This document shows, one piece after another, positions 1 through 64,000 of a stretch of DNA of 64,000 nucleotides. Below the pieces are notes generated by a model. The model searched no databases and had not been told where the DNA came from. It saw only the letters and a program-made list of their open reading frames with translations. Source of the DNA: Candidatus Kerfeldbacteria bacterium. GTDB taxonomy: Bacteria > Patescibacteriota > Patescibacteriia > UBA10025 > JAHIVO01. A program made the translations under genes and the position numbers. Position 1 is the first letter of the stretch, and each line of letters starts with the position of its first letter. The DNA lies in NCBI GenBank assembly GCA_047946875.1, contig CP181398.1, forward strand, positions 399,154 through 463,153, read 5' to 3'.

Positions 1-2
1 TT

Positions 3-725
3 TTTATTCTTGGTAATGGTAGTAATATTTTAGTTTCTGATCATGGCTTTAACGGATTAGTAATAAAAATGGAGAATAATGATATTAAATTTAAGGGTGA
101 TACTGTGTATGCAGAAGCAGGGGTAAAAGTTCAAAAATTAATTCGAGAAAGTATTACACATAGTTTAACTGGATTTGAATTTTTAATGTCTATTCCTGGA
201 ACAATTGGTGGGGGAATAGTAGGAAATATTGGTACGCCGACCGAATGGATTGACAAAACTATAATTGAGGTAGAAATATTAAACAGAAAGAATAAAAAAG
301 AAATTATTCCGAAATCACAATGCGATTTTTCTTATCGTTTTAGTCGTTTTAAGTATAGTAGTGATGATGTAATCTTGGGAGCAAAGTTTCAATTGAGAAA
401 AGCTAGCCAAACAATAATTCAAGAGAAGGTAAAAAACTTTTTAGGTAATCGTTCGCATCAACCTATTATAGACCCGTGTGCAGGTTCCATTTTCAAGAAT
501 CCTGAAGGTAAGAAGACTTGGCAACTGGTAGATGAGGTTGATATGAGAGGAAAAGTTATAGGTGGAGCTAAAGTTTCTGATGATCATTCAAACTTTATAA
601 TTAATAAAGGTAAAGCAACAGCTGAGGATGTGGTAGTATTGATAAGTCTAATTAAACAACAGGTTAGAGATAAGCTAGGAGTGCAGTTACAAGAGGAAAT
701 TAAATATATTGGCTTTGATGAGTAG
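3..725 (+). CDS. murB: UDP-N-acetylenolpyruvoylglucosamine reductase MurB, C-terminal part (5' end lies outside the window)
   Basis: The reading frame is open from base 3 (ILGNGSNILVSDHGF...). The MurB C-terminal domain motifs GGxxVGNxG, SIFKNP and FIINKG are present. Confidence 0.75.
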   Translation, partial: FILGNGSNILVSDHGFNGLVIKMENNDIKFKGDTVYAEAGVKVQKLIRESITHSLTGFEFLMSIPGTIGGGIVGNIGTPTEWIDKTIIEVEILNRKNKKEIIPKSQCDFSYRFSRFKYSSDDVILGAKFQLRKASQTIIQEKVKNFLGNRSHQPIIDPCAGSIFKNPEGKKTWQLVDEVDMRGKVIGGAKVSDDHSNFIINKGKATAEDVVVLISLIKQQVRDKLGVQLQEEIKYIGFDE

Positions 726-787
726 CGGTTGAATAAAAGTTGGAATTAAGTTAATATAATAGAAATAATTAATTTAGTATTTTATAT

Positions 788-3562
788 ATGGCACTGTTTT
801 CTAAGTTATTTGGAGACCCAAATTTAAAAGTTATAAAAGCTTATAAACCTATTGTAGATAAGGTAAATTCACTTGAAGAAGAAATAAAGAAATTAAGTGA
901 TTCAGACTTAACTAATAAGACCAAATTTTTCAAAGAAGAGCTAAAGAAAGGTAAAAAATTGGATGATATTTTACCTGAAGCTTTTGCCGTGGTTCGAGAA
1001 GCTATTAATAGAACTTTGGGGCAGAGAGCTTATGATGTTCAAATGATGTCTGCTATCACTTTACATCAAGGTAAAATTAGTGAGCAAAAAACCGGTGAAG
1101 GTAAAACTTTATCTGCTACTATTGCTGCGTATTTAAATTCTCTTACTGAAGATGGTGTTCATGTTATTACTGTCAATGATTATTTAGCAAAAAGAGACGC
1201 TGGTTGGTATGGAGAGGCTTTGAATAGATTAGGAGTTACAATTGGTTGTATCGCTCATGACCAAGCATTTATCTTGGATATGGATTACAAAGCTGATGAC
1301 GTTTTTGATGAAAGATTAACTCATCTGAAGTTAGTTGATAGAAAAGAAGCCTATAAAGCTGATATAACTTATGGCACTAATAATGAGTTTGGTTTTGATT
1401 ATCTCCGTGATAATATGGCCCCATCTTTGGAGAATAAAGTACAAAGAGGGTTAAACTTTACTATTGTAGATGAGGTTGATAGTATCTTGATCGATGAAGC
1501 TAGGACCCCACTTATTATTTCCTCACCGGCCGGTGAATCTGGTGATAAATATTATCAATTTGCAAAACATGTAAACTCTTTAGAGGAGGGCGGAGATTAT
1601 AATATTGATGAAAAAATGAGAGCAGCAACCTTAACTGATCAAGGTATTAGTAAAATAGAAAAAATACTCGGTATCGGAAATATCTATGAAGCAGATGGGA
1701 TAGAAACTGTTCATCATGTAGAGCAGGCGTTGAAAGCAAAAGCATTATTTAAAAAAGATAAAGACTATGTAGTAAAAGAAGGGGAGGTTGTCATAGTAGA
1801 TGAGTTTACTGGTCGTCTGATGTTTGGTAGAAGATATTCAGAAGGTTTGCATCAAGCTATAGAAGCTAAGGAAAATGTTGATATTAAACAAGAAAGTCAG
1901 ACAATGGCCACTATTACATTTCAGAATTATTTTAGAATATATAAAAAATTATCAGGAATGACTGGTACAGCTGCGACTGAAGCAGAAGAATTTCATAAAA
2001 TATATGAATTAGAAGTTGTTGTTATTCCAACTAACAAAGATTTAGAAAGAGATGATAAACAAGATAGTATTTATAAGAATACTCATGGTAAATATCAGGC
2101 AATTGTTAGAGAAATAAAAATCCGTAATGAACTAGGACAGCCAATTCTTATTGGTACTATTTCCATAGATAAAAATGAAATTTTAAGTCAACTTCTTGAT
2201 AGAGAAGGTGTTAAGCATAACTTATTAAATGCTAAGAATCATGAAAAAGAAGCAGTGGTATTAGCACAAGCTGGTGCATTTGGAGCAGTAACCGTAGCGA
2301 CTAATATGGCTGGACGTGGCGTTGATATTATATTAGGTGGATCACAGGCTTCAAAAGAAGAGCAAGAAAAAATTAAGAGTTTAGGAGGATTACATGTGAT
2401 TGGTACAGAAAGACATGAATCTAGGCGTATTGATAATCAATTGCGTGGTCGAGCTGGTCGTCAGGGAGATCCTGGATCAACACAATTTTTTGTATCTATG
2501 GATGATGATTTGATGAGGATATTTGGATCAGATAGAATGAAAGGTTTAATGGAAAAATTAGGAGTACCTGATGATATGCCTATAGAAAATGCAATGATAA
2601 CAAAATCAATAGAATCAGCACAAAAGAAGGTAGAATCTCATAATTTTGATACTAGAAAACACCTAGTAGAATATGATGATGTTATTAATAAACATAGGGA
2701 AGTAATATATAAGAAAAGGGAAGAATTGTTAAATATCGCAGAAAATAAAGATATTCCAGAAGAAGAAAGAACAAAGCAATCAAAAGAGAAAATTTTTGAA
2801 CTTATAGAAGGAGAGATAGAGCAAGTAGTATCATTTCATACAGCGTCAGAGCAAGAAGGAACTTGGAATTTAGATGAAGTATATGAAGTTGTAGACACTA
2901 TCTTCCCTGTGAGTTTGGAAAGTAGGATAAGATTAGAAGATATTAGAGAAACAGCCGGTGATAAAGAGCAAGATGCAAAATCAAGAACATCAATTGTAAA
3001 ATATTTGATGACTTTAGTGACTAAAGAATATGAAAATCTAGGAAGTAAGATGAATGAACAAATTACAATGCTTATAGTTGAGAAGGCTGTTTACCTTAGA
3101 GCGATTGACACGTTATGGATTGAGCATTTAGATTTGATGGATCATCTAAGACAGGGGATTGGGTTGAGAGGATATGGTCAACAAGATCCATTAGTAGCAT
3201 ACAAGAAAGAAGGTTATAGATTATTTAATGAATTAATAAATAGTATTCAAAAAAATGTTGTTTATACTATTTTCAAAGTAGGTATGGCTCAACAAGTAGG
3301 ACAGACACCAATGGCTACTAGGCCTCAACAATTTTCAGCTCCAGCCAAAACGTCTGATCAAGCACCTGCTTCTCCTTATCAAAACATGTCTTCTGACACT
3401 AAATCAACTTCTGCTGTTAAAAATCCTGAAGTAAAAACAGTTGGTGATACAAAACAAACAGCTGGCGGTAATTTGAAGACAAAAGATGGAGTCAAAGTGG
3501 GAAGAAATGATCCATGTCCATGTGGGTCAGGTAAAAAATATAAGAAATGCCACGGAAAATAA
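788..3562 (+). CDS. secA: preprotein translocase ATPase SecA
   Basis: A 924-aa protein with the DEAD-like motor (GEGKTL, DEVDSILIDEARTPLIIS). It ends in the C-terminal zinc-binding tail CPCGSGKKYKKCHG. Confidence 0.95.
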   Translation: MALFSKLFGDPNLKVIKAYKPIVDKVNSLEEEIKKLSDSDLTNKTKFFKEELKKGKKLDDILPEAFAVVREAINRTLGQRAYDVQMMSAITLHQGKISEQKTGEGKTLSATIAAYLNSLTEDGVHVITVNDYLAKRDAGWYGEALNRLGVTIGCIAHDQAFILDMDYKADDVFDERLTHLKLVDRKEAYKADITYGTNNEFGFDYLRDNMAPSLENKVQRGLNFTIVDEVDSILIDEARTPLIISSPAGESGDKYYQFAKHVNSLEEGGDYNIDEKMRAATLTDQGISKIEKILGIGNIYEADGIETVHHVEQALKAKALFKKDKDYVVKEGEVVIVDEFTGRLMFGRRYSEGLHQAIEAKENVDIKQESQTMATITFQNYFRIYKKLSGMTGTAATEAEEFHKIYELEVVVIPTNKDLERDDKQDSIYKNTHGKYQAIVREIKIRNELGQPILIGTISIDKNEILSQLLDREGVKHNLLNAKNHEKEAVVLAQAGAFGAVTVATNMAGRGVDIILGGSQASKEEQEKIKSLGGLHVIGTERHESRRIDNQLRGRAGRQGDPGSTQFFVSMDDDLMRIFGSDRMKGLMEKLGVPDDMPIENAMITKSIESAQKKVESHNFDTRKHLVEYDDVINKHREVIYKKREELLNIAENKDIPEEERTKQSKEKIFELIEGEIEQVVSFHTASEQEGTWNLDEVYEVVDTIFPVSLESRIRLEDIRETAGDKEQDAKSRTSIVKYLMTLVTKEYENLGSKMNEQITMLIVEKAVYLRAIDTLWIEHLDLMDHLRQGIGLRGYGQQDPLVAYKKEGYRLFNELINSIQKNVVYTIFKVGMAQQVGQTPMATRPQQFSAPAKTSDQAPASPYQNMSSDTKSTSAVKNPEVKTVGDTKQTAGGNLKTKDGVKVGRNDPCPCGSGKKYKKCHGK

Positions 3563-3849
3563 GGGTTATATTTATTTACGAGTAACAAATTTGTTCACTT
3601 AAATAATTGATACTTAATACAATATATTTGTTTTTAATAAATTTATTGTATATATTTTTGATTTAGTGTATACTATACACGTAAGAAAAAATAGAAATAA
3701 ATTTTGGCAAAGCCGGATCAGGCTCTGCCTGAATAAAGCTTCTTAAAAAAGCACATTGACATGGTGATATATACTCACTCATATTTTGCTTTGTATTTAC
3801 ATCTTAGCAGGCACATAACATCAGACATCTTTAGAAAGGAGTGCTTGTG

Positions 3850-4326
3850 ATGTTAAATTTATTCGGAAAAAAAGGTAAGAGGTCGAAAACAGATTACCTC
3901 TTTGTGATGTTAGCAATCTGGACAAGCGTACAGTTCGTCATGATTATAGTAGAATTTATTAAGTATGAAAATTTTACTGTACCAGGCGGAATGCCATTTG
4001 GTTACTTTATGCTTCTCTTGCTTTACATTATAAAAAAAGAATCTGATCGCTGGCTTAAAATTCATTGGGAAAAAAGAGTAGGTGAATTTTATCTGATTGG
4101 CTGGTTTGTAGCTATGATGATAATGTTCATAATTGAATTTTCTACTGACGGTGAATACAAAGTTCCGCGGAAACTATTTGAAACGATAATCGCTATTGTA
4201 GTCGCCTATATTGGATCTATGTCTTCTATAATTATTCATTACTTAGTAACTTCTAAGAATGGTAGTGGAATTATAAAAGACTATTTCAAATATAGAGAAG
4301 ATACTAAAAATGCGAATAGTAAATAA
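3850..4326 (+). CDS. hypothetical integral membrane protein
   Basis: Four predicted TM helices. An AGGAG RBS sits 8 nt upstream of the ATG at 3850, so the GTG at 3841 in the ORF track is probably not the start. Confidence 0.5.
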   Translation: MLNLFGKKGKRSKTDYLFVMLAIWTSVQFVMIIVEFIKYENFTVPGGMPFGYFMLLLLYIIKKESDRWLKIHWEKRVGEFYLIGWFVAMMIMFIIEFSTDGEYKVPRKLFETIIAIVVAYIGSMSSIIIHYLVTSKNGSGIIKDYFKYREDTKNANSK

Positions 4327-4593
4327 ACAGTTAAACGTTTTTAGAAGGTAGGAAAAAATGCAGGAAAATGCACAGTGCAATTTTCTGGTGGGAGTCAATA
4401 ATTGTCCAAATTTTATTGATTCCTCGTGAGTATATTCTTTTATACATATAGTTCTCGCCCGCTAGCGCCTAAGGCGTAGCCAATGGCGGATGGGTAGTGC
4501 CAATTATATGTAATGTCAATACAACCAACACCCTGATTTTTAATTAAATTGGGGTGTTTTTGTACTAAATATGATACAATTTAATAAGATTAT

Positions 4594-4962
4594 ATGAAAC
4601 AAACTCTTATAGCTCCATGTGGAATGAATTGCGCAATATGTAAAGGGTTTCTTCGAAAAAATATCAAATGTCCTGGGTGTTATGTGGGCAGAAAGATTAA
4701 TGGCAGGTGTCTGAAATGTATAATAAGTCATTGTCTTAAAAGATTAAAAAATAATTGGCGTTTTTGCTATAAATGTGACACTTTCCCTTGTGTTCGTATG
4801 AAACAGCTTGATGAACGTTATAAGAAGAATTATGACGTTAGTTTAATAGGTAATCAAAAATATATTCAAAGATATGGAATTCAGAAATTTGTACGACGTG
4901 AAAAGAAGAAATGGCTAAAGGGTAAACAAGTTTTATGTGTTCATGATAAGCAATTATATTAG
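4594..4962 (+). CDS. cysteine-rich putative metal-binding protein (DUF3795-like)
   Basis: Twelve Cys arranged as CGMNCAIC...CPGC...CLKC...CYKC. Confidence 0.45.
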   Translation: MKQTLIAPCGMNCAICKGFLRKNIKCPGCYVGRKINGRCLKCIISHCLKRLKNNWRFCYKCDTFPCVRMKQLDERYKKNYDVSLIGNQKYIQRYGIQKFVRREKKKWLKGKQVLCVHDKQLY

Positions 4963-5020
4963 AATTGAATTCTTGAATGTGTTATAGTTAATTAACTTAA
5001 TAAGAAATTATTTATTAAAT

Positions 5021-5278
5021 ATGAAAAAAATATTAATCCCAGTTATCATTATAATTTTAATAGTAGTCGGTATATTAGTAGTATATTTTGTAAATAAGAC
5101 TGATAATCAAAATATAAACATTGAGCCGTTGACCAATGCTGGTGCTAGTGATTTATCCTGTGATGTAAATGCTGACTGTGTAGATATATGTGACAAAAGT
5201 AATAAATGTTTGATACCAAGTTGTACTAAGAATCCTACAAAAGTTAGGGGTACATGTACTTGTTTGGCAGAATGCTAA
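5021..5278 (+). CDS. small secreted/membrane-anchored cysteine-rich protein
   Basis: An N-terminal TM/signal-anchor (ILIPVIIIILIVVGILVVYFV) followed by 10 Cys in about 45 aa. Confidence 0.45.
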   Translation: MKKILIPVIIIILIVVGILVVYFVNKTDNQNINIEPLTNAGASDLSCDVNADCVDICDKSNKCLIPSCTKNPTKVRGTCTCLAEC

Positions 5279-5308
5279 TAATAAATTAATAAAATTTACG
5301 ATAAAAAT

Positions 5309-6181
5309 ATGAGCACCATTGAAGTTAAGAATTTAAAGAAATATTTCAAAGATACAAAAGCTGTTGATGATATAACTTTTAATGTAGAAAAAGGGGAAAT
5401 TTTTGGTTTCCTTGGACCTAATGGTGCTGGTAAAACAACTACTATTCGAACGATGATGGATTTCATTAGACCTACTTCAGGTGAAATTAAAATATTAGGA
5501 ATGGATGCACAAAAAGATGCAGTAGAATTAAAAAAGAAAATTGGTTATTTATCAGGTTATATTCAGTTATATCCCAAGTGGACAGGCCAAACCCACATTG
5601 ATTTTGTAAAACAGTTAAATGGTGATATTGATATATCTAAAAAATTGATTGAAAGGTTTAATTTTGATCCAACTATAAAAACAAAAAAATTATCTTCAGG
5701 TAATAGACAGAAACTAGGAATAATAATAGCTTTTATGACAAAACCAGAATTATTAATTATGGATGAGCCTACTAATGCACTAGATCCGTTATTACAAAAT
5801 GAGGTTTATGAATTAATTGAAGAAGTTACTGGGGAAGGTGCAACAGTATTTATGTCTTCACATAATTTAGCGGAGGTAGATAAGGTTTGTAGTAGAGTGG
5901 GTATCATCAAGCAAGGAAAGATGGTAGCTATGGAAGATATTATTTCTCTTAAGGCAAAGAGGATTTATTCTGTTACAGCTAGATTTGCAGAAAAGCAAGA
6001 TGCTAGTTCTATACAGCTTGAGGGATTAACAATTCAAAAAGAAATAATGGGAGGTTACATCCTAAATTATAAGGGAGATATTAATAATCTAATTAAGTAT
6101 TTCAATGATAAGAAGCTAAATGATGTACAGATCGAGCACGCTTCCCTGGAAGATATATTTTTAGAGTTTTACTCCAATTAA
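5309..6181 (+). CDS. ABC transporter ATP-binding protein (ABC-2 type)
   Basis: Walker A GPNGAGKTT, signature LSSGNRQK, Walker B LLIMDEPT, H-loop SSHNL. Confidence 0.85.
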   Translation: MSTIEVKNLKKYFKDTKAVDDITFNVEKGEIFGFLGPNGAGKTTTIRTMMDFIRPTSGEIKILGMDAQKDAVELKKKIGYLSGYIQLYPKWTGQTHIDFVKQLNGDIDISKKLIERFNFDPTIKTKKLSSGNRQKLGIIIAFMTKPELLIMDEPTNALDPLLQNEVYELIEEVTGEGATVFMSSHNLAEVDKVCSRVGIIKQGKMVAMEDIISLKAKRIYSVTARFAEKQDASSIQLEGLTIQKEIMGGYILNYKGDINNLIKYFNDKKLNDVQIEHASLEDIFLEFYSN

Positions 6182-6186
6182 TAGAT

Positions 6187-6987
6187 ATGTTTACATTAAT
6201 TTTTAGAACTTTATTAGATAGAAAGAATTCAATAATAATGTTTGTTGGGACTGGAGTTGGTTTACTTTGGTTGTATGTTTTGTTATTTCCTTTTTTTCAG
6301 GACGTTGGGGCGGATATATTTAGTTTGTTTGAATCAGTAGAAGGTTTGAAAGACATTATTCCGTTAGATCCTGCCTTGTTTGATTCTATTGAAAATTTTT
6401 TAGCATTGGAGCAATATAACCTGATAGTCCCTCTTTTAGTCGCTATATTACTTATGGGTATTTCGGCTAATGGTTTGGCAGGAGATATCGAGTTTGGAAC
6501 AGTTGAGATAGTATTGTCTAGGTCATTATCAAGAATGAAGATATTTTTTAGCCATTATCTTGCAGGGATAATTGCTTTGATACTATTTGTAGCTTTTACT
6601 TCACTGATGATCGTGCCGTTTGGCGAGCTACATAATCTAGAATATAATTTAGATAATTTTATCAAGATATCGGTCTTAGTCTTGTTATTTGGTTGGGCTG
6701 TATTTTCTGTGGCAATGATGGTTTCAGCGATGGTTTCAGAAAAGAGTAGGGTTAGCATGATTATTGGCGGAGGTTTGATAGTTATGTACGTAATTCAGAT
6801 TGCCTCAAAATCTTTGGATAAAATTGATTTCATTAAATATCTATCTTTTTTTTATTATTATGATTATGAAGCAGCTTTGTTGCATAATACAATTTCCGGT
6901 ACAAGTATAACATTTTTTTGTATTGTAGCTGTCGTGACTACGATTGTAGGAGCTTGGTGGTATAATAAAAGAGATATAGCAGTATAA
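6187..6987 (+). CDS. ABC-2 family transporter permease
   Basis: Six TM helices. It lies immediately downstream of the ABC ATPase and is paralogous to the next gene (shared LFGWAV, FFxYYD). Confidence 0.7.
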   Translation: MFTLIFRTLLDRKNSIIMFVGTGVGLLWLYVLLFPFFQDVGADIFSLFESVEGLKDIIPLDPALFDSIENFLALEQYNLIVPLLVAILLMGISANGLAGDIEFGTVEIVLSRSLSRMKIFFSHYLAGIIALILFVAFTSLMIVPFGELHNLEYNLDNFIKISVLVLLFGWAVFSVAMMVSAMVSEKSRVSMIIGGGLIVMYVIQIASKSLDKIDFIKYLSFFYYYDYEAALLHNTISGTSITFFCIVAVVTTIVGAWWYNKRDIAV

Positions 6988-6996
6988 ATATAAATT

Positions 6997-7809
6997 ATGT
7001 GGACAATATTTACTAGAACAATAATAGATAAAAAATATTCACTGTTAGTATATCTGATAGTAGGTATAGCTTTACTGTGGATGTATATTGCTATGTTTCC
7101 AGCAATTCAAACTCAAGGCGAGGTTATGGTAAAACTGATTGAGCAATTTCCAGAAAATGTTCAGAAAATCATGGAGGGGTTAGGGGCTGATGCAGTTAGT
7201 ATGACTACGATCGAGGGTTTATTGGCCAGCAAGCAATACAGTCTCATTTGGCCATTACTTGCGATTTTACTGGTGGCTGGCTTTGCTGGAGCAACGATAG
7301 CTGGAGAGATAGAACGTGGGGTTTTTGAGCTGACTTTATCAAGGCCTATTTCAAGAACCAAAATACTGATGGCTAGATATTTAGCTGGTTTAGTAATGAT
7401 TTTTGTATTTACGTTTCTTTCTATATATTCAATAATTCCTTTGGCTGGAATGTATGATATTGAATTGCAGTTATCTAATATTTTTAAATTATCTATTTTA
7501 GCATTTTTATTTGGTTGGGCGGTTTTGAGTATGTCTTTGTTTTTCTCTACATTATTTTCAGAAAAAGCTAGGACATTTGCTTTGATTGGGGGATTGATGA
7601 TGGGAATGTATATATTAAATACTGTTGCATTAGTTTCAGAAAAATTTGAAGTAATTAGGTACACATCTTTTTTTCATTATTTTGATACTGTTGGTTCACT
7701 GATTAATAATACAATTGGGCAAACTTCCATTATAGTGTTTGTAATATGTATTGTGGTATTCACTTCCTTAAGTATATATTTTTTTAACAAAAGAGATATT
7801 GCAGTATAG
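6997..7809 (+). CDS. ABC-2 family transporter permease (paralog)
   Basis: Six TM helices with the same architecture as 6187-6987. Confidence 0.7.
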   Translation: MWTIFTRTIIDKKYSLLVYLIVGIALLWMYIAMFPAIQTQGEVMVKLIEQFPENVQKIMEGLGADAVSMTTIEGLLASKQYSLIWPLLAILLVAGFAGATIAGEIERGVFELTLSRPISRTKILMARYLAGLVMIFVFTFLSIYSIIPLAGMYDIELQLSNIFKLSILAFLFGWAVLSMSLFFSTLFSEKARTFALIGGLMMGMYILNTVALVSEKFEVIRYTSFFHYFDTVGSLINNTIGQTSIIVFVICIVVFTSLSIYFFNKRDIAV

Positions 7810-7842
7810 ATAATAAAAGTAAGGGTGTTATTCAATTTTTTG

Positions 7843-7880
7843 CGCGCCTGCCTGCCGGTAGGCAGGCTTTTTATTTTGGA
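7843..7880 (+). terminator. rho-independent terminator of the ABC-2 operon
   Basis: A GCCTGCC-GGTA-GGCAGGC hairpin followed by TTTTTATTTT. Confidence 0.7.
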
Positions 7881-7902
7881 GAAAATTGTATATAATAAGC
7901 TT

Positions 7903-8271
7903 ATGTTAAATGATGAAGCAATTAGTTTAAAGAAACAAAAAATCAAATATTGGATATATATGGTTATTTTTTGGGCCTTGGGGATCCTGTTATCGATGTT
8001 TGTTCAAGATTTATTGTATGGCTGGGGTAATCCAAGAGTTATTACATCTTTTACTCATATTAAGAGTCGTTTAGGAGAAGTAATTGCTTTTGGGATGAGT
8101 GTTGTAGTTATTTTGTATTCAATAATCGCTACTGCATTATTAATCTACGGATCATTTAAACCTGGCTTGAAAAAGTTAAATTACCGAGGGTATTCGAAGG
8201 CACACAGTCTTGTATTATTTGCTCTTATTTTTTATACAGTGTTGTTTATGGTATTTTTTTATAAGTTTTAA
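7903..8271 (+). CDS. hypothetical membrane protein
   Basis: Three TM helices. The track ORF starts at 7825 but spans the upstream terminator, so the internal ATG at 7903 was chosen. The stop overlaps the rdgB start (ATGA). Confidence 0.4.
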   Translation: MLNDEAISLKKQKIKYWIYMVIFWALGILLSMFVQDLLYGWGNPRVITSFTHIKSRLGEVIAFGMSVVVILYSIIATALLIYGSFKPGLKKLNYRGYSKAHSLVLFALIFYTVLFMVFFYKF

Positions 8272-8870
8272 TGATGAAAAAGATTATTTTTGCTACACAT
8301 AACCCTGGTAAGATTAGAGAAATGAGAGATTTTTTGGGCGAAGGATTTGCAGTAATAACAGCTTCTGAAGCAGGAATATTAGAAGATGTAGTTGAGGATG
8401 GTAAAACTTTTGAAGAGAATGCACTTAAGAAAGCTAGATTTGTAAATAGTAAAACTAAAGAATGGTCTATGGCTGATGACTCTGGTTTATGTGTTGATGC
8501 TCTTGATGGTAGGCCAGGAATATATTCTGCAAGATGGGCTGGTGAGAATGCAACTGACGATGAGATATTAAGTAAGTTAATAGATGAACTAAAGGATGTA
8601 CCTCAAGAAAAAAGAACAGCAGTATTTAACAGCGCTGTAGCTCTTGTTTCACCTGATGGTAAAGAGTATACGTTCTCTGGACACATAAATGGTTCAATTC
8701 CTGAATTACAAGTCGGTGTAAATAACAAAAAACTTCCTTATGATTCTATATTTATTCCAGAGGGTCAAGATAAAACATTTGCTGAAATGACCAAAGAAGA
8801 AAAAAATAGCATTAGTCATAGGGGAATAGCGTTTAATAAACTTAAAGATTTTTTAAAAAATACAAATTAA
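8271..8870 (+). CDS. rdgB: non-canonical purine NTP pyrophosphatase (RdgB/Ham1 family)
   Basis: FATHNPGKIRE, SGLCVDALDGRPGIYSARWAG and ISHRG motifs of dITP/XTP pyrophosphatase. Confidence 0.85.
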   Translation: MMKKIIFATHNPGKIREMRDFLGEGFAVITASEAGILEDVVEDGKTFEENALKKARFVNSKTKEWSMADDSGLCVDALDGRPGIYSARWAGENATDDEILSKLIDELKDVPQEKRTAVFNSAVALVSPDGKEYTFSGHINGSIPELQVGVNNKKLPYDSIFIPEGQDKTFAEMTKEEKNSISHRGIAFNKLKDFLKNTN

Positions 8871-8873
8871 TAT

Positions 8874-9425
8874 ATGATAGATAATTTTTCAAATTTTATA
8901 ACATTGAGTACTTTAATCTCAAATATTGCTTTGGTGATTTTTCTTATTTTTTGGTATTTCATGAAAAAGAATGAAATAAATGTTTTGATTGTTTGGTTTA
9001 AAGAAAATGGATTACGAATTGCATTTCTTGCGTCTTTAGTTGCAGTGGCAAGTAGTCTATTTTATTCTGATTATGCATTGTACTTACCATGTAAATTATG
9101 CTGGATTCAGAGAATTTTTATGTACCCACAAGTAATATTATTAGGTATCGCTTTGTGGAAGCAAGACCTAGCAGTAAAAAAATACTCTATTTCATTGGCC
9201 GTGATCGGAGTGTTGTTTGCAATTTATCATTATCTTACTCAGAGATTTCCAAGTCTTGTATCAGCTGGATGTTCGGCAGGCGAAGCGGATTGTACTTATA
9301 AGTATGGTTTTGATTATGGTTATATTACTATACCAATAATGTCATTAACTATATTTTTGTTTATAATAGTTTTTGTCTGTATTTGGCAAAAGAAAAAAAT
9401 ATCAATTGATAATTTAGATAAATAA
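8874..9425 (+). CDS. disulfide bond formation protein B (DsbB/BdbC-like)
   Basis: Four TM helices with a CKLC pair (CKLCWIQRIFMYPQ) and a second Cys pair (CSAGEADC) in the loops. Confidence 0.65.
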   Translation: MIDNFSNFITLSTLISNIALVIFLIFWYFMKKNEINVLIVWFKENGLRIAFLASLVAVASSLFYSDYALYLPCKLCWIQRIFMYPQVILLGIALWKQDLAVKKYSISLAVIGVLFAIYHYLTQRFPSLVSAGCSAGEADCTYKYGFDYGYITIPIMSLTIFLFIIVFVCIWQKKKISIDNLDK

Positions 9426-9427
9426 AA

Positions 9428-9790
9428 ATGGAAAAAAAGAAATTAGTTTTAATTTACAATTTAGAAAGCTCACCAATCGTGCAAGCGATAGATTTGTTGT
9501 ATCGTGTTATGTCTCCAGCGACATTTAAATGTAATCTTAGTAAGTTAACGCATGATTTTTTTAATATGAAACCTGAGTGGCAAAAGTTTATCAGAGAAAT
9601 GCCAATAGATTTCAAATTCTATCACCGTGACATGTTCAAGAAGAAATATCCCGACTTCGTTACTGAATATCCTGTAGTACTACTAGAAAATGATGGTAAG
9701 TTTGAGAAATTTATCAGTCCAGAAGAAATGATAGGAATAACTTCATTACCTGAGCTAAAGGATCTTATAAGGCAGAGGGTTTCAAGTTAA
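9428..9790 (+). CDS. hypothetical protein
   Basis: A 120-aa ORF tightly packed after the dsbB-like gene. No recognisable motif. Confidence 0.45.
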   Translation: MEKKKLVLIYNLESSPIVQAIDLLYRVMSPATFKCNLSKLTHDFFNMKPEWQKFIREMPIDFKFYHRDMFKKKYPDFVTEYPVVLLENDGKFEKFISPEEMIGITSLPELKDLIRQRVSS

Positions 9791-9932
9791 TTAAGTAAAT
9801 AGTCTATTTATATAGCAAAAAAGACCAACTGTGGATAAATATTATTGACTTAATTATTTAAATTCGGTCTAAATAATGCTAAAGTATAGATGGAAATAAA
9901 AGTCATCCTTAAAATTATGATCGGAGCTTGTT

Positions 9933-10121
9933 ATGTGTTTATCAAATGATAATACAAACAAGGTTGTACCTTCGAAAAAAGTTACAAATCAAGCTCCTGC
10001 AAAAGGAGTTGATGCAAAAAAAGCTCAAGTAGCAACAGAGCCTCGTTGTAAGGTGTGTAGCGATTCAGGTGAATGGAAAAATGGGCACGGTTGTCCTGCT
10101 TGTAGAGCAGAAAGAATGTAA
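9933..10121 (+). CDS. small zinc-ribbon protein
   Basis: A GGAG RBS lies 6 nt upstream. It carries a CxxC-x12-CxxC arrangement and is followed by a hairpin terminator. Confidence 0.45.
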   Translation: MCLSNDNTNKVVPSKKVTNQAPAKGVDAKKAQVATEPRCKVCSDSGEWKNGHGCPACRAERM

Positions 10122-10127
10122 CAAATC

Positions 10128-10166
10128 AAAAAAGGAGATAATTAATTTTATCTCCTTTTATTTTAA
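10128..10166. terminator. bidirectional hairpin terminator between convergent genes
   Basis: AAGGAGATA-loop-TATCTCCTT with T runs on both sides. Confidence 0.6.
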
Positions 10167-10178
10167 TCTTGAAATTTT

Positions 10179-13100
10179 TTAGACTTTCTTTTTTATTACC
10201 ATTCTTTTGCAGAATTTACCAGCTGAGTCTGCTAGGGAATAAAGTACAGGTATGGCTACTAAGGTGCCAATAGTAGAAAATACCAATCCAGTAATAATGG
10301 CAGTGCCTAGGCCGGTCCAGAACGGGTCATAGATTGTAAGTGGGAGAATACCACCAATAGTTGTAATAGATGTTGAGAAAATAGGTTTGAATCTAGAGCG
10401 ACCAGTTCGAACCAATAGCTCTGTCATGGTTTCTTCGGGGAATTCTTGTCGATATCTATTGAAGGCAGCGATTAGTACAATGGCATCATTTACCACAATT
10501 CCAACTAGAGCTATTACACCAAGTCCTGAAATCATATTCAAACTACTACCAACTAACATAAGTCCAGGGAAAACACCGATTAAGGCTAAGGGGACAGCAA
10601 ACAATATTAAGGCTGGTTGGAAATATGAGTAAAATTGCCAGACAAGTATCAAATAAACTGCGACCATAGCTAATAAAAATATGATTTGAAGATTCTCAAA
10701 ATCGCCAGTAAATTCTGAATATTCTCCGCCGTATTTAACACCATCTTTTGTTAACCCATATTCTTCTAATTTATTCTCTGTTAGATAATCTATAATTTTC
10801 GTATTCAGTAGGGCTACATCAGCATTTTCGTTAACAGCAATATTTATAGTAGCAGCTCTTTCGCCATCTAGCCTAGTGATACTAATCGGGGTTTCTACAT
10901 TTTTTACTTCTGCCACTTCGCTAAGTTTTACGAAACCTCGAGTTGTAGATGGTATGATAATATTGTTTAAGTCATCTATGGAATCGGTGGAAAGGTCAGA
11001 AAATTCGATAATAATATCATCTGACTGTCCGTTTGAAGTAACTGCGACGGATCCAATATTTTGTGGACTGAAAGTCGAATTAATAGTACCAGCGGCTATC
11101 ATTGAATTTACACCTAGGCGGGTTAGGTTTGCACTATTTAATTCTACCTCTATGGAAGGAATTAATAATTCTTCCCTTTCATTATAAATTTTACTGACAC
11201 TACCATCTTCATTTAGAAAATTTATAAGATCGTTAGTGGCATTGGCCAATGATTCATCGGTATTACCCAGGAATTCAACTACAATATCATATTCTGAAAC
11301 AGGAGGACCAAAGGTAACAGCTTGCGCTTTGATAGATATATCGTCGCTTATGTTGCTTCTAATTTTATCTAAGTTTTTATCTAGAATTACTTCGATATCA
11401 AATATTTCAGTATTATCATGTCGGTCTACTGGCTCTGTAAAGGTAGCATAGATAGTATCCCCAAAAGTGTAAAAAGTTTCAAAATATGGAAGTGTAATTA
11501 TTTCATTTTGGACTTGGATAAATACTTCTTCTTTGTCTTCAAAAGCCATTCCAGATGGGAAGGTGAAGTCTGTTTGGATATTTGCACCGTCTTTGGAAGG
11601 GAACTGTTCAAATGGCAATTTTGGTGCGAACAGACCGAAGCTTATTACAAGTAAAATAGCCATGAAGGCTATTACTCCAATTTTTAGATAGGTCTTATTG
11701 AATATTTTTTTCATCATATTCGCGTATGCGATAGTAAGATTATTAATGGCATTTTGACCATAATGAATTATCGCAGGAATAATAAGCATTTTTTGCCACG
11801 GTTTTACTTTCTGAGCTCGTCTTTCTTCGTAGGTTTCTTCTTTTAGAATCCAGCTACCTAATAGTGGCATGATCGTCAGAGCTACAAAATATGAAGTAGC
11901 GATTATTAACATGATTGTAAATGGGATGAACTTCAAGAAATCACCCATAATCCCTCCAAGATTTGCAAAAGGTATAAAGACAACAATAGTAGATAGAGTA
12001 GCTGCTAAAACAGCAGGTCCTAATTTTCGAACAGCAATTAGGGCGGCTTGCACTTTTTTAGCTCCCTTTTCTAATTCATGGACCATTCCTTCAGCGATGA
12101 CAATAGCATTGTCTACAAGTATTCCCAAGGTCAGGATCATGGCAAATAATGTTAGAATATTTAGAGTGAAGTCTAACAGCTTCATCAAAAATAAACTTAT
12201 CAAAATAACGATTGGTATAACTAAAGCAACTACTAAAGCAGTTCTTAAATTAATAAAGAATAAAAGTACGATCAGGATAAGGATCAAACCAATATACCCA
12301 TTGTTTAAGAGACTATCTAATTGATTTTTCACATAAGGGGCGATAGAATAGGAGACGACTAAATTAATATCATCCGGAAGAATGTCTGATTTTTCTATTT
12401 CATCAATTTTTTCATTAACACTATTAAAGATATTTATAACATCACCATTATCTTTTTTGAAAACCATAAAATAAACTGATTCTTTGGCAAAAGATTCTTC
12501 ATCCTTGTTGTAGCCTACGTAGTGAGCAGAGTCTATATTTTTTGGACTTCGAGTTATAGTGGCAACGTCTTTTAGTGATACTCTACCTAAATTTATATTT
12601 TGGATGTCCTCAAGTGTTTGAATTGGAGCATTGATAGTAATCGATTTCTTAATGCCAAGTTCATCTTCTACGCTTCCTCCTGGTAGGGAAATAATTTGGG
12701 ATTGTATTACACTTTTTATTAATTCATAGCTGAGCTGGTATTTTGATAATTCTGCTGCATCAAGAGTTATTTTAATCACATATTCATTAGTTGGAGATAT
12801 TTCTATACGATCAATATCATTAGAGGATGATTCTAGTTCTGTTTTTACAGCTGTTGCATATTGTAGTAATTCTTCCGTTGTTTGATCATTATTGCCGACT
12901 AAACCAAGAGCGATAGAAGGACCAGCTGCGTCTACAGTTTGGATGGTAGTTTCAACTTCTGAAGGTAATCTAAGTTTATTAATTTCATTGGTTAGGGTGG
13001 TGATTGATTCATCAATCTTTGATGAATCTGTAAGGATTATTTGTATATGAGCAAAACTATTACGAGTAGATGATCTTACATAGTCTACAGTATCCATAGT

Positions 13101-13340
13101 AGTGGCAATTTGTTCTATCGGAACTACAACCTGTTGTTCAACGTCGGCCGGTGATGCTCCAGGATATACTGCACTAACAAAGATAAAGTTGATTGGGACG
13201 GATGGGAAGTCCTGTCTCTGGTTATTGGTGACACCCCATATTCCTGCTATTACTATAGTGATAAGTATGAGGATGCTTATTCTGTATCTGGTTATAAAAA
13301 ATTTAGACCAGCGTGTCATGAAAGATTCATTTTTTTCCAT
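10179..13340 (-). CDS. RND superfamily efflux transporter, AcrB/HAE1-like permease
   Basis: A 1053-aa protein with the N-terminal AcrB signature (VSAVYPGASPADVEQQVVVPIEQ). It has the 12-TM, two large periplasmic loop architecture. No membrane-fusion partner is adjacent. Confidence 0.8.
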   Translation of the reverse strand: MEKNESFMTRWSKFFITRYRISILILITIVIAGIWGVTNNQRQDFPSVPINFIFVSAVYPGASPADVEQQVVVPIEQIATTMDTVDYVRSSTRNSFAHIQIILTDSSKIDESITTLTNEINKLRLPSEVETTIQTVDAAGPSIALGLVGNNDQTTEELLQYATAVKTELESSSNDIDRIEISPTNEYVIKITLDAAELSKYQLSYELIKSVIQSQIISLPGGSVEDELGIKKSITINAPIQTLEDIQNINLGRVSLKDVATITRSPKNIDSAHYVGYNKDEESFAKESVYFMVFKKDNGDVINIFNSVNEKIDEIEKSDILPDDINLVVSYSIAPYVKNQLDSLLNNGYIGLILILIVLLFFINLRTALVVALVIPIVILISLFLMKLLDFTLNILTLFAMILTLGILVDNAIVIAEGMVHELEKGAKKVQAALIAVRKLGPAVLAATLSTIVVFIPFANLGGIMGDFLKFIPFTIMLIIATSYFVALTIMPLLGSWILKEETYEERRAQKVKPWQKMLIIPAIIHYGQNAINNLTIAYANMMKKIFNKTYLKIGVIAFMAILLVISFGLFAPKLPFEQFPSKDGANIQTDFTFPSGMAFEDKEEVFIQVQNEIITLPYFETFYTFGDTIYATFTEPVDRHDNTEIFDIEVILDKNLDKIRSNISDDISIKAQAVTFGPPVSEYDIVVEFLGNTDESLANATNDLINFLNEDGSVSKIYNEREELLIPSIEVELNSANLTRLGVNSMIAAGTINSTFSPQNIGSVAVTSNGQSDDIIIEFSDLSTDSIDDLNNIIIPSTTRGFVKLSEVAEVKNVETPISITRLDGERAATINIAVNENADVALLNTKIIDYLTENKLEEYGLTKDGVKYGGEYSEFTGDFENLQIIFLLAMVAVYLILVWQFYSYFQPALILFAVPLALIGVFPGLMLVGSSLNMISGLGVIALVGIVVNDAIVLIAAFNRYRQEFPEETMTELLVRTGRSRFKPIFSTSITTIGGILPLTIYDPFWTGLGTAIITGLVFSTIGTLVAIPVLYSLADSAGKFCKRMVIKKKV

Positions 13341-13460
13341 ATTTTTATACTTTTTTTAATATTTATTATTACTTAATTGTAGCTAATACTATCTATTTTT
13401 TAGTTATAAGTCAATCGTGCTTTTGTATTGTTAATACTTAACAAATCTGAAATTTATATA

Positions 13461-13497
13461 TTTTTTAAAAAAAAGACCTTCTTATTACGAAGGTCTG
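13461..13497 (-). terminator. hairpin terminator downstream of the small minus-strand ORF
   Basis: An AGACCTTC-TTATTAC-GAAGGTCT hairpin with a T run on the minus strand. Confidence 0.5.
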
Positions 13498-13612
13498 GTT
13501 AATATATAACTAATGCAATTATTGCAAAATAATCTCTCAAAGAAAGCATCTAGAATTTTTGGTGAATAGTGTGAGTTTTTTTATTATCAATTTCTTATTT
13601 TCCCATCATTAT

Positions 13613-13798
13613 TCAATATTTTTGTATTAATATGCTTGCAAAGCCCAAGATAAATATTACAAAACATATTAAACAACAGTTTAAACGTTTTTTACCAATT
13701 CGATCACAATGTTCACAAACACTAGTGTTAGAGTTTGATTTATTATCGCCAATATCCTTTTGGCAATACATACAAGTGTTAACATCGCTTGATGTCAA
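13613..13798 (-). CDS. small zinc-ribbon membrane protein (TTG start; possible anti-sigma-like)
   Basis: CxxC...CxxC followed by a C-terminal TM helix. An AAGGGGG SD lies 8 nt upstream of the TTG, and the terminator follows. It is divergent from the ECF sigma gene. Confidence 0.35.
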   Translation of the reverse strand: MTSSDVNTCMYCQKDIGDNKSNSNTSVCEHCDRIGKKRLNCCLICFVIFILGFASILIQKY

Positions 13799-13944
13799 TA
13801 TAGGTGCCCCCTTATTTTTTTAATGTTAAATAACTATTTTATAATCAATAAAAATACCATTTTCTTATATTTATGTCAATATGTAAATTTAATATTTGAA
13901 ATAAATATATGGTATACTACGTATTACTTATAAACGCCTGATTT

Positions 13945-14538
13945 TTGAATATTATGAACTTTAACGGCGATTGTCAAAACAAAACAGACAATGAACTAGT
14001 AAAACTAGTTTTAGAAAATGCTGAATGGTACGGTTGTTTAATGCAGAGGTATGAAGAGAAGTTGGCTAGGTATATATACAGAATTTCAGGTAATTCACAG
14101 GAAGACATAGAAGATCTTCTGCAGGAAATATTTTTAGCAGTATATAGGAATTTGAATGATTTTGATAATAATCTAAAATTTTCTTCTTGGATTTACCGGA
14201 TAACCCATAATCATGTCATTAGTAATCACCGAAAGATAAAGGCACGGATAAAACAGATTAATGGAGAAGATGGTGAAAAGTTATTAAGCATAATGAAAGA
14301 TAACAAAGATTTAGGAGAAATTATAAATGACAAAATAACTGGTGAGGTACTGAGTAAATTATTAGATCAAATTGATGGTAAATACAAAGAAGTTTTGGTA
14401 TTACGATATTTAGAAGAGAAAGAGTACAATGAAATTTCAGACATTCTGAAGAAACCTGTTGCTACTATTGGGACACTATTAAGTAGAGCTAAAAAAAATA
14501 TGCATACTATAATTATAAAAGAAGGGATAGAACTATGA
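13945..14538 (+). CDS. RNA polymerase sigma factor, ECF (sigma-70 family group IV)
   Basis: Region 2 (EDLLQEIFLAVYRNLNDFD...WIYRITHNHVISNHRK) and region 4 HTH (YNEISDILKKPVATIGTLLSRAKKNM). Confidence 0.8.
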   Translation: MNIMNFNGDCQNKTDNELVKLVLENAEWYGCLMQRYEEKLARYIYRISGNSQEDIEDLLQEIFLAVYRNLNDFDNNLKFSSWIYRITHNHVISNHRKIKARIKQINGEDGEKLLSIMKDNKDLGEIINDKITGEVLSKLLDQIDGKYKEVLVLRYLEEKEYNEISDILKKPVATIGTLLSRAKKNMHTIIIKEGIEL

Positions 14539-15305
14539 GTAAAGTAACAGACAAAATATTAGAGACTATTAAGTCTAAACATATTGCGCCTAAACCACAT
14601 TGGCAGTTTTTGATAAAAAGATATCTAATCTGGTCAATGGCAATACTTTCAACGATTATTGGTAGTTTTTCATTTAGCGTATTAATATTTAAGATTGTTA
14701 ATAGTGATTGGGATATATATAGATATTTGGATAGAAATGTATTTGAACATATGTTTACTACTTTGCCATATATTTGGTTTGTATTTTTAGCACTATTCAT
14801 AATTCTAGCTTATTACAATGCAAGACATACTAAAGGGGCATACAAATATCAAGCATATTGGTTTGTGGTAGCAAGTATCTTAGTTAGTATGATTTTGGGA
14901 GGTATATTTTATGCATTTGGATTTGCACCTAGGGTAAATTTATTTGCAGAGCGACTACCAATATTACGTGACTTGATGCAGAATAGAGATGAAATATGGT
15001 TAGATCCTAGTAATGGTTTATTAGCTGGGGAAATTACAGAGATGCTAAGCGGTGTAGGAATGTTTGAGTTAAAAGATTTTGATAACAACGTTTGGATTAT
15101 TATTTCTTCTGATGAGTTAGTAATACCATCACATTTAGAAATATTAAAAGGAGTGAAAGTAAGAATAATAGGAGAGTTACAAGATAAAGAAATTTTTGAA
15201 GCAGATCGAATAATGCCTTATCAAATGGGCCCTGGAATTATAAAGGGTGGGATTAATAAAGAAGAAGCATGTAGAAAATCTAGTAATTGCAAAATATTCA
15301 AGTAG
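14535..15305 (+). CDS. membrane protein, putative anti-sigma factor (translationally coupled to the ECF sigma)
   Basis: A 4-bp overlap with the sigma gene. Four TM helices plus a C-terminal extracytoplasmic domain. Confidence 0.45.
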   Translation: MSKVTDKILETIKSKHIAPKPHWQFLIKRYLIWSMAILSTIIGSFSFSVLIFKIVNSDWDIYRYLDRNVFEHMFTTLPYIWFVFLALFIILAYYNARHTKGAYKYQAYWFVVASILVSMILGGIFYAFGFAPRVNLFAERLPILRDLMQNRDEIWLDPSNGLLAGEITEMLSGVGMFELKDFDNNVWIIISSDELVIPSHLEILKGVKVRIIGELQDKEIFEADRIMPYQMGPGIIKGGINKEEACRKSSNCKIFK

Positions 15306-15325
15306 ATTTTCAAAATTTGGGTAAA

Positions 15326-15362
15326 ATAAAAAAGGAGTCGGTTGAACCAACTCCTTTATTTG
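15326..15362. terminator. bidirectional terminator
   Basis: AAGGAGT-loop-ACTCCTT flanked by an A run and a T run. Confidence 0.6.
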
Positions 15363-15382
15363 AATAGGTAATGTGTGAGTGA

Positions 15383-15934
15383 CTATTTCACTCCAACTGC
15401 TTTTTTGATCTCACTTTTGACTGATTCTCTGACCATAGCTTCAAAAATTATAGCCAGCACATAAGCGATGAGAAATACGACAGCAGTCAGCACATGGTCA
15501 CTCATTGCCAGGAAAACCACTAGACCGAATTTCATGATGACCTTATATGCCATAAGCCCTTTATTGAACAACAGTCTACCGATCCAATAGTGGTTCAGTT
15601 GATTCGCTTTTCCAGAAACATGAAACAACTGTATTATGACGACGGTTAGCTGAATCACGATGAACACTACCCAGACCCAGACCACAACCAGGTTTTCAAA
15701 TTTAGACACCCAGTCCTCTGATTGGTAGATACTGAGATACAGAATCACGTTCAGGGATGCTAATATCAACATCCCGACAAGAGTCCACACGGGACCCATG
15801 ATCTTTTGGAAGAAGTTTTTCCTTTTGTATTCAAGAGTCTCCCACACTCGTCTGATAGCATCTTCGTGTGCCGGTGAAACAAGCAGTCTACGGAGCAGCT
15901 TTTCTTCGGTTCTGGTAAGTTCTCTTTTTGCCAT
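15383..15934 (-). CDS. hypothetical membrane protein (GC about 44%, atypical for this genome)
   Basis: Four to five TM helices. Its base composition is clearly higher in GC than the flanking genes. Confidence 0.5.
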   Translation of the reverse strand: MAKRELTRTEEKLLRRLLVSPAHEDAIRRVWETLEYKRKNFFQKIMGPVWTLVGMLILASLNVILYLSIYQSEDWVSKFENLVVVWVWVVFIVIQLTVVIIQLFHVSGKANQLNHYWIGRLLFNKGLMAYKVIMKFGLVVFLAMSDHVLTAVVFLIAYVLAIIFEAMVRESVKSEIKKAVGVK

Positions 15935-16077
15935 GATAATTTCTCCGATTCTATAAAGGGACGTTGTTTGTTTTTCTATTTAACAGAACATAATAGCAGA
16001 TCGTATCTTATTTGTCAAGGCTTACTTTGGTATACTTTTGAAATATATAATATTGACATAAAGGATATAATTGGTAT

Positions 16078-16431
16078 ATGTTTATATATAGATATAAATT
16101 AATAATTATGAATAAAAATATGGGTACACCAGAAGGATCAATAGATTTATTAAAAGAAGAAATGGAAAAAAAGGTAGGATGGTTTAAATCATCATTAGAT
16201 CTTCTATTAGAAAATGCCGATGCTGGAAATTGGTCGCAAGTTTCCTATTCTAAAATTGAAGATAGGGTGTTTGCTGCTAAGGATGGACTTACCCGCGACA
16301 ATATTGATGATATGATAGAAAAAGTTACTAAGGTAAAGGAATTATATACAGAAGCAAATAATAAAAGTGAGGTACCAGAGGAATTTCAAGTTGAGATTCA
16401 CAGAATGTTAAGTCATCTACAGACAATGTAA
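16078..16431 (+). CDS. hypothetical protein
   Basis: A 117-aa acidic helical ORF. The true start may be the internal Met (MNKNMG). Confidence 0.4.
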   Translation: MFIYRYKLIIMNKNMGTPEGSIDLLKEEMEKKVGWFKSSLDLLLENADAGNWSQVSYSKIEDRVFAAKDGLTRDNIDDMIEKVTKVKELYTEANNKSEVPEEFQVEIHRMLSHLQTM

Positions 16432-16702
16432 TAAAAATTAGTTATAGTTAAACAAAATACCCTTTTGCTTACAGGCAGGTAGGAGTGACAAAAGGATAAA
16501 TGTTTACTATGAAATAATATTGAATAACTTGCGTATTAATAGATATAATCACTGATTTTGGTTATAATAAATTTATGTTTTATCTAAGATATCTTAAAAA
16601 ATGAAATTAAATAGTTTTAAATACGTATATATAAGCATAAGGCCGTTAATTTGGAATTATGTTAATTTAGGCCAGTATTAATTAGTTAAAATAAGAATAA
16701 AT

Positions 16703-17383
16703 ATGTCTAATATCATAGAAGCAAACAAGCTTACAAAAAAATATAAAGATGGTGACTCAGAAACAGTCGCCCTAGATAATGTTACTATTGCCTTGCCAGA
16801 GAAAGAAAGTATGGTGATAATTGGGACTTCCGGGTCCGGTAAAACTACTTTATTACAGTTATTAGGTGGACTGGATTTTCCGACTTCAGGTGAGGTGATA
16901 ATCGGAGGAGAAAAAATTAATAGTCTAGATGATAATAGTCTATCAAAATTTCGAAATCAAACAATTGGATTTGTATTTCAATTTTTTCATTTACAAGATT
17001 ATCTGACTGCCAAAGAAAATATTGCTCTACCATTAATTCTAGATGGTAAAAGTGAGGAAGAGGCAGATAAAAGAGCAATAGAGTTATTGAAACAAATTAA
17101 TTTAGAAAATAGAACCAATCACACTCCAGCAAAAATGTCAGGTGGAGAAATGCAGAGAGTAGCCATCGCTAGAGCACTGGCTAACAATCCAAAGATAATT
17201 TTAGCAGATGAGCCAACTGGTAATCTTGACAAAGCTAACGCTGAAAATATTTTAGAGCTTTTTGATGAGATTTCTAAGACGGGGGTTAGTGTTCTGATGA
17301 TTACGCACGATGAGAATATGGCAAATCGTTATAATCATGTAGTGCATTTAGATAAGGGACAAATTAAAAAAGAAGGAAAATAA
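16703..17383 (+). CDS. ABC transporter ATP-binding protein (MacB/LolD/FtsE-like)
   Basis: GTSGSGKTTLL, the Q-loop, [26 protein letters not shown] and ITHD. Confidence 0.85.
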   Translation: MSNIIEANKLTKKYKDGDSETVALDNVTIALPEKESMVIIGTSGSGKTTLLQLLGGLDFPTSGEVIIGGEKINSLDDNSLSKFRNQTIGFVFQFFHLQDYLTAKENIALPLILDGKSEEEADKRAIELLKQINLENRTNHTPAKMSGGEMQRVAIARALANNPKIILADEPTGNLDKANAENILELFDEISKTGVSVLMITHDENMANRYNHVVHLDKGQIKKEGK

Positions 17384-17387
17384 ATAT

Positions 17388-19223
17388 ATGAAATTCAGTT
17401 ACATAAATAAGTTAAATATAAAAAAATTAAAAAAATATAAAGCTAAGTCATCTTTTTTAATTATTCCAATTACATTTCTGATGGCTATCGGTATTTTAGT
17501 TTCCAGTCAGGCTGGTAATATTATGGAAGCTTCAGAAGAAGTTATTTTTGGGACAGCCGCAGAGCAGGGTAAATTTATAGCTTTGACTCCTGATCAGGGA
17601 GACAGCGAACATAATTTTAGATCTTTGTTTGGTGGTGATGCAGAATATTTGGAAAGTGATCTAGATATTATTAATGCTATTCCTAATGTTGAAGCTGCTG
17701 GTTTGCCAGTTAGATTACCGATAGACCAAGTTGTCACTGAGGATTTGTTTGAAGATGTCTCATTGAATATAAATAATATCCAGGTAATATCTGAAGATTT
17801 GGCCGGTCAATATACTGATCAAGACTTTTCTCATGAAGATGGAGAACCTATTCCTATCATTTTGAATGCTAATGGTTTTATTAGAAATTTTGAGGATTGG
17901 GGAGGGCAAGATGAATTTACCTTAGAGTTTACGGGTATGAGACAAGGGGGTAATAGAGAAGCAATCGAAGCGCAACTACCTTTCAAAACAGAAGCATTGA
18001 CTTATGATCGAGATGATATGTTGGGTCAAGAATTTACAATTCAGTTTGGTGGATTTACTCCAGTCCAAACATATGAACAGGAATTTGCAACTAGTGGAGT
18101 CTTGTATCGAAATTTAACTGAAGAGCAGATTCAAGTCAATGAAGATCAGCGTAGAAATGATCTAAATTCTTATTGGGATTATGATGAATTAAATACTCCA
18201 ATAGAATATACCTTCAAAGTAGTAGGGGTTATCGAAGAAGAAGGTATCTATTCAAATTATATTCCTTCAACTTTTGCTACTCAGTTAGTAGAAGATTATA
18301 TTCAGAAACAACTTGATTCTAGAAATGATACAGAGATAGCTGTAGATGATCTTAATAATATTTACAATGGTTTAACTTTTGATGGATTAGAATTGTCTGG
18401 TGGTGGATCTGTTGGTATTGGTTCTGTGAAAATTGGGGGTGGAGGTATGGGATTATTTTCTGGAACAACAGATGAAGAAGAGGAGGTAGTCGCTACATAT
18501 ACTATTCCCGGCTTGGTAATAAATACCGAAAGGGTAGAAGGTGATACAGATGCTTTTTCACAAAGAATGTTTGGATCTTCAGCTACGCCGTTGGGCGAGT
18601 ATACCGACCCAACAGTTTTTGAACAATCAGTTTATAAAGCAAGTGCTATTTTGATAAAAGTAAATGATATTGAGAATAGAGCTCAAGTAGTAACTGATTT
18701 GAATGATGCTGGGTATGCTTATCAGGATTTGAACGATCAAGAGGTATTTGCAGAACTACAAGCTAGTCTGAATTATGCTACCAGTATTGTTACTATCTCA
18801 TTTATTATTTTAACTGCTGTAATTATTATTTTGACTATGGGTAAGTTTGTTTCAGAAAGTAGGAAAGAGATTGGTGTTTTCCGAGCGATCGGTGCTACCA
18901 AGGGTGATATTAAAAAATTATTTATGTCCCAGGCGTTATTATATACTCTGATTGGTTATATAGTTGGTTCTTTGTTAGGGATTAGCTTGGTCCTGCTGTC
19001 AGCTAAGCCAGTACAGTTATGGTTTGATTCATTCATTGACAATACAGTTGATGAGACATTTGCAGTTGTACAGACGACCAATGCTGGAATATTTGCCCAA
19101 GTAGATTGGCAGATGTTAGGTATTTATACATTATTACTGCTTGTAATATCTTTAACCATATCTTTGATACCAGCAACACGAGCTTCAAGAGTTTCACCAG
19201 TTCAAGCAATTAAGAATGAGTAA
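17388..19223 (+). CDS. ABC transporter permease, FtsX/MacB-like with large extracytoplasmic domain
   Basis: An N-terminal TM, an extracytoplasmic domain of about 420 aa, and a C-terminal FtsX-type 4-TM bundle. Confidence 0.75.
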   Translation: MKFSYINKLNIKKLKKYKAKSSFLIIPITFLMAIGILVSSQAGNIMEASEEVIFGTAAEQGKFIALTPDQGDSEHNFRSLFGGDAEYLESDLDIINAIPNVEAAGLPVRLPIDQVVTEDLFEDVSLNINNIQVISEDLAGQYTDQDFSHEDGEPIPIILNANGFIRNFEDWGGQDEFTLEFTGMRQGGNREAIEAQLPFKTEALTYDRDDMLGQEFTIQFGGFTPVQTYEQEFATSGVLYRNLTEEQIQVNEDQRRNDLNSYWDYDELNTPIEYTFKVVGVIEEEGIYSNYIPSTFATQLVEDYIQKQLDSRNDTEIAVDDLNNIYNGLTFDGLELSGGGSVGIGSVKIGGGGMGLFSGTTDEEEEVVATYTIPGLVINTERVEGDTDAFSQRMFGSSATPLGEYTDPTVFEQSVYKASAILIKVNDIENRAQVVTDLNDAGYAYQDLNDQEVFAELQASLNYATSIVTISFIILTAVIIILTMGKFVSESRKEIGVFRAIGATKGDIKKLFMSQALLYTLIGYIVGSLLGISLVLLSAKPVQLWFDSFIDNTVDETFAVVQTTNAGIFAQVDWQMLGIYTLLLLVISLTISLIPATRASRVSPVQAIKNE

Positions 19224-19779
19224 ATTTATGGCATTAAGCACGAAGAAAAAAACTATAATGTTTACTCTGGCCGGTTTGATTGTATTAACAGTTTTTGTTT
19301 CAGCGTACGTAATAATGTTTGAAAAAGATTCGTTTGTAGTAGCTCTTGAGCAAGAAGGAGTTTTAATAGATGAAGTAAAAGATGAAATCTTGGCTACAGC
19401 TAAGGCGCTTGAATCTAAAGTTGAATCTGGGGAAATAACCGAAGATGAAATGAAAATAGATGTTCAGAGAACGTTAACCGAAGCTCTGCGTAAACTAGTC
19501 TCTTCTGAAGAAATAACTCAACGTGAAATGACTGATCAAATGGAAAGTTATTATGAATCTACTGGGGGTATTGATAGTCAAAGGACAGGCGATCTTGCAG
19601 AATTCTGTGAAAGAATAAATAGTGGTGAAGCTAGAACTGGTATGGGTGGGAGCATGGGCGGAGGAGATAAATTTGCTCAGATGCAATCACTCTGTTCGGA
19701 TAATATCTATACAGATGAAGAAATAGCAATATTTAATGATATTCAAAGCCAAAGAGGTTCTGGGAGTTTTAGTCGTTAA
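19216..19779 (+). CDS. hypothetical secreted/anchored protein
   Basis: An N-terminal TM followed by acidic helices and a Gly-rich tail. It sits between the two FtsX permeases and overlaps the upstream gene by 8 nt. Confidence 0.5.
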   Translation: MSKFMALSTKKKTIMFTLAGLIVLTVFVSAYVIMFEKDSFVVALEQEGVLIDEVKDEILATAKALESKVESGEITEDEMKIDVQRTLTEALRKLVSSEEITQREMTDQMESYYESTGGIDSQRTGDLAEFCERINSGEARTGMGGSMGGGDKFAQMQSLCSDNIYTDEEIAIFNDIQSQRGSGSFSR

Positions 19780-19838
19780 CATTATATATTAAATATAAAT
19801 GTATATGGTATAATACTACTATACTTTTCAAATACGTT

Positions 19839-21530
19839 ATGTTTTATCTTAGATATCTAAAAAATGAAATTGTAAGAAGGATAGGTAAAACAATTACCAT
19901 TTCTTTAGGACTGGCAATAGCTAGTGCTATTATAATCGTGATTATTTCTACCTCTCAGAGCTTGTCTAGTACACAGGAAACCGTATTAAATCCATTAGAA
20001 AATGTTGGTACAGATATTTTGGTAACAAGAACAGTCGATCTAGAATTAGGAATGAAGGATGAGGCAGCTGGTTATGATTATCTAAGAGAGAATATTGTCA
20101 GTACAGATTTGTCACAATACGGTAGTGCTGGAGATACTTTTACCCGAGATGTATTTCTATCCGGATCTTTATTAAGCTTTTCAGCTGATGAAGCAGATGA
20201 GCTAGATGAAACTTTGGTTGAGGATTATGCACTCGGCCTAATATTAAATGTTACTCATCAAGAAGGTGAGATACCTGAGATTGTTTCTGAGATAGAGACG
20301 GGGGGAGAAGAGATATTTATAGGAGGTCAGGAAGTTGTAGTACAGCAAGATATTGCACCTATGACCGCAGAAGAACAAGCAGTGGTAGATGCAGCTAAAG
20401 AAGCAATAATGAATAGTGGTACAAGTTTTAAAACTCCAGAAGGTAGATTACAAATGATGGACGCTATAAATGATGCAATGCCTGAGAGATTCAAAGGGTA
20501 TACAGAGACGTTTAAAACAGAAGACAGAACATTAATAACAGACAAGCAAATAATTCGTACAGAAATTGATGCTCCGGAAACCAATATTCAGACTGAAAAT
20601 TTTACAGTCGCCGGTGTTGATATTACCAAAGATAATATTGGACTAGTCTTACCTGATCAAGTCATAGAAGGTGAGTTCATATCTGGACCTGATGGAGTAA
20701 ATATAAGTAATGATTATGCTCAGAAAGAAGGTATTAATGTCGGTGATATATTTTCGCTGTATCAGAACAACGGTACAGAGCAATTTGATTTTGTAGTAGT
20801 CGGATTAGTAGAGCCTAAATTATACACAAATTCTGCTGATGTTTATTTACAATTGGAAGAATTACAAAGGTTATCAGACAGAGAAGATAGTATTAATATT
20901 ATGCTGGTCAAATCAACTGATGCATATTCTGTTGATGAAGTAAGTAAACAGTTGGAAGGTTTATTTACCAGTGCGCAGGTAACTGATTCGTCTGATACTG
21001 CGGATGAAGTGACTGGTAGTCTGATAGATGCCGCAAACCTTACTGATAAATTTGTCGGTCTGACAAGTATTATTGTAATGATCGCCGCATTTATAATTAT
21101 CAGTCTTTTGACAGTGCTATCTATTAACAAAAGAACCAGAGAGATAGGTACGCTAAAAGCTATTGGTTGGAGTAATCGTATAGTGGTTAGGCAAATATTG
21201 ATGGAGAATATCGTCCTGGGTATTTTTGGTGCTGCTCTAGGTATAGGGCTAGGTTTACTATCTATCGCCTTACTAAATAATTTTGATATCTCGTTCACTG
21301 CTGAGTTCATCTCTGGTAATGAAATTGATGAATTAAGCAGGAAATTTTTAGGTAGTGGTGAGTCTGCTGATCCTGTATCTACTTCATTTAATCTGAAAGT
21401 CGCTTATACATACTCGACACTTCTAATTGGTTCTTTGATTGCAATAGTAGCTTCAATAATCTCTGGTGGTATCGCGGCAATCAAATCATCAAGAATGAAA
21501 CCTTCGGAAGCATTACGTAATCTAGAATAA
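19839..21530 (+). CDS. ABC transporter permease, FtsX/MacB-like
   Basis: An N-terminal TM, a periplasmic domain, and a C-terminal FtsX 4-TM domain (GTLKAIGWS). Confidence 0.75.
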   Translation: MFYLRYLKNEIVRRIGKTITISLGLAIASAIIIVIISTSQSLSSTQETVLNPLENVGTDILVTRTVDLELGMKDEAAGYDYLRENIVSTDLSQYGSAGDTFTRDVFLSGSLLSFSADEADELDETLVEDYALGLILNVTHQEGEIPEIVSEIETGGEEIFIGGQEVVVQQDIAPMTAEEQAVVDAAKEAIMNSGTSFKTPEGRLQMMDAINDAMPERFKGYTETFKTEDRTLITDKQIIRTEIDAPETNIQTENFTVAGVDITKDNIGLVLPDQVIEGEFISGPDGVNISNDYAQKEGINVGDIFSLYQNNGTEQFDFVVVGLVEPKLYTNSADVYLQLEELQRLSDREDSINIMLVKSTDAYSVDEVSKQLEGLFTSAQVTDSSDTADEVTGSLIDAANLTDKFVGLTSIIVMIAAFIIISLLTVLSINKRTREIGTLKAIGWSNRIVVRQILMENIVLGIFGAALGIGLGLLSIALLNNFDISFTAEFISGNEIDELSRKFLGSGESADPVSTSFNLKVAYTYSTLLIGSLIAIVASIISGGIAAIKSSRMKPSEALRNLE

Positions 21531-21534
21531 ATTT

Positions 21535-22194
21535 ATGGCATTAATAGAATTAAATAATTTACATCGTGAGTACAAACAAGGATCAAGAATGATCCACGCT
21601 GTTGATGGAGTCAATCTCAAAGTTGAGAAAGGGGATCTATTAGTTATCTTCGGTGAGTCTGGTAGTGGTAAAAGTACCTTACTACAGTTGATTGGTGGTC
21701 TAGAAAGACCAACCAAAGGTAATGTAGTGATAGATGGTCAAGATATTACTAAAATGAGCGAAGCAAAATTAACCAAGCTTCGTGGTCAGAAAGTTGGTTT
21801 TATATTCCAACACTATAATCTAATACCTACGTTAACTGCTCTTGAGAATGTAGAAGCAGCTATTATCGATAGATCAAAAGATGATACAAAAAAAGCTACT
21901 GAAATGTTGGAGATGGTTGGGCTTAAAGATAGAGTTAAGCATCTACCAAGTTTATTATCAGGTGGTGAACAACAACGGGTCGCTATCGCTCGTGCTCTTA
22001 TTAATAAACCAGCAATAATATTGGCAGATGAACCGACTGGTAATTTGGATTCCAAAACTGGAGAAGAAATAACAGTACTTCTAAAGAAATTAAACGATGA
22101 ACATAAAATGACTTTTATATTAATCACTCATAGTGAGTACAATAGAAAATTCGCTAGTAGAATCATGAATATCAAAGACGGTAAGCTAAAGTAA
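21535..22194 (+). CDS. ABC transporter ATP-binding protein (MacB/LolD-like)
   Basis: [41 protein letters not shown]. Confidence 0.85.
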
Positions 22195-22211
22195 CACTTG
22201 TTGCCAACATT

Positions 22212-22330
22212 TGTCATTCTGAGGAGTTCGGCATGGCCGGACGACGTGAGAATCTCCTGACCTACGGTCAGGGGTCTCTTCATTTTATTCAGAGAGACAT
22301 TTGTTTGTGAGGCCCCCAAACCCCAAATGA
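22212..22330. repeat. structured palindromic element A (TGTCATTCTGAG ... GTGAGAATCTC ... TTCAGAGAGACA)
   Basis: GC-rich nested hairpins in the 3' UTR of the ABC operon. A second copy lies at 32860-32970. Confidence 0.6.
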
Positions 22331-22448
22331 TTAAAATCAATAATGATTTTAAATAAAAATCAGTTTATATATCTGGCTGGTTTGACAAATTATATATTAA
22401 AGTTTAACATAAAAATTGTTATACTATTTAATAATTATTAAATAATTT

Positions 22449-22760
22449 ATGAGCGTTGAAAGAGAAGTATTTATTGAAGGAAATTTTGAAATATTAAAAG
22501 AAGAAGCCGAAGCTGTTTTGTTTTATGCCAAAGATCATAAATGGTTCGCAGTTAGAAGTGATATTTCCCATTTGATAGATGCAATTGATAAATACAAACT
22601 TACCTCAACAGACGAAAATAAAGCAGCAATACTAGAGATTGTTTTAAAAGCAGAAGCAATGTATCTTGAAGATAAAGATAATGGTCATGAAAAATTGACC
22701 GATGACACAAAGGAAGAGATCGAGAAATCATTTACCACAATAAAAGAAAAACTTCAATAA
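22449..22760 (+). CDS. hypothetical protein
   Basis: A 103-aa helical acidic ORF with host-like GC. Confidence 0.4.
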   Translation: MSVEREVFIEGNFEILKEEAEAVLFYAKDHKWFAVRSDISHLIDAIDKYKLTSTDENKAAILEIVLKAEAMYLEDKDNGHEKLTDDTKEEIEKSFTTIKEKLQ

Positions 22761-22779
22761 AGTAAGTTAATATAATCCT

Positions 22780-22808
22780 TGTCATTTCGACCGAAGTGGA
22801 GAAATCCT
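22780..22808. repeat. short repeat D (GTCATTTCGACCGAAGTGGAGAAATC), copy 1
   Basis: Identical at 23867-23893. A degenerate copy lies at 24092-24118. Confidence 0.6.
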
Positions 22809-22844
22809 TATCAGGTTGGTATTTTATTATTTGGTTATAAAGAC

Positions 22845-23109
22845 TTCTCGCCGCTAGCTCGAAGTGACTAAGGTAGATAAGAAGCCCCCAGACCCAACTT
22901 ATTAGAATAAATAGTCAAATTAAATACTAAATAAATCGTACCTTAGAATAAAATGTCACAAAATATGTAGTTGAGGAACGACCCGTAGGGTTTACTTAAC
23001 TTAAGCGTGAGCGGTTTTAAGTAAAAGTGACAAAACAAGTATTTTGTTAATTTTATTTTATGTGCGAAGCTTCTTTTGTTACTTTTCTTAGCATGAAGAA
23101 AAGTAAGGC
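22845..23109 (+). repeat. left copy (L1) of the large inverted repeat flanking the accessory island
   Basis: The last ~170 bp (22940-23109) are near-identical to the reverse complement of 40839-41010, and about 25 bp around AAGAAGCCCCCAGACCC match again. The middle is divergent. Confidence 0.75.
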
Positions 23110-23179
23110 AAGAATGTTGAAATATATCACACTGAACAACATATTAATAGATGAAAGATCGCAAAGCTTTATTTAACTT

Positions 23180-23255
23180 CAGGCAGAGCAAACGCTCTGT
23201 CTTTTGCCTGTCTGCCCGCTTCGCAGCGAGGCGAGCCGAAGGTAGGCTTGATTCA
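23180..23255 (+). repeat. repeat family C, copy 1 (hairpin CAGAGCAAACGCTCTG + TCTTTTGCCTGTCTGCCCGCTTCGCAGCGAGGCGAGCCGAAGGTAGG)
   Basis: The GC-box TGCCTGYCTGCCCGCTTCGCAGCGAGGCGAGCCGAAGGTAGG is conserved at 23180, 24572, 24975 and 26033. Confidence 0.7.
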
Positions 23256-23340
23256 TGGCTAATAAAGGAGTACGATAGAAAGTGAGTAATCTCTCAAATA
23301 CTAGGAGATTAAAAAGCTAATAATAATTAAAGAAATATAT

Positions 23341-23790
23341 ATGGAAGACCATAAGAATACACCAAATCCAGAACAGGAGAAAAAGATGGAAGACTCGTCT
23401 TTTAATCCAAAGGAGCAGGCAAAGGACATGATAGATGACGTGAAGGGGATGTCCAACGTAAAACCTGGAGATTTTAAACCAGGGAAAATAAAAGGAATGC
23501 CAACGGCATTAATTATTATTCAGATTCTCTTGATTTTGAGCGCAATAGGTTCGCTGTTTGGTGGCGTTTATGGAATCATCGGTACCGTTATTGCTCTTAT
23601 TACCGTATGGGGAATAAACAAACGTGCAATGTGGGCATACTGGTTATTAATCATCTTTATTTTATATAGCATTGTTATAACATTAGTTAATTGGATGGGC
23701 TATGGTTATGTGAGTCTTGTTATAGACGCGGTTCTACTGTATTACATTACTAAGTCTAAGAGTTGGTTTATGCCACAAGATAAAGCGTAG
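23341..23790 (+). CDS. hypothetical membrane protein
   Basis: An acidic N-terminus followed by three TM helices. A hairpin terminator follows at 23815-23853. Confidence 0.5.
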   Translation: MEDHKNTPNPEQEKKMEDSSFNPKEQAKDMIDDVKGMSNVKPGDFKPGKIKGMPTALIIIQILLILSAIGSLFGGVYGIIGTVIALITVWGINKRAMWAYWLLIIFILYSIVITLVNWMGYGYVSLVIDAVLLYYITKSKSWFMPQDKA

Positions 23791-23814
23791 TAACACCGTA
23801 ACTTTAACCACTTT

Positions 23815-23853
23815 AAGGCAGGACGAAAGTCCTGTCTTAAGTTTATTTTTTTA
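23815..23853 (+). terminator. hairpin terminator (family C hairpin type)
   Basis: CAGGACGAAAGTCCTG followed by a T-rich tract. Confidence 0.55.
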
Positions 23854-23896
23854 TAAAAAAATAGAATTGTCATTTCGACCGAAGTGGAGAAATCTT

Positions 23897-24083
23897 TAAT
23901 TTTTTCTTTAATACTTTTTGACAGCAAAAAGTATCGGAAAAACTGCTGGGGGCTTCAATGCGCTACCAGTAATTTTCAGGTAATAATTTGAGAATGGCTT
24001 AAGAAGCCCCCAGACCCTAAGTCATTAAAATAACTAGTTATATAAAAGATTTGATAAAAATGCACCTTAGAATAAAATGTTAT
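23897..24083 (+). repeat. internal partial copy (L2) of the large repeat
   Basis: Near-identical to the reverse complement of 40985-41163. It is preceded by repeat D, as L1 is. Confidence 0.75.
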
Positions 24084-24158
24084 ATACCTTCTGTCATTCA
24101 TGCCGAAGGTAGGTATTTAATTTAAAAAAAAGGACCACATTGTGATCCTTACTTTATT

Positions 24159-24479
24159 TTACAAAGTCACCATAGGGGAGTCGTAATTCCACTGGAAGCT
24201 GATGGAATATTCAGCGGCAGACTTGCACGCCTTTTCCATCGGCTTTTTTAGTTTGTGAGCGAGTTGGACTGCCTTACTCTTTTCTGACAGGTTAGTGTCG
24301 GCGGAAAATACGATAATATTTCCATTGGAATAAGATTTTCTGATGTGCCATTTGAACTCGAAATCTTCAAACTCAGACTCTGAATTTATCTTTTCTAACA
24401 AGTTTGCCGCGAGCAGTTCGCATTGGGCATTGTCGTTATAACCAACACTGAATTCAAATCTCATGTTATAGGTGCTCAT
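24159..24479 (-). CDS. hypothetical protein (GC-elevated)
   Basis: An AGGAGG RBS lies 8 nt upstream of the ATG at 24479. The track ORF starts 11 codons earlier but lacks an RBS there. A hairpin terminator follows at 24120-24150. Confidence 0.5.
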   Translation of the reverse strand: MSTYNMRFEFSVGYNDNAQCELLAANLLEKINSESEFEDFEFKWHIRKSYSNGNIIVFSADTNLSEKSKAVQLAHKLKKPMEKACKSAAEYSISFQWNYDSPMVTL

Positions 24480-24571
24480 TGATAACCTCCTTTTTGTATT
24501 TTTATTTTTCATATAAGTTTATAATTAATTTAGTTATTTGTCAAGACTTATTTAAATTACCCCAACTTAAA

Positions 24572-24640
24572 TCAGGATGAAAGTCCTGTCTCTTGCCTGC
24601 CTGCCCGCTTCGCAGCGAGGCGAGCCGAAGGTAGGTTTAT
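24572..24640 (+). repeat. repeat family C, copy 2
   Basis: The hairpin CAGGATGAAAGTCCTG plus the conserved GC-box. Confidence 0.7.
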
Positions 24641-24974
24641 ATAATAAATCGTGATATAATTATCTTGGTTGACTTAGAAGTTTAAGTTGACTAGTTGACC
24701 AATAGTTAATCAATGGAGGATTCCTATGATTGGCAAACGTTTGTTCTTAGAGGTCGTCGCCTAGGATTCGCACGTCTTGCGAGAAAACCTACTAGCGTAG
24801 GATGCTGTACCCGATCTAGTAGGTAGTAATGGTGTTGGCAGGGCATCCCGACCTCACTTCATTTGAAGGAGTATGCTCACTGTTTAGTCTTTTGACCAAA
24901 CAGACGTACAGAGACTTACCCTCGGAATGTTTTATATATTCCGAGGGCCCTTTTTTAATTTTAGTTTAAGTTTT

Positions 24975-25025
24975 ATCTTTTGCCTGTCTGCCCGCTTCGC
25001 AGCGAGGCGAGCTGAAGGATGGTTT
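24975..25025 (+). repeat. repeat family C, copy 3 (GC-box only)
   Basis: It abuts the stop of the minus-strand lipoprotein gene. Confidence 0.65.
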
Positions 25026-25893
25026 ATTCTTCCAGACAGCTAATATCTGTTCCTTGTTTAACGGGTCCTGATGCTTCAACTAGACCGACAATACCAGGTG
25101 CTGTAAAACTAATACTCATGTTACTCTCGTTAACTGAACCAGTTACAGTGCCAAACTCACCCATAGAAAAAGTAAAGCTTCCAGAAGAATCTGGTGTGAA
25201 AGTAATAGTCTCAGATGCATCGTCTGTGTTTGTTCCGCTTTCACCTACTATTGTCCAAATCCAATACCAAGTACCAGTCCACTCTGAGTCAATACTCTCT
25301 CCGCAGGTATGAGCTGTAAAGGTTAATTCGTGCGAAGCGGTCATGGGTGTTCCTTCAATATCATAGACTGCCTCATCAGACATAGAAGCTTGGTAACCTG
25401 GGCATCCATCTTTGTGCCATTCACCAGCTCGCATTTCGCACTCTGTTTCTGATAGTTGTTCATTGAATGGTGCGCAGCAACCTTTATTACATTCTTCTAA
25501 ATCTTCGCATTTACCAGGTTTTGATGTGCCAGCCCGTTGTTCGCATTCGACTTGTGATAATTCCGTACAAAATGGTACACAACATTCAGTCTGACATTGT
25601 TCGATTTGGTCGCAAGTTGTGTTATTATAAGTGCCCCCAAATTGATCACACATTTCTTTTGTGTCTTCAGTACATTGAGGTGTACAACAACCAGTCTGAC
25701 ATTGTTCTATATTACTGCAACTACTCTTATTCCATGTTCCGCCATGAGTGTTTACACAGGCATCTTGATCTGTTTCTGAACAAAAAGGCATACAACATCC
25801 TTGATCTTTATCATCTGAAATATTAATGCCACATCCACTCAATACCAGTCCGATACCGATAACGAAAGCGATGATTCCAATTGTTTTTCCCAT
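25024..25893 (-). CDS. cysteine-rich secreted lipoprotein with 4 tandem ~36-aa Cys repeats
   Basis: A lipobox (LVLSGC). There are four repeats of the form GCCxP[FQ]C..E....C....GGT.N..C..IEQCQT, followed by a Ser/Thr/Gly-rich beta-type C-terminal domain. GC is about 43%. Confidence 0.6.
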   Translation of the reverse strand: MGKTIGIIAFVIGIGLVLSGCGINISDDKDQGCCMPFCSETDQDACVNTHGGTWNKSSCSNIEQCQTGCCTPQCTEDTKEMCDQFGGTYNNTTCDQIEQCQTECCVPFCTELSQVECEQRAGTSKPGKCEDLEECNKGCCAPFNEQLSETECEMRAGEWHKDGCPGYQASMSDEAVYDIEGTPMTASHELTFTAHTCGESIDSEWTGTWYWIWTIVGESGTNTDDASETITFTPDSSGSFTFSMGEFGTVTGSVNESNMSISFTAPGIVGLVEASGPVKQGTDISCLEE

Positions 25894-26032
25894 AAATTTA
25901 TATTTAATTTTAATTATCTCTATTATAACATATTGTTTTGTTTTTCAATAACTGTCTATGTTTTAGGTATCAATAGCACCTGTGGGATCGTTATTATGAT
26001 AAGCTATCTTATTCTGATTTTATTTTGGTTCA

Positions 26033-26092
26033 AGTCCTGTCTTTTGCCTACCTGCCCGCTTCGCAGCGAGGCGAGCCGAAGGTAGATTTGAT
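26033..26092 (+). repeat. repeat family C, copy 4
   Basis: The conserved GC-box lies between divergent genes. Confidence 0.65.
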
Positions 26093-26159
26093 TTTTTTAT
26101 ATCCAAAGAGTAAGCTGTATTAATCACTAAATTGTTCTTTAGAGAAAGAGAGATAAATC

Positions 26160-26627
26160 ATGATTGAGATTGTTGATTTTCAACGTCGATATTTTGAGGG
26201 GATGGTGGATTGCTACAACCAAGGTTTCCCTGACGGACATAACCGTTATACTCTAGCTAGGTTAAGTCGTTTTCAGCGAGATTCAATATTTCTCGCTATC
26301 AATGAGTTTGATCTTGTGGTCGGAGTACTTATCGGCATTACTTCAGTTCGTGAAGCTTGGTTTACTGCGCTGACCTTACTACCAAATGTCGGCAATCAAT
26401 CCCAGATTATTTTTCAGTTAGCAAATCATCTTTCTAACCGATTCGTAGATATGGGATTTGATGAAGCGCATCTTACTACTAAACGCCGAAGTATACATCG
26501 TTTGGTTCAGCGCGTTGGTGCACCAAATATTGTTGAAGTAAAGAATTGTTACTTTGATGACCAAACTAGGTGGGTGGTGACCGTTAACCGCAGTAATTTG
26601 CCACAGCTTATCAAGCTTATTAATTAA
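26160..26627 (+). CDS. hypothetical protein (GC about 45%; possible small acyltransferase-like fold)
   Basis: A 155-aa ORF followed by two hairpins at 26641-26670 and 26686-26718. The fold guess is weak. Confidence 0.45.
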   Translation: MIEIVDFQRRYFEGMVDCYNQGFPDGHNRYTLARLSRFQRDSIFLAINEFDLVVGVLIGITSVREAWFTALTLLPNVGNQSQIIFQLANHLSNRFVDMGFDEAHLTTKRRSIHRLVQRVGAPNIVEVKNCYFDDQTRWVVTVNRSNLPQLIKLIN

Positions 26628-26873
26628 GCATATTCAAGAAAACCGTTCATACTGTGATCGGTTTTTATTATTAACATTCCTTTAAAGCAGAGCAAACGCT
26701 CTGTCTTTTGTTTTTTTTAACTGTGGATGAAATGTGTGTAATTGTACTAATTTAGGCCCTAAAAAACTCTAATATATTCTTTTATTTAGTTCAGACAGGG
26801 GTAGGAGTTTACATTTTTTAAGACTTTTTAGTAAATTTTTAGCTAGTTTTAGCATAAAATTGGTACCCCATCC

Positions 26874-26901
26874 TTGCAATTTCTATATGTTGTGGTATAA
26901 T
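26874..26901 (+). promoter_or_regulatory. sigma70-like promoter (TTGCAA-16-TATAAT)
   Basis: Near-consensus -35 and -10 boxes about 170 nt upstream of the 27073 gene. Confidence 0.45.
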
Positions 26902-27072
26902 GATAGTATACATACAACATATAGTAAAAAAAGGGGGAATTTGCTACCTGAGAAGGTATAGAAGATTGTGACGTTAGAATTTTTAAATAATTAAATCGCC
27001 AAAATCAAATTATATCGTTTCTAGGTAGTTACACTAGGGTTTTTTGGATATAATTAATAATTTTGGCTAAAG

Positions 27073-27939
27073 ATGCTTATTAGCAAAAATATGAAAAAGA
27101 ATAAGAAAAACAGTAATAGTAAGACTAGAAACAAATTTGAAAGATTTAAAAATTGGTTTAAATTAAGACCTATATTAAGAAATATTATAATCGGTATAAT
27201 ATTAGGTATTATTTTTTTAATTGCAAATGAAATACGTGCAGGAATGAGGGCAGATGAATCATCGAAAGAAATAACTGAATCATTTTCTATATTAACAAAT
27301 ACAATTATTAATGATGAAGAATTAGATGAATTAAAAGTTTATGATTTTGAAGAATTTACAATAGTAGGTGATATCAGATTTGATAAAAATTCTAAAGTAA
27401 TGTCACTTGGTCATGAAAGTAATTTTGCATACTTTCTTTCAAAGATGTGGTTATCTGAACATGCAACGATAAAAACAAAATTTATTCCTCTTACAGAAGC
27501 CGCTGATTACTACATCATTGTTGAAAATGTTTTTCAAATTATTATTGGAGATGGAGATCGACGTGCAATTAGTCTAAAGTCATTTGTTGGAGGAGGAGAT
27601 TGGGAATATGAACAGCCAGTTAACCGAGCAGTAGATTTATCTCCACGATATTATCTTGACCGAAATTTTCCAATAAATAATTTTGTTATTGTTGAAATAG
27701 ATGTAAGCGCAAAAGTGATAGAAGGAAATAAACGTACTGTGAAGCTGGATATAAGATTTACAGATGAAAATGGGGATGTATATAATACTTTAGACTTGGA
27801 AAATATTACTTGGGAATTTGTCGTTGAAAAATCGACAAATGATATAGCGCGTTATGGAGTTGGTCTTATTGATCCAAGCGGTCAGCATATGCCGAAAGTA
27901 AATTTTGAATATTTACATATAACCGAAAAACAACAATAA
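27073..27939 (+). CDS. hypothetical membrane-anchored protein
   Basis: A K-rich N-terminus, a single TM, and a C-terminal domain of about 230 aa. Confidence 0.5.
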   Translation: MLISKNMKKNKKNSNSKTRNKFERFKNWFKLRPILRNIIIGIILGIIFLIANEIRAGMRADESSKEITESFSILTNTIINDEELDELKVYDFEEFTIVGDIRFDKNSKVMSLGHESNFAYFLSKMWLSEHATIKTKFIPLTEAADYYIIVENVFQIIIGDGDRRAISLKSFVGGGDWEYEQPVNRAVDLSPRYYLDRNFPINNFVIVEIDVSAKVIEGNKRTVKLDIRFTDENGDVYNTLDLENITWEFVVEKSTNDIARYGVGLIDPSGQHMPKVNFEYLHITEKQQ

Positions 27940-27964
27940 AATTAGATTAACAGAATAAAAATAT

Positions 27965-29197
27965 ATGAGTGAAACACAAAATAAATTTCAGATAAAAGGT
28001 AAATTAGCTGAACAGTTTTTGCATACACTTGCAACAAAATCATTCTTTTCTGATTGGTGTTTTTTAAATCCAATTTTACCAGATGGTAAAGAACTTTGTG
28101 ATCTTTTAGTAATCTTTGATAATGTTGCCATTATTTGGCAGGCTAAAGATTTAATGTTGAATAAAAAAGGTAAATACAATCCCAAAGAGGTTAAAAAGAA
28201 TATTCGCCAGCTCTCAGGAGCCCGACGTCAATTATTTGACTTAAAGACACCAATCGTATTAGAAAATATGCGACGAACTAAGATTAGTTTCGATCCAGAT
28301 TCAATTTCTGAAATTTACTTAATTTCTGCCCTGCTTGGAGAAGGAGAAGACTCATATGAGATAATGGAATCTATAAAAGAATTTCAAGTGCATGTATTTA
28401 CTAGAAAATTCACAGAGATTGCTTTAAAGGAATTAGATACAATAAGTGATTTTGTTTATTATTTAAGAAACAAAGAGGCATTCATTAAAGAAAAAGTAGG
28501 AAGTCTGATTGTTCTAGGAGGTGAAGAAGAAATTCTTGCATACTATTTATTAAATAATAATAGCTTTGATTCTCTCAATGGATATAAATTTGTCACTCTT
28601 GACGGTAATCACTGGAAATATCTTATAGATAATCCAAGTTATATTTCAAAAAAGAAAGCTGATAAAATAAGTTATGGCTGGGACTCAATTATTGACCGTG
28701 CTCATGAGGGGTCATCAAAATATGAGTTAGTAGCGCGTGAATTAGCAAGACCTAATCGTTTTGCACGTAGAGTCCTTGGAAAGGCGTTTTTTGATGCTAA
28801 TGTAATAGCACACGAGGATCAAGAACATGATATTTATAGAAGAGTGGTAATTGGAACAGACGATAAAGGAAATGGTCATACTTATTGTTTTCTTTTTATG
28901 GATAAAGACAGACCGAGAGAAGATAGGGCGAAATATCTTGAAGCATTATGTTTTGTAGCTAGAGGAAAATATCAGAAAAACTCAAAAGTTATTGGGGTTG
29001 CTACAGAACAGAAAATTGAATCCAAGTGCTCTTATGATTTCATTTTATTAGAAATACCAGAGTGGACTGACGAGCTAGAGGAACAAAAAAATGAGTTTCA
29101 AAAAACATTTGATATTTTAGTTGACCCTAAAATAACGTCTATTAGGGCTACTCAGTATCCAATAGTGAAAAAAAATACATCTTCAAAAACAAATTAA
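27965..29197 (+). CDS. hypothetical protein with N-terminal PD-(D/E)xK/NERD-like nuclease motif
   Basis: ELCDLLVIFDNVAIIWQAKD resembles the D...(D/E)xK core of a restriction-endonuclease fold. The rest of the protein is unassigned. Confidence 0.45.
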   Translation: MSETQNKFQIKGKLAEQFLHTLATKSFFSDWCFLNPILPDGKELCDLLVIFDNVAIIWQAKDLMLNKKGKYNPKEVKKNIRQLSGARRQLFDLKTPIVLENMRRTKISFDPDSISEIYLISALLGEGEDSYEIMESIKEFQVHVFTRKFTEIALKELDTISDFVYYLRNKEAFIKEKVGSLIVLGGEEEILAYYLLNNNSFDSLNGYKFVTLDGNHWKYLIDNPSYISKKKADKISYGWDSIIDRAHEGSSKYELVARELARPNRFARRVLGKAFFDANVIAHEDQEHDIYRRVVIGTDDKGNGHTYCFLFMDKDRPREDRAKYLEALCFVARGKYQKNSKVIGVATEQKIESKCSYDFILLEIPEWTDELEEQKNEFQKTFDILVDPKITSIRATQYPIVKKNTSSKTN

Positions 29198-29396
29198 TTT
29201 ATTTTTGGTGTAAGTAATATGCGTTTTGAATGTAAATAAAAAATGTTATGTATTAACACTTTACTTTTAGGGTATTGCAGGTTGACGTAAAATACCCGTA
29301 TGATATTATGAATCACTTGTCCAAGGCACGTTAACATAAAATGAAATGAATATATTTTCGAAATTGTAATATAAAACGAGAAAAAAGGAAATAAAA

Positions 29397-30611
29397 ATGA
29401 ACAGGAATAATACTCCAACGCAGGACAGCTATGATGTAGTTGTTCTAGGAGCGGGCATTGCCGGACTTTTGCTTGCGAGCGAAATTTCGAAGCAATATTC
29501 CACACTAGTCGTTGAAAAAGGGTTGTCACCCCCTAAGACAAAGTATTGGCTCACAACCAAGGATGCTGTTAAGGGGAATCCTGATCTAGACGACGAATCA
29601 TTGATAAGTCGGAAGTTTGACAGTTTTTTTATCGCAGATTCTCAGCAAAGAAATCGGCAGGTACGAGGAGGTTATTATCTCTGGGATACTAATAAACTTG
29701 TTGATTTCCTCTGTGATAAGATTTCCAAAAATGGTGGTCACTTTTTGATGAATCACAAGTACTACTCACGTCGGTATGAATCTGACAACATAGTGGTTTC
29801 AGTAAATCAGAGAGATATTAGTGCAAAGGTGGTTGTTGATTGCATGGGATTTAACTCGCCGATTATTGGTGCAAACAGCATGGTGGACATAATTGGTTAC
29901 CACACTGTTTGTGGTGCTACAGTACCCACAATTAAGGAAGTTGATCCAGTTGCATTCTGCAATCTAGTTGAGTCGGGCCATGCGCATTATCTCGAAATAT
30001 TCCCCACTAATGAAAAGACAGCTCATGTTGTTATGATAGCTTCATCCGAAGAGCCGTACCCTTTCGATAAGCTTCTACCAGAGTTTCTGTTTGCAGTAGA
30101 GAATTCTCGTTGGTCGCAGTATTTCAAGGGAACATCTTCAGAAATGTTGCCACTTCACGGCGTGATCCCAGTCGGTACTCGAATGAAGACTGGAATAAAT
30201 AGAGTCTTCATTTATGGTGAGGGAGCTCAAGTTCATCCCGCTTCAACTGCTGCTGGATTGACACAGATACTCCAAAGCTACCGCCGGGTTGCTAAAGAGT
30301 TAGGAAGCCGTATCCAATCAAATCAATTAGGTGGAAAATCGCTTGAAGGGATTAGCGTCGATAACATGTCTCGTTTTTGTAGCAGGATACATAGAAGTGT
30401 TTTTGGCGATTATATGGGGTGGACTTCCACAGGATTCTCAAAACTGGTCAACCAAATGGGGTCTCTCAGTGATGATGTTTTAAATGGAATGCTGTTCGGT
30501 GATTTAGTTGCCGGTGATGTTTTTAGTTTCGAAAATCTATACCGATTGATTCGGTCACGTAATACCATTTTGTTGCGTCACGGATTTCGAGCATTGCTTC
30601 CTGGTAATTGA
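29397..30611 (+). CDS. FAD-dependent oxidoreductase (lycopene cyclase / geranylgeranyl reductase-like family)
   Basis: An N-terminal Rossmann dinucleotide motif (YDVVVLGAGIAGLLLA). GC is about 46%, and an RBS (AAAGGAA) is present. Confidence 0.65.
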   Translation: MNRNNTPTQDSYDVVVLGAGIAGLLLASEISKQYSTLVVEKGLSPPKTKYWLTTKDAVKGNPDLDDESLISRKFDSFFIADSQQRNRQVRGGYYLWDTNKLVDFLCDKISKNGGHFLMNHKYYSRRYESDNIVVSVNQRDISAKVVVDCMGFNSPIIGANSMVDIIGYHTVCGATVPTIKEVDPVAFCNLVESGHAHYLEIFPTNEKTAHVVMIASSEEPYPFDKLLPEFLFAVENSRWSQYFKGTSSEMLPLHGVIPVGTRMKTGINRVFIYGEGAQVHPASTAAGLTQILQSYRRVAKELGSRIQSNQLGGKSLEGISVDNMSRFCSRIHRSVFGDYMGWTSTGFSKLVNQMGSLSDDVLNGMLFGDLVAGDVFSFENLYRLIRSRNTILLRHGFRALLPGN

Positions 30612-30665
30612 TGTAGTTACAGAATCCAAGAAGATGATTTTTTCGAAATAACAGTACATATTAAT

Positions 30666-30700
30666 AACCTCTCTAGGTAACACTAGAGAGGTTTCTTTTT
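30666..30700 (+). terminator. rho-independent terminator
   Basis: AACCTCTCTAG-loop-CTAGAGAGGTT followed by TCTTTTT. Confidence 0.65.
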
Positions 30701-30782
30701 AATGTTTGTTATAATATATTTTTTCGGTAAGTGGAAAGGTGTCAAATAAAAAATCCCACTAAATATTTAGTGGGAAATTCAA

Positions 30783-31019
30783 TTAACATGCACCGTCATT
30801 GTCAGCACCTTCACAAAGTGAGTCTGGCGGATATGTTGGATAATCAACAAAATTATCCGGACGGATTTCTCTTACTGTTGAAGAGCACTTTTTTGCATGG
30901 ATTTTTTCAAATCCTATTTTTACGCGCTGTTGTCCGCATTCAGGACAAGTCTTGCAACAGCCATGCGTGATAAGTTCACCTGGAGGATGATTACATCTCC
31001 ATTCATTTGAACTGGGCAT
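30783..31019 (-). CDS. small zinc-ribbon protein
   Basis: A GGGAGG RBS. The protein contains CC-x2-C-x2-C and additional Cys residues. It is GC-elevated. Confidence 0.5.
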   Translation of the reverse strand: MPSSNEWRCNHPPGELITHGCCKTCPECGQQRVKIGFEKIHAKKCSSTVREIRPDNFVDYPTYPPDSLCEGADNDGAC

Positions 31020-31186
31020 TTTTACCTCCCTGTTTTTTTATGTGCAATTAAGTAAGGCAATCTTAGAATGATATTGGGTTTTTGTCAATCATTTTATTGA
31101 CAGAATATTTTATTAGTAATAAGGTGTATTATCGATCAAAAAAATATATTCATAACATAGAACGTTTAAAAAAATGGAGGAAAACA

Positions 31187-31507
31187 ATGGAATTTAATGT
31201 TGGTGATATGGTAGATGAGCAAGGTTCAAAACTGATAGTGTATGGAAGAATACTTTCTCTCACAGAGACGGAAGCGCAAGTAAAATTTCGTATCCCGCTT
31301 CGTGAGAAGAATAAAGGTTTTTGCGATGCTTGTGGAAGTTCGGACCATCTTTCAATCAATGATGATACTGACGAACTAGTGTGTCTGGTAACTGGCTGTG
31401 GTCATGAGTATGGTTTTAAAGAAACAACCGAAACTATTGCTTTGACCAAGCTGATCAATATTACAGCCAAGCGCGCTGCCGAGAAAGAAGCAGAAAAAGT
31501 AAACTAG
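31187..31507 (+). CDS. small zinc-binding protein
   Basis: A GGAGG RBS lies 6 nt upstream of the ATG at 31187, so the track ORF start at 31082 was rejected. Contains CDACGSSDH...CLVTGCGH. A hairpin terminator lies at 31527-31558. Confidence 0.5.
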   Translation: MEFNVGDMVDEQGSKLIVYGRILSLTETEAQVKFRIPLREKNKGFCDACGSSDHLSINDDTDELVCLVTGCGHEYGFKETTETIALTKLINITAKRAAEKEAEKVN

Positions 31508-31622
31508 TTTTACTAAGCGTAAAGATAAAGACTTACTTATTTGAGTAGGTCTTTTTTATTTGATATTGTAATAAATATCTGCTATACTTAGTTCAATATA
31601 TAAACAAATTATAAATAAACGT

Positions 31623-32846
31623 TTGAGAGTTTTCACAAACATACTACTTATAATAATCCTGGTGGTTCTAACACCAGTGCTTTTGTTAGTGACATCTATA
31701 AAGACTAATGTACTACATACCACTTTTCTCAAGAGTGAATTGGAACGACATGAGATTTATGATTTAGCATTTGACTTAGTTGATGATCAAATACAGCAGA
31801 TAGAGTTGGCACCAGAGATCCCTATCACTCATGAAGAGATTAGTTCGTTGATTACAAAAGTTCTAACTCCAGAGTGGCTGCAGGGGAATGTAGAATCTGC
31901 TCTGGATGATTTTGATATTTGGCTTAATGCACCGATGGGCACGGAGATTTCTATTGTCCTTACCATGGCAGAGCCAAAAGCAAACTTATTGACAGAGCTA
32001 GACGTATTAATAGATAAAAAAATAAGTGAGCTTGAATCATGCACTTCAGATGATAAAAATATTCTTTGTGCGTTTGCTGGTTTGGGGTTGGATGATTTTA
32101 AAGCTGAGTTAGCAAATTTTGATTTTGATCCAAATGATCTTGTAAATCAAATCCCAGACAATCTTGATTTGGCAAATCCTGAGTTCATAGAAGATTTTCA
32201 AAAAATCGAAGAAGTTGATAAACCTAAAGTTGTAGAGCATTACGCATGTAGTGATTTTTGTCCTGGACCACGTGAAGATTATTTGGTAAATATTTATGAA
32301 GGTGTGGATAATGATGAGGAATGTAGTAAACTTGGAGGAACTTTTGAATCATATGTTGGTTGGGGAGAAACATTTATTTGTATAGCTGATAATGTCAAAG
32401 ATGAAAAAGATATTCAAACTCAGATCTCTGAGATAAAAGAAAGTCTCGAGCAATCGAAAAAATATTATCATTTAGGACAGCAATGGTTCTGGTATGCTTG
32501 GATAATATACGGTGTATTAATAGTATTGTTCCTAATTATGAATGCCACTGGGGGCTGGCGTCGAGTTATAAATTGGTTGGGAGTTATTATGTTATGTATC
32601 GGAATTATACCGGCCACTTTAGGTCTTGCCACTAATTTTGGTCAGGATCTAGCTATGGACCAAATAGATTATGGCCCTGATTTTTCAACTAAAGTAAGTG
32701 ACTTAATACCTAGACTTATTAACGACTTTACTGATGCAATATTTACCTTACCGATGATAACGGGTGTAATACTTGTTGTTCTTGGTATAGCAGTAATTAT
32801 CGGAGCTCATTGGATACCGAAACCAAAAGGTAAAGTAAAAAATTAA
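31623..32846 (+). CDS. hypothetical integral membrane protein
   Basis: An N-terminal TM, a central acidic/Cys-containing domain of about 250 aa, and a C-terminal bundle of four TMs. Confidence 0.55.
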   Translation: MRVFTNILLIIILVVLTPVLLLVTSIKTNVLHTTFLKSELERHEIYDLAFDLVDDQIQQIELAPEIPITHEEISSLITKVLTPEWLQGNVESALDDFDIWLNAPMGTEISIVLTMAEPKANLLTELDVLIDKKISELESCTSDDKNILCAFAGLGLDDFKAELANFDFDPNDLVNQIPDNLDLANPEFIEDFQKIEEVDKPKVVEHYACSDFCPGPREDYLVNIYEGVDNDEECSKLGGTFESYVGWGETFICIADNVKDEKDIQTQISEIKESLEQSKKYYHLGQQWFWYAWIIYGVLIVLFLIMNATGGWRRVINWLGVIMLCIGIIPATLGLATNFGQDLAMDQIDYGPDFSTKVSDLIPRLINDFTDAIFTLPMITGVILVVLGIAVIIGAHWIPKPKGKVKN

Positions 32847-32859
32847 TATTTATAATGTC

Positions 32860-32970
32860 TGTCATTCTGAGGGAGGTCACCCGTGGTGACTGACCGTGAG
32901 AATCTCAGCCAAAGGCGGCATTGCATCACCTTTAGTGATGAGACTCTTCGTTTTACTCAGAGTGACAATG
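32860..32970. repeat. structured palindromic element B (copy of element A)
   Basis: TGTCATTCTGAG...GTGAGAATCTC...CTCAGAGTGACA with inner hairpins. It lies between convergent genes. Confidence 0.6.
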
Positions 32971-33023
32971 ACTTTTTTGAATAAAAAAAGACTCACTATG
33001 TTACCAATGTAGGCGATTTTGGT

Positions 33024-36000
33024 TTATTCAGTTTTATTCTTGAAGTAGTCTTCTATATCTTCATCGAATTTATCCATGCTTTGTTCGATAAGCTGGTCAA
33101 AGTCAGGCGCTACATTTGTATGATCCTCACCAAATATCTCAGCAAGTTCTTGGCGTTGTGATTCATTACCTAATAATATAGCTGAATGCATATGTTCACC
33201 AAAGCCATGTTCAGAGTCATTCATTTTTAGAAAGTTTTTAATATTATCTGAGTTACCACATGTGTCTCCACCATCTCCTACAAAATAAAAAGATGATGCG
33301 TAATCAGGATAATTATCTATTTCATCGTTCAAGGCTTTGGCAGTTTTTTTAATACCATCCAGCATATTGGTACCACCTTGCGTATTCAATTTTTGCATCA
33401 GTCTAACTTTCACGGTAGAGGAGTCGCCGTCATCATAATCATATCTAGTTGGTGAATCATAGTCCTGGTCAAAATCTTTTATCTTTGTAGTAGAGTCAGA
33501 AAAAATATCAATTGAGAAACGTATATATCCAAAAGCGTTTGAAATTTTATCAAAAAGCTCAGAATAAAAAACTAAAAGTTTTCTGGCACTTCGTAATTTT
33601 TCTCCTTGCATAGATCCAGAAACATCTATTAGGATTGATGCCATGAATCGTGGTTCGACAGAAGATTTTATGGTACGGGGATTTTTCACTGTTCCAAAAA
33701 GTAAATTTCTTGGTTTCATTACAGCCTTACGATTGAATGCGCCTTGACGTGTCAGAGAATCTTCATCAAAATCAACTTCATCTTTCCTAGGTAAGCGTTC
33801 AGCAAAATATTGGAACCATTGATCGACTAATGGGCCAATTTCTTCTCGTATATCATTGTATTCGTTGTAAAGATGATTTTCTTGCTCTATTTTTGTTTGG
33901 ATACGATCTAATTCAGCTAAGTCTTGTTCATTTAATTCTTCAATAAATTTATCACGTTCATCTTCACTCATAAATCCATCATCAACCATTTGGTCCATAT
34001 TATTTTTGACTTCTTCTTTCATTTGTTCTTCAAATGCTTCTAATTTTTTTTCAAGTTCTTCTTTAAAATCTTCAGGTAATTCATCTTGTTCTAATTTATC
34101 TTTAATCTCTGACAAGTCTTGGAATTTTTCTGCCTCTTGCATTTGTTGTTCAATTTCTTGTTTTTTTTGTTCCATTTGTTCCATTTGCTCCTGCGCTTGT
34201 TCAAAATTGGATTGTGCTTGTTGTGTATCACTATCTGAGGCATCAGATATATTATCTGTAGGGTTGGAAGACTCTTGAGATTCCTGAGATTCTTGTGAAT
34301 CTGTTGACTCACTATCTGATTCGCTGTCTTGCTCTGATTTTTGGTCTTGAGGAGGTTCTACACCGCCGTCTTCAGCTTCGGGCGCCGAGTCTTGTTGTCC
34401 ACTTTCACCTTGTTCGTCACTTTCATTCTTATCTTCTGGTTTTGCATTTGGAGTAGCGTCAAAACGTCTCCAATCTTTACCATCCCAAATTTCTGACCAG
34501 GCATGACCAGTATTTTGAGTGATGGCTGATATACCATCTTGAGCACCTTCTACTTTATGTCCAGTTACTAATCTCGCTGGTATTCCGGCTGAGCGCATCA
34601 TCGCAACGAATTTTGTATTAGCTGAATAGCATTCAAGATATTCTGACGTGTCAATATTTTGTAAATAATTATCTCCGGTAGATTCACTTCGGATTTTATA
34701 TTGCAAGGCCTGTGCTTTTTGTAGGTCACCACCACCAGGATAAAAATGGTTTGCCAAGATATGTTGGCGAACTTGTTCAGCTTTTTGCATTGAGCTACCA
34801 GCCAAACTAGAAATAATAGTTTCTGTTTTTGGTGATAGGTCACCTTTGTAGATAGTAGTTGTATCTTCTGGAATGGGGGGATTGGTAAAAGTCTCTGATT
34901 CTTGTATAAAATCTAATGAGAATAATCCGTTGCTATCAGCCTCAATATAGAAGCAACCATTTTGATCACGAAAAATCTTGGCCGAACCTCCTTCAAATTT
35001 CAAAGAAGAAGCATCAATTCCGAAACCGTTTGGTAATGGAAGTGCTTTTAATCCAGCATCTAGATAGCCGGATAAGGAAGTGCGTTTTTCACTATCAAGA
35101 GATGATGAATATTCAGTGATATCTTTTTTCTTGCTCCAGGTTTTATTATCTATATCGTAATAACTTTTTCGTCCTGCAGCGTAATACCCACCTAATGGAG
35201 GTTTGATCTCAAATATAGGTTTCACTAACATTTCTTCTTTGGATTCTGGTCCGGGTGGAGGTGTGTGATATTCGTCGTTATCATCTGGAGGTATAGCTGG
35301 GTCTTCTGGTGAGCTAGGTGGAACAGCATCTTCCATAAATTGTTCAAGTTCTTCGTCTAGTTCCTGCATACTCTCACTGGATTCACCGCTATCAACTTCT
35401 TGTTGTAATTGAGGTAATCCATCTTGCATAGTGTCTATCAGGTTTTTGTATCCAGATTCATCACCTCGCTGAATGTAATCACGATAAGATTCTTGTAGTT
35501 CTTCGAATATTTTTCTTTCATCTCCCGAAAGTTGTGATACTATTTGATCACGTTCATCCATAGATATTAAATCTCTCTCCTCGTGTAACCAGTTTGCTTT
35601 AAGTGCTTTTAATACTTTTTGGGTACGTGAAAGATCTCCAATTTCTTTTATGGTTCGTCGTGATTCATCTGATAATGAAGATTCAATTTGATGTCGGCCA
35701 GTACGACCATATGCATCCATAACTTTTTTTTGGACACGTGCTTGGGTAACTTCGTTATAAAGTGTATCTAACTGTTCTAGAGGAATATCTTTACCTTTCA
35801 TACCTTCTATGAATTTTGCAAAACGCTCATGATCGTAGTTTGATATATAGGCCGTTAAATCTCGTATACGCGCACTAACTGCCTCAATACCTGATTCTTC
35901 TAGATCTTGGATATCATAAATCAAAGCATCAGGACGTAGGTCTGAGGCTACTTCTTCAGCTGTATATTTGCCTTCCAAGAGTCCTTGTATTTTTTCAGAG

Positions 36001-36173
36001 CGTGATTCTTGGTCCACAGTATAACGAAGCGACCATTCTTTGCCAGGTAATACTGGCAGTTTATCTGCTGCAGCTTGCTCTGCCAAAAACAAAATTTCCC
36101 GCGTAAGTTTTACGGATTGTGGCTTTTCTCTTGATTCGGCCGATGGATCTATACTTTCGCCACGTGGTGCCAT
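33024..36173 (-). CDS. vWA (MIDAS) domain protein fused to a transglutaminase-like Cys-His-Asp core and an acidic low-complexity linker
   Basis: TGase-like core (YLECYSANTKFVAMMRSAGIPARLVTGH ... GHAWSEIWDGKDWRRFDATP). Acidic repeats (DSESDSESTDSQESQESQESS, EQMEQMEQKKQE). C-terminal vWA with MIDAS DVSGSM...GGT...GDGGD. It starts 6 bp after the upstream AAA gene stop. Confidence 0.8.
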   Translation of the reverse strand: MAPRGESIDPSAESREKPQSVKLTREILFLAEQAAADKLPVLPGKEWSLRYTVDQESRSEKIQGLLEGKYTAEEVASDLRPDALIYDIQDLEESGIEAVSARIRDLTAYISNYDHERFAKFIEGMKGKDIPLEQLDTLYNEVTQARVQKKVMDAYGRTGRHQIESSLSDESRRTIKEIGDLSRTQKVLKALKANWLHEERDLISMDERDQIVSQLSGDERKIFEELQESYRDYIQRGDESGYKNLIDTMQDGLPQLQQEVDSGESSESMQELDEELEQFMEDAVPPSSPEDPAIPPDDNDEYHTPPPGPESKEEMLVKPIFEIKPPLGGYYAAGRKSYYDIDNKTWSKKKDITEYSSSLDSEKRTSLSGYLDAGLKALPLPNGFGIDASSLKFEGGSAKIFRDQNGCFYIEADSNGLFSLDFIQESETFTNPPIPEDTTTIYKGDLSPKTETIISSLAGSSMQKAEQVRQHILANHFYPGGGDLQKAQALQYKIRSESTGDNYLQNIDTSEYLECYSANTKFVAMMRSAGIPARLVTGHKVEGAQDGISAITQNTGHAWSEIWDGKDWRRFDATPNAKPEDKNESDEQGESGQQDSAPEAEDGGVEPPQDQKSEQDSESDSESTDSQESQESQESSNPTDNISDASDSDTQQAQSNFEQAQEQMEQMEQKKQEIEQQMQEAEKFQDLSEIKDKLEQDELPEDFKEELEKKLEAFEEQMKEEVKNNMDQMVDDGFMSEDERDKFIEELNEQDLAELDRIQTKIEQENHLYNEYNDIREEIGPLVDQWFQYFAERLPRKDEVDFDEDSLTRQGAFNRKAVMKPRNLLFGTVKNPRTIKSSVEPRFMASILIDVSGSMQGEKLRSARKLLVFYSELFDKISNAFGYIRFSIDIFSDSTTKIKDFDQDYDSPTRYDYDDGDSSTVKVRLMQKLNTQGGTNMLDGIKKTAKALNDEIDNYPDYASSFYFVGDGGDTCGNSDNIKNFLKMNDSEHGFGEHMHSAILLGNESQRQELAEIFGEDHTNVAPDFDQLIEQSMDKFDEDIEDYFKNKTE

Positions 36174-36179
36174 AGATTT

Positions 36180-39100
36180 TTAATTAGTTACACGTTTTTG
36201 AGAAGTCCATGTCTTCAGAGCTTTTCGGATCTTTTCTTGGTCTTCTTTTTTGTCTATATGAGTTAGAAAATATTTTTCTAATAATTCACGAGCAGTATTT
36301 TCTGGATCACTTGATGTTTTTTCTTCAGTCGTCATACGACTTAACGTATATGCACATCTACGTAGTTCACGGCCAGTAATAGGTTGAGTAACGGGTAAAG
36401 CTTTTCGTGAACTTGTTCCTTTTTCAAAATTCTTAATAAAATCTTCTCGTAATTTATTTGCAAACTGGACTAAAGTCAGAATAGTATCAATATCAAATTT
36501 TTGTTCTAGAGTGGGCTTATCAACTCCATTGTCTATTCCATTAACATATTGATCCCAAAGTTTTACAAATTCATTATGATCCATACTGGCCTCAAATGTG
36601 AGATCAGCTAATGAATCAACGCCACGTGCAATACGAAGAGCTTCAGATGAGTCATACATCGGACGTTTATTAGGATCATCAGGATTGGCTTCACGCGTCA
36701 TCTGTGGGTATCCAATTTCTTGGGAAACCATACGACTTCGTGTAGCAAATTGAGGATCGAATGTACCTGGATAATTTGGATTCATTGACCCGACTAATAA
36801 AACACTAGATAATGCCTTAATTGTTTTTCCAGAACTAGTTTTGAGTGTTAGGGATCTTTTTTCGTCCATCAATGCATGTAAGAATATTTGAGCTTGCTCA
36901 GGCATAGCGTTAAACTCATTGAAATAAACCACAGCTCCTGGTGTACGAATACCGTTTAATATCGTAGAAGGAATTTTAACAGTCTGAGAAGCACCATCTT
37001 TGGATTCCAACATAACATCCTCAGATAGTTCAAATTCTGTAGTCCACTTGGTGCCATCCATACCAAAGTAAGGTCGGTTGGTCATATTACAAAACATTTT
37101 TACACGAACATCTTTACCTGTTCCGGCATGTCCTTTTAGTACCAGCATACCTTCTTGTAGATCCATCTGCATTTTTAGATTACCTGCCATGTTTTCTAGA
37201 TCATCTTCGGTTTCATTGTCTGTAACCCAGTGACTTTGCCATTCTGGGATAAACCCTTTGCCATTGCTAGTTTCTATATTTGGTTGGTTTTTAATACGGT
37301 TAATACGTTGTAATAGGGGAATATTATTTTCTGCACAAAAAGTACCAAATTTTTTATATGCTTCTGAATATTTATCTTGCCATTCTTTATCTTCATCTTC
37401 ATCAGTACGTTCACTAATTTTTTTACGTGTAGAATATAATTCTCTTAGTATTTTTCGATTATCTCTCCATTCTTGTCGGAGTTTTGAATCTTCTCCATGA
37501 TTCCAGTCATTGTATTTCTTTTTAATATTCTTAAAATCCTCTGCAGTAATGTAGGAAGGGGGAATGGATTCACCTTTATATGATTGTAATCCTAGACGCC
37601 ATTCTTGTTCGTCTCGCATACCTTCATATAATCTTACATTTTCATTTTTACCATCACCTGTATTAATGTTTAATATAATATCACCTTGAATATCTTTTGC
37701 TGATATACCTGGTCCTCGTGTTTTGCTATCCTCTTCGAATGCAATATCTACGGATCGTTCTTCTCTTTCCTTCACTTTCGATTCCCATTTAGGAAAGCGA
37801 GTATCACCAAAACTAACCATTTGTTTGCCGGTATCAGCGATAGTAGTCATACCACCACGTTCTATTTCTGTTAACGCATTTGAAAGTCTTACTTTCATCA
37901 TACGTTTTAGCTCTTTAGCAGCATCTGGATCATCATCAGCAAGTGCTTCTATTTCAGTTTCGATATATTTCTTTGCCTCAGATGCTCCTAAATATTGTTC
38001 GCCCGCTGTTCTATCTTTGAAACCTTGAGCTTGTAAGCGATCCTCAAGGCTAGATATCTCTTGTTGTAAAGTATCTACATGAGCTTCGATACGTTCGGAA
38101 GCTTTTTCCCTGACTTTAGCATATTCGATTTTAAATTTATGTTCGTATTCTTCTGCTAATAAATCAAGAGATGTTCGTGCTTCTTGAACTTGTTTGTAAA
38201 TTTCATCAGCTTCAAATGGTATATCGTGATTAATAGAACTTAGTCGAGCTTTAATCTGAGGATAACGAAATTCTAACCAATCATCCATTTGCATTTTTGT
38301 TTCGAAAGATTCTAAATCTTTTTTTGTTTTACTTATTAGTTCATCAATATCTTTCTTTACTTCACCACCGCGTTTTTCAAAAAGTTCACGAATCTGACTA
38401 TCAAGATCTGTTCGTGCTTTAGCTAACTCTAGTCGCTGATCACTAATCAAAAAACCTTCTTGAGATTTTATGTCTTCTAATATCTCGCGAATTTCGGATA
38501 TTGAGCCAAAAGAAAGTCCTCCCTCCAATTTTGTTCGTACTAGTTTTAGAGCCTTGTCAGCCGCTTCTTTGGCAAACATTTTTTCTTTGTCTTGTATAGG
38601 TTTCTCTAAGCCTTCTATAACATAATCAATCTCTTCGGATCGTAAACCACCTGCTTGTAGTTTTTGTCGTACAGTATTAAATTGATCACGAGCTTGTACT
38701 AAGCCTTCATGCGTTGAGACAGTTTCTAACATTTCTTTGAATTTGGTTTGTAGATCATCTCTTACTCCATCTAGTTTATCCATGGATTTGTTATCCAGAC
38801 CTGCTTGTTCATTCTTTGCAGCTTGTTGGGTGAATATATCGTCTATATTCAAATCAGCTGTTGCGCTCTGAATACGATGCTTGTCTAGTTCACCAGCAAG
38901 TTCATCAAAATTCGCTTCATGAATAACTAAATGTCCATCTTTGTCTATAGCTCTTATGTTTCCGTTGTTATCGAAATCTACATGGGATAGATTTGATTCA
39001 CGTTTTACTTCTTTTAGTGTATCCTTTGTCATTACTATTAGATCATCGCCAGAATAGAATAGGAAAAAATTACCTTTAGGGTCTAGCTGAAGGTTTGATA

Positions 39101-40058
39101 TGCTATCATAGTTTTCTGGTATAGGTGCGCCGATAGACGTAAATGATCCAGTAGTTTCATCATTCCCACCAAGATCTATCATGCGAATTTCACGTGGGCT
39201 ACTAGTACGACTAAAATAAAAAATATTAGAATTGTTCGGGTCAACCGCAATATTTCTCTCAACTGATGGGATAGTTTCAGTATAGATTGGTTGGCCTTTT
39301 GGGTCGTCATTTTTCATGATGTTAATACCAATATCGGTGATCTGGACGGAATATTCACCATTGATTTCCACATATCCTTCTTGTTCTCCAACTACTCTTT
39401 CTAGATTTTCCCTAAGTTCTTCACTATATTCGTCTTTAGGATTTAATCTTTTCCAATCACGTGGGGCAAGTTCAACTCCGTGTTCATTCTTGGTAACCAG
39501 TGTTATAACGGCACCATCTTTGGAAAACATAACAAGGTTATTATCTGGCAAAACAGCTACATTAGAAACAGTCTCATTATCAATACCACCAGAGCGGATA
39601 TTTATCATATTGTTAGTACCTAACGCTTTTCTAGCTTGTCCGCGTAGTTCAATTGGTATATCGTCAACGCTAATTTGATTATTAGTGCTGCTTTTTTTAG
39701 CAATGTAACTTTTTGAATGTAGTTTGCTGCTACTATCACTCCAATACCCTGAAGTAATAGTTTTATTAGTAATGTTGGACTGTATATCAGTAATTTTTTT
39801 AGCATTTTCGTCATAAATTTCTATATCTGAGCCTCTTTCTAGACTTACAATAGTATAATTATTCCAGGGTTGTATTGCTTCAATTTTTTGAGGTTCAACC
39901 TCTCTTCCGGTACCAGAAGATCTTCCATCAGATCTTCCATCAATCGGATTTTCCGATCGGACTAACTGGTTTAATTTTAGCTCAGGTAAAGATAGCTCAT
40001 GTTCTTCATGAGTCTCTGTTTCGCCTTGTTTATTTCCTTTTTCGTTTCCACCTACCAT
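36180..40058 (-). CDS. giant MoxR/AAA_5-like ATPase with N-terminal beta-propeller-like repeats and a long coiled-coil
   Basis: The C-terminal AAA_5 core reads LVLKGHAGTGKD (Walker A with D in place of S/T), VVYFNEFNAMPEQAQIFLHALMDE (Walker B NE for DE), LLVGSMNP (sensor 1) and FATRSRM (Arg). The N-terminus has repeated beta-strand blocks and about 300 aa of heptad-rich E/K sequence. Confidence 0.8.
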   Translation of the reverse strand: MVGGNEKGNKQGETETHEEHELSLPELKLNQLVRSENPIDGRSDGRSSGTGREVEPQKIEAIQPWNNYTIVSLERGSDIEIYDENAKKITDIQSNITNKTITSGYWSDSSSKLHSKSYIAKKSSTNNQISVDDIPIELRGQARKALGTNNMINIRSGGIDNETVSNVAVLPDNNLVMFSKDGAVITLVTKNEHGVELAPRDWKRLNPKDEYSEELRENLERVVGEQEGYVEINGEYSVQITDIGINIMKNDDPKGQPIYTETIPSVERNIAVDPNNSNIFYFSRTSSPREIRMIDLGGNDETTGSFTSIGAPIPENYDSISNLQLDPKGNFFLFYSGDDLIVMTKDTLKEVKRESNLSHVDFDNNGNIRAIDKDGHLVIHEANFDELAGELDKHRIQSATADLNIDDIFTQQAAKNEQAGLDNKSMDKLDGVRDDLQTKFKEMLETVSTHEGLVQARDQFNTVRQKLQAGGLRSEEIDYVIEGLEKPIQDKEKMFAKEAADKALKLVRTKLEGGLSFGSISEIREILEDIKSQEGFLISDQRLELAKARTDLDSQIRELFEKRGGEVKKDIDELISKTKKDLESFETKMQMDDWLEFRYPQIKARLSSINHDIPFEADEIYKQVQEARTSLDLLAEEYEHKFKIEYAKVREKASERIEAHVDTLQQEISSLEDRLQAQGFKDRTAGEQYLGASEAKKYIETEIEALADDDPDAAKELKRMMKVRLSNALTEIERGGMTTIADTGKQMVSFGDTRFPKWESKVKEREERSVDIAFEEDSKTRGPGISAKDIQGDIILNINTGDGKNENVRLYEGMRDEQEWRLGLQSYKGESIPPSYITAEDFKNIKKKYNDWNHGEDSKLRQEWRDNRKILRELYSTRKKISERTDEDEDKEWQDKYSEAYKKFGTFCAENNIPLLQRINRIKNQPNIETSNGKGFIPEWQSHWVTDNETEDDLENMAGNLKMQMDLQEGMLVLKGHAGTGKDVRVKMFCNMTNRPYFGMDGTKWTTEFELSEDVMLESKDGASQTVKIPSTILNGIRTPGAVVYFNEFNAMPEQAQIFLHALMDEKRSLTLKTSSGKTIKALSSVLLVGSMNPNYPGTFDPQFATRSRMVSQEIGYPQMTREANPDDPNKRPMYDSSEALRIARGVDSLADLTFEASMDHNEFVKLWDQYVNGIDNGVDKPTLEQKFDIDTILTLVQFANKLREDFIKNFEKGTSSRKALPVTQPITGRELRRCAYTLSRMTTEEKTSSDPENTARELLEKYFLTHIDKKEDQEKIRKALKTWTSQKRVTN

Positions 40059-40209
40059 AAATATTAATTTAATTTGTAATTTATCAGAAAAGTTTTGATA
40101 AGTATTTATTTTTATTAATATATTACATTATTGTACATTATTCTTACTGTTTTGTCAACCCCAGTCTATTGATATGAGAAGTTTAATTTATTTGGTATAC
40201 TATAAAAAT

Positions 40210-40839
40210 ATGAAGAGACTTTTACTAACATCAAGCGGAGAATTTGTCACCGACGGTAAGTTGGATTTTTTTGGTATGCGTCGAGAAGACTTAAGATGGG
40301 CTTATATTATAACAGCAGGAAAAAATATGGAGAATGTCAGTTTTATGGAAGTTCGGAAGAAAAGGATGAATGAATTGAAGTATGATTTTACCGAAATTGA
40401 TATAGATAACAAAACAGAAAATGAAGTAAGGAAAGAATTAAAAGATTTTGATGTAATTTATGTGGAAGGAGGGGATACTTTCTATTTATTAAAAGCAATT
40501 CGCAATTGTAATTTCAAAGCTATAATAGAAGAGAAAATAGAACAAGGAGTTATATATGTGGGATCCAGTGCTGGTGCATATATAACTTGTCCGACAATTG
40601 AAATGGCTACTTGGATTAATAGTAATAATTTCAGTTACCATGGATTAACTGATTTTACTGGTATGAGTTTAGTACCTTTCTTTATTTACGCACATTACGA
40701 AGAAGGTGTAAAAGATATACTCAAAGAGAAGATGAGGTATCTAGGATGTAATACCAAAATATTAAATGACGAGCAGGCATTAAGAATAGAAGATAATAAA
40801 ATTGAGTTGCTTGGAGATCCAATAGAAATATATATTTAG
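40210..40839 (+). CDS. pepE: peptidase E / S51 family dipeptidase (PepE-like)
   Basis: MKRLLLTSSG..., VIYVEGGDTFYLL and GSSAGAYI motifs. The ATG at 40210 was preferred over the track start at 40174. The TAG stop overlaps the first base of repeat R. Confidence 0.65.
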   Translation: MKRLLLTSSGEFVTDGKLDFFGMRREDLRWAYIITAGKNMENVSFMEVRKKRMNELKYDFTEIDIDNKTENEVRKELKDFDVIYVEGGDTFYLLKAIRNCNFKAIIEEKIEQGVIYVGSSAGAYITCPTIEMATWINSNNFSYHGLTDFTGMSLVPFFIYAHYEEGVKDILKEKMRYLGCNTKILNDEQALRIEDNKIELLGDPIEIYI

Positions 40840-41163
40840 CCTTACTTTTCTTCATGCTAAGAAAAGTAACAAAAGAAGCTTCGCACATATAATAAAATTA
40901 ACAAAATACTTGTTTTGTCACTTTTACTTAAAACCGCTTACGCTTAAGTTAAGTAAACCCTATGGGTCGTTCCTCAACTACATATTTTGTGACATTTTAT
41001 TCTAAGGTGCGATTTTTATTAAATTATATATAGCTATTGATTTTAATAACTCAGGGTCTGGGGGCTTCTTAAGCCATTCTTAATAGTAAAATGATAATTA
41101 CTGGTAGCGCATCGAAGCCCCTAGCAGTTTTTGAAATACTTTTTGCTGTAAAAAAGTATTAAA
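40839..41163 (-). repeat. right, full-length copy (R) of the large inverted repeat
   Basis: Reverse complement of L1 (22845-23109) and L2 (23897-24083). It contains the palindrome ATACTTTTTGCTGTAAAAAAGTAT and GC boxes. Confidence 0.75.
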
Positions 41164-41212
41164 TATATCAATTTACATAAAAAATTATTTATTATAATAT
41201 TAAGTAGTTAAT

Positions 41213-41914
41213 ATGAACACATATAATCAATTAATTAAAGAATTAAAAAAACTTGGAAATAAAACGAGAGCTTTGCATTCCCAAAGATTTTTTAAAACTG
41301 GTAGAGGTGAATACGGAGAAGGGGATATATTCTTAGGGATTATCATGCCCGTACAAAGAGAGTTAACTCTGAAGTATTTAGATTTGTCATTGGTTGATAT
41401 ACAGAAACTAATTAATAGCAAAATACATGAGCACCGAATGGTCGGTCTTTTGATAGTTACTTACAGATTTAAAAAAGCGAACGATAAAGAGAAAGAAAGT
41501 TTATTTAAATTTTATATAAAGAATTCTAAGAAAATAAATAACTGGGACTTAGTAGATGTAACTTGTCATAAAGTTGTAGGAGTATATTTGTTTGATAAAA
41601 AAAGAGATTTATTATTTCGCTGGGCAAGATCAAATAATTTATGGGAAAAAAGATTGTCAATAATATCTACAGCTTTTTTTATTAGTAGAAATGATTTAGA
41701 TGATACCTATAAAATATCAAAAATATTATTAAAAGATGATCACGACCTGATTCATAAGGCAGTAGGATGGATGTTACGAGAAGCAGGTAAAAGAGACAAA
41801 CAACGTTTAGTACGATATTTGGATCAGTATGCTAATAAAATGCCAAGAACCATGCTGAGATATTCTATAGAAAAATTTACACCCAAAGAACGTAAATATT
41901 TTATGAATAAATAA
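41213..41914 (+). CDS. DNA alkylation repair protein (AlkD-like HEAT-repeat glycosylase family)
   Basis: A 233-aa helical-repeat protein with NNWDLVD and VGWMLRE motifs typical of the DNA_alkylation family. Confidence 0.6.
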   Translation: MNTYNQLIKELKKLGNKTRALHSQRFFKTGRGEYGEGDIFLGIIMPVQRELTLKYLDLSLVDIQKLINSKIHEHRMVGLLIVTYRFKKANDKEKESLFKFYIKNSKKINNWDLVDVTCHKVVGVYLFDKKRDLLFRWARSNNLWEKRLSIISTAFFISRNDLDDTYKISKILLKDDHDLIHKAVGWMLREAGKRDKQRLVRYLDQYANKMPRTMLRYSIEKFTPKERKYFMNK

Positions 41915-41964
41915 GGATATATAAACGATTTCATTTTATTGCTAATTATGATAAATTTATACAT

Positions 41965-42240
41965 ATGAAGTTAAAGAAAGTTATATATTTAATACTATCT
42001 GAATTACTATTTATTATTATAGGTTATGGTTTACATGCCATTTTAGAATTAGTAGTTCTAAATAGTAATAATAATATTACATGGTATACACACTTTAGTG
42101 GTTCATGTGCTCTGCACCCAATAATTAGTTATGGATTATTTATAGCTAGTTTGGTGGCTGGTGTAGTGGTTGGATTGAATTGGTGGAGGATAGTATATAT
42201 AGAGAGAAGACATTGGAGATTTAAAAAAAATAAAGAATAA
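41965..42240 (+). CDS. small hypothetical membrane protein
   Basis: Two TM helices. Confidence 0.4.
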   Translation: MKLKKVIYLILSELLFIIIGYGLHAILELVVLNSNNNITWYTHFSGSCALHPIISYGLFIASLVAGVVVGLNWWRIVYIERRHWRFKKNKE

Positions 42241-42245
42241 ATTAT

Positions 42246-43304
42246 ATGAGTCCGATAATGGAAAATGATTTTTGGGATAAGATGTTATTTAATAACACAG
42301 TAGAAGAGTATGGTATAGCGTTAGCTATTTTAGTCGGCTTAATTATCTTGTTTTATATTTTTCAAAGAATAGCTTTACACAGGTTAGAAAAATTAGCAAA
42401 ATTGACCAAGACAAATATTGATGATGCTGTTATTAATATATTTAGATCAATTAAACCACCATTTTATTTTTTTATAGCCTTCTTTATAGCTATACAGTTT
42501 TTAGATTTTCCTGACATGGCTAATAAGATTGTGAGTGCCTTTCTGATTGTCTGGGTAGTCTTTTTAGCAGTCAAAGCTTCACAGATTTTTATAAATACTC
42601 TGTTCAAAGAAAAGATGGAGTCAGAGTCGGATCGTGGGACCAAGTCAGCCTTAGGAGCGATAAATATTATTATAAAGATCATTATTTGGTCTATTGGTTT
42701 ACTAATGATTTTATCAAATTTAGGAATAGATATTACTTCATTGATTGCTGGATTAGGTATTGGTGGTATAGCCATAGCTTTTGCTTTACAAAATATCCTT
42801 AGTGATCTATTTAGTTCTTTTTCAATTTATTTTGATAAACCATTCGTGGTTGGTGATTTTATAATCGTTGGTGGTAAGAGTGGGACAGTTAAGAAGATAG
42901 GTATTAAATCAACAAGAATAAGAGCTCTACAAGGTGAAGAAGTAGTTATATCAAATAATGAACTGACTTCCTCTCAAATTCAGAATTTTAAAAAGATGGA
43001 AAGAAGAAGAGTAGTATTTTCAATTGGAGTGCTATATGAAACTTCAACAGAAAAAATGAAAATGGTGCCTGAGATAATAAAAAAGATTTTTGAATCAGTA
43101 GATGGTATTGATCTTGATAGGGTACATTTTAATGAATTTGGTGATTTTTCTTTAGGTTTTGAAATTGCATATTTTGTACAATCACCTGATTTTGTGAAAA
43201 ATATGGATGTCAGACATGAGATTAACTTGAAGATAAAAGATGAGTTTGAAAAAGTAGGTATTGAGATGGCTTTTCCAACTCAAACTCTCTACATAAAAAA
43301 ATAA
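42246..43304 (+). CDS. mechanosensitive ion channel protein, MscS family
   Basis: Three N-terminal TMs, the conserved beta domain (VGDFIIVGGKSGTVKKIGIKSTRIRALQGEEVVISN) and a C-terminal alpha/beta domain. Confidence 0.85.
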   Translation: MSPIMENDFWDKMLFNNTVEEYGIALAILVGLIILFYIFQRIALHRLEKLAKLTKTNIDDAVINIFRSIKPPFYFFIAFFIAIQFLDFPDMANKIVSAFLIVWVVFLAVKASQIFINTLFKEKMESESDRGTKSALGAINIIIKIIIWSIGLLMILSNLGIDITSLIAGLGIGGIAIAFALQNILSDLFSSFSIYFDKPFVVGDFIIVGGKSGTVKKIGIKSTRIRALQGEEVVISNNELTSSQIQNFKKMERRRVVFSIGVLYETSTEKMKMVPEIIKKIFESVDGIDLDRVHFNEFGDFSLGFEIAYFVQSPDFVKNMDVRHEINLKIKDEFEKVGIEMAFPTQTLYIKK

Positions 43305-43308
43305 AATA

Positions 43309-43638
43309 ATGAAAAATATATCTTCTAAGTATCAACTAGATGCTGCTTTGGAAAAATCAAATCACGAATTGATCATCCTTTTCAAGCATAGTAATACTTG
43401 CCCGACTAGTGCAAGCGCTTTTTTGGAGATTGAGAATTTAGAAAAAAAAATTGATGTACCTATATTTAAGATAGTAGTCCAAGATTATCGAAAATTATCA
43501 GATAAAGTTGAAGATTTATTAGAAGTTCAGCATGAATCTCCACAGGCAATATTGATAAATCAAAGTCATGAAAAAAAGATATTTAATCATGAAGAGATTA
43601 CTGAGGACAACTTATTCGAAGCGGTAATGAATTTTTAG
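43309..43638 (+). CDS. thioredoxin-fold monothiol protein (YtxJ-like, TCPxS motif)
   Basis: HSNTCPTS redox motif in a thioredoxin-like layout of about 110 aa. Confidence 0.5.
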   Translation: MKNISSKYQLDAALEKSNHELIILFKHSNTCPTSASAFLEIENLEKKIDVPIFKIVVQDYRKLSDKVEDLLEVQHESPQAILINQSHEKKIFNHEEITEDNLFEAVMNF

Positions 43639-43741
43639 ATAGATAATTTTATTTTTATAACAACGAGGCCTTTACAAGACGGTTTATTTGTGCTATACTA
43701 TGAATATAAAGAGCCAAAAATAAAAATAAAAACAAAATAAT

Positions 43742-45148
43742 ATGGAAAAACGTCAAAATATTTTTGGATATTTAGGAATTGTATTTACTTTTGCAATTCT
43801 ATTTTTAGTTGTACCTACTACTGTAAAAGCTGAAGATTCTAGAAGTCCGGAAGTAAAATTATTTAACACGGAAGATTTTACTGTAGACAAATCATTTATG
43901 GCATTCTCTGAGTCATTCAAAGGAGGAGTATCAGTAGCAGTATGTGACCTTGATAACAATGGGTATGAAGAAGTTGTTGTTGGAGCTGGAGAAAGTGGTG
44001 GTCCTCAAGTTATAGTTTATGATAGTATGGGTAATGAAAAATTCACACCTGGTTTTTTTGCTTACGATATTTCATTTCGAGGTGGTGTAAATGTAGCTTG
44101 CGGTGATCTAGATGGCGATGGTTATGGTGAAATAATTACCTCTACAAAATCTGGGGCACCTCATGTACGAACTTTTAATAGATATGGACATCCAGTATTT
44201 ACACCTGGTTTTTTTGCTTATGATTTAGATATGGTTGGAGGAGTAAATATCGCTGTAGGTGATCTAGATGGTGATGGTGAAAATGAAATTATTACCGCTC
44301 CTGAATCTGAGGGTGAACCTAGAATAAATGTATTTAATAGATATGGTAGAAAAATAGATTTTGATATTTATCCATTTCATCATGAGTTCAAAGGTGGAGT
44401 AAGTCTTGCTGTTGCAAATATTGAAGGAGAAAAAGATGCTTTGATTACAGGTGTACAAAGTCAGGATGTATCTTGGATCAAAGTTTTTACCGCAGATAAT
44501 ACACAAAACCCAATTGGAAATTTCATGGGTTTTGATCAGGGTTTCAAAGGTGGGGTAAATATTTCTACTGGAGATTTAGATAATGACGGAGTTGATGAAG
44601 TGGTGGTAGCTGCTGGTGAAGGTGGTGGTCCACATGTTAGAATTTTTGAGTTAGATGGTAGAGCAAAAGCAGATAATTTTTTTGCCTTCGAAACTAGCTT
44701 TAGAGGAGGAGTTCTTGTCAGTGTAGGAGATATAAATAGAGATGGAGATGATGAAATAATAGTAGCACCAGGTAAAAAGAATTCTTTCACTGGTTTAGTC
44801 AATAAAATAGTAGTAGATCTTTCAGAACAAAAACTTTATGCTTATGAAGGAGATAAGCTAATAAATTCATTTTTGGTTTCTACAGGTTTAGCAGGTACTC
44901 CTACGAGACCAGGAAACTTCGCTGTATCACAAAAAATATATTCTAAAAATTATTCAGGTCCTGGGTACTACCTACCAAACACTTTATGGAATATGAGGTT
45001 TGATGGTATGAGATTGTTACACGGAGCGTATTGGCATAATAATTTTGGTCATCCAATGAGCCATGGTTGTATAAATATACATTATAGAGATGCTGAATGG
45101 TTATATGATCACACACCAATGGGTACTCAAGTAATAGTGAATAATTAG
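43742..45148 (+). CDS. secreted FG-GAP repeat protein with C-terminal L,D-transpeptidase (YkuD) domain
   Basis: A signal peptide. Six repeats of GDLDxDGxxEhh (FG-GAP/VCBS-like). The C-terminal catalytic motif is HGCINIHYRD (L,D-TPase H-G-C). Confidence 0.7.
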   Translation: MEKRQNIFGYLGIVFTFAILFLVVPTTVKAEDSRSPEVKLFNTEDFTVDKSFMAFSESFKGGVSVAVCDLDNNGYEEVVVGAGESGGPQVIVYDSMGNEKFTPGFFAYDISFRGGVNVACGDLDGDGYGEIITSTKSGAPHVRTFNRYGHPVFTPGFFAYDLDMVGGVNIAVGDLDGDGENEIITAPESEGEPRINVFNRYGRKIDFDIYPFHHEFKGGVSLAVANIEGEKDALITGVQSQDVSWIKVFTADNTQNPIGNFMGFDQGFKGGVNISTGDLDNDGVDEVVVAAGEGGGPHVRIFELDGRAKADNFFAFETSFRGGVLVSVGDINRDGDDEIIVAPGKKNSFTGLVNKIVVDLSEQKLYAYEGDKLINSFLVSTGLAGTPTRPGNFAVSQKIYSKNYSGPGYYLPNTLWNMRFDGMRLLHGAYWHNNFGHPMSHGCINIHYRDAEWLYDHTPMGTQVIVNN

Positions 45149-45238
45149 TTTTATTTAACTCTAGCCAAATAAAAATAACTTTGTTATACTAGACAGTAAT
45201 CAGGTATATATAACTGATATACTGTCTTTTTAACGTTT

Positions 45239-46918
45239 ATGAATTTAAGAAAGAAGGTTTGGCTTACATTTGTCGGAATTATCATATTAGCTGTTTTAGC
45301 TGGTATGTTAAGTTATCCAAGTGGACCAGATATACAAATTGGAGAGTATTTTAAAGAGATTAAAGTTCATCTTGGTTTAGATTTGCAAGGTGGTACTCAT
45401 CTTGTCTATGATGCAGATACTTCGCAGATTGAAGAATTAGAAAAAGAAGCTGCTTTAGAGGGAGTACGTGATGTAATTGAAAGAAGAGTTAATGCATTCG
45501 GTGTTTCTGAACCTGTCATTCAGACTAATAGAAGTGGAGAAAATTGGCGAATTATAGTTGAATTAGCTGGAGTTCAAGATATTAATCAGGCAATAAGCAT
45601 GATTGGAGAAACTCCATTACTAGAATTTAAGGAGGAAATATCCAATGAATTAACTGATGATGAAAAAGCTGTAATAGAAAGTTCTAATGCAGAAAAGAAA
45701 ATTAAAGCGGAAGAGGTATTAGCTCAAGTTCTAGTTGACGGAGCTGATTTTGCAATAATTGCTAATGAAAATACTGAAGATCCTGGAAATCTTAATTTCG
45801 AAACAAATGAGAGTAAAGGTGGTGATTTAGGTTTCTTTTCTAGAGAGGTAATGATTGCTGAATTTTCTGATGTTGCATTTGATAAGTTAAGTGATGGTGA
45901 AATATATCCAGAACTAGTAGAAACACAATTTGGCTATCATATTATTAAAAGAACTGGTACGAACCCAGAAAATGCTGATGAAGTTAGTGCGAGTCATATA
46001 TTATTTTCTATTCAATCTACAGTAGGTCAACCTCAGTTTGAAAATACTGGATTATCCGGTAAACAACTTGAAAGAGTGGCTGTTGAATTTGAACCAAATA
46101 CAAATATGCCTCAAGTGTCGTTACAATTCGATGCTGAGGGTAAAGATTTGTTTGCGGAAATTACAGAAAGAAATATTGGGAAAGTTGTAGGGATATATTT
46201 GGATGGTTCACCTATATCTATGCCTAGAGTTAATGATGTTATTACTGCTGGGAGTGCAGTTATAAGTGGAGATTTTGATCTGGAAGAAGCAAAACTATTA
46301 GCTCAAAGATTAAATGCGGGTGCTTTACCTGTACCTATTACTCTGGTAGCACAACAAAATATTGGAGCAACTTTAGGTAAAGCTTCAGTAGACAAAAGTC
46401 TGTTAGCAGGTATTATCGGCCTAACTTTGGTTATTATATTCATGATTATTTATTATCGTGTACCTGGAATAGTGGCCACAGTAGCTTTGATTATATATGC
46501 ATTGTTAGTATTAGCCGTATTCAAACTTGTGCCAGTTACTTTAACCTTAGCTGGTGTAGCTGGATTTATTTTATCTATAGGCATGGCTGTTGATGCTAAT
46601 GTTTTAATATTTGAAAGAAGTAGGGAAGAATTACGGGATGGTAAACATTTAGACTTGGCAATTGAAGATGGATTTTCTAGAGCTTGGCCATCTATTAGGG
46701 ATTCAAATATTTCTAGTTTAATAACATGTGTAATATTAGCTTGGTTTGGTACTAGTGTTGTCCAAGGTTTTGCTATTACATTAGGTATTGGTGTTTTACT
46801 TAGTATGTTCTCAGCGATTACTGTAACAAGGACATTATTAAGATTAATTGGTAAAGGTTGGTTAAGTAATCACTTATCATTATTTGGTGGAGTGCATAAG
46901 GAATCAAAAAATGTTTAA
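45239..46918 (+). CDS. secD: protein translocase subunit SecD (with inserted parvulin-like domain)
   Basis: LGLDLQGGTHL, the P1 base region and the 6-TM SSD are present. Residues about 150-260 carry PpiC/parvulin-like motifs (GGDLGFFSR...FGYHIIKRTG). Confidence 0.85.
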   Translation: MNLRKKVWLTFVGIIILAVLAGMLSYPSGPDIQIGEYFKEIKVHLGLDLQGGTHLVYDADTSQIEELEKEAALEGVRDVIERRVNAFGVSEPVIQTNRSGENWRIIVELAGVQDINQAISMIGETPLLEFKEEISNELTDDEKAVIESSNAEKKIKAEEVLAQVLVDGADFAIIANENTEDPGNLNFETNESKGGDLGFFSREVMIAEFSDVAFDKLSDGEIYPELVETQFGYHIIKRTGTNPENADEVSASHILFSIQSTVGQPQFENTGLSGKQLERVAVEFEPNTNMPQVSLQFDAEGKDLFAEITERNIGKVVGIYLDGSPISMPRVNDVITAGSAVISGDFDLEEAKLLAQRLNAGALPVPITLVAQQNIGATLGKASVDKSLLAGIIGLTLVIIFMIIYYRVPGIVATVALIIYALLVLAVFKLVPVTLTLAGVAGFILSIGMAVDANVLIFERSREELRDGKHLDLAIEDGFSRAWPSIRDSNISSLITCVILAWFGTSVVQGFAITLGIGVLLSMFSAITVTRTLLRLIGKGWLSNHLSLFGGVHKESKNV

Positions 46919-47810
46919 TATAATTCAAAATAGAAAATACTGGTACATTTTTTCAGCAATAATTCTTATTCCTAGTATTGTTGCGATTTTACTGGGTGGA
47001 CTTAAGCTTGGGATAGACTTCACTGGTGGTAGTTTGATAAGAGCTGATTTTGTAGACAATCAACCAACTGTCATTGAGATTGAAGATTCTTTGGCTAAGA
47101 TAGATGGTTTGGGAGTTGTTAGCGCACAACCATATGGTGACACAGAAATGACACTCCGATTGAGAAATATTGATAATGATACCTATCAGAATATACTTAT
47201 CGTTCTAAGAGAGGATTTTATAAATGTTGAGGAAAAAAGTTTCGAATCTATTGGTCCAACTATTGGACAAGAATTAAAAGAGAAGGCAATCGTTGCTATG
47301 ATATTAGTTCTTGTATTTATAGTTTTATATACTTCTTTTGCATTCAGAAAGTCTGGTTCAGCTAATGTTAAACCTTGGGTATATGGATTAGGAACTTTAG
47401 TTGCATTATTTCATGACATTATTATTGTTGTAGGAATATTTGCTATTCTAGGTAAGTTTTGGAATGTAGAAATAGATATATTATTTATAACCGCTTTATT
47501 AACTGTTCTTGGTTTCTCAGTACATGATACTATTGTTGTTTATGATCGAGTGAGAGAAAAATTAAAAATAAATTATAATAAGACATTTTCTGACACAGTT
47601 AATGAGAGTGTCAATCAAACTTTAGTAAGATCAATCAATACATCTTTGACTACTTTATTAGTTTTATCCGCTCTATATCTCTTTGGAGGGGACTCAATCA
47701 GCCAATTTGTACTTGCTTTAATAATTGGTATTATCGCCGGAACGTACTCATCTGTGTTTATAGCAAGTCCATTTTTAGTAACATGGCAAAAAATAACTAA
47801 TAAATCATAA
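46911..47810 (+). CDS. secF: protein translocase subunit SecF
   Basis: GIDFTGGSLI and a 6-TM domain. It overlaps the secD stop by 8 nt. The start was taken at MFNIIQ rather than the track start at 46884. Confidence 0.85.
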   Translation: MFNIIQNRKYWYIFSAIILIPSIVAILLGGLKLGIDFTGGSLIRADFVDNQPTVIEIEDSLAKIDGLGVVSAQPYGDTEMTLRLRNIDNDTYQNILIVLREDFINVEEKSFESIGPTIGQELKEKAIVAMILVLVFIVLYTSFAFRKSGSANVKPWVYGLGTLVALFHDIIIVVGIFAILGKFWNVEIDILFITALLTVLGFSVHDTIVVYDRVREKLKINYNKTFSDTVNESVNQTLVRSINTSLTTLLVLSALYLFGGDSISQFVLALIIGIIAGTYSSVFIASPFLVTWQKITNKS

Positions 47811-47828
47811 AGTAATTAATAAACTCGA

Positions 47829-47856
47829 TAGGGTAATTAAATTAACCCTTTTTTGT
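47829..47856 (+). terminator. rho-independent terminator of secDF
   Basis: GGGTAATT-AA-ATTAACCC followed by TTTTTT. Confidence 0.65.
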
Positions 47857-47933
47857 ATTTGCCAAAATATTTAAAGTGTGGTGAAATCATCTATTGACAC
47901 ATATTACAAAGTATGCTATACTAAAGATGTTAA

Positions 47934-49088
47934 ATGCAGAAATGTGTTTTATTTAAAAAACTAATTGAAATTATGGAAAATCAAAATTCAATACTAGATA
48001 AGGTGATTTCCAGTAAAAAAACTTTAGATATCGAACAATTCAACCCAGTAGAGGTTGTTTCTTCGTTATTAAAAGATTTAACCAGTAGAGAAGAAGATGT
48101 TCTCAGAAGAAGGCATGGATTACTTGGAAAAGAAAAGGAAACATTAGAAAATATTGGAGATACCTACAAGGTTACTCGTGAAAGGATTAGACAAATTGAA
48201 AAAACAGCAATAGTAAAGATAAAAAAGAATAAATCATTTGTAAACATTTCAGCTCCAATTGAAAGAACTAGCTTTTCTGTTTTAGAGCAACACGGTGGAG
48301 TAATGTCAGAAGATTCTTTACTTGATGAATTATTACAAGTTTCTGGTAATAATTTGACTAATAGACAAAATATTCTTTTTATTATTTCTGAATTATTAGA
48401 TAGTAAATTTAAAAAAATTAAAGAAGATGAAACATTTAGAGAGTCATGGCAAATAGTACATGCTCCTATTCATCTACTAAAGGATACTTTAAATTTTTTA
48501 TATGAATTTATTGAAGAGAATAAAAAACCTTTAACTGTAGATGATGTTATACGAAAGTTTAAAGAATCTGAATTCTATTCAAAAAATAGTGATCAGTTTA
48601 CTGATGAGGTAATAATCTCATATTTAGAAATTAGTCCAAAAATATCTCAAAATCCATTTGGTGAGTATGGTTTGACATCTTGGGGTAGTGTGGTTCCGAA
48701 AAGAATGAACGATAAAATATATTTGGTATTAAAACGGCAAAATAAACCTATGCATTTTAATGAGATTACAGAAAAAATAAATGAAATTAAATTTGATGAA
48801 CGTAAGGCATATCCACCAACAGTTCATAATGAACTAATTCTAAATAAAAAATATGTATTAGTTGGTAGAGGTATCTATGCATTGAAAGAGTGGGGATACG
48901 AACCAGGTGTAGTTTCAAATGTTTTACAAGAAATTTTAAAGAAGGAGGAAAAACCTTTAACTAGAGAAGAGTTAGTTAAGAGTGTGTTGGAGCGAAGGAT
49001 TGTAAAAAAGAACACTATTCATTTAGCTTTAACAAACCGAGAGAAATTCAAAAAATTGTCTGATGACACTTATACTCTCGTAGAATAA
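47934..49088 (+). CDS. sigma-70 region-4 HTH domain protein with uncharacterised C-terminal domain
   Basis: LTSREEDVLRRRHGL...ETLENIGDTYKVTRERIRQIEKTAIVKI matches the sigma-70 region 4.2 pattern. Regions 2 and 3 are absent. Confidence 0.55.
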   Translation: MQKCVLFKKLIEIMENQNSILDKVISSKKTLDIEQFNPVEVVSSLLKDLTSREEDVLRRRHGLLGKEKETLENIGDTYKVTRERIRQIEKTAIVKIKKNKSFVNISAPIERTSFSVLEQHGGVMSEDSLLDELLQVSGNNLTNRQNILFIISELLDSKFKKIKEDETFRESWQIVHAPIHLLKDTLNFLYEFIEENKKPLTVDDVIRKFKESEFYSKNSDQFTDEVIISYLEISPKISQNPFGEYGLTSWGSVVPKRMNDKIYLVLKRQNKPMHFNEITEKINEIKFDERKAYPPTVHNELILNKKYVLVGRGIYALKEWGYEPGVVSNVLQEILKKEEKPLTREELVKSVLERRIVKKNTIHLALTNREKFKKLSDDTYTLVE

Positions 49089-49102
49089 AAACAAAAATTA
49101 TT

Positions 49103-50521
49103 ATGGATTTTCTTTTTGACCCGCAGTCATTTTTAGGAACAATGCCAAATGCCTCAAATCCTTTTTCGGCTATGTTTTTGCTTATCCAAAATGGTGGTTG
49201 GATTTTAATTTTATTAACTCTAATTTGGGGGGCGTGGATTGCATGGGTAGAATATATACGAAATAAATTTAATAGTGAACAAGAAGAAATCTTACTGGCT
49301 ATTGATATTCCCAAAGGCAATGAACAAAGTCCAAAAGCTGTCGAACATATTTTTTCACATTTATTTGGAATATATAAAGGAGGTACACTTAAAGATAAAT
49401 ATATAAAAGGTTATAACCAATGGGCTATTGGGTTGGAGATAGTAAGTATTGAAGGTTATATCCAATTTTTGATACATACTCCTTTACGGTTTAGAGATTT
49501 AGTTGAAGCATCTATATATGCGCAGTATCCAGACGCTGAAATTACAGAAGTTGAGGACTATGTAAATTTAATACCAAAACCACTCGAGTTCCCACATCGC
49601 GAATGGGATTTTTGGGGAAGTGAGTTTGCTATGCAAAAAAATGAGTTATATCCAATTGTAACATGGCCAACGTTTGAACATTCTTTGAGTCAAACGTTTA
49701 TGGATCCAATGGCATCGATGCTTGAATCAATGAGTAGGATGGGTCCAGGAGAGCATTTATGGTTACAAATAATTATTGCACCTGAAAATTCTAGTTGGAA
49801 AAAAAGAAGCGAAGCCCTAATAAATAGATTGATTGGCAAAAAAAATGGTGGAAGTAAGTCGGATTGGATGTATTTCCCAAGAGAAATAACCAAAGGACTT
49901 TCCGAATCAATGACAGCATCTATAATACCACCTAGTGAGATGGCAGGTGCTAACCAAAAAACAGAAAGAGAATGGCCAAGTATGATGCAACATTTATCAC
50001 CTTCCGAAAAAGAAGTTGTGGAAGCTATAGGATTAAAAATGAATAAACTTGGATTCAAATCTAAAATACGTTTTATATATGCTGCTAAAAAAGAAGTACT
50101 CAATAAGCCAAAAGGCGTTGATGCAATAAAGGGAGCTTTATTGCAATTTAGTAGTCAAAATTTAAATGGATTTATACTTGATACAAAGACAAGAACAAAG
50201 ATAAATTATTTTTTTAAGAAAACTAGAACTTTATGGAGAAAGCATAGGATATTAAGAAATTATCGGGCAAGAAGTATTAAAAAAGGTAGAAGAAAATATA
50301 TATTAAACATTGAAGAATTGGCGACTATTTGGCATTTCCCAATAAGTGAGGTTGTTCAAGTACCAACTGTTCAGACTGTGGCTGCTAAGAAAGGGCAAGC
50401 TCCGACTAATATTCCTGTTGATAGAGGAAAAGAAACTGTTTTAGGTAGTTCTATGTTTACTAATAAAGATAAAGAACCAGAGAGAAAAATATCTCCACCA
50501 CCTAACATACCTTTTGTATAA
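49103..50521 (+). CDS. hypothetical membrane protein (partner of the downstream VirD4-like ATPase)
   Basis: One N-terminal TM and a soluble domain of about 420 aa. It ends 3 bp before the next gene. Confidence 0.5.
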   Translation: MDFLFDPQSFLGTMPNASNPFSAMFLLIQNGGWILILLTLIWGAWIAWVEYIRNKFNSEQEEILLAIDIPKGNEQSPKAVEHIFSHLFGIYKGGTLKDKYIKGYNQWAIGLEIVSIEGYIQFLIHTPLRFRDLVEASIYAQYPDAEITEVEDYVNLIPKPLEFPHREWDFWGSEFAMQKNELYPIVTWPTFEHSLSQTFMDPMASMLESMSRMGPGEHLWLQIIIAPENSSWKKRSEALINRLIGKKNGGSKSDWMYFPREITKGLSESMTASIIPPSEMAGANQKTEREWPSMMQHLSPSEKEVVEAIGLKMNKLGFKSKIRFIYAAKKEVLNKPKGVDAIKGALLQFSSQNLNGFILDTKTRTKINYFFKKTRTLWRKHRILRNYRARSIKKGRRKYILNIEELATIWHFPISEVVQVPTVQTVAAKKGQAPTNIPVDRGKETVLGSSMFTNKDKEPERKISPPPNIPFV

Positions 50522-50523
50522 AT

Positions 50524-52236
50524 ATGGTAACTATAAACCCAGAAGATCAAGTAGTATCATTTGCCAGAACAAACTTTCGTAACATGGAAAAAAAGTTTGG
50601 CATTAAAGTTGATGACAGAAGACGTCATATGTATTTGATTGGAAAAACTGGCATGGGTAAAACTACTGTTATTGAAAATATGGTAATTTCTGACATAAAA
50701 GCAGGTAGAGGTTTAGCGCTAGTTGACCCTCACGGTGATCTAATAGAAAAGGTTATTCAGTATATACCATCATATAGAGTGAATGATGTTGTTTATTTTA
50801 ATCCTGCGGATACAGACAATCCTATTGGATTTAATGTTTTGGAGAGTGTAGACGAGTCTCAGAGACATTTAGTTGCTTCTGGGTTAATGGGTGTCTTTAC
50901 TAAAATATGGGAAGGTGTATGGAGTGCTAGAATGGAATATATATTAAATAATGCAATATTAGCATTACTAGAATACCCAGGATCTACTATGTTAGGAATA
51001 TCTCGAATTTTAGTAGATAAAAAGTTTAGAAATAAAGTTATTGATAAAGTTACAGATCCGGTTGTTAAAGCTTTTTGGAAAGAAGAGTACGCAGGCTATA
51101 ATGAAAGATTTAGAAATGAAGCTATTGCTCCTATTCAAAATAAGGTTGGACAATTCTTATCTAGTTCTGTAATTAGAAATATAGTTGGACAACCAAAGAG
51201 TACTATCGATTTGAGAGATTTAATGGATTCTGAAAAAATATTATTATTTAATTTATCTAAAGGTAGGGTAGGTGAAGATAATTCTGCTTTATTAGGTGCA
51301 ATGATGATTACAAGAATTCAATTAGCAGCTATGAGTCGTGTAAATATAGAAGAAAAAGATAGAAAAGATTTTTATTTATATGTTGATGAGTTTCAAAATT
51401 TTGCTACAGAAAGTTTTGCTAGTGTACTGTCTGAAGCTAGAAAATATAGACTAAATCTAATCATCGCTCATCAGTACATTGAACAGTTAGATGAGACAGT
51501 AAGAGCTGCTGTATTTGGAAATGTGGGTACAATAATATGTTTTAGAGTAGGAGCAGGAGATTCAGAATTTTTAGCAAAAGAATTTTTTCCAGTTTTTTTA
51601 GAAGAAGATCTAATTAATCTTACAAAGTATAATGTATATCTTAAATTAATGATTGATGGTGTATCATCTGAGCCTTTTTCAGCAATAACATTACCGCCAA
51701 TAGAAGGACGTACAAATAATAGGGATAAAGTTATTTCTGTCTCTAGAGAGAGATATAGTAAGCCAAAAGAATTAGTAGAAGAAAAAATATTAAGATGGAG
51801 TGGAGTCAATGATACAATTAAATTAAGTGAAAATACTGCACCAAAAAAAGATTATTCTACAAATAAACCCCCATATAAAAAACCCGTTAGCAATAGCTAT
51901 ACTCCAAATAGATCAAAAACACCCTATGTCAAAAAAACTGAATCAAAGAGACCAGAATCAGAAAAGCCTGAATTAGAGAAAAAACCTTTTCAAAAAAAAC
52001 CTTTCAGAGAACCTATAAAGAATCTTGAATCTGTAAAAATTGATAATCAAGATAAGACTATTTCACTAAAAGAAGCCTTGAGTGGCAAAACAAATAAGTT
52101 TTCTGGTAGGAATAACAAATCTCAACAGAAAGATAGACCTCAATTTAATAAACAAACTAGACCAAATCAGATAAATTCTACTAATAGTTCACAATCATTA
52201 AAAAAAGGTCAGGTGGTTAATTTTAATAAAAAATAA
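50524..52236 (+). CDS. VirD4/TraD/TraG-like (type IV coupling-protein family) P-loop ATPase with K/P-rich C-terminal tail
   Basis: Walker A LIGKTGMGKTT, Walker B LYVDEFQNF, and NLIIAHQYIEQL (the Q..QL of T4CPs). The last ~150 aa are low-complexity, basic and Pro-rich. Confidence 0.6.
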   Translation: MVTINPEDQVVSFARTNFRNMEKKFGIKVDDRRRHMYLIGKTGMGKTTVIENMVISDIKAGRGLALVDPHGDLIEKVIQYIPSYRVNDVVYFNPADTDNPIGFNVLESVDESQRHLVASGLMGVFTKIWEGVWSARMEYILNNAILALLEYPGSTMLGISRILVDKKFRNKVIDKVTDPVVKAFWKEEYAGYNERFRNEAIAPIQNKVGQFLSSSVIRNIVGQPKSTIDLRDLMDSEKILLFNLSKGRVGEDNSALLGAMMITRIQLAAMSRVNIEEKDRKDFYLYVDEFQNFATESFASVLSEARKYRLNLIIAHQYIEQLDETVRAAVFGNVGTIICFRVGAGDSEFLAKEFFPVFLEEDLINLTKYNVYLKLMIDGVSSEPFSAITLPPIEGRTNNRDKVISVSRERYSKPKELVEEKILRWSGVNDTIKLSENTAPKKDYSTNKPPYKKPVSNSYTPNRSKTPYVKKTESKRPESEKPELEKKPFQKKPFREPIKNLESVKIDNQDKTISLKEALSGKTNKFSGRNNKSQQKDRPQFNKQTRPNQINSTNSSQSLKKGQVVNFNKK

Positions 52237-52250
52237 ACTAAAAAAATACT

Positions 52251-52742
52251 ATGGTAACCAATAAGTTAAGGCCACCGATTTATGATAGAAGTGGCAATCT
52301 ATTGAAACATTTACAATACGATAGAATAGATAATTATGTATATATTGGTACTACGATTTGTTGTCAGTATCATCTAAACCTGTTAATAAAAAAGAATATA
52401 ATTGCAGATATTGATCTAGAGCAAGAAAAAATGGATAAGCCTTCTGGTGTCACTGCCTTTTTATGGTTACCAACTATTGATTTTACCCCACCATCCCAAC
52501 TTCAGCTATTTGCTGGAGCTGATTTTATTCACACTTTGGTTAAAAATAAAATGAAATGTTATGTTCATTGTAATGCTGGATTGGGACGTGCACCAACTAT
52601 GGTGTCAGCGTATTACATTTTACATAGGGGACTAACCCCAAAAGAAGCAGTAAAAAGAATTAGGAAGAATAGACCCAGAGTTAGTCCTAATAATAAGCAG
52701 ATGGCTGCTTTAGAAAGGTTCTATAAGGAAGTTAATAAATAA
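52251..52742 (+). CDS. dual-specificity / tyrosine protein phosphatase
   Basis: CX5R P-loop VHCNAGLGRAPT. Confidence 0.75.
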   Translation: MVTNKLRPPIYDRSGNLLKHLQYDRIDNYVYIGTTICCQYHLNLLIKKNIIADIDLEQEKMDKPSGVTAFLWLPTIDFTPPSQLQLFAGADFIHTLVKNKMKCYVHCNAGLGRAPTMVSAYYILHRGLTPKEAVKRIRKNRPRVSPNNKQMAALERFYKEVNK

Positions 52743-52877
52743 TATAAACAAACAAGTCTATTGTTTTATTAATAGGCTGTTTTGTTATTTATTAGTATCA
52801 TCTAGAAATTTTTCAATCTCATATTGAGAAAGATTGCTATTGTCAATATTTGCATAATGGAAAAATTTTTAAAATAA

Positions 52878-54197
52878 ATGTATAATATAAGTATGAAAAT
52901 AACTAGATTTGAAATAAATAAATATAAAAGTATTGCCAGTAAGTTTAATTTAATAGACCCCGGTAAAATTCATTTTTTTATTGGATCAAATAATGCTGGT
53001 AAAACAAATATATTAGATGCCATTTATCAAGTTTATAATAGAGATAATATCAGATTTCCTGATAAACAGACTGATTTGGAAATTGATTTTTCAGTAACAA
53101 GTAAGAATGGAAAATTACTACAGGTTAAACAGAAGAATGGAATTAAGAATTTTTTATTGGATAATAAAAAAATTAACAGTGAAACCGCAAAGACAATATT
53201 AGATAAACATATTATTAGAATACGAGCTACCAAACCAATATTGATAAGTAGGTTGCAGAAAGATTATTCAATTTTTAGAAAGAAATATCCACATGAATTC
53301 AAACAATTCTCCAAAACAATTTCTGATTATATTCCGCAAATAAAATTAAGTGATATATTCGAAAAAAGTAAAGGTATTCATGATGATAATATTATAAGGC
53401 CATTTGAACGACTTGGTGATGGATTTCAACAGGTTTTTGTTATACTAATGTATTTATTTAATCCTGTTTACACAATAATGCTTTTAGAAGAGCCAGAGAT
53501 TCATTTACATCCTGCTTTAATAAAAAAATTATTAAAGATTTTAGAAAATAGAAATTATAACGATCAAATTTTTTTAACTACTCATTCACCTTTATTTATA
53601 AATATAAATAGTTTGCATAGATTGTTTAGGGTAGTAAAAGAAGAAGGAAAAACTATTGTATATTCACCTAGGCTTACAGGCATAAAATTAAATTACACAA
53701 GACTAAAGCAAGAGTTAAACGCAGATAATAGCGAAATGTTATTTTCTGATAAAGTATTATTAGTAGAAGGTCCATCTGATCATATTCTATTGAGGGCGCT
53801 TATTGATAGATTTTATAAAGGAGGGAAAGATATAAAAGTAATCCAAACGTATGGTAAGAGTAATGTCGACATTTATACACAATTACTAGAGATGTTTATG
53901 ATTCCTTATGCTGTCTTATTAGATAGAGATGCTTTATATGATACAGGTGTGAAATTAGTAGCAAAGGAAATAGGTAATAGTTACGCAAAGACAGAAAATA
54001 CCCTAATAAATATTTTGAAAAAACACAATATTTATATACTACCAAACGGAAGTATAGAAAAAAATTATCCTCGTAGATATCAAAGAAGACGTAAACATAA
54101 GCCTCAGAATGCAATGTATGCTGCTTCACATATTACTGAAAATGAATATAAATCACCTTTAATGAAAAATATCAAAGAAGTAATAGATAATTTATAA
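52878..54197 (+). CDS. OLD-family ATP-dependent endonuclease (ABC-type ATPase + Toprim), class 1 (no helicase partner)
   Basis: N-terminal KITRFEINKYKSI...GSNNAGKTN (Walker A), LLEEPEIHLHP (Walker B) and LTTHSP (H-loop). The C-terminal Toprim has VLLVEGPSDHILL and VLLDRD. Confidence 0.7.
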   Translation: MYNISMKITRFEINKYKSIASKFNLIDPGKIHFFIGSNNAGKTNILDAIYQVYNRDNIRFPDKQTDLEIDFSVTSKNGKLLQVKQKNGIKNFLLDNKKINSETAKTILDKHIIRIRATKPILISRLQKDYSIFRKKYPHEFKQFSKTISDYIPQIKLSDIFEKSKGIHDDNIIRPFERLGDGFQQVFVILMYLFNPVYTIMLLEEPEIHLHPALIKKLLKILENRNYNDQIFLTTHSPLFININSLHRLFRVVKEEGKTIVYSPRLTGIKLNYTRLKQELNADNSEMLFSDKVLLVEGPSDHILLRALIDRFYKGGKDIKVIQTYGKSNVDIYTQLLEMFMIPYAVLLDRDALYDTGVKLVAKEIGNSYAKTENTLINILKKHNIYILPNGSIEKNYPRRYQRRRKHKPQNAMYAASHITENEYKSPLMKNIKEVIDNL

Positions 54198-54305
54198 TAA
54201 TATACCAAGATAACAGTAAAAATGGGCTCTTGTACTCCAAAAAAATGTGATAAATGTGGGAGTAGTAAAAATAGTTTAATTTTCAAAAAGAAAGTAGCTT
54301 TGTAA

Positions 54306-55373
54306 TTGTATATGAATATAGAAAATAAAAAAGTATTCGTGGCAATGTCCGGAGGCGTTGATTCATCTGTGGCTGCTTATCTTCTAATTAATGAAGGATG
54401 TGATGTTACTGGTGTATACATGAAGAACTGGTCAGACCCATTGGCTGATGAATGTCCTTGGCGTGAAGACATTAAAGATTTTAGAAAAGTTTGCAAAATC
54501 TTAAAAATCCCCGCTAGGATAGAAGTTTTTGAAGAAGAGTACAGAAAAAAAGTTGTAAAGTATTTGGTAGATGGTTATAAAAAAGGAATTACGCCAAATC
54601 CAGATATGTTATGCAATAGTGAAATTAAATTCAAATTATTTTTGGACAAAGCAAAAGAACTAGGAGCTGATCTGATAGCTACTGGTCATTATGTAATTAA
54701 AAAAGAAATTAAGGGAATTCATAATTTATACCAAGCTAAAGATGGAAATAAAGACCAGTCATATTTTTTAGCATTGTTAAACCAAAAACAATTAAGTATG
54801 TCATTATTCCCAATTGGAATTTATCCAAAAAATGAAATTAGAAAAATTGCAAAAAAAGCAAAATTACCCGTTCATGATAAAAAAGATAGTCAGGGAATAT
54901 GCTTTATCGGTAAAGTAAAGTTTAGTGATTTTATTAGAGACTTTGTTCCTCGTAATGAAGGCGATATTATAACAGATAAAGGTGAGATAATTGGTAGGCA
55001 TGACGGTGTATCTTATTATACAATCGGTCAAAGACATGGATTGAAGATTGGTGGTGGTGTGCCATATTTTGTGATTAAAAAGAATAAAAAAACGAACGAA
55101 TTGGTAGTTGCCAAAGGTTCTAGTAATGTTAATTTATTCAATAAAGAGTTAATTGCAAATAAATTCAATTGGATTAGTAATGAAAGAATTAAATTACCTT
55201 TAAATTGCTATGCTAGGATTAGGTATCGACAACCATTACAAAGATGTAGAGTTACTAAGAAAAATGGTATATACTCTATTACTTTCACTAAACCTCAAAG
55301 AGCTATAACTCCTGGACAATTTATAGTCCTATATAGTAGAAGAAAAATGTTGGGTGGCGGAGTAATTAATTAA
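54306..55373 (+). CDS. mnmA: tRNA-specific 2-thiouridylase MnmA
   Basis: PP-loop AMSGGVDSS, TGHY, CFIG. Confidence 0.85.
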   Translation: MYMNIENKKVFVAMSGGVDSSVAAYLLINEGCDVTGVYMKNWSDPLADECPWREDIKDFRKVCKILKIPARIEVFEEEYRKKVVKYLVDGYKKGITPNPDMLCNSEIKFKLFLDKAKELGADLIATGHYVIKKEIKGIHNLYQAKDGNKDQSYFLALLNQKQLSMSLFPIGIYPKNEIRKIAKKAKLPVHDKKDSQGICFIGKVKFSDFIRDFVPRNEGDIITDKGEIIGRHDGVSYYTIGQRHGLKIGGGVPYFVIKKNKKTNELVVAKGSSNVNLFNKELIANKFNWISNERIKLPLNCYARIRYRQPLQRCRVTKKNGIYSITFTKPQRAITPGQFIVLYSRRKMLGGGVIN

Positions 55374-55382
55374 TTTATCGTT

Positions 55383-55952
55383 ATGTATGTATTTATAGGT
55401 GGAGTACCTACAACTGGGAAAACTCATTTAGTAAAAGATTTTATAAAGAAATCAAAACTTAATATTTTGCATGTTGAGATTGATGACATTAGAGATAAAT
55501 TTAAAAATGACGTTAATCTTATAAAATGGGTAAATTTTTTTAGAGATCAAGATGAAGATGTTTATTGGCAAAATACTTCTTGTCAGAAGCACATAGAGAA
55601 TGTAGTTAGGCAATCCGAGGAGTTATGGCCTCATATTTTAGAACAAATTATTAATATACAAAACAAACACGAGCATGTAATTTTTGAAGGAGTTCAACTA
55701 ATGCCAAGATTGACAAGAAAATTTTTAAAAATGAATGGATTTTTTTTGATCCCACCAGATATTGAAACAATATATATTAGATTAGTAGCTCATAAAAGAT
55801 GGGGGGTTACAAATGATCAAAAAAGGAATGAAGCAAAATGTTTTTTTGAAGGGGATGCTAAATACATAAATACGGAGGCTAGAAAGTTTGGTTATAAAGT
55901 TTTTGATAATACTGATGAAGGTTATAGTCAATTATATAAATGGTTTAATTAA
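55383..55952 (+). CDS. P-loop NTPase / kinase-like protein
   Basis: An N-terminal Walker A GGVPTTGKTH in a small protein of about 190 aa. Confidence 0.45.
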   Translation: MYVFIGGVPTTGKTHLVKDFIKKSKLNILHVEIDDIRDKFKNDVNLIKWVNFFRDQDEDVYWQNTSCQKHIENVVRQSEELWPHILEQIINIQNKHEHVIFEGVQLMPRLTRKFLKMNGFFLIPPDIETIYIRLVAHKRWGVTNDQKRNEAKCFFEGDAKYINTEARKFGYKVFDNTDEGYSQLYKWFN

Positions 55953-56125
55953 CATTAATGCCTGATTTACAACAACATCATCATATAGAATACTCATTCA
56001 AAAAAGAAATGAATGAATTATGTATGAGCGTATGTCTTAAAAATGTTGCTATTGAGCTGGTAGTAATATTTAAGCCAATTTATTTTTATTAAGATTTTAC
56101 TTTTTCAGTACAAAAATGTATACTT

Positions 56126-57949
56126 TTGACTATGGAATCAAATAAAATTAGACAAAAATATATAAAATTCTTTATTAAGAATAAACATAAAGTTATTGAT
56201 TCTTCTTCGTTGTGGCCTCATGACGATCCTTCTGTTTTATTAACTACGGCTGGTATGCAGCAACTTAAACCATATTTCTTGGGTGTTAAAGATGCAAAAA
56301 AGGATTTTGAATCTACTAGGTTGGTATCAATCCAAAAATGTTTTAGAACATCTGACATTGAAGAGGTTGGTGATGCTATTCATAGTACAATGTTTGAAAT
56401 GCTAGGAAATTTTTCTATTGGTGACTATTTTAAAGATGAAACAATTGATCTAGCATGGAAATTCCTAACTAAAGAGTTAAAATTAGATAAGAATAAGTTA
56501 TGGGTAACAATCTTTGCTGGAGATAAGGAGATTTCCAAAGATTTGGAAGCGGAAAAATATTGGAAACATTATTTACCAAAAGATAGAATAGTCGGTTTTG
56601 GGAGAAATGAAAATTGGTGGGGACCCGCTGGTGATTCTGGTCCATGTGGACCTAGTTCAGAAATTCACTATGATTTTACTTCTGAGCCATGTGCTAAGGG
56701 AAAGAAATGTCTTCCAAATTGCAATTGTGGTAGATTTATGGAACTTTGGAATTTAGTTTTTACCGAATTTAATATGAGCAAATTAGGTAAAATTAAAAAT
56801 CTTCCATCTAAAAATATTGATACAGGTATGGGTTTCGAAAGGTTGGTTTTAATATTACAAAAAGGAAAAAACATTTACGATACAGATCTATTTAAAAAAA
56901 TTATCGAAAAAATAAACTTAGATAAAAATTTTGGATCTACTTCGGACATTGAAGACGAGGTTAGAAGAAGAATTATAGCAGATCATTTTAAAGGTAGTAT
57001 TTTTTTATTAGCTGATGGTATTAATTTTAGTAATAAAGAGCAGGGTTATATATTAAGAAGAATTTTTCGTCGTGCATTGGATCAATATTTATATACCAAT
57101 TTTAATTTTGAATTACTAATAGACGAGATTATTAATACTTACAGCAAACAATATCCATTATTAATAAAAAGAAGAGATTTGATTATTGAAAGAATGGACA
57201 AAGAGCTCGAATTATATAAAAAAGTATTAGATGTTAATATTGATGAAGTTGTTAAGAAGATGAAGGGTTTAAAAAAATCTGATGAAAAAGATCAAAACAA
57301 AGTACCTTCAATTCGAGAACTAACAGCTAGTCAAGCATTCGTATTGTTTTCTACATATGGTTTATCGCCTGAGAGGATTAAAAAAAAAGGATACAAATTT
57401 AATTTTGATGAATTTAATAAAGAGGTGGAAAAACATCAAAAATTATCAAAAAAAGGCGCACATAAAAAATTTGGCGGTCATGGATTAAATAGCGGTGAAG
57501 CAAGTAGTGCGGATTTAAAACAGATGACAAAATATCACACAGCTACTCATTTATTACATCAAGCTCTTAGGGATATCCTAGGTGATCATGTGAGACAACA
57601 GGGATCAGATATTAATCCTGAAAGGTTACGTTTTGATTTTGAACATCCAGTAAAATTAACTGATGAAGAAAAAGGTAGAATTGAAGAGCTAATAAATTCT
57701 GAAATATCTAAAAATCACATCGTTATGAAGGAAGAAATGAGTTACGATAAAGCCCTGAAATCTGGTGCTTTGGCATTTTTTAAAGATAAATATCCTAAAA
57801 ATGTAACAGTTTATAGAATTGGTGATTTTTCTAAAGAAATATGTGGAGGACCGCATGTAAAAACTCTCAAAGATATTGGTAAATTCAAAATAATTTCTGA
57901 GAAATCTTCATCATCCGGTATAAGAAGAATTAAAGCTATCTTTGAATAA
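56126..57949 (+). CDS. alaS: alanine--tRNA ligase, truncated form (catalytic + editing domains, no C-Ala domain)
   Basis: AlaRS class II core (FRTSDIEEVGD, FEMLGNFS) and the editing HxxxH/CxxxH motifs (HTATHLLH, CGGPH). It is 607 aa. Confidence 0.85.
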   Translation: MTMESNKIRQKYIKFFIKNKHKVIDSSSLWPHDDPSVLLTTAGMQQLKPYFLGVKDAKKDFESTRLVSIQKCFRTSDIEEVGDAIHSTMFEMLGNFSIGDYFKDETIDLAWKFLTKELKLDKNKLWVTIFAGDKEISKDLEAEKYWKHYLPKDRIVGFGRNENWWGPAGDSGPCGPSSEIHYDFTSEPCAKGKKCLPNCNCGRFMELWNLVFTEFNMSKLGKIKNLPSKNIDTGMGFERLVLILQKGKNIYDTDLFKKIIEKINLDKNFGSTSDIEDEVRRRIIADHFKGSIFLLADGINFSNKEQGYILRRIFRRALDQYLYTNFNFELLIDEIINTYSKQYPLLIKRRDLIIERMDKELELYKKVLDVNIDEVVKKMKGLKKSDEKDQNKVPSIRELTASQAFVLFSTYGLSPERIKKKGYKFNFDEFNKEVEKHQKLSKKGAHKKFGGHGLNSGEASSADLKQMTKYHTATHLLHQALRDILGDHVRQQGSDINPERLRFDFEHPVKLTDEEKGRIEELINSEISKNHIVMKEEMSYDKALKSGALAFFKDKYPKNVTVYRIGDFSKEICGGPHVKTLKDIGKFKIISEKSSSSGIRRIKAIFE

Positions 57950-57999
57950 TTGCTAATTTTAGCGAAATATTTAGTATTATTATATCTTGCCAAAATTAC

Positions 58000-58027
58000 T
58001 TGACATATATTTTTTCTTTGCTATAAT
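58000..58027 (+). promoter_or_regulatory. consensus sigma70-type promoter (TTGACA-16-TATAAT) for the infA-rpmJ-rpsM-rpsK-rpsD-rpoA-rplQ operon
   Basis: Perfect -35 and -10 hexamers about 160 nt upstream of infA. Confidence 0.55.
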
Positions 58028-58184
58028 TTACTTTATACACAAATCGTTTAAAAGATAATATAACTACTGAAAAACAAGCCTTAGGCAGGATTTTATTGAA
58101 AAATAAATGGGTGAAACAATAATTTGTTTCAGCTATACTTGCCTTAAGAAATATATTTAAGGTTTTTTATTAAATAAATCGTTT

Positions 58185-58469
58185 ATGAAAAAAAAGAATA
58201 ATAACGATAATCGAGTAGTTAATGAAGATAGTAAGGAAGAAAGAGCTGCGAAAAAGAATAAAAAAGGTTTTATTGAGGTTGAGGGTGTTGTAGAAGAATT
58301 ATTACCAGCAGCAAATTTTCAAATAAAACTGGATAATGGTCATCCAGTAAGGGCCCATTTATCAGGTAAAATGAGAATGCATAAGATAAGAATATTACCT
58401 GGAGATAGAGTAACTGTAGAAATGACTCCATATGATTTAACAAAGGGTAGAATAACATATAGACGCTAA
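58185..58469 (+). CDS. infA: translation initiation factor IF-1 (with N-terminal K/E-rich extension)
   Basis: An S1-like core: [60 protein letters not shown]. Confidence 0.85.
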
Positions 58470-58474
58470 ATATT

Positions 58475-58588
58475 ATGAAAGTAAGAGCATCAGCCAAAAA
58501 AATGTGCGCAAAATGTAAAGTTACGAGACGAAAAAAAAGAGTCTATGTAATTTGTGAAAACCCTAAACATAAACAAAGACAAGGATAA
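58475..58588 (+). CDS. rpmJ: 50S ribosomal protein L36
   Basis: [37 protein letters not shown]. It is not in the ORF track because it is 37 aa long. Confidence 0.8.
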
Positions 58589-58593
58589 AATAT

Positions 58594-58986
58594 ATGGCAG
58601 CACGTATTGCAGGGGTAACCTTGCCACAAAAAAAGAGAATAGAAATAGCCTTAACTTATATTTATGGTATAGGATTAGAAACTTCTAAACTAATATTAGA
58701 AATTGCAAAAATTAATCCTGATACAAAAACTGATATATTATCTGATCAAGATGTAAATAAGTTAAGAGATATTATTGAAAGTGATCACAAAGTTGAAGGT
58801 GAATTACGAAGAGATTTACTCCTTAATGTAAAAAGACTAAAAGAAATAGGATCTTATCGTGGTACTAGACATACAAAAGGATTGCCAGCAAGAGGGCAAA
58901 GAACAAAAACAAATTGTCGAACAGTCAGAGGTAATACAAGGCGTACTATGGGGTCTGGAAGAGTAAAAGCTGACGCTAAAAAATAA
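58594..58986 (+). CDS. rpsM: 30S ribosomal protein S13
   Basis: ARIAGVTLP...GSYRGTRH S13 signature. Confidence 0.9.
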
Positions 58987-58998
58987 TAAGTAAATAAT

Positions 58999-59397
58999 AT
59001 GGTAACAGCTACAAAAACAACAAAAAAGAGCAAGAATAAGAAAAAGAAGTTTATACCAAATGGTAAAGCTTTTATTCAAGCGACTTATAATAATACAATT
59101 GTAACTATAACAGATATGGATGGTAATACAGTTGCTTGGTCTTCAGCTGGTCAACTTGGATTTAAAGGGCCAAAAAAAGCAACACCTTATGCAGCCGGTA
59201 TTATTGTGAAAAGTGTAGTTGAGAAAATTCAAAGCGCTGGTTTAAAAAGCGTTGATGTATTTGTAAAAGGTGTTGGATCCGGAAGAGAAGCTGCTATTCG
59301 TGCTTTGAATGCAAATAATATAACTGTACAATCTATTAAAGATGTAACGCCAATTCCACATAATGGATGTCGTCCAAAGAAAGTAAGAAGAGTATAA
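58999..59397 (+). CDS. rpsK: 30S ribosomal protein S11
   Basis: A canonical S11 core following a K-rich N-terminus. Confidence 0.9.
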
Positions 59398-59401
59398 AAA
59401 T

Positions 59402-60037
59402 ATGGCAAGAAATTTAGACCCTAAATGTAAACAGTGTAGAAGAGCTAATGAAAAACTATTCCTAAAAGGAGAAAGATGTTTTTCTAGTAAATGTGCAATG
59501 GTAAAAAGAAATTATCCACCTGGAATGCATGGACCAAAAGGAACGGGTAGATTATCTCAATTTGGATTACAGTTAAAAGAGAAACAAAAACTTGTTAAAT
59601 CTTATAGATTACTTGAAAAACAATTTAGAAATTATTTTGTAGAAGCAAAAAAAATTAAAGAAGGTACTACTGGTGATAACTTATTAAAATTTCTTGAAAT
59701 GAGACTTGATAATGCAATATATAGGTTAGGTATTGCTAAATCGAGGGATAAAGCAAGGCAAATGGTAACACATGGCCACGTTTTAGTTAATGGTAAAAAA
59801 GTGGATATCCCATCTTACCAAATAAAAACGAATCAAACTATAGGTATTAGAAAAGAAAGTTTAAATAATAAATTGTTCAAAGATATTGTTAAAAAAATCA
59901 ATAAAAAAGATATACCTACTTGGATTTCATTTATTAATGAAAATGATCTAGAAGCAAAAGTACTTAGCGCGCCAACAAAAGATGATTTGCCTGACGGTTT
60001 TGATATGGCGATGATTGTAGAATATTATTCAAGATAA
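59402..60037 (+). CDS. rpsD: 30S ribosomal protein S4
   Basis: An N-terminal zinc-ribbon-like segment (CKQCRR...C..C) and the S4 domain. Confidence 0.9.
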   Translation: MARNLDPKCKQCRRANEKLFLKGERCFSSKCAMVKRNYPPGMHGPKGTGRLSQFGLQLKEKQKLVKSYRLLEKQFRNYFVEAKKIKEGTTGDNLLKFLEMRLDNAIYRLGIAKSRDKARQMVTHGHVLVNGKKVDIPSYQIKTNQTIGIRKESLNNKLFKDIVKKINKKDIPTWISFINENDLEAKVLSAPTKDDLPDGFDMAMIVEYYSR

Positions 60038-60067
60038 ATAATTACAAATAATTATATACAAAAATAT

Positions 60068-60862
60068 ATGGAAAATATACAACTACCAGATAAATACGAA
60101 GTAAAAAAGACAGGCGATAATCAAGCAGATGTAATTATTGAACCCTGCTATCCTGGCTATGGCTCTACTTTAGGTAATGCCTTAAGAAGAGTTTTGTTAT
60201 CTTCATTAACTGGTGTCGCTGTAACAGCAATAAAAATCAAAAGTGTAGACCATGAATTTTCAACCATTCCAGGTGTTAAAGAAGATGTAGTTGAAATTAT
60301 ATTAAATATTAAAAGATTAAGATTTAATTTACATGGTGTAGATGAATCAAAGGTAACACTAAAAATTAAAGGTGAGACGATAGCTAAAGGTAAGGATATT
60401 AAAGCCACTAGTGAGGTAGATATTATTTCTACTGAAGCTGAAATAGCTACATTAACATCAAAAGATGCAGAATTAGAAATAGAGTTTATATTAAAGAAAG
60501 GTAGGGGGTATTTACCAGTTGAAAATATTGAAAAAAAGAAATTTCAATTAGGTACTATAGCAATCGATGCAATATTTACTCCGATTAAAATGGTAAACTA
60601 CAAAATAGAAAATGTAAGAGTAGGTAAAATGACTAATTTTGATAGATTGGTATTATCCATTGTAACCGATGGTTCAATAACACCTGACGAATCTGTAAAA
60701 ATGGCTTCTGATATTTTAGTAGATCATTTTAAGAAAATCACAAATCCTGAAAGTTCAGCCAAAGAAGTTGTAGAAGATATTGAAAAAAAAGAAGTAAAAG
60801 ATGAAAAAACCAAAGATGAAGAAAAACCTAAGAAAAAAAGAGGACGTCCTAAGAAAGAATAA
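60068..60862 (+). CDS. rpoA: DNA-directed RNA polymerase alpha subunit, short form (NTD only; K/E-rich AT-hook-like tail instead of the alpha-CTD)
   Basis: The alpha NTD (GYGSTLGNALRRVLLSSLTGVAVTAIKI) is present. The protein is 264 aa and ends ...KPKKKRGRPKKE. Confidence 0.85.
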   Translation: MENIQLPDKYEVKKTGDNQADVIIEPCYPGYGSTLGNALRRVLLSSLTGVAVTAIKIKSVDHEFSTIPGVKEDVVEIILNIKRLRFNLHGVDESKVTLKIKGETIAKGKDIKATSEVDIISTEAEIATLTSKDAELEIEFILKKGRGYLPVENIEKKKFQLGTIAIDAIFTPIKMVNYKIENVRVGKMTNFDRLVLSIVTDGSITPDESVKMASDILVDHFKKITNPESSAKEVVEDIEKKEVKDEKTKDEEKPKKKRGRPKKE

Positions 60863-60880
60863 ATAAATAATAATTTTACA

Positions 60881-61231
60881 ATGAGACATAGAAGTACAAA
60901 AAAGAGAATGGGACGTAAGGCTAATCATCGAAAGATGTTAATTAGGAATTTAGCTAAATCTTTTTTTACTTATGAAAAAATTGAAACAACTGTTGCAAAA
61001 GCAAAATTCATGAAACCATATGTAGAAAAAATTATTACAACAGGGAAGAAAGATACACTAACTTCAAGAAGATTGATATTAAAAAAATTAGGTACCAACA
61101 AATTAGCAGAAAAAATATTAAAAGATATTTCACCAAGATATGCTGATAAAAAAGGCGGTTATACTAGAATTACGAAAATTGGAGTAAGAAAAGGTGATGG
61201 TGCTGAGACAGTTTATTTAACATTAGTATAA
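60881..61231 (+). CDS. rplQ: 50S ribosomal protein L17
   Basis: MRHRSTKKRMGRKANHRKML... L17 signature. Confidence 0.9.
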   Translation: MRHRSTKKRMGRKANHRKMLIRNLAKSFFTYEKIETTVAKAKFMKPYVEKIITTGKKDTLTSRRLILKKLGTNKLAEKILKDISPRYADKKGGYTRITKIGVRKGDGAETVYLTLV

Positions 61232-61234
61232 ATT

Positions 61235-61594
61235 ATGACCAAAGATGATATCATTAAATATGAAGTAGATGCTGAAGGAGAAGCATTGGGTAGGGTAGCT
61301 ACAAAGGTAGCAACTTATCTGCTGGGTAAAAATTTACCAAGCTATCAACCAAATAAGGTAGCCAATGTTTTAGTTGAAATTAGTAACATTGATAAAGTTA
61401 AAACTTCTCAAAAAAAACTAAAAGATACAATTATATATACTCACTCAGGTTATCCTGGTGGATTAAAAGAAAAAAAATGGATGGTATTGTTTAATAAAAA
61501 TCCAGAATTATTGTTTATGAAAGTAGTAAATAATATGGTTCCATCAAATCGATTAAAAAAGGAGATACTTAAGAATATAAAGTTTGTAAAATAA
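61235..61594 (+). CDS. rplM: 50S ribosomal protein L13 (short form)
   Basis: GRVATKVATYLLGK...THSGYPGG L13 motifs. Confidence 0.8.
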   Translation: MTKDDIIKYEVDAEGEALGRVATKVATYLLGKNLPSYQPNKVANVLVEISNIDKVKTSQKKLKDTIIYTHSGYPGGLKEKKWMVLFNKNPELLFMKVVNNMVPSNRLKKEILKNIKFVK

Positions 61595-61600
61595 TTAATT

Positions 61601-62140
61601 ATGCCAACAAAAATTACCACAGATATAAAAGCCACAAAAAAAACAGTTAAAAAGACGACTGTTAAACCGAAGGCTGTCAAGAAAACAACTGTTAAGAAAG
61701 TAACTAAGGATCCTAAAAAAGTAGTAAAACCAACAGTTAAAAAAACAAAAGTTGATTATATTTATGCTGTTGGACGAAGAAAGCAATCTGTTGCTAGAGT
61801 TCGTTATTATATTAAGGGTGATGGTGAAATAATTATAAATACTAAAGATTATAAAACTTATTTTCCATATTTTGAATATCAAAAAATAATTGAAGGTCCT
61901 CTAAAATTGGTTGATAAATTAGGAAAAGGTAAGGTAACTGTAAAAGTAGTTGGTGGAGGTATTAAGGGTCAAGCTGACAGCATTAAACTTGGTATAAGCA
62001 GAATAATACTAAAAATTGATGAGGCAAATAGACCTTTATTAAGAGCAAATAAATTATTAACAAGAGACCCTAGAGTAAAAGAACGTAAGAAATATGGTTT
62101 GAAGAAAGCTAGAAGAGCTCCACAATGGGCAAAAAGATAA
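61601..62140 (+). CDS. rpsI: 30S ribosomal protein S9 (with ~45-aa Lys-rich N-terminal extension)
   Basis: YAVGRRKQSVARV... ending ...RRAPQWAKR. Confidence 0.85.
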   Translation: MPTKITTDIKATKKTVKKTTVKPKAVKKTTVKKVTKDPKKVVKPTVKKTKVDYIYAVGRRKQSVARVRYYIKGDGEIIINTKDYKTYFPYFEYQKIIEGPLKLVDKLGKGKVTVKVVGGGIKGQADSIKLGISRIILKIDEANRPLLRANKLLTRDPRVKERKKYGLKKARRAPQWAKR

Positions 62141-62144
62141 ACAA

Positions 62145-63674
62145 ATGTCTGAGAATAATCAAAATAATAATACTCAGTCACAATCTAAAATTCTGAAAAA
62201 TACAAGCTATCTAACCGTAGCTTTTATTTTACAAAAAATACTTTCTTTTATATATTTTATATATTTAGCGAGATATCTAGGTCCGCTTGATTTAGGTTTA
62301 TATGATCCTGTAAAATCATTAATACCAATTTTTCTAATATTAATAGATTTTAGTTTAAGTGTAGTTTTGGTTCGTGAAATTGCAAGGAAGCCAGAGAATA
62401 CTGAAAAATATCTCAGTACAGTATTGAGTATAAAATTCATCACCGCCTTTGTTATGATATTAGCAATGGGTTTGTATACAAATTTTTCAAATTTTTCAAG
62501 TCTTATCAAAATTATTTTATATTTAGATGCAATTATAGTAGCTCTTGATACTTTCACTATTACTTTTTTTGCAGTATTTAGGGGGTTGCAGAATATGAAA
62601 TACGAGTCAATGGGTATTATAGGTACACAGGTATTGACAATCATTTTTGGTGTTACAAGTATGTTATTGGGTTGGGGATTGCAAACATTATTTATTGCTG
62701 TATTAATAGGAAGTGTTTTTAATTTCATTTTTTCTTTTGCTATGTTAAAAAGAAAATTAAAAATTAAAATTAGTTTCAGATGGGACAAGGAATTAATGAA
62801 AAGATTTTTAAAGATAGCGTTACCTTTTGCTCTGGCTGCAATTTTTGTCAAAATATATACTTATACTGATAGATTTATGCTATTGTATATTGCTGGACAG
62901 CGTTATGTTGGATGGTATGTTACCGCTCACAAATTAACTTATGCATTAGAATTTATACCATCTGCATTTGCTGTAAGTATATTTCCTGCGATGAGTGCAT
63001 ACTTTGTTTATTCTAAGGACAAGTTGGCGAATACTTTTGAAAAAGCCATGCACTACTTAATGATATTATCTATACCTGTGTCGATTGGTATATTTGTTTT
63101 AGCTGAACGAATTGTACTTTCACTATATGGTGAGGCGTTTGAAGCTTCAATCTTTCCATTAAGAATATTGATAGTTGGTTTAATTGTAGTTTTTTTAAAT
63201 TTTCCAGTTGGCGCATTTTTGAATGCATGTAATAAGCAAGTAGTTAATACAAAAAATATGGCGATTACTGTTGTTATTAATGTTATTTTAAATGTATTAT
63301 TAATTAAATATTTTACATTTAATGGTGCAGCTTTTGCGGCTATGATTAGTGGTTTTGTTTTATTCTTTTTAGGCTTGCGTCATGTAAGTAAGGTTATTCA
63401 CTATAATAAAAAGTACTTATTTCAAACTTTAGTAAAAACAATATTATCTGGTGCTGTTATGGCTGTTATATTATATTTCTTTAGTACTAATATTGATATC
63501 AATCTAAATCTTGGGTCTTTATCATTTATGGATAACATTAATTCATTTCTATCTTTAGGCATATATATATTAGTTGGAGCTTTCGCATATTTTGTTACAC
63601 TTTATTTATTTAAAGGGATCACAAAAGATGACTTGTTATTCATTTACAATAAATTGTTAAAAAGAAAGGTATGA
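62145..63674 (+). CDS. oligosaccharide/polysaccharide flippase (Wzx-like, MOP superfamily)
   Basis: About 14 TM helices with a polysaccharide-biosynthesis-protein-like topology. A glycosyltransferase gene lies downstream. Confidence 0.65.
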   Translation: MSENNQNNNTQSQSKILKNTSYLTVAFILQKILSFIYFIYLARYLGPLDLGLYDPVKSLIPIFLILIDFSLSVVLVREIARKPENTEKYLSTVLSIKFITAFVMILAMGLYTNFSNFSSLIKIILYLDAIIVALDTFTITFFAVFRGLQNMKYESMGIIGTQVLTIIFGVTSMLLGWGLQTLFIAVLIGSVFNFIFSFAMLKRKLKIKISFRWDKELMKRFLKIALPFALAAIFVKIYTYTDRFMLLYIAGQRYVGWYVTAHKLTYALEFIPSAFAVSIFPAMSAYFVYSKDKLANTFEKAMHYLMILSIPVSIGIFVLAERIVLSLYGEAFEASIFPLRILIVGLIVVFLNFPVGAFLNACNKQVVNTKNMAITVVINVILNVLLIKYFTFNGAAFAAMISGFVLFFLGLRHVSKVIHYNKKYLFQTLVKTILSGAVMAVILYFFSTNIDINLNLGSLSFMDNINSFLSLGIYILVGAFAYFVTLYLFKGITKDDLLFIYNKLLKRKV

Positions 63675-64000
63675 AAAAAACTTTATTAATCACTTCATAT
63701 TTTCCACCAAGAAAAGGGGGTATTAGTAATTTTTTATTAAATATATTTAATTCATTTGATAATGACTTTTTTGTTTTGACTGATCAATTTAGTGCCAGTA
63801 AAACAAATAATAGAATTATTAGATTTAGTTTTTTTTCAAAAATAATTTGGCCAAGATGGCTACCACTAGTATATAAGATATATAAACAAATTAAGTTAAA
63901 TAATATAGAATTATTACAGGCTGGTCAGTTGATTCCGATTGGTACAATTTGTTATCTTTTGAATAAAATGATTGGTATCAAATACCATGTTTATGTATAT
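63671..64000 (+). CDS. glycosyltransferase family 4 (N-terminal part; continues past window end)
   Basis: MKKTLLITSYFPPRKGGISNF is a typical GT4 N-terminal motif. The ORF is open at the window edge. Confidence 0.6.
   Translation, partial: MKKTLLITSYFPPRKGGISNFLLNIFNSFDNDFFVLTDQFSASKTNNRIIRFSFFSKIIWPRWLPLVYKIYKQIKLNNIELLQAGQLIPIGTICYLLNKMIGIKYHVYVY

Follow-up and report, generated by a model that had tools for sequence, protein, structure and literature searches.

Inverted copies of a lineage-specific, palindrome-ended repeat may allow a 17.7-kb segment of a Candidatus Kerfeldbacteria genome to flip by recombination

The small, streamlined genomes of episymbiotic CPR bacteria are usually regarded as structurally static, and to our knowledge little has been learned of where their variation comes from. 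The DNA analysed here, a stretch of 64 kb that we call the window, belongs to a MAG of Candidatus Kerfeldbacteria (CPR) with a genome of 1.31 Mb, and in it a 17.7-kb segment (23110-40838) lies between near-identical inverted repeats. An earlier note on this DNA took the segment for one accessory island and left its nature between a recombination-prone or invertible segment and a decayed composite mobile element. The locus raises the question of whether such a block moves, flips or stays where it is. We hold, with middling confidence, that it is a segment prone to recombination, and probably flipping, whose bounding repeats are copies of a lineage-specific element with palindromic ends; this is a known kind of recombination-driven rearrangement and no new kind of mobile element.

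The inverted repeats are genuine and far above chance expectation. The right-hand copy, R (40839-41163, minus strand), is the sole full-length copy of a 325-nt non-coding element that has neither an ORF nor an Rfam match and, read on the minus strand, is built of modules A-B-C-D; R has the pepE stop on one side and the alkD promoter on the other, the pepE TAG stop (40837-40839) sharing its base 1, as the earlier note had it. The left-hand copy, L1 (22878-23109, plus strand), is an inverted partial copy with modules B-C-D; in a gapped alignment with R (22878-23109 against 41071-40839), 217 of 235 columns are identical. The end first given for L1 stands, and its start moves inward from 22845 to 22878, where homology begins. 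Differences between L1 and R number 15 in the outer 65 nt (~75% identity) and only three in the inner 170 nt (98% identity, with identical runs of 45, 23, 48 and 51 nt), in agreement with the few mismatches previously reported for the last ~170 bp, and the step between the two levels is sharp. The 51-nt run occupies 23059-23109 (plus strand), with its mate at 40839-40889 in R. The longest inverted pair (22899-23109 with 40839-41049) covers 211 nt at 92% complementarity, and these are the only inverted repeats of at least 40 nt in the window.

Two further copies lie on the left side. L2 (23907-24080, plus strand), with modules A-B-C, matches the other end of R (41163-40992) in 152 of 176 columns; its orientation is opposite to that of R and the same as that of L1. 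L2 had been counted as the third copy, correctly as far as it goes; the count was incomplete, as directly downstream of the ABC ATPase gene there is a fourth, short and diverged fragment, L0 (22309-22361, plus strand), consisting of the module B core GAGGCCCCCAAACCC and its spacer. No further copy was found in 73 kb of this genome, no match in any of the phage, plasmid, viral, genome and metagenome collections searched, and no homologue of the repeat in relatives, so the suggestion that the repeats might be a generic intergenic element is not borne out at any detectable density. The repeats are best read as copies of a lineage-specific element of ~325 bp, one complete (R), two complementary and truncated (L1 and L2), and one a fragment (L0).

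The element ends in palindromes. At the D end, H1 (TACTTTTCTT-AGCATG-AAGAAAAGTA; 23080-23105, plus strand; mate in R at 40843-40868) consists of a 6-nt spacer between perfect 11-nt arms, the adjacent T and A included, and in L1 as in R the homology boundary is 4 nt away. The palindrome at the A end, H2 (41137-41158 in R, plus strand; mate in L2 at 23912-23933), has the same half-site TACTTTT, both being palindromes of the type TACTTTT..AAAAGTA. Sites of this type occur four times in the window against 0.03 expected, at element ends only and 4-5 nt in. When the element ends are aligned by hand as terminal inverted repeats, 10 of 15 positions agree, and TA dinucleotides adjoin both ends of the complete copy R. 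The element may have originated as a MITE-like insertion. A separate hairpin motif (TTGTCATTTCGACCGAAGTGGAGAAATC..; 22779-22810, plus strand, and again at 23867-23898) precedes L1 and L2, respectively. It was first described as a shared 26-bp motif, and its 26-nt core indeed occurs exactly twice (22781 and 23869; 0.00 expected); the real repeat is 32 nt long, with one position differing between the copies.

The interval that holds these repeats is itself variable. On the left it is flanked by genes for FtsX (19839-21530) and an ABC ATPase (21535-22194, plus strand), and on the right by the DNA glycosylase gene alkD (41213-41914, plus strand). In a relative the order is FtsX (87% identity), ABC (94.5%), two unrelated genes and AlkD; RecA is encoded at the relative's locus. 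As the distance between ABC and alkD in the relative is only 1.85 kb, the interval varies, and the block from L1 to R sits in a hypervariable stretch between FtsX/ABC and alkD.

ORF, domain and composition scans divide the enclosed DNA into small orphan genes of raised GC with short repeats (23.1-26.7 kb), host-like genes (27-29.2 kb), a FAD oxidoreductase gene, an AAA+/transglutaminase-vWA operon (33024-40058, minus strand) and pepE. GC averages 35.7% inside against 31.3% in the flanks, a modest and patchy rise. Beyond the FAD oxidoreductase, only some small genes have raised GC, six of the examined ORFs reaching 37.8-42.5%, so that the 43-46% formerly reported for GC-atypical genes was an overstatement. 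The AAA+/transglutaminase genes and pepE have host-like third-position GC, and the AAA+/transglutaminase pair, which makes up ~7 kb of the cargo, is an operon conserved in other CPR genomes, where it lies among housekeeping genes without flanking inverted repeats. The reported lack of an integrase, transposase or invertase holds by Pfam across the whole window, Phage_integrase, Resolvase and Recombinase domains being absent from every ORF, and ten cargo ORFs carry no mobility gene by NCBIfam, PHROGs or PADLOC. Nor is there a tRNA gene in the window; the boundaries show inverted and no att-like direct repeats, no direct repeat that could be a target-site duplication is common to the outer sides of L1 (22878) and R (41163), and searches of phage, plasmid, viral, genome and metagenome collections found the enclosed block nowhere else. 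Orphan genes and a native CPR operon make up the enclosed patchwork, which is not a self-mobile island. This corrects the notion of the block as a horizontally acquired mobile island.

Because their inner 170 nt share 98% identity and include perfect tracts of 45-51 nt, L1 and R are substrates for recombination. An exchange between them would flip the whole segment and damage no gene; the mechanism would most plausibly be general homologous recombination of the RecA type, with no dedicated recombinase. The product predicted for such an inversion occurs in a public assembly. Contig L002 (JGI 3300083231, 3197 bp) matches the window at 100% over 40839-43987, and it starts with the unique 48-nt flank on the inner side of L1 (X, 23110-23157, plus strand), exactly reverse-complemented and joined directly to R and then alkD. 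This junction gives direct, if thin, support to the recombination-prone or invertible segment envisaged in the earlier note. X occurs once in the window, so a second nearby copy does not explain it; and as contig L006, from the same JGI sample, has the parental junction of L1 with X, X is linked to both repeats in that sample. Three diagnostic variants in L002 are all of the R type, which places the crossover within the terminal 51-nt identical tract. Nucleotides 1-99 of L002 are common to the path through L1 and X, nucleotide 100 being the first R-specific base, as might be expected had the path branched in a de Bruijn graph with k=99. We suppose that the junction reflects real molecules. The population probably carries both orientations, with that of the window dominant.

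Two features of the sequence are relevant to such exchange. The identity step within L1 and R is the pattern that would be expected from ongoing exchange or gene conversion. Plus-strand third-position GC skew averages 0.18 for 13 enclosed genes against 0.31 for 37 outside (Mann-Whitney p=0.002); on the minus strand, the coding-strand third-position skew of the AAA+/transglutaminase genes is only -0.06 and -0.15, against -0.35 for an ACR_tran gene outside the segment. The weaker skew inside could alternatively come from recently acquired DNA or from gene-to-gene differences.

The recombinant junction is seen in one short contig, which reaches only 48 nt beyond the repeat and represents one of the two junctions expected, the reciprocal one, between L1 and the reverse complement of the pepE end, not having been recovered; it is possible, if doubtful in our view, that the repeats are static and that L002 is an assembly or library chimera arising from the 51-nt identical tract. 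L002 belongs to a fragmented, low-coverage assembly, and all other contigs read across L1 or R have the window orientation. Three further assemblies are 100% identical to the window with none at odds with its orientation; each window junction is covered by direct reading in two of the three (parental junctions in contigs L001, L003, L005, L006 and L011), and the protein numbering of the closed 1.31-Mb genome is consistent with the window's gene order. Accordingly, the inverted form is a minority at best, or L002 is a chimera. Assembly trouble at the repeats, of which the earlier note had warned, is real: contigs of two public assemblies end inside or beside them. The 51-nt tract (23059-23109) is exactly where contigs of other assemblies break; L004 starts at 23059, and SWBY01008289 breaks at this tract. 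Against a chimera, the path would require k-mers that span the 51-nt tract together with unique sequence on both sides, which at k above 51 come only from reads; moreover, since L002 takes the path to X rather than that to pepE, trimming did not discard the X branch as a minor tip. Static repeats also leave the weaker skew and the identity step unaccounted for.

The similarity of the copies might instead be kept by selection on a functional RNA or regulatory module (a duplicated small-RNA gene, a leader or a 3'UTR-terminator), inversion being incidental; we consider this unlikely, and it is in any case compatible with recombination. The B and C cores (18 and 17 nt) are invariant in all three copies although the intervening 45-nt spacer has diverged, module D lies below shuffled controls in folding (z=-2.6), and the three differences between L1 and R in D all fall in predicted loops. 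A long A-B hairpin (41058-41124, plus strand; L2 equivalent 23946-24012) has an 11-bp GC-rich stem (CTGGGGGCTTC...GAAGCCCCTAG) followed by a T run on the plus strand, and in R the stem stays paired on that strand through a G-U pair. However, Rfam 15 gives no match at gathering score in the window and, up to E of 1, only chance-level matches; matches resembling -10 and -35 boxes number 20 against 18.3 expected in shuffled sequence, and lack the extended TGn -10 seen, on reading, upstream of several nearby genes.

A regulated switch, in which H1 at the inner ends of L1 and R is the target of a tyrosine or serine recombinase with its gene elsewhere, is a little less probable again. The 11-6-11 architecture of H1 resembles that of dif, lox or FRT core sites, and its position 4 nt from the homology boundary in L1 and R, the related H2 at the other end and the confinement of such palindromes to element ends would all suit a recombination site. 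The crossover in L002 maps to the 51-nt tract that contains H1, and no finer; plain homologous recombination would place a crossover in this last one of the four identical tracts with a chance of ~0.3. In known invertible elements the recombinase gene is usually adjacent, whereas there is none in these 64 kb, and the flip would not visibly switch any promoter or gene fragment. We rate as improbable the reading that the H1 copies serve as core sites of a recombinase whose gene lies elsewhere, with the 17.7-kb block as a programmed invertible segment. If it were true, the AAA+/transglutaminase-vWA operon and about ten other genes would toggle between co-directional and head-on orientation relative to replication, and the 325-bp element would define a new family of repeats bearing recombination sites; we know of no programmed invertible segment described before in a CPR bacterium.

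It is very improbable that a composite or decayed mobile element is present, with all 18 kb moving, or having once moved, as a repeat-bounded unit: inverted repeats do bound the cargo, the block is missing between ABC and alkD in the relative, some genes have raised GC and the element ends resemble terminal inverted repeats with a common TACTTTT core, but the repeats are non-coding, transposase, integrase and tRNA genes are lacking in the window, no target-site duplication is convincing, an operon in the cargo looks native, being conserved in CPR genomes and host-like in third-position GC, and neither block nor repeat has a match elsewhere in the collections searched.

If the flip by recombination between L1 and R is real, a few hundred base pairs of duplicated non-coding DNA would generate structural heterogeneity in a clonal CPR population and change the orientation, relative to replication, of a conserved operon specific to CPR. 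In practical terms, this is a locus where short-read assemblies of the organism break or mis-join.

Several known systems invite comparison. Like MITEs and PATE- or REPIN-like elements, the 325-bp element is small, AT-rich, non-coding and intergenic, with imperfect terminal inverted repeats, subterminal palindromes with a common half-site, truncated copies nearby and TA dinucleotides abutting both ends of the complete copy; MITEs, however, spread to many unrelated loci with a cognate autonomous transposase and clear target duplications, whereas one complete copy is known here in the 73 kb searched. Composite transposons and other IS-bounded elements have terminal IS copies that encode a transposase, in contrast to the present repeats, which contain no ORF with a transposase domain. 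With genomic islands and integrative elements the block has in common that it is variable and missing in a relative, with conserved flanks and some atypical genes; it differs from them in having no integrase, tRNA or att direct repeats, in its inverted boundary repeats and in a cargo that consists partly of native CPR genes. Invertons and shufflons (Hin/Gin/Cin, Fim, Bacteroides promoter invertons) likewise have inverted repeats flanking a segment of possibly variable orientation. Their repeats are short (~10-40 bp), their dedicated recombinase is usually encoded next to them, and their typical effect is the flipping of a promoter or the exchange of gene ends, neither of which is evident here; the present repeats are long and have no recombinase gene close by.

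The remaining comparison is with flip-flop inversions between hsdMS loci of Staphylococcus aureus, rRNA operons or IS copies. In S. aureus the hsdMS-mediated chromosomal inversion involves inverted repeats of 1,748 bp and is reportedly independent of recA (PMC6778178). The repeats described here are shorter (170-235 nt) and non-coding; the second orientation comes from a single contig and has no known phenotype, and the segment is 17.7 kb instead of a large part of the chromosome. What the flip-flop inversions and the present locus have in common is that near-identical inverted repeats bracket a chromosomal segment, that exchange within the repeats inverts (here, would invert) it reversibly without gene loss and yields a mixed population, and that short-read assemblies break or mis-join at the repeats.

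The 17.7-kb segment (23110-40838) is enclosed by two inverted copies of a non-coding repeat, the full element R (40839-41163) on the right and the partial copy L1 (22878-23109) on the left. A repeat search returned arms at 22899-23109 and 40839-41049 that are 92% complementary over 211 nt, and further inverted arms pairing a second partial copy, L2 (23907-24080), with R (23907-23978 with 41092-41163, 23988-24047 with 41024-41083, and 24056-24080 with 40992-41016); besides these L1/L2-R arms, the whole 64-kb window contains no inverted repeat of at least 40 nt. In a gapped alignment, L1 and the reverse complement of R are identical in 217 of 235 columns, with 15 differences within the outer 65 nt and only 3 within the inner 170 nt, where perfect tracts of 45, 23, 48 and 51 nt are found. 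L2 matches the opposite end of R in 152 of 176 columns, and a short fourth fragment, L0 (22309-22361), lies directly 3' of the ABC ATPase gene. The search and alignment bear out the inverted repeats described in the earlier note, although L1 starts at 22878 and not at 22845 as claimed there; its observations that the pepE stop codon shares the first base of R, and that a 26-nt motif precedes both L1 and L2 (exactly two occurrences, one ahead of each), also hold. None of the loci of relatives (L008, L009/L010 and L018) carries a copy of the repeat.

On the minus strand, the complete 325-nt element R reads as four modules, A-B-C-D. Module A comprises a palindrome, H2 (23912-23933 and 41137-41158), together with the 5' arm of a GC-rich stem, whose 3' arm is the core of module B (TAAGAAGCCCCCAGACCC); module C has the core ACCTTAGAATAAAATGT, and module D (150 nt) terminates in a second palindrome, H1 (23080-23105 and 40843-40868). 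L1 is composed of B-C-D, L2 of A-B-C, and L0 of part of B; in the alignment the B and C cores are invariant across all three copies, and the 45-nt spacer separating them has diverged. The pattern TACTTTT-N(4-14)-AAAAGTA occurs at four sites in the window (0.03 expected), all of them 4-5 nt from an element end, and is absent from the loci of the relatives. No notable ORF lies in the element, and no Rfam family was matched at gathering score in the whole window or at E up to 1 in both repeat regions; compared with shuffled controls, folding is slightly more stable for module D and for the A-B hairpin (z from -2 to -3.5). Judged from its architecture, the element appears to be a small, palindrome-ended, non-autonomous repeat, and as a repeat unit it resembles MITE/PATE elements. 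Module C was dropped as a promoter, since promoter-like matches are no commoner there than in shuffled sequence, and its core was dropped by eye as a dif/Xer-like site, the arms not being palindromic. Exact-pattern searches found no match for the B and C cores in metagenome or genome contig collections, for the D core in the metagenome contig collection, or for the H1 end in a viral contig collection; these collections evidently include neither the source genome nor JGI sample 3300083231. R itself had no BLAST match among phages or plasmids. Downstream of the ABC gene, both here (22213-22254) and in L009 (about 8250-8280), lie hairpin repeats with the layout GTCATTC-(stem-loop)-GAATC; the 26-nt motif belongs to this type as well, and together they look like a generic CPR intergenic hairpin class.

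The source is the closed 1,309,938-bp contig of a Candidatus Kerfeldbacteria (CPR) MAG, whose protein accessions (XOU94835-XOU94853, with locus tags from ACNFW9_02090) run consecutively in window order: XOU94835 (FtsX), XOU94836 (ABC ATPase), XOU94837 (103 aa), XOU94838 (149 aa), XOU94840 (289 aa), XOU94844 (FAD oxidoreductase), XOU94847 (transglutaminase-vWA), XOU94848 (AAA+ ATPase) and XOU94850 (AlkD). In all stretches compared, contigs from GCA_008633345.1, GCA_008633355.1 and JGI 3300083231 match the window at 100% identity. The parental junction between L1 and its inner flank X (23110-23157) is present in L003, L005, L011 and L006, and the parental pepE-R-alkD junction in L001; SWBY01008289 should, by its length alone, extend across R as well. 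As these contigs are 100% identical to the window, the parental junctions are not mis-assembled. The earlier warning that the repeats disturb short-read assembly was nevertheless justified: SWBY01008289 begins at the exact first base of the 51-nt tract common to L1 and R, and short-read assemblies are thus interrupted by the repeats.

A recombinant junction is found in L002, a 3197-bp JGI contig that corresponds to window 40839-43987 (R, alkD, mscS onward) at 100% identity and that begins with an exact reverse complement of X, 48 nt long. This arrangement, rc(X)-R, is the right-hand junction predicted for an inverted L1-to-R segment. Readings of X as a decayed gene end or a second repeat were dropped, as X resembles no coding sequence and occurs only once in the window. 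At all three diagnostic positions of module D L002 is R-type, which places the exchange within the terminal 51-nt identical tract; and since L006, from the same sample, has the parental L1-X junction, X is joined to both repeats in that sample, as in a mixed population. L002 shares exactly 99 nt with the L1-X path, and the next base is the first R-specific one; by our own inference, not from assembler settings, this would fit a k=99 de Bruijn branch, and any k above 51 would need real reads spanning the tract. The reciprocal junction, L1-rc(pepE), was sought through PepE and not retrieved, because PepE, unlike all its neighbours, has no exact database entry, whichever plausible start codon is assumed. 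SWBX01000132 ends and SWBX01001300 starts at a T7 run in pepE (40266-40272), with a 7-nt overlap; variable homopolymer length or an annotation quirk could account for this break and the missing record.

Two further features agree indirectly with inversion. L1-R identity rises abruptly at module C, from about 75% to 98%, as repeated exchange or gene conversion would leave it. Third-position GC skew here follows the replication strand (+0.32 in plus-strand genes outside the segment, -0.35 in the minus-strand ACR_tran gene), and per-gene means for plus-strand genes are 0.18 inside versus 0.31 outside (p=0.002), a weakening that acquired DNA could also produce. The earlier suggestion of a recombination-prone or invertible segment has gained a recombinant junction; its weakness is that the evidence for inversion is one short contig, L002, with the reciprocal junction missing.

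The likeliest mechanism is that the inner 170 nt of the two repeats, being almost identical, undergo general homologous recombination, which inverts the 17.7 kb. Such a flip would spare all genes, as the exchange falls within repeat sequence and the boundary of R coincides with the end of pepE; with the alkD promoter region (41164-41212) also outside the repeat, it looks largely neutral. Its main effect would be a reversed orientation relative to replication for the AAA+/transglutaminase operon and the plus-strand genes. The alternative, which we rate as more interesting, is a dedicated recombinase acting at H1, but no such gene lies within the 64 kb.

Whether the segment is an accessory island, as also proposed earlier, receives a divided answer: the ABC-to-alkD interval is variable among relatives, but several features speak against the enclosed DNA as a coherent foreign block. 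In L009/L010, FtsX (87% identity) and the ABC ATPase (94.5%) are followed by two unrelated genes and then AlkD (61%), the ABC-alkD distance being 1.85 kb versus 19 kb here; L008 and L018 have yet other neighbours, and L018, found by a GTDB genome scan, has neither alkD nor any cargo gene downstream of ABC. The discordant divergence of FtsX/ABC (19839-22194 versus L009 5799-8156) and AlkD suggests that either the transporter pair or alkD was exchanged horizontally. GC is 35.7% inside the segment versus 31.3% outside; the cargo values of 43-46% claimed earlier were too high, as only six examined ORFs (149, 117, 289, 155 and 78 aa, and the FAD oxidoreductase) are raised, at 37.8-42.5%, and only four of them also in third-position GC. 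A 183-aa ORF outside the segment (15383-15934, minus strand; no domain matches, 42.8% GC, third-position GC 0.50) is as compositionally atypical as any gene within it. Third-position GC is host-like in the 1292-aa AAA_5 ATPase and the 1049-aa transglutaminase/vWA protein, a pair that recurs in Komeilibacteria, Taylorbacteria, Paceibacterota and other CPR genomes at 43-57% identity; in the two CPR genomes whose context was read, the genes are adjacent and in a housekeeping setting, beside pentose-phosphate, tRNA-synthetase or ribosomal-protein genes, and no inverted repeats flank them. This two-gene module (33024-40058, minus strand; MoxR/dynein-type ATPase and transglutaminase-core/vWA) has 44 matches, almost all near full length, and appears restricted to CPR.

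As the earlier note had stated, no integrase, transposase or invertase was found; nor were phage structural genes, or a tRNA or tmRNA in the window as attachment site, and the GC-raised FAD oxidoreductase has seven homologues only, all at 40% identity or less, none indicating a donor. With patchy GC, a CPR-conserved, host-like gene pair and no mobility, tRNA, phage or defence genes, the segment is not supported as a decayed composite mobile element. Prophage cargo was dropped (one weak PHROG of no assigned function; 410-aa and 407-aa proteins without relatives in IMG/VR), as was a defence island (no significant PADLOC match, no recognised defence system).

A GC-rich hairpin repeat, D1, is also present in the segment, as four direct copies (23197-23272, 24586-24661, 24973-25048 and 26037-26112) that have the exact 23-mer GCCCGCTTCGCAGCGAGGCGAGC in common and do not recur elsewhere in 73 kb; a small terminator-like hairpin lies directly ahead of the copies at 23197 and 24586. 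Single small ORFs or an RNA-like region separate the copies in a cassette-like mosaic, which was dropped as an integron: there is no GTTRRRY core and no IntI, the repeats are not attC-like, and gene orientations are mixed. The RNA-like region (24660-24960, plus strand) is non-coding and GC-rich, at about 47% as estimated by eye; it matches no Rfam family at E values up to 1, and over 24700-24960 folds to -84.8 kcal/mol (z=-3.9 versus shuffles), ending in a strong intrinsic terminator (24919-24947); it is a candidate structured RNA outside recognised families. Seven kb from R, a plus-strand run of five genes (47934-54197) encodes a sigma-70 region 4 + HARE-HTH protein, a DUF8128 protein, a VirD4/TrwB-like coupling ATPase, a dual-specificity phosphatase and an OLD-family (AAA_21 + TOPRIM) nuclease, and may be a DNA-transfer or conflict module.

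Overall, the earlier observation is real and its interpretation partly right. The segment fails the defining tests of composite transposons and integrative islands, and that of invertons, as no recombinase is nearby. The nearest known parallel is reversible chromosomal inversion between inverted repeats, as in the S. aureus hsdMS inversion, which involves 1,748-bp repeats and is undetectable by short reads (PMC6778178); compared with that system, the segment described here is smaller, its repeats are non-coding, and the population evidence is much weaker.

Follow-up and report, generated by a model that had tools for sequence, protein, structure and literature searches.

A Candidate MoxR–MIDAS–Transglutaminase Protein-Processing Machine Encoded by a Two-Gene Module of Patescibacteria

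Introduction

Several described systems combine a MoxR-type ATPase with a vWA protein. For the three-gene MoxR–vWA(DUF58)–YebA/TgpA operon, a role in ATP-dependent protein degradation was predicted (Zhang and Aravind 2012, PMC3495828); its transglutaminase-like protein, TgpA in P. aeruginosa (PMC3507681), is a membrane protein with eight transmembrane segments. CbbQ and NorQ, of the CGN subfamily of MoxR, are single-domain ATPases of ~270 aa with canonical Walker motifs, each adjoined by a vWA partner (CbbO and NorD, respectively). Their operons encode the client (Rubisco, NO reductase), and neither system has a transglutaminase domain. A solved structure exists for a complex of NorQ with the vWA domain of NorD (PDB 9qh8). 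Midasin (Rea1), from eukaryotic ribosome biogenesis, has six tandem AAA domains, a D/E-rich region, and a MIDAS domain in one chain, with neither propeller nor transglutaminase domain, and its MIDAS domain binds the UBL domain of Rsa4 (PDB 6qta).

A MoxR and vWA core with propeller sensors is found in the ternary vWA–MoxR systems of biological conflict described by Kaur et al. (2020, PMC7159879) and in Esr, an actinobacterial threat-sensing pathway (PMC13622651). Some of these systems contain transglutaminase-like or other peptidases, and some are coupled to diversity-generating retroelements (DGRs). All of them depend on a third component, which may be VMAP, iSTAND, FtsH, or a TPR/propeller protein; their propeller is on the vWA or sensor protein, and their effector domains are highly variable. 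Kaur et al. (PMC7159879) excluded genomes of Patescibacteria (CPR) from their multicellularity statistics, and we saw no CPR system described in that paper. DGR targets with an AAA/“Midasin” ATPase domain have been reported from CPR by Wu et al. (2018, PMC5758913) and, according to PMC10907252, by Paul et al. (2017). No mention of a transglutaminase–vWA partner of DGR-targeted ATPases was found in the literature examined on CPR DGRs.

Here we analyzed two adjoining genes, A and B, in a 64-kb stretch of Candidatus Kerfeldbacteria DNA (the window). A sequence-only reading of the window had not recognized the exact architecture of the pair, and our literature searches, which found no description of it, agree. 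Protein-remodelling systems of this general type are known, but the present variant has not been described.

Results

Both genes, and all features given below for them, are on the minus strand. Gene A (36180..40058) encodes 1292 aa comprising a WD40-like propeller, a helical arm, a middle domain, and a CbbQ/NorQ-type MoxR AAA+ module. Gene B (33024..36173) encodes 1049 aa comprising an N-terminal domain, a beta-sandwich, a transglutaminase core, an acidic/helical linker, and a MIDAS-type vWA domain. The ORF calls in the window give a junction of TAA, 6 nt, and ATG, which verifies the two genes 6 bp apart that had been read earlier, and the spacer is short throughout the family (median 9 nt, mostly 4–5 nt; 37 loci). 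A sigma-70-like promoter candidate, identified by pattern matching only (TTGACA-17-TACAAT, 40130..40158), lies ~70 nt upstream of A, with 11 of 12 consensus matches and the top score in the scanned region.

In all of the ~45 loci across Patescibacteria that have full-length B and enough upstream sequence, we found the two genes in the same orientation, with A directly upstream. This strict gene order points to functional coupling of both proteins. Neighborhood conservation, which the sequence-only reading had proposed to check, ends at this adjacency: no third gene family recurs near the pair (~48 loci), and no flanking synteny is conserved across loci. In other genomes, the neighbors of the pair are genes of the pentose-phosphate pathway or of purine biosynthesis, and the flanks vary between genomes. 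Judging by the reliably named records, the pair occurs in Patescibacteria, where the family is rare and patchy. Homologues at E ≤ 1e-30 amounted to only 91 representatives among 1.84 billion, and matches occurred in 159 of 185,579 species genomes and at 29 metagenome loci; these rarity counts are minimum values that depend on the exact peptide patterns used.

Protein A was identical (100%) to a protein of a Ca. Kerfeldbacteria MAG (1.31-Mb contig) and had 43 homologues (43–60% identity); its mean column identity across CPR lineages was 67%. Residues 56–385 (38904..39893) make up a cryptic WD40-like beta-propeller of ~27 strands, consistent with seven blades, so that the propeller-like N-terminus proposed earlier is supported at the domain level. 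The propeller is conserved rather than hypervariable (mean identity 53%). It is followed by a predicted E/K-rich helical arm (aa 386–735; 37854..38903) with a weak Apolipoprotein-type helical match in Pfam. The ~300 aa of heptad sequence that had been noted here are indeed periodic (heptad score z = 5.5 vs. shuffles) but not continuous, since Gly/Pro sites kept in the family alignment break the arm. The middle domain (aa 736–960; 37179..37853) is conserved (mean identity 64%), and its family profile had no PDB match.

The C-terminal part (aa 961–1292; 36183..37178) consists of an AAA+ core and lid of CbbQ/NorQ (MoxR) type, and the AAA+ core is the best-conserved part of A (mean identity 78%). 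Its assignment, made in the earlier reading, was confirmed by Pfam AAA_5 (aa 972–1110; 42.8 bits against a curated cut-off of 22, E 6.7e-11), by phmmer matches to NorQ/CbbQ, and by a profile of 22 family members that matched only CbbQ and NorQ chains in the PDB (E 1e-16 to 3.5e-15). Walker A, GHAGTGKD (aa 976–983; 37110..37133), has Asp in place of the canonical Ser/Thr, and Walker B, VVYFNE (aa 1043–1048; 36915..36932), has Asn in place of the canonical Asp. A therefore departs from GxxGxGK[ST] and hhhhDE, while the Lys and Glu are retained. These variants are invariant in the family: G976, H977, A978, G979, G981, K982, and D983 in 17 sequences, the Walker A residues G, G, G, K, and D also across 22 more diverse sequences, and Y1045, N1047, and E1048 of Walker B. 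By group, the long form has GKD with NE, the SR1 (Absconditabacteria) relatives have GKN with DE, and the DGR-linked family has GK[ST]. Replacement of Thr by Asp in Walker A and of Asp by Asn in Walker B could mean altered or lost hydrolysis. Nevertheless, the ATPase is probably active, because the family retains Lys982, Glu1048, the sensor-1 Asn in SMNP, and the arginine(s) of TRSR, and because GKD/NE co-varies with GKN/DE of the SR1 relatives.

Protein B had 186 homologue clusters (50–66% identity among the matches listed) and a mean column identity of 66% across CPR lineages, and its AF2 model reached a pLDDT of 80.4. Its domain architecture was constant over 71 aligned members. The N-terminal domain (aa 21–257; 35403..36113) is mostly helical according to AF2 secondary structure (pLDDT 71–92); by profile it had no meaningful PDB match and no detectable relatives. 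An otherwise acidic/Pro-rich linker contains the linear motif DPAIPPxDxDEYHTP (aa 291–305; 35259..35303), with invariant columns, a mean identity of 87%, and pLDDT 80 (block 291–300). In Peregrinibacteria and SR1, it is weakened to IPPxDxDEY, and the DGR-linked family has only a degenerate form. A beta-sandwich (aa 321–424; 34902..35213; AF2 strands, pLDDT ~90) precedes the catalytic core and is conserved jointly with it in every variant family.

The transglutaminase-like core (aa 435–575; 34449..34871) is TgpA-like and matched Pfam Transglut_core at 48.3 bits (cut-off 23). Cys515, His557, and Asp572 were invariant in 19 sequences; in 71 sequences, His557 and Asp572 were invariant and Cys515 nearly so. 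The Cys-His-Asp core proposed from the sequence is thus borne out, and the conservation of the triad argues for catalysis, although by its sequence the domain can be a peptidase, a cross-linker, a deamidase, or an inert binder. Next comes a disordered, acidic/Ser-rich low-complexity stretch (aa 585–640; 34254..34421) of variable length (pLDDT <50 at 585–593 and 611–636; mean identity 37%). What had been described as a 180-aa acidic low-complexity linker thus consists of these ~55 residues and, after them, ~150 residues of conserved long charged helices that lead to the vWA domain (aa 647–793; 33795..34235; AF2 helices 647–680, 684–696, 701–731, 737–749, 752–765, and 767–793; pLDDT 78–90; mean identity 55%).

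The C-terminal domain (aa 796–1049; 33027..33788) has the Rossmann-like alpha/beta fold of vWA domains, with a MIDAS of midasin/NorD type (DxSxS...T...D). The complete MIDAS seen earlier holds, as D850, S852, S854, T935, and D967 were invariant in 71 sequences. The domain was closest to the midasin MIDAS and to NorD, well above other vWA domains. It scored 19.8 bits against Pfam VWA_2 (curated cut-off 27), some homologues have a precomputed PF13519 match, and the vWA family profile gave nothing significant against the PDB. Neither A nor B has a signal peptide or hydrophobic segment; the maximum 19-residue Kyte–Doolittle hydropathy was 0.87 for A and 0.83 for B, which points to a cytoplasmic location.

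Other CPR lineages contain shorter transglutaminase–vWA and AAA_5 pairs with a DGR that mutates the C-terminus of the ATPase. In the sister loci L062, L073, and L074, an RT accompanies TR/VR repeats whose mismatches affect adenines only and fall in the 3'-terminal part of the ATPase gene. Such DGR-linked AAA_5 ATPases (700–1100 aa) carry the AAA+ module near the N-terminus, with canonical GK[ST], and a hypervariable C-terminus; their B-like partners share the beta-sandwich, transglutaminase core, and vWA domain with B. Between subfamilies, variation falls on the ATPase partner. A third variant adjoins terminase and ParB-methyltransferase genes. The sister modules are CPR DGR targets of the kind reported by Wu et al. 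(2018) and, as far as the citing account goes, also correspond to those of Paul et al. (2017). In contrast, the window ATPase has a C-terminal AAA+ module and an N-terminal propeller. The pair was rejected as a DGR target, with no RT, TR, or VR: no RT similarity occurred in the whole window, and Pfam RVT had no match in the scanned neighbors.

Discussion

Domain matches support the kinship with NorQ–NorD, CbbQ–CbbO, and the MoxR/DUF58/transglutaminase triads that the sequence-only reading had drawn. Each of these systems also differs from the pair. Compared with the MoxR–DUF58–TgpA operon, the CPR pair has two genes and no separate DUF58 gene; A carries ~960 extra N-terminal residues (propeller, arm, and middle domain) and non-canonical Walker motifs, and B is a soluble fusion of transglutaminase-like and vWA domains that lacks YebA/TgpA-like multi-pass membrane anchoring. 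Like CbbQ and NorQ, A is adjoined by its vWA partner, but it differs from them in size and Walker motifs, and the pair has a transglutaminase domain and no linked client gene. Unlike midasin, A has a single AAA_5 domain, which presumably oligomerizes, the acidic stretch and MIDAS are on B, and nothing in the analysis points to a ribosomal client.

The vWA–MoxR conflict systems share with the pair the MoxR and vWA core and the propeller, and the retroelement coupling of some of them recalls the CPR sister modules. However, the propeller of the pair is on the ATPase and its architecture is invariant, with no variable effector fused to the vWA component in the 71 aligned members of B. No third component was conserved either (no recurrent family in ~48 loci and no Pfam evidence in the flanks), so the pair falls outside the published definition of a ternary system. 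The idea of a conflict system is plausible in view of the rare, patchy distribution and of the sister modules coupled to DGRs. We also observed features that speak against such an accessory or conflict leaning, namely the lack of a substantial PADLOC match, of a defense-island context in the window or at loci L001–L004, and of a variable effector, together with a conserved propeller and a conservation of both proteins far above that of typical defense genes.

Could the pair be cargo of a recently acquired mobile or defense island bounded by inverted repeats? The sequence-only reading had placed it in a repeat-bounded, GC-atypical island. The window does contain inverted copies of ~320 nt (22899–23109 and 23907–24080 matching 40839–41163 at 88–92% identity) around a 17.7-kb segment with the pair and more than 10 other genes, and the total GC of both genes (0.36–0.37) exceeds the window mean (0.33). 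“Repeat-bounded” is thus literally correct, but no integrase, transposase, or tRNA was found at the segment borders and no mobility genes nearby. Nor does the GC-atypical label hold: with GC3 values of 0.218 for A and 0.234 for B, the genes match the mean of the window (0.234 ± 0.064), the extra GC is located at codon position 1 (0.51–0.54) and stems from amino-acid composition, and the codon usage of both genes is native. Against PADLOC-DB 2.0, A had no match to defense-system protein models, B matched TerY/vWA only weakly (7.6e-4), apart from coiled-coil noise, and the neighbors, including the repeat-bounded segment, had no defense-gene match; a known anti-phage system was rejected accordingly. 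The pair was absent from the viral contigs examined, and its neighbors in the window and at loci L001–L004 are housekeeping genes, unrelated between genomes, with no defense-island context. We therefore consider the island explanation very improbable. A cell-surface or pilus/adhesin assembly machine, which had been thought equally compatible, is hardly credible. vWA and transglutaminase domains are known in pilus tip adhesins and surface anchoring, the adhesins Mfa5 and GBS104 are among the vWA matches of B, and EsrD (PMC13622651) also points this way; but both proteins lack signal peptides and transmembrane segments, the vWA domain is distinctly nearer the intracellular midasin/NorD than adhesin types, and the neighborhood contains no conserved genes for secretion or pili.

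More weight belongs to a housekeeping maturation or assembly chaperone acting without proteolysis, though we regard it as unlikely. Here the propeller would bind a conserved cellular complex and the transglutaminase domain would be a binding or anchoring module, on the model of Rea1/midasin stripping assembly factors from pre-ribosomes or of NorQ–NorD and CbbQ–CbbO remodelling a metalloenzyme. The nearest relatives of the MIDAS and AAA+ core, the acidic stretch followed by MIDAS in B, which recalls the midasin tail, the very strong purifying selection along A and B, the native codon usage, and the housekeeping neighbors are all in its favor. It fits poorly with the rare, patchy occurrence, the absence of a conserved neighboring substrate gene or synteny, the (nearly) invariant triad, and relatives that are DGR-coupled or beside phage-like genes. 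If A had degenerated into a pseudo-ATPase, as GKD and NE might suggest, the pair would act not as a motor but as a static scaffold or a switch that binds ATP. This is improbable, given that the deviations are invariant and co-vary between the long form and the SR1 relatives, that the P-loop Lys, catalytic Glu, sensor-1 Asn, and Arg-finger region are all kept, and that no other part of A is as well conserved as the AAA+ core.

The likeliest reading of the pair is a MoxR–MIDAS–transglutaminase machine that processes specific target proteins in the cytoplasm, and we propose with moderate confidence that A and B form a self-contained, ATP-driven machine of this kind in Patescibacteria. A would assemble through its C-terminal AAA+ module into a ring, hexameric by analogy, displaying the propellers on segmented helical arms, and the propellers would capture a specific protein ligand. 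B would be the cognate co-factor, whose MIDAS domain, tethered via the long helices and acidic linker, may dock on the ring and/or use its metal ion to clamp an acidic residue on the target. ATP hydrolysis would pull on or remodel the bound protein, and the Cys-His-Asp domain would then cleave it, or perhaps cross-link or deamidate it.

Based on the rarity counts, the variable flanks, the DGR-coupled sister pairs, and the variant beside terminase and ParB-methyltransferase genes, an accessory role, either in sensing/conflict or aimed at a single specific target, is more likely than a core housekeeping one. In the sister ATPases, a retroelement-diversified binding domain stands in place of the propeller.

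Architecture of the Gene Pair

Two ORFs on the minus strand of the window, gene A (36180..40058, 1292 aa) and gene B (33024..36173, 1049 aa), meet at a junction that reads TAA, then six bases, then ATG, and the two minus-strand genes with a 6-bp spacer described in an earlier sequence-only reading were thus recovered. A consensus-like sigma-70 promoter candidate (TTGACA-17-TACAAT) was located by pattern matching ~70 nt upstream of A. Both match proteins of a Candidatus Kerfeldbacteria MAG (1.31-Mb contig) at 100% identity, and public records give their homologues only the generic names "AAA family ATPase" and "transglutaminase domain-containing protein". Scanning the window for Rfam families and tRNAs returned no matches, and an NCBIfam search gave only sub-threshold chance matches.

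The sole Pfam domain recognized in A was AAA_5 (aa 972-1110, 42.8 bits with a cut-off of 22). When an AAA+ profile built from 22 family members was compared with the whole PDB, only CbbQ and NorQ chains were matched (E 1e-16 to 3.5e-15), and therefore the ATPase is, its Walker motifs excepted, a CbbQ/NorQ-type MoxR. It bears a propeller on a helical arm. AlphaFold2 modelling of aa 1-400, which include the propeller (aa 56-385), gave a confident all-beta structure with ~27 strands (pLDDT 86, pTM 0.82); the propeller profile had only a marginal NHL-repeat match in the PDB (E 0.011), and a homology search with the propeller alignment retrieved 2 proteins only. The following E/K-rich region (aa 386-735) shows heptad periodicity far over that of shuffled sequences (z = 5.5), so the coiled coil proposed earlier stands in its periodicity but not in its continuity: family-conserved Gly/Pro sites break up the region, which we read as a segmented helical arm rather than a single continuous coiled coil. 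A profile of the conserved domain between arm and ATPase (aa 736-960) found no significant relative by sequence in the PDB.

The Walker A (GHAGTGKD) and Walker B (VVYFNE) motifs of A are invariant across the family, and A retains its P-loop Lys, catalytic Glu, sensor-1 Asn and TRSR arginines. Relatives of A in SR1 (Absconditabacteria) have GKN together with a canonical DE, and those linked to diversity-generating retroelements (DGRs) have GK[ST]. Because GKD/NE co-varies with GKN/DE in relatives, the motifs suggest an Mg2+ site that is re-wired yet functional. To our knowledge, a charge-swapped site, as GKD/NE would be, has not been described for AAA+ proteins.

Protein B is the strictly coupled partner of A and combines a midasin/NorD-type MIDAS domain with an intact TgpA-like catalytic triad; it belongs to the transglutaminase (TGase)-like superfamily and has the vWA/MIDAS fold. 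The full-length AlphaFold2 model (pLDDT 80.4) comprises a mostly helical N-domain (aa 21-257), a beta-sandwich (aa 321-424), the transglutaminase core (aa 435-575, pLDDT mostly 86-97), a disordered acidic stretch of ~55 residues (aa 585-640), long helices of ~150 residues (aa 647-793) and an alpha/beta domain (aa 796-1049). Profiles of the N-domain and of the linker plus vWA region had nothing significant by sequence in the PDB. An acidic/Pro-rich linker motif, DPAIPPxDxDEYHTP (aa 291-305), is nearly invariant in the family. That its DEYHTP part binds something common to all variants was considered and dropped, because the DGR-linked family has only a degenerate version of it.

Genomic Surroundings in the Window

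The pair had been placed in a GC-atypical, repeat-bounded island, and only the repeats were borne out. The intergenic segment 40839-41163 is an inverted copy of 22899-23109 plus 23907-24080 (88-92% identical), giving an element of ~320 nt in two copies 17.7 kb apart, and the segment flanked by them therefore contains A and B. This segment holds >10 other genes, and neither an integrase, a transposase, a tRNA nor a defence-model match was found in it. The GC3 values of A (0.218) and B (0.234) equal the window mean (0.234 +/- 0.064), and their raised total GC arises at codon position 1, reflecting a composition rich in Glu, Asp, Gly and Ala. Composition therefore does not point to recent acquisition. 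Three other ORFs, with clearly atypical GC3 (window mean 0.23), are more plausible as foreign DNA than A and B: 15383..15934 (-) with 0.50, 29397..30611 (+), an FAD-dependent oxidoreductase, with 0.38, and 26160..26627 (+) with 0.33.

The inverted element had no match in Rfam and could be an inversion mediator, or a non-coding or regulatory element. Its left copy is interrupted by ~800 nt containing an ORF without Pfam match (23341..23790, 149 aa). An AT-rich region contains four copies (23197-23272, 24586-24661, 24973-25048 and 26037-26112) of a 76-nt repeat whose core is a GC-rich hairpin (GCCTGCCCGCTTCGCAGCGAGGCGAGCCGAAGG), but the repeat is not predicted to fold better than shuffled sequences (z = -0.55). 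Between the inverted repeats lies a run of ORFs of 288, 410, 141, 407, 117 and 289 aa (24159..25893, 27073..29197 and 31082..32846), for which no Pfam or PADLOC match was found. Two fusion proteins are encoded elsewhere in the window. A SecD homologue (45239..46918, +) has, between its SecD_1st and P1-head domains, a PpiC-type peptidyl-prolyl isomerase (Rotamase) domain (aa 147-239), which is an unusual fusion. In 43742..45148 (+), an L,D-transpeptidase (YkuD) is joined to four FG-GAP repeats, and a 76-nt stretch is directly repeated within the gene (at 44081 and 44237).

Distribution and Coupling of the Family

The A/B family is small. We found 43 clusters of A homologues (43-60% identity) and 186 of B homologues (50-66% identity among the matches listed), and relatives occurred in 159 of 185,579 species when a single genome was scanned for each. 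Method-limited counts gave only 91 representatives among 1.84 billion at E<=1e-30, and 29 metagenome loci in 241 million records. Among the matches listed, named homologues were CPR (Patescibacteria; Komeili-, Taylor-, Magasanik- and Levybacteria, Paceibacterota) or unclassified "bacterium", except for a single MAG labelled Syntrophomonadaceae; some family records bear non-CPR names that come from automated bulk assemblies. The ~45 loci in which the order of A and B was established (see below) cover Parcubacteria/Paceibacteria, Microgenomates (Levy-, Davies- and Roizmanbacteria), Uhrbacteria and Peregrini-/Peribacteria. Identity to B of the window falls from 66% to 39%, roughly with phylogenetic distance, and the A proteins labelled Komeilibacteria and Taylorbacteria are 82% identical to each other. 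No relative of A or B was found in the viral contigs searched, and a BFVD fold search retrieved nothing beyond CobT-like vWA proteins of a generic kind (TMq at most 0.19).

Wherever B was full-length and the DNA before it was long enough (~45 loci), A directly preceded B on the same strand without exception, and the median gap across family loci is 9 nt. An assembly chimera, raised earlier as an alternative source of the two ORFs, is contradicted by the same architecture in dozens of independent assemblies and was rejected. Clustering of neighbouring ORFs over ~48 loci revealed no third recurrent gene. The flanks vary by genome, one having pentose-phosphate genes, YchF and LeuRS, and another purine biosynthesis genes.

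Related Modules and Diversity-Generating Retroelements

Sister modules, recognized through weaker matches, pair a TGase-vWA protein with an AAA_5 protein in other CPR lineages. In the DGR-linked form, found in Doudna-, Berkel-, Moranii-, Kaiser-, Falkow-, Uhr- and Gracilibacteria, a B-like protein of 850-970 aa (beta-sandwich, TGase and vWA) adjoins an AAA_5 protein (700-1100 aa) whose ATPase lies close to the N-terminus, and 7 of 24 loci also have a reverse transcriptase (RT). Three loci carry a repeat of 114-121 nt at the 3' end of the ATPase gene (VR) and a copy ~470 nt downstream (TR) followed by an RT gene: L074 (VR 13058-13171, TR 13532-13645), L073 (VR 9261-9374, TR 9747-9860) and L062 (VR 13009-13129, TR 13473-13593). 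In the two aligned pairs (L073 and L074), all within-repeat mismatches fall at adenines of the TR. This is the DGR signature. The three loci carry diversity-generating retroelements, whose target adjoins the B-related protein in each case. The ATPases of this form are the "AAA/Midasin" DGR targets already known for CPR (PMC5758913; Paul et al. 2017, as cited in PMC10907252); no mention of a TGase-vWA partner was found in the accessible literature. A and B themselves are neither DGR targets nor midasins, and no RT was found in the window.

The gene order is reversed, B-like then A-like, in the SR1/Absconditabacteria form, which uses genetic code 25 (L053 2351-8404, L054 7683-13841 and L055 1218-6102). 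A third form (L080 8001-15821) comprises a TGase protein (1242 aa), an AAA_5 protein (773 aa) and an unassigned protein (575 aa). In its 1.37-Mb genome it directly adjoins terminase, ParB-N6 methyltransferase and MAP3K_TRAF_bd/TPR genes, surroundings that suggest a prophage or a conflict-type locus.

Possible Mechanism and Function

The literature search, in line with the earlier failure to recognize this exact architecture, found no description of it. The pair differs from the three-gene MoxR-vWA-TGL operon in having two genes and no membrane anchor, and from ternary conflict systems in having no third component and no variable effector; no membrane or secretion signal was found in either sequence. 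By analogy with solved MoxR-vWA systems, Rea1 and the predicted MoxR-vWA-TGL degradation system (PMC3495828), A would assemble into a ring whose propellers bind a specific protein, and B would use its MIDAS domain and helices to dock and would clamp an acidic residue. ATP hydrolysis would remodel the target, which the TGase-like domain might then process by cleavage, cross-linking or deamidation.

The pair could be a housekeeping chaperone: it is very highly conserved, its codon usage is native, its neighbours are ordinary and no defence model matched, all of which would fit. Its patchy rarity, its variable gene context, its DGR-coupled and phage-adjacent relatives, and published systems combining propeller sensors, MoxR, vWA and transglutaminase (PMC7159879; PMC13622651) lead us to favour, only moderately, an accessory role of the sensing or conflict type. 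A bolder extension of this accessory role, which we consider rather improbable, is that the long-form A/B pair and the sister modules coupled to DGRs belong, as two arms, to a single intracellular surveillance system specific to Patescibacteria. Its MoxR-ring receptor would be either germline-fixed (WD40 propeller) or somatically diversified (DGR-mutated C-terminal domain), and ligand capture would make the ring fire a transglutaminase-like protease through the midasin-type MIDAS clamp. Such a split prokaryotic "proto-midasin" mechanoenzyme, running on the charge-swapped Mg2+ site, would serve immunity or host manipulation.

Should the pair prove an ordinary client-specific chaperone, its value would lie mainly in annotation. 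The invariant GKD/NE, co-varying with GKN/DE in relatives, offers a testable re-wired nucleotide/Mg2+ site in AAA+ proteins. The pair also connects the long-predicted MoxR-vWA-transglutaminase "degradation" module with the midasin/NorD type of MIDAS co-factor and with the enigmatic AAA-ATPase targets of CPR DGRs, whose constant partner appears to be the TGase-vWA protein. Patescibacteria genomes are ~1 Mb in size, and some lineages devote 7 kb (~0.5% of the genome) to this strongly conserved pair, a cost and conservation that imply an important function.

What the first reader, a model, noticed from the sequence alone, without database searches (positions are those of the whole stretch)
52878..54197. 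Stand-alone class-1 OLD-family nuclease (ABC ATPase + Toprim) next to a phosphatase and a VirD4-like ATPase
The gene carries the full set of OLD motifs. The N-terminal ATPase has ...GSNNAGKTN, LLEEPEIHLHP and TTHSP. The Toprim domain has VLLVEGPSD and LLDRD. No UvrD/GajB-like helicase is adjacent, so it resembles class 1 OLD rather than Gabija. OLD-family proteins are established anti-phage and plasmid-exclusion nucleases. It sits immediately after a dual-specificity phosphatase gene and a T4CP-like ATPase. Seeing it in a reduced, CPR-like genome is notable.
Basis: partly seen in the sequence, partly recalled or inferred. Interest (0 to 1): 0.55.

Follow-up and report, generated by a model that had tools for sequence, protein, structure and literature searches.

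The report
Lineage-fixed compact OLD nuclease in Kerfeldbacteria
The gene is a genuine, catalytically intact OLD-family ATPase–Toprim nuclease, but in this group of ultra-small (CPR) bacteria it is inherited vertically in one fixed chromosomal slot and evolves like its housekeeping neighbours, unlike a typical mobile anti-phage gene.

Summary
ORF 52878-54197(+) encodes an ABC-ATPase + OLD-Toprim protein; the likely true start is 52893, giving 434 aa. All ATPase motifs and all six metal-binding residues validated in Ts/P2 OLD are present. A confident AlphaFold model matches Ts OLD best. No helicase, retron or other defence gene is adjacent, so it is "Class 1" by the gene-context definition.

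Three points change the interpretation:
- It belongs to a small, well-separated compact subfamily (417-484 aa) of Patescibacteria. Its nearest relatives are DPANN archaeal OLDs. This is the uncharacterized clade "U2" of Yang et al. 2025, not phylogenetic Class 1.
- In 13 of 14 sampled lineages of a Kerfeldbacteria-level clade the gene sits in the same slot, directly upstream of mnmA-alaS-infA-ribosomal genes. Its distances track those of its neighbours (r 0.78-0.87), its dN equals that of mnmA, and its tree is congruent with the housekeeping tree. A second clade (Komeilibacteria-type) keeps it in a different stable slot.
- The VirD4-like ATPase (with DUF8128) is a lineage-wide pair unrelated to OLD. 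The phosphatase is dispensable.

The window holds no defence island and no mobile-element genes, and no compact-clade homologue was found on viral contigs or in phage records. Whether the role is fixed immunity or a Cran1-like cellular function remains open.

The parts
52893..54197 (+). ABC ATPase spans about aa 1-265, with a shortened insertion at aa 46-175. A conserved linker QELNADNxEM lies at aa 273-282. The Toprim domain spans about aa 286-395, followed by a short C-terminal helical tail to aa 434.
52983..53006 (+). Walker A / P-loop, G31-x-N33-N34-x-G36-K37-T38 (GSNNAGKT). K37 corresponds to P2 Old K37.
   Evidence: Invariant G31, N33, G36 and K37 in the 34-sequence alignment. The P2 K37A phenotype is cited from PMC7049728.
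53409..53429 (+). ABC signature motif, R173-L-G175-D-G177-F-Q (LGxGF).
   Evidence: G175 and G177 invariant, F178 nearly invariant.
53487..53513 (+). Walker B and D-loop block, E199-E200-P-E202-I-H204-L-H206-P207. E199 corresponds to P2 D299 and H206 to P2 H306.
   Evidence: E200, P201, E202, H204, L205, H206 and P207 invariant. Aligns to EEPEMYLHP of Ts OLD. P2 residues.
53577..53591 (+). H-loop, T229-T-H231-S-P233. H231 corresponds to P2 H332.
   Evidence: Nearly invariant.
53766..53780 (+). Toprim E-G-x-S-D motif. E292 is a metal A ligand (Ts E377) and D296 a metal B ligand (Ts D381).
   Evidence: E292, G293, S295 and D296 invariant. Aligns to LLVEGYGDR of Ts OLD. Ts residues.
53922..53930 (+). 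Toprim DxD motif, D344-R-D346. Both are metal A ligands (Ts D431 and D433).
   Evidence: Invariant. Aligns to HDED of Ts OLD.
54051..54071 (+). S387-I-E389-K-N-Y392-P393. S387 and E389 are the predicted metal B ligands (Ts S478 and E480). An invariant K403 follows and is a candidate general-acid or transition-state residue.
   Evidence: E389, Y392, P393 and K403 invariant, G386 nearly invariant. The assignment rests on the S-x-E spacing and position, by analogy to Ts/P2 OLD. It is inferred and was not superposed.
52858..52886 (+). Best sigma-70-like promoter match (TGGAAA-17-TATAAT, 10 of 12). Its -10 box ends 6 nt before ATG 52893, so the transcript may be leaderless.
   Evidence: This is a consensus match only; promoter-like sites are not enriched over shuffled sequence.
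54306..55373 (+). mnmA (tRNA 2-thiouridylase). It is the only neighbour that is constant across the clade: it lies immediately downstream of OLD in 13 of 13 loci, with gaps of -4 to 136 nt.
52251..52742 (+). Dual-specificity (Cys-based) phosphatase. A frequent but dispensable upstream neighbour, not an obligate partner.
   Evidence: Absent in L098 and L103. The DSP-to-OLD gap ranges from -4 to 2156 nt.
49103..52236 (+). DUF8128 membrane protein plus TrwB/TraD-like ATPase. A lineage-wide conserved pair that is independent of OLD; context only.

Best explanation
The gene encodes a compact (434 aa) OLD-family enzyme made of two parts. The first is an N-terminal Rad50/SMC-like ABC ATPase whose inserted dimerization region is about 67 residues shorter than in Thermus OLD. 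The second is a C-terminal Toprim nuclease with a full two-metal site.

By homology with Ts OLD, P2 Old, the Vibrio Class 1 OLD and Cran1, I infer how it works. It most likely forms ATP-sandwich dimers through Walker A and the LGxGF signature motif. ATP binding or hydrolysis would then gate a Mg2+/Ca2+-dependent DNA nicking or 5'-3' degrading activity in the Toprim domain.

Its evolution is what sets it apart. It belongs to a small CPR subfamily whose nearest relatives are DPANN archaeal OLDs (clade U2 of Yang et al. 2025). Since its arrival between the T4CP-like gene and mnmA at the base of a Kerfeldbacteria-level clade, it has been inherited vertically. It stays fixed in that slot, is probably co-transcribed with mnmA in many genomes, and is under purifying selection as strong as that on mnmA and alaS.

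It therefore behaves as a resident core-like gene of this lineage: either a constitutively kept genome-guarding nuclease or a domesticated DNA-processing nickase. It does not behave as a mobile, fast-turnover anti-phage cassette.

Shown here: identity, motifs, fold, stand-alone context, vertical inheritance and evolutionary constraint. Inferred: oligomeric state, ATP gating, DNA as substrate, and physiological role.
For: Identity and fold:
- Pfam, PADLOC and PDB sequence hits.
- AF2 model with pLDDT 87.6; top PDB fold match is Ts OLD 6p74.

Catalytic competence:
- K37, E199/E200, H206, H231, G175/G177, E292, D296, D344, D346 and E389 are present in the window protein. Apart from E199 and H231 they are invariant across 34 homologues down to 39% identity; H231 is nearly invariant, and position 199 is D or E in most homologues but S or N in a few.
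- They map one-to-one onto the residues shown by mutagenesis to be required in Ts and P2 OLD.

Subfamily:
- An exhaustive profile search shows three score tiers. The compact clade scores 625 down to about 310 bits (417-484 aa). DPANN-type proteins score 336-235 bits (526-538 aa). All other OLDs score below 190 bits.
- OIP80295, 39% identical to the window protein, and Nanoarchaeota MBU0666826 (identical to P0134 over the 399 residues the dataset prints) are both labelled U2 in Dataset EV1 of PMC12796447.
- The nesting is recovered in an NJ tree.

Fixed slot:
- The same synteny is seen in L001, L081, L083, L085 and L167.
- Sampling that does not depend on OLD, anchored on DUF8128, finds OLD present in L087, L089, L091, L092, L095, L097, L098, L099 and L103. 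It is absent only in L093/L094.
- The OLD-to-mnmA junction is never interrupted.

Vertical descent and constraint:
- OLD pairwise distances correlate with mnmA 0.84, DUF8128 0.87, the sigma/HARE protein 0.87, SecF 0.85 and AlaRS 0.78. Housekeeping genes correlate with each other at 0.6-0.83.
- dN between the window and L167 is 0.121 for OLD, 0.118 for mnmA and 0.157 for alaS.
- The OLD tree and the housekeeping tree share their groupings.
- A second lineage keeps OLD-EamA-glycosidase-like synteny in 9 of 13 loci.

Not mobile, not an island:
- No integrase, transposase, relaxase or other PADLOC hits in the window.
- GC content is like the surroundings.
- No compact-clade member on IMG/VR contigs or in GenBank phages.
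Against: - No experiment exists for any member of this clade. Activity, substrate and oligomeric state rest on homology alone.
- The gene is not universal. It is absent from the same slot in the sister or early-branching lineage L093/L094 and in the broader ~40% clade, so it is not essential to the basic biology of these bacteria.
- The U2 clade is shared between CPR bacteria and DPANN archaea, which implies inter-domain transfer, a trait typical of defence genes.
- All characterized bacterial OLDs are defence-related.
- dS is saturated (greater than 1), so dN/dS values are only indicative.
- The trees are simple NJ trees without support values.
- Sampling covers 14 lineages from metagenomes. 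It is not a census of complete genomes.
Confidence: 0.6

Rival explanations
1. It is a conventional stand-alone Class 1 OLD anti-phage or plasmid-exclusion nuclease. It was acquired horizontally, senses infection and nicks or degrades invading DNA, or the cell's own DNA as abortive infection. In this lineage it simply happens to have been retained for a long time.
For: - It is a single gene without partners, with a full OLD catalytic set.
- The best PADLOC model is P2-type Old.
- Class 1 OLDs defend in P2 and in Vibrio cholerae (PMC7049728; PMC12392090 title and abstract).
- The U2 clade mixes CPR and DPANN, which implies horizontal transfer.
- The gene is absent from related lineages at the same locus.
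- CPR have a high defence-gene density per Mb.
Against: - The slot is fixed in 13 of 14 lineages across divergence at which ribosomal protein S4 is only about 50% identical.
- Its rate and distance pattern cannot be told apart from mnmA and alaS, and there is no sign of arms-race acceleration.
- There are no defence or mobile genes nearby.
- There are no viral homologues of the compact clade.
- CPR defence systems are described as transient.
- The 'variable locus' prediction fails.
Confidence: 0.35
2. It is a bacterial counterpart of archaeal Cran1 (Class 5 OLD): a domesticated nickase acting on the cell's own chromosome, for example in topology, replication, segregation or repair in a genome with few repair genes. 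It would be expressed together with translation genes.
For: - It shows the same evolutionary signature that led to Cran1's discovery: clade-restricted, vertically inherited, with a gene tree matching the species tree.
- It is tightly linked, often with overlap, to mnmA-alaS-infA-ribosomal genes.
- It is under strong purifying selection.
- The genome is streamlined (a contig of about 1.3 Mb), so retention of a 1.3-kb gene implies sustained benefit.
Against: - It is not related to Cran1 specifically; it is in clade U2, whereas Cran1 is in U11.
- It is absent in L093/L094 and in neighbouring CPR clades, so any such function is lineage-specific and dispensable elsewhere.
- There are no data on expression, localisation or essentiality.
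Confidence: 0.3
3. OLD works as one module with the adjacent dual-specificity phosphatase and the VirD4-like ATPase/DUF8128 pair. Examples would be a DNA-translocation-coupled nuclease system or a MADS-like defence system.
For: - The genes are co-oriented and closely spaced in the window, with 14-nt and 135-nt gaps.
- The T4CP-like protein hits PADLOC mad8 at 4e-17, and OLD weakly hits NCBIfam MAD3.
- DSP and OLD are both missing in L093/L094.
Against: - The DUF8128+ATPase pair is conserved in more than 60 loci that have no OLD.
- DSP is absent in the OLD-bearing loci L098 and L103.
- Up to about 2 kb of unrelated genes, some antisense, are inserted between T4CP, DSP and OLD in several genomes.
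- Komeilibacteria-type orthologues have entirely different neighbours.
- The MAD3 hit scores 49 bits against a cutoff of 420 and covers only the ABC signature region.
- No methyltransferase or other MADS genes are present.
Confidence: 0.05
4. It is an RNA- or tRNA-directed Toprim nuclease, like AriB of PARIS, whose function is tied to the downstream tRNA-modification and aminoacylation genes.
For: - It is invariably adjacent to mnmA and close to alaS.
- Toprim nucleases of the wider OLD/PARIS group can cleave tRNA (PMC12409363 abstract).
- P2 Old has reported RNase activity.
Against: - Komeilibacteria-type orthologues are not next to tRNA genes.
- The closest structural and sequence relatives (Ts OLD, GajA) are DNA nucleases.
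- Adjacency alone is weak evidence.
Confidence: 0.05
5. It is a RecF/SbcC/RecN-like housekeeping ABC ATPase without a nuclease domain.
For: There are weak N-terminal hits to SMC_N and RecF models.
Against: - The OLD-like Toprim domain is matched end to end at 7.6e-15, with invariant metal ligands.
- The full-length fold match is to Ts OLD.
- The RecF hit scores 27 bits against a cutoff of 172 and covers only residues 8-60.
Confidence: 0.01

Closest known systems
Clade 'U2' of OLD-family proteins in Yang et al. 2025 (EMBO Rep, PMC12796447): uncharacterized, mixed CPR bacteria and DPANN archaea
   Same: A 39%-identical full-length homologue (OIP80295, matching P0052 over its printed N-terminus) and the nearest outgroup (Nanoarchaeota MBU0666826, identical to P0134 over its 399 printed residues) are both labelled U2. 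They share the linker and Toprim motifs (RLxQELNxxNxEMFFADKVLLVEGxSD) and the C-terminal YP...K...AL tail.
   Different: The window protein belongs to a compact sub-branch (417-484 aa, against 526-538 aa for the DPANN forms). The paper read the mixed membership of such clades as a sign of horizontal spread. Here the Kerfeldbacteria-type sub-branch is shown to be vertically inherited in a fixed slot. I inferred U2 membership from close homologues and from score tiers; I did not re-run the paper's tree.
Thermus scotoductus OLD (Class 1; PDB 6P74) and P2 Old
   Same: - Single-gene context.
- ABC ATPase with an inserted region, followed by a Toprim domain without the Class 2 C-terminal helical domain.
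- All validated ATPase residues and metal A/B residues are conserved.
- Best sequence-profile and fold match in the PDB.
   Different: - Only 16% identity in the structural alignment, and 25% to P2 Old over 47% of the length.
- About 67 residues shorter between Walker A and the signature motif, where Ts OLD has its four-helix dimerization domain. The model shows only two helices and a disordered loop there.
- P2 Old is phage-borne, whereas this gene is chromosomal and fixed.
Cran1 (Class 5 / U11 OLD of Sulfolobales)
   Same: It is an OLD-family ATPase-nickase restricted to one lineage and vertically inherited, with a tree that mirrors the species tree. That is the same atypical evolutionary signature.
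   Different: It is from a different clade and a different domain of life. Cran1 is experimentally essential and cell-cycle regulated; nothing comparable is known here. The gene here is absent from a closely related lineage (L093/L094).
GajA (Class 2 OLD, Gabija)
   Same: The same two-domain architecture, with strong profile and fold matches.
   Different: No GajB/UvrD helicase within 10 kb in any of the 14 loci. The protein is about 140 aa shorter.

Membership tests
OLD family (ABC ATPase + Toprim nucleases) | N-terminal ABC-type ATPase with Walker A, signature motif, Walker B, D-loop His and H-loop | tested here: met
   Pfam AAA_21 and AAA_15. K37, G175/G177, E200 and H206 are invariant in the family alignment; H231 is nearly invariant; the Walker B acidic position (E199 here) is D or E in most homologues. 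They map to P2 K37, D299, H306 and H332.
OLD family (ABC ATPase + Toprim nucleases) | C-terminal OLD-type Toprim domain with metal A ligands (E, DxD) and metal B ligands (D/E at +4, and S/T/D-x-E) | tested here: met
   PF20469 matched 1-67 of 67 positions at 7.6e-15. E292, D344 and D346 correspond to metal A; D296, S387 and E389 to metal B. The S387/E389 assignment is by motif position, not by superposition.
OLD family (ABC ATPase + Toprim nucleases) | Overall fold like a solved OLD protein | tested here: met
   AF2 model with pLDDT 87.6. Foldseek top hits are 6p74, GajA and retron Eco8 OLD, all with probability 1.00.
OLD family (ABC ATPase + Toprim nucleases) | ATP hydrolysis and metal-dependent DNA cleavage | not testable with these tools
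   Requires biochemistry.
Class 1 OLD (context definition; Schiltz 2019, Dot 2023) | [quoted passage not shown] | tested here: met
   All neighbours are identified and none is a helicase or reverse transcriptase. No Rfam retron ncRNA in the window. PADLOC is negative for the neighbours.
Class 1 OLD (as a phylogenetic clade, Yang et al. 2025) | Branches within the Class 1/2 clade containing P2 Old and Ts OLD | tested here: not met
   Close homologues are labelled U2, not Class 1, in Dataset EV1. Profile scores place DPANN U2 proteins (336 bits) well above all other OLDs (below 190 bits). The NJ tree agrees.
Class 2 OLD / Gabija GajA | UvrD-like helicase GajB immediately downstream | tested here: not met
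   The downstream gene is mnmA in 13 of 13 loci.
Class 3 OLD (retron effector) | Adjacent reverse transcriptase and msr/msd ncRNA | tested here: not met
   No RT domain among the neighbours. No Rfam hit. The NCBIfam retron Eco8 effector hit scores 50 bits against a cutoff of 250.
Class 4 OLD / PARIS AriA-AriB | ATPase and Toprim on separate polypeptides | tested here: not met
   Both domains lie in one 434-aa ORF.
Class 5 OLD / Cran1 (U11) | Member of the Sulfolobales-restricted clade; essential; cell-cycle-regulated nickase | tested here: not met
   Clade membership is not met: this protein is bacterial and falls in U2. Essentiality and regulation cannot be tested here. The resemblance is in evolutionary behaviour only.
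Typical mobile anti-phage defence gene | Patchy distribution among close relatives, variable locus or defence island, association with mobile elements | tested here: not met
   Same slot in 13 of 14 lineages. Trees are congruent. No mobile-element or defence genes in the 64-kb window. No viral homologues of the compact clade.
Type IV secretion / conjugation module (for the neighbouring VirD4-like ATPase) | Coupling protein accompanied by a relaxase, VirB4 and other T4SS components | tested here: not met
   There is only a TrwB_AAD_bind/TraG-D_C-like ATPase plus a DUF8128 membrane protein. No other T4SS gene is present in the window or in the syntenic loci.

The most novel reading that the evidence does not exclude
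This compact U2 OLD is a bacterial analogue of Cran1. On this reading a nuclease family best known for anti-phage defence was recruited, independently of the archaeal case, into a resident cellular role in ultra-small CPR bacteria. The role could be chromosome nicking or relaxation, replication- or repair-associated processing, or turnover of imported DNA. It would be expressed from the mnmA-alaS-ribosomal gene string. The related DPANN forms might then reflect the same need in ultra-small archaea.
Probability: 0.3. Interest if true: 0.7.

Novelty: new variant of a known kind. Interest (0 to 1): 0.42.

Why it matters
OLD nucleases are usually read as anti-phage defence genes, and automated tools will label this one that way. 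Only one exception is documented: the archaeal Cran1, which has a cell-cycle role. It was found because its gene showed lineage-wide vertical conservation.

This locus shows the same signature in bacteria. A distinct, unusually small OLD subfamily is shared by CPR and DPANN organisms. It is fixed in one chromosomal slot next to translation genes across deep divergence, in genomes of about 1 Mb where dispensable genes are quickly lost.

If the role is cellular, it would be a second, independent domestication of an immune nuclease. It would also hint at a shared requirement in ultra-small symbionts. If the role is defence, it would be a rare case of a single-gene Class-1-type OLD kept as 'core immunity'. 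That bears on the open question of whether Class 1 OLDs defend on their own (PMC10568477).

The compact 434-aa form is also a minimal OLD scaffold, which could be useful for structural and biochemical work.

Practically, the finding warns against inferring 'defence' from an OLD domain hit alone, and against reading meaning into the neighbouring VirD4-like and phosphatase genes.

Tried and rejected
1. **Functional module with the phosphatase and the VirD4-like ATPase.** Rejected. The DUF8128+ATPase pair occurs in more than 60 loci without OLD. DSP is missing from two OLD-bearing loci. Unrelated genes are inserted between them in several genomes.
2. **MADS-like system**, suggested by the PADLOC mad8 hit on the ATPase and the NCBIfam MAD3 hit on OLD. 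Rejected. The scores are far below the cutoffs, the hits cover only generic P-loop/ABC regions, and no methyltransferase is present.
3. **Defence island or mobile element.** Pfam and PADLOC scans of 30 further ORFs in the window found no integrase, transposase, relaxase or defence component. There are no tRNA genes or Rfam families in the window. GC content is not deviant at the locus.
4. **Viral origin.** Scans of IMG/VR and GenBank phages returned only distant partial OLD matches of at most 37% identity.
5. **OLD pseudogene remnant in the OLD-less lineage L093.** None found, even at E = 10.
6. **Source-contig gene calls for the exact protein P0001.** Not on record.
It could not serve as a census.
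8. **dN/dS.** dS is saturated (above 1) even for the closest pair, so only dN and the rank order are informative.
9. **Maximum-likelihood tree with P2 Old, Ts OLD, GajA and Cran1.** I did not build one. Reference sequences were only partly available, because Dataset EV1 sequences are truncated at about 400 aa. Clade assignment therefore rests on the labels of close homologues, on score tiers and on an NJ tree.
Full report
**1. Observation**

Several independent lines establish its identity.

- Pfam assigns AAA_21 (4e-22) and AAA_15 (8e-18) to the N-terminal two thirds. It assigns the OLD-specific Toprim model PF20469 end to end (positions 1-67 of 67, 7.6e-15) to residues 288-351.
- In PADLOC the best model is P2-type Old (2e-35), followed by dozens of GajA models.
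- NCBIfam gives only far-sub-threshold hits: retron Eco8 effector, MAD3, PtuA and RecF.
- Against PDB sequences the family profile hits Thermus scotoductus OLD 6P74 best (1e-26), then GajA (2e-20).
- An AlphaFold2 model built on a 34-sequence alignment is confident (pLDDT 87.6, pTM 0.86). Its best Foldseek matches in the PDB are 6P74 (E 3e-19, TM 0.62), GajA and the retron-Eco8 OLD.

The start codon needs a small correction. The best -10-like TATAAT box (52881-52886) overlaps the first ATG. All orthologues but the closest one start at the second ATG, and the database entry is 434 aa. The CDS is probably 52893..54197. I use 434-aa numbering below.

**2. Catalytic equipment**

In an alignment of 34 homologues reaching down to 39% identity, the following positions are invariant:

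- G31, N33, G36 and K37 (Walker A)
- G175 and G177 (LGxGF signature)
- E200, P201, E202, H204, L205, H206 and P207 (Walker B glutamate and D-loop)
- E292, G293, S295 and D296 (Toprim EGxSD)
- K315, G321 and K322
- D344 and D346 (DxD)
- E389, Y392, P393 and K403

H231 (the H-loop) is nearly invariant.

I compared these with the residues shown by mutagenesis to matter in Ts and P2 OLD (PMC7049728).

| Site | This protein | Ts / P2 OLD |
|---|---|---|
| Walker A | K37 | P2 K37 |
| Walker B | E199 | P2 D299 |
| D-loop | H206 | P2 H306 |
| H-loop | H231 | P2 H332 |
| Metal A | E292, D344, D346 | Ts E377, D431, D433 |
| Metal B | D296, S387, E389 | Ts D381, S478, E480 |

The spacings agree, and the HMMER alignment to 6P74 pairs EEPEIHLHP with EEPEMYLHP, LLVEGxSD with LLVEGYGD, and LLDRD with VHDED. 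The S387/E389 assignment is by motif and position, not by superposition.

The protein is about 90-150 aa shorter than Ts OLD (528 aa) and P2 Old. Of this, 67 residues are missing between Walker A and the signature motif, where Ts OLD carries its four-helix dimerization domain. The model shows only two helices (residues 118-146) and a low-confidence loop (147-175) in that region.

**3. Source organism and family size**

An exact protein match is recorded from a Candidatus Kerfeldbacteria MAG contig of 1.31 Mb, annotated 'ATP-dependent nuclease'. The top 120 homologues are mostly 405-475 aa (a few shorter entries look truncated). Where a name is given, they come from Patescibacteria (Kerfeldbacteria, Komeilibacteria, Parcubacteria). 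Identity falls smoothly from 82% to 36%.

An exhaustive HMM search of 1.84 billion cluster representatives shows three score tiers:

- a compact clade of roughly 25-30 representatives at 625 down to about 310 bits (417-484 aa);
- a small group of 526-538 aa at 336-235 bits;
- a plateau of ordinary OLDs (about 610-690 aa) below 190 bits.

One member of the middle tier, P0134, matches Nanoarchaeota MBU0666826 exactly over the 399 residues printed in Dataset EV1. Dataset EV1 of Yang et al. 2025 (PMC12796447) labels that protein as clade 'U2', one of 11 uncharacterized OLD clades in their tree. It gives the same label to OIP80295 (Parcubacteria; 39% identical to the window protein, E 4e-91) and to several Kerfeldbacteria and Patescibacteria entries. 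In the portion of the dataset I read, U2 consisted of CPR bacteria plus DPANN archaea. An NJ tree recovers the nesting: Kerfeldbacteria-type, then other CPR compact forms, then DPANN forms, then generic OLDs.

So the gene is 'Class 1' by the context-based definition, a single gene with no helicase, retron or defence neighbour (PMC10568477). It is not part of the phylogenetic Class 1/2 clade.

**4. Genomic context and inheritance (the main result)**

The window order is: SecD - SecF - (sigma70 region 4 + HARE-HTH protein) - DUF8128 membrane protein - TrwB/TraD-like ATPase - DSP phosphatase - OLD - mnmA - small P-loop ORF - alaS - infA - rpsM - rpsK - rpsD.

The same order, with OLD in the same slot, is found in contigs whose OLD is 82% (L167), 73% (L081), 56% (L001, L083) and 50% (L085) identical.

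To sample without conditioning on OLD, I anchored a metagenome scan on the DUF8128 neighbour. I then scored all neighbours by tblastn.

- Among loci whose anchor is at least 53% identical and which have enough downstream sequence, OLD lies between the ATPase/DSP and mnmA in L087, L089, L091, L092, L095, L097, L098, L099 and L103.
- Only L093/L094 (one lineage) lacks it. It also lacks DSP, and no remnant is detectable.
- Counting the window and the other loci, 13 of 14 lineages carry the gene in the same place.
- In a concatenated housekeeping NJ tree, L093 sits in an unresolved trichotomy with the two OLD-bearing groups. The pattern therefore implies one gain and at most one loss.
- In the wider clade (anchor about 40% identical) the DUF8128-ATPase pair persists, and mnmA-alaS sometimes follows. 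OLD is not there.

OLD evolves like its neighbours.

- Identity to the window protein tracks mnmA, alaS and DUF8128 in every genome.
- All-pairs distances correlate at 0.84 (mnmA), 0.87 (DUF8128), 0.87 (sigma/HARE), 0.85 (SecF) and 0.78 (AlaRS). Housekeeping genes correlate with each other at only 0.6-0.83.
- For the closest pair, dN is 0.121 for OLD, 0.118 for mnmA and 0.157 for alaS. dS is saturated, so the ratios of about 0.06-0.08 are only indicative.
- The OLD tree reproduces the housekeeping groupings: (window, L167) with L081 and L087; (L001, L089); and (L085, L097) basal.

The OLD-to-mnmA junction is never interrupted, with gaps of -4 to 136 nt and five of them at 6 nt or less. The upstream side is an insertion hotspot, with DSP-to-OLD gaps of -4 to 2156 nt and T4CP-to-DSP gaps of up to 2 kb.

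A second lineage (Komeilibacteria-type, about 40% identical) keeps the gene in a different but equally stable slot. There the order is OLD - EamA transporter - glycosidase-like protein in 9 of 13 loci, often preceded by a DUF6938 gene whose stop overlaps the OLD start.

**5. What the locus is not**

- The window has no integrase, transposase, relaxase, further T4SS gene, restriction-modification system or other PADLOC-recognised component.
- It has no tRNA genes or Rfam elements.
- There is no compositional anomaly at the locus.
- No compact-clade member is found on IMG/VR viral contigs or in GenBank phages. The best matches are 37% partial, and P2 Old is 25% identical over 47% of the query.
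- The VirD4-like ATPase is half of a lineage-wide pair with DUF8128 and does not depend on OLD.
- The phosphatase is absent from two OLD-bearing loci and is separated from OLD by unrelated genes in others.

**6. How it most likely works**

At the molecular level I infer by homology that ATP-dependent head-to-head association of the ABC domains gates a two-metal Toprim nuclease, which nicks or degrades DNA. This is how Ts OLD, P2 Old, Class 2 OLDs and Cran1 behave.

At the biological level the evidence separates two things. It is well supported that the gene is a resident, vertically inherited, strongly constrained part of the core chromosome of this clade, and that it is not a fast-turnover defence cassette. 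What it does there is not settled.

Evidence pointing towards defence:
- the precedent of all characterized bacterial OLDs;
- the CPR-DPANN distribution of U2, which implies inter-domain transfer;
- absence from sister lineages.

Evidence pointing towards a Cran1-like cellular recruitment:
- the fixed slot;
- a housekeeping-like rate with no sign of an arms race;
- tight linkage to translation genes;
- retention in a streamlined genome, whereas CPR defence systems are described as transient (PMC12259885).

My estimates are about 0.35 for fixed defence, about 0.30 for a cellular DNA-processing role, and the remainder for minor alternatives or an unresolved role.

**7. Novelty and verdict**

The protein family, its annotation and even the clade (U2) are already in the literature and in databases, so the basic call is not new.

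Three things appear to be new. I found no paper describing them in the two full-text searches I ran.
- The compact sub-branch forms a discrete, minimal OLD architecture.
- It is stably and vertically inherited, with conserved synteny, in two CPR lineages.
- This parallels the signature that revealed the non-defence OLD Cran1.

I rate it a new variant of a known kind, with moderate interest (0.42). It is an ordinary enzyme family in an unusual evolutionary mode, and the functional question cannot be answered with sequence tools.

Noticed in passing
window 49103-50521 and 50524-52236: A DUF8128 membrane protein and a TrwB/TraD/VirD4-like P-loop ATPase form a conserved pair. The ATPase has no transmembrane segment of its own and carries a K/P/S/N-rich low-complexity tail of about 130 aa. 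The pair occurs in 234 metagenome loci. The ATPase stays 55-72% identical even where DUF8128 drops to about 40%. The pair usually lies downstream of SecDF. No other T4SS or conjugation genes are nearby, so it looks like a lineage-wide 'split coupling-protein-like' translocase of unknown role.
   Followed up: partly
window 47934-49088: A 384-aa protein combining Sigma-70 region 4 with a HARE-HTH domain. It is syntenic between SecF and DUF8128 across nearly all related loci. The domain fusion is unusual, and I did not investigate its role.
   Followed up: no
window 33024-40058 (minus strand): Two giant genes: a 1049-aa protein with a transglutaminase core and a 1292-aa protein with an AAA_5 (MoxR/dynein-like) domain. 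They form the main minus-strand block of the window (a few other minus-strand ORFs exist, e.g. the AcrB-like gene at 10179-13340). GC content is 0.36-0.38 against about 0.30 elsewhere, and the GC skew is reversed. There is no significant PADLOC match (only a marginal TerY hit, E 7.6e-4). This may be an accessory insertion.
   Followed up: partly
window 55383-55952: A 189-aa P-loop kinase-like ORF lies between mnmA and alaS. It is present only in the closest relatives (L167, L081) and absent from the other syntenic loci that cover this interval, so it is a recent insertion into the conserved string.
   Followed up: partly
window 52743-52892; L081, L167, L085, L097: The interval between the T4CP-like gene, DSP and OLD is an insertion hotspot. 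L081 and L167 carry LiaF-like transmembrane genes there, and L085 and L097 carry two antisense genes of unknown function. The OLD-to-mnmA junction is never interrupted.
   Followed up: yes
window 52858-52893: The best promoter-like match has its TATAAT box ending 6 nt before the probable start ATG at 52893, and no Shine-Dalgarno sequence is visible. The OLD mRNA may be leaderless.
   Followed up: partly
L084 6697-9335; also L006, L008, L009, L010: In Komeilibacteria-type genomes a 434-aa DUF6938 protein gene ends exactly where the OLD gene starts (a 1-nt overlap), and this arrangement is conserved. It may be a lineage-specific partner of the compact OLD. The gene is absent from the window clade.
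   Followed up: partly
L093 / L094 (metagenome contigs Ga0075987_101 and Ga0155659_117): This is the only sampled lineage of the clade in which the T4CP-like gene is followed directly by mnmA (a 486-nt gap). It has neither DSP nor OLD, and no detectable remnant. It is either an early branch that predates the gain or a clean joint loss.
   Followed up: yes
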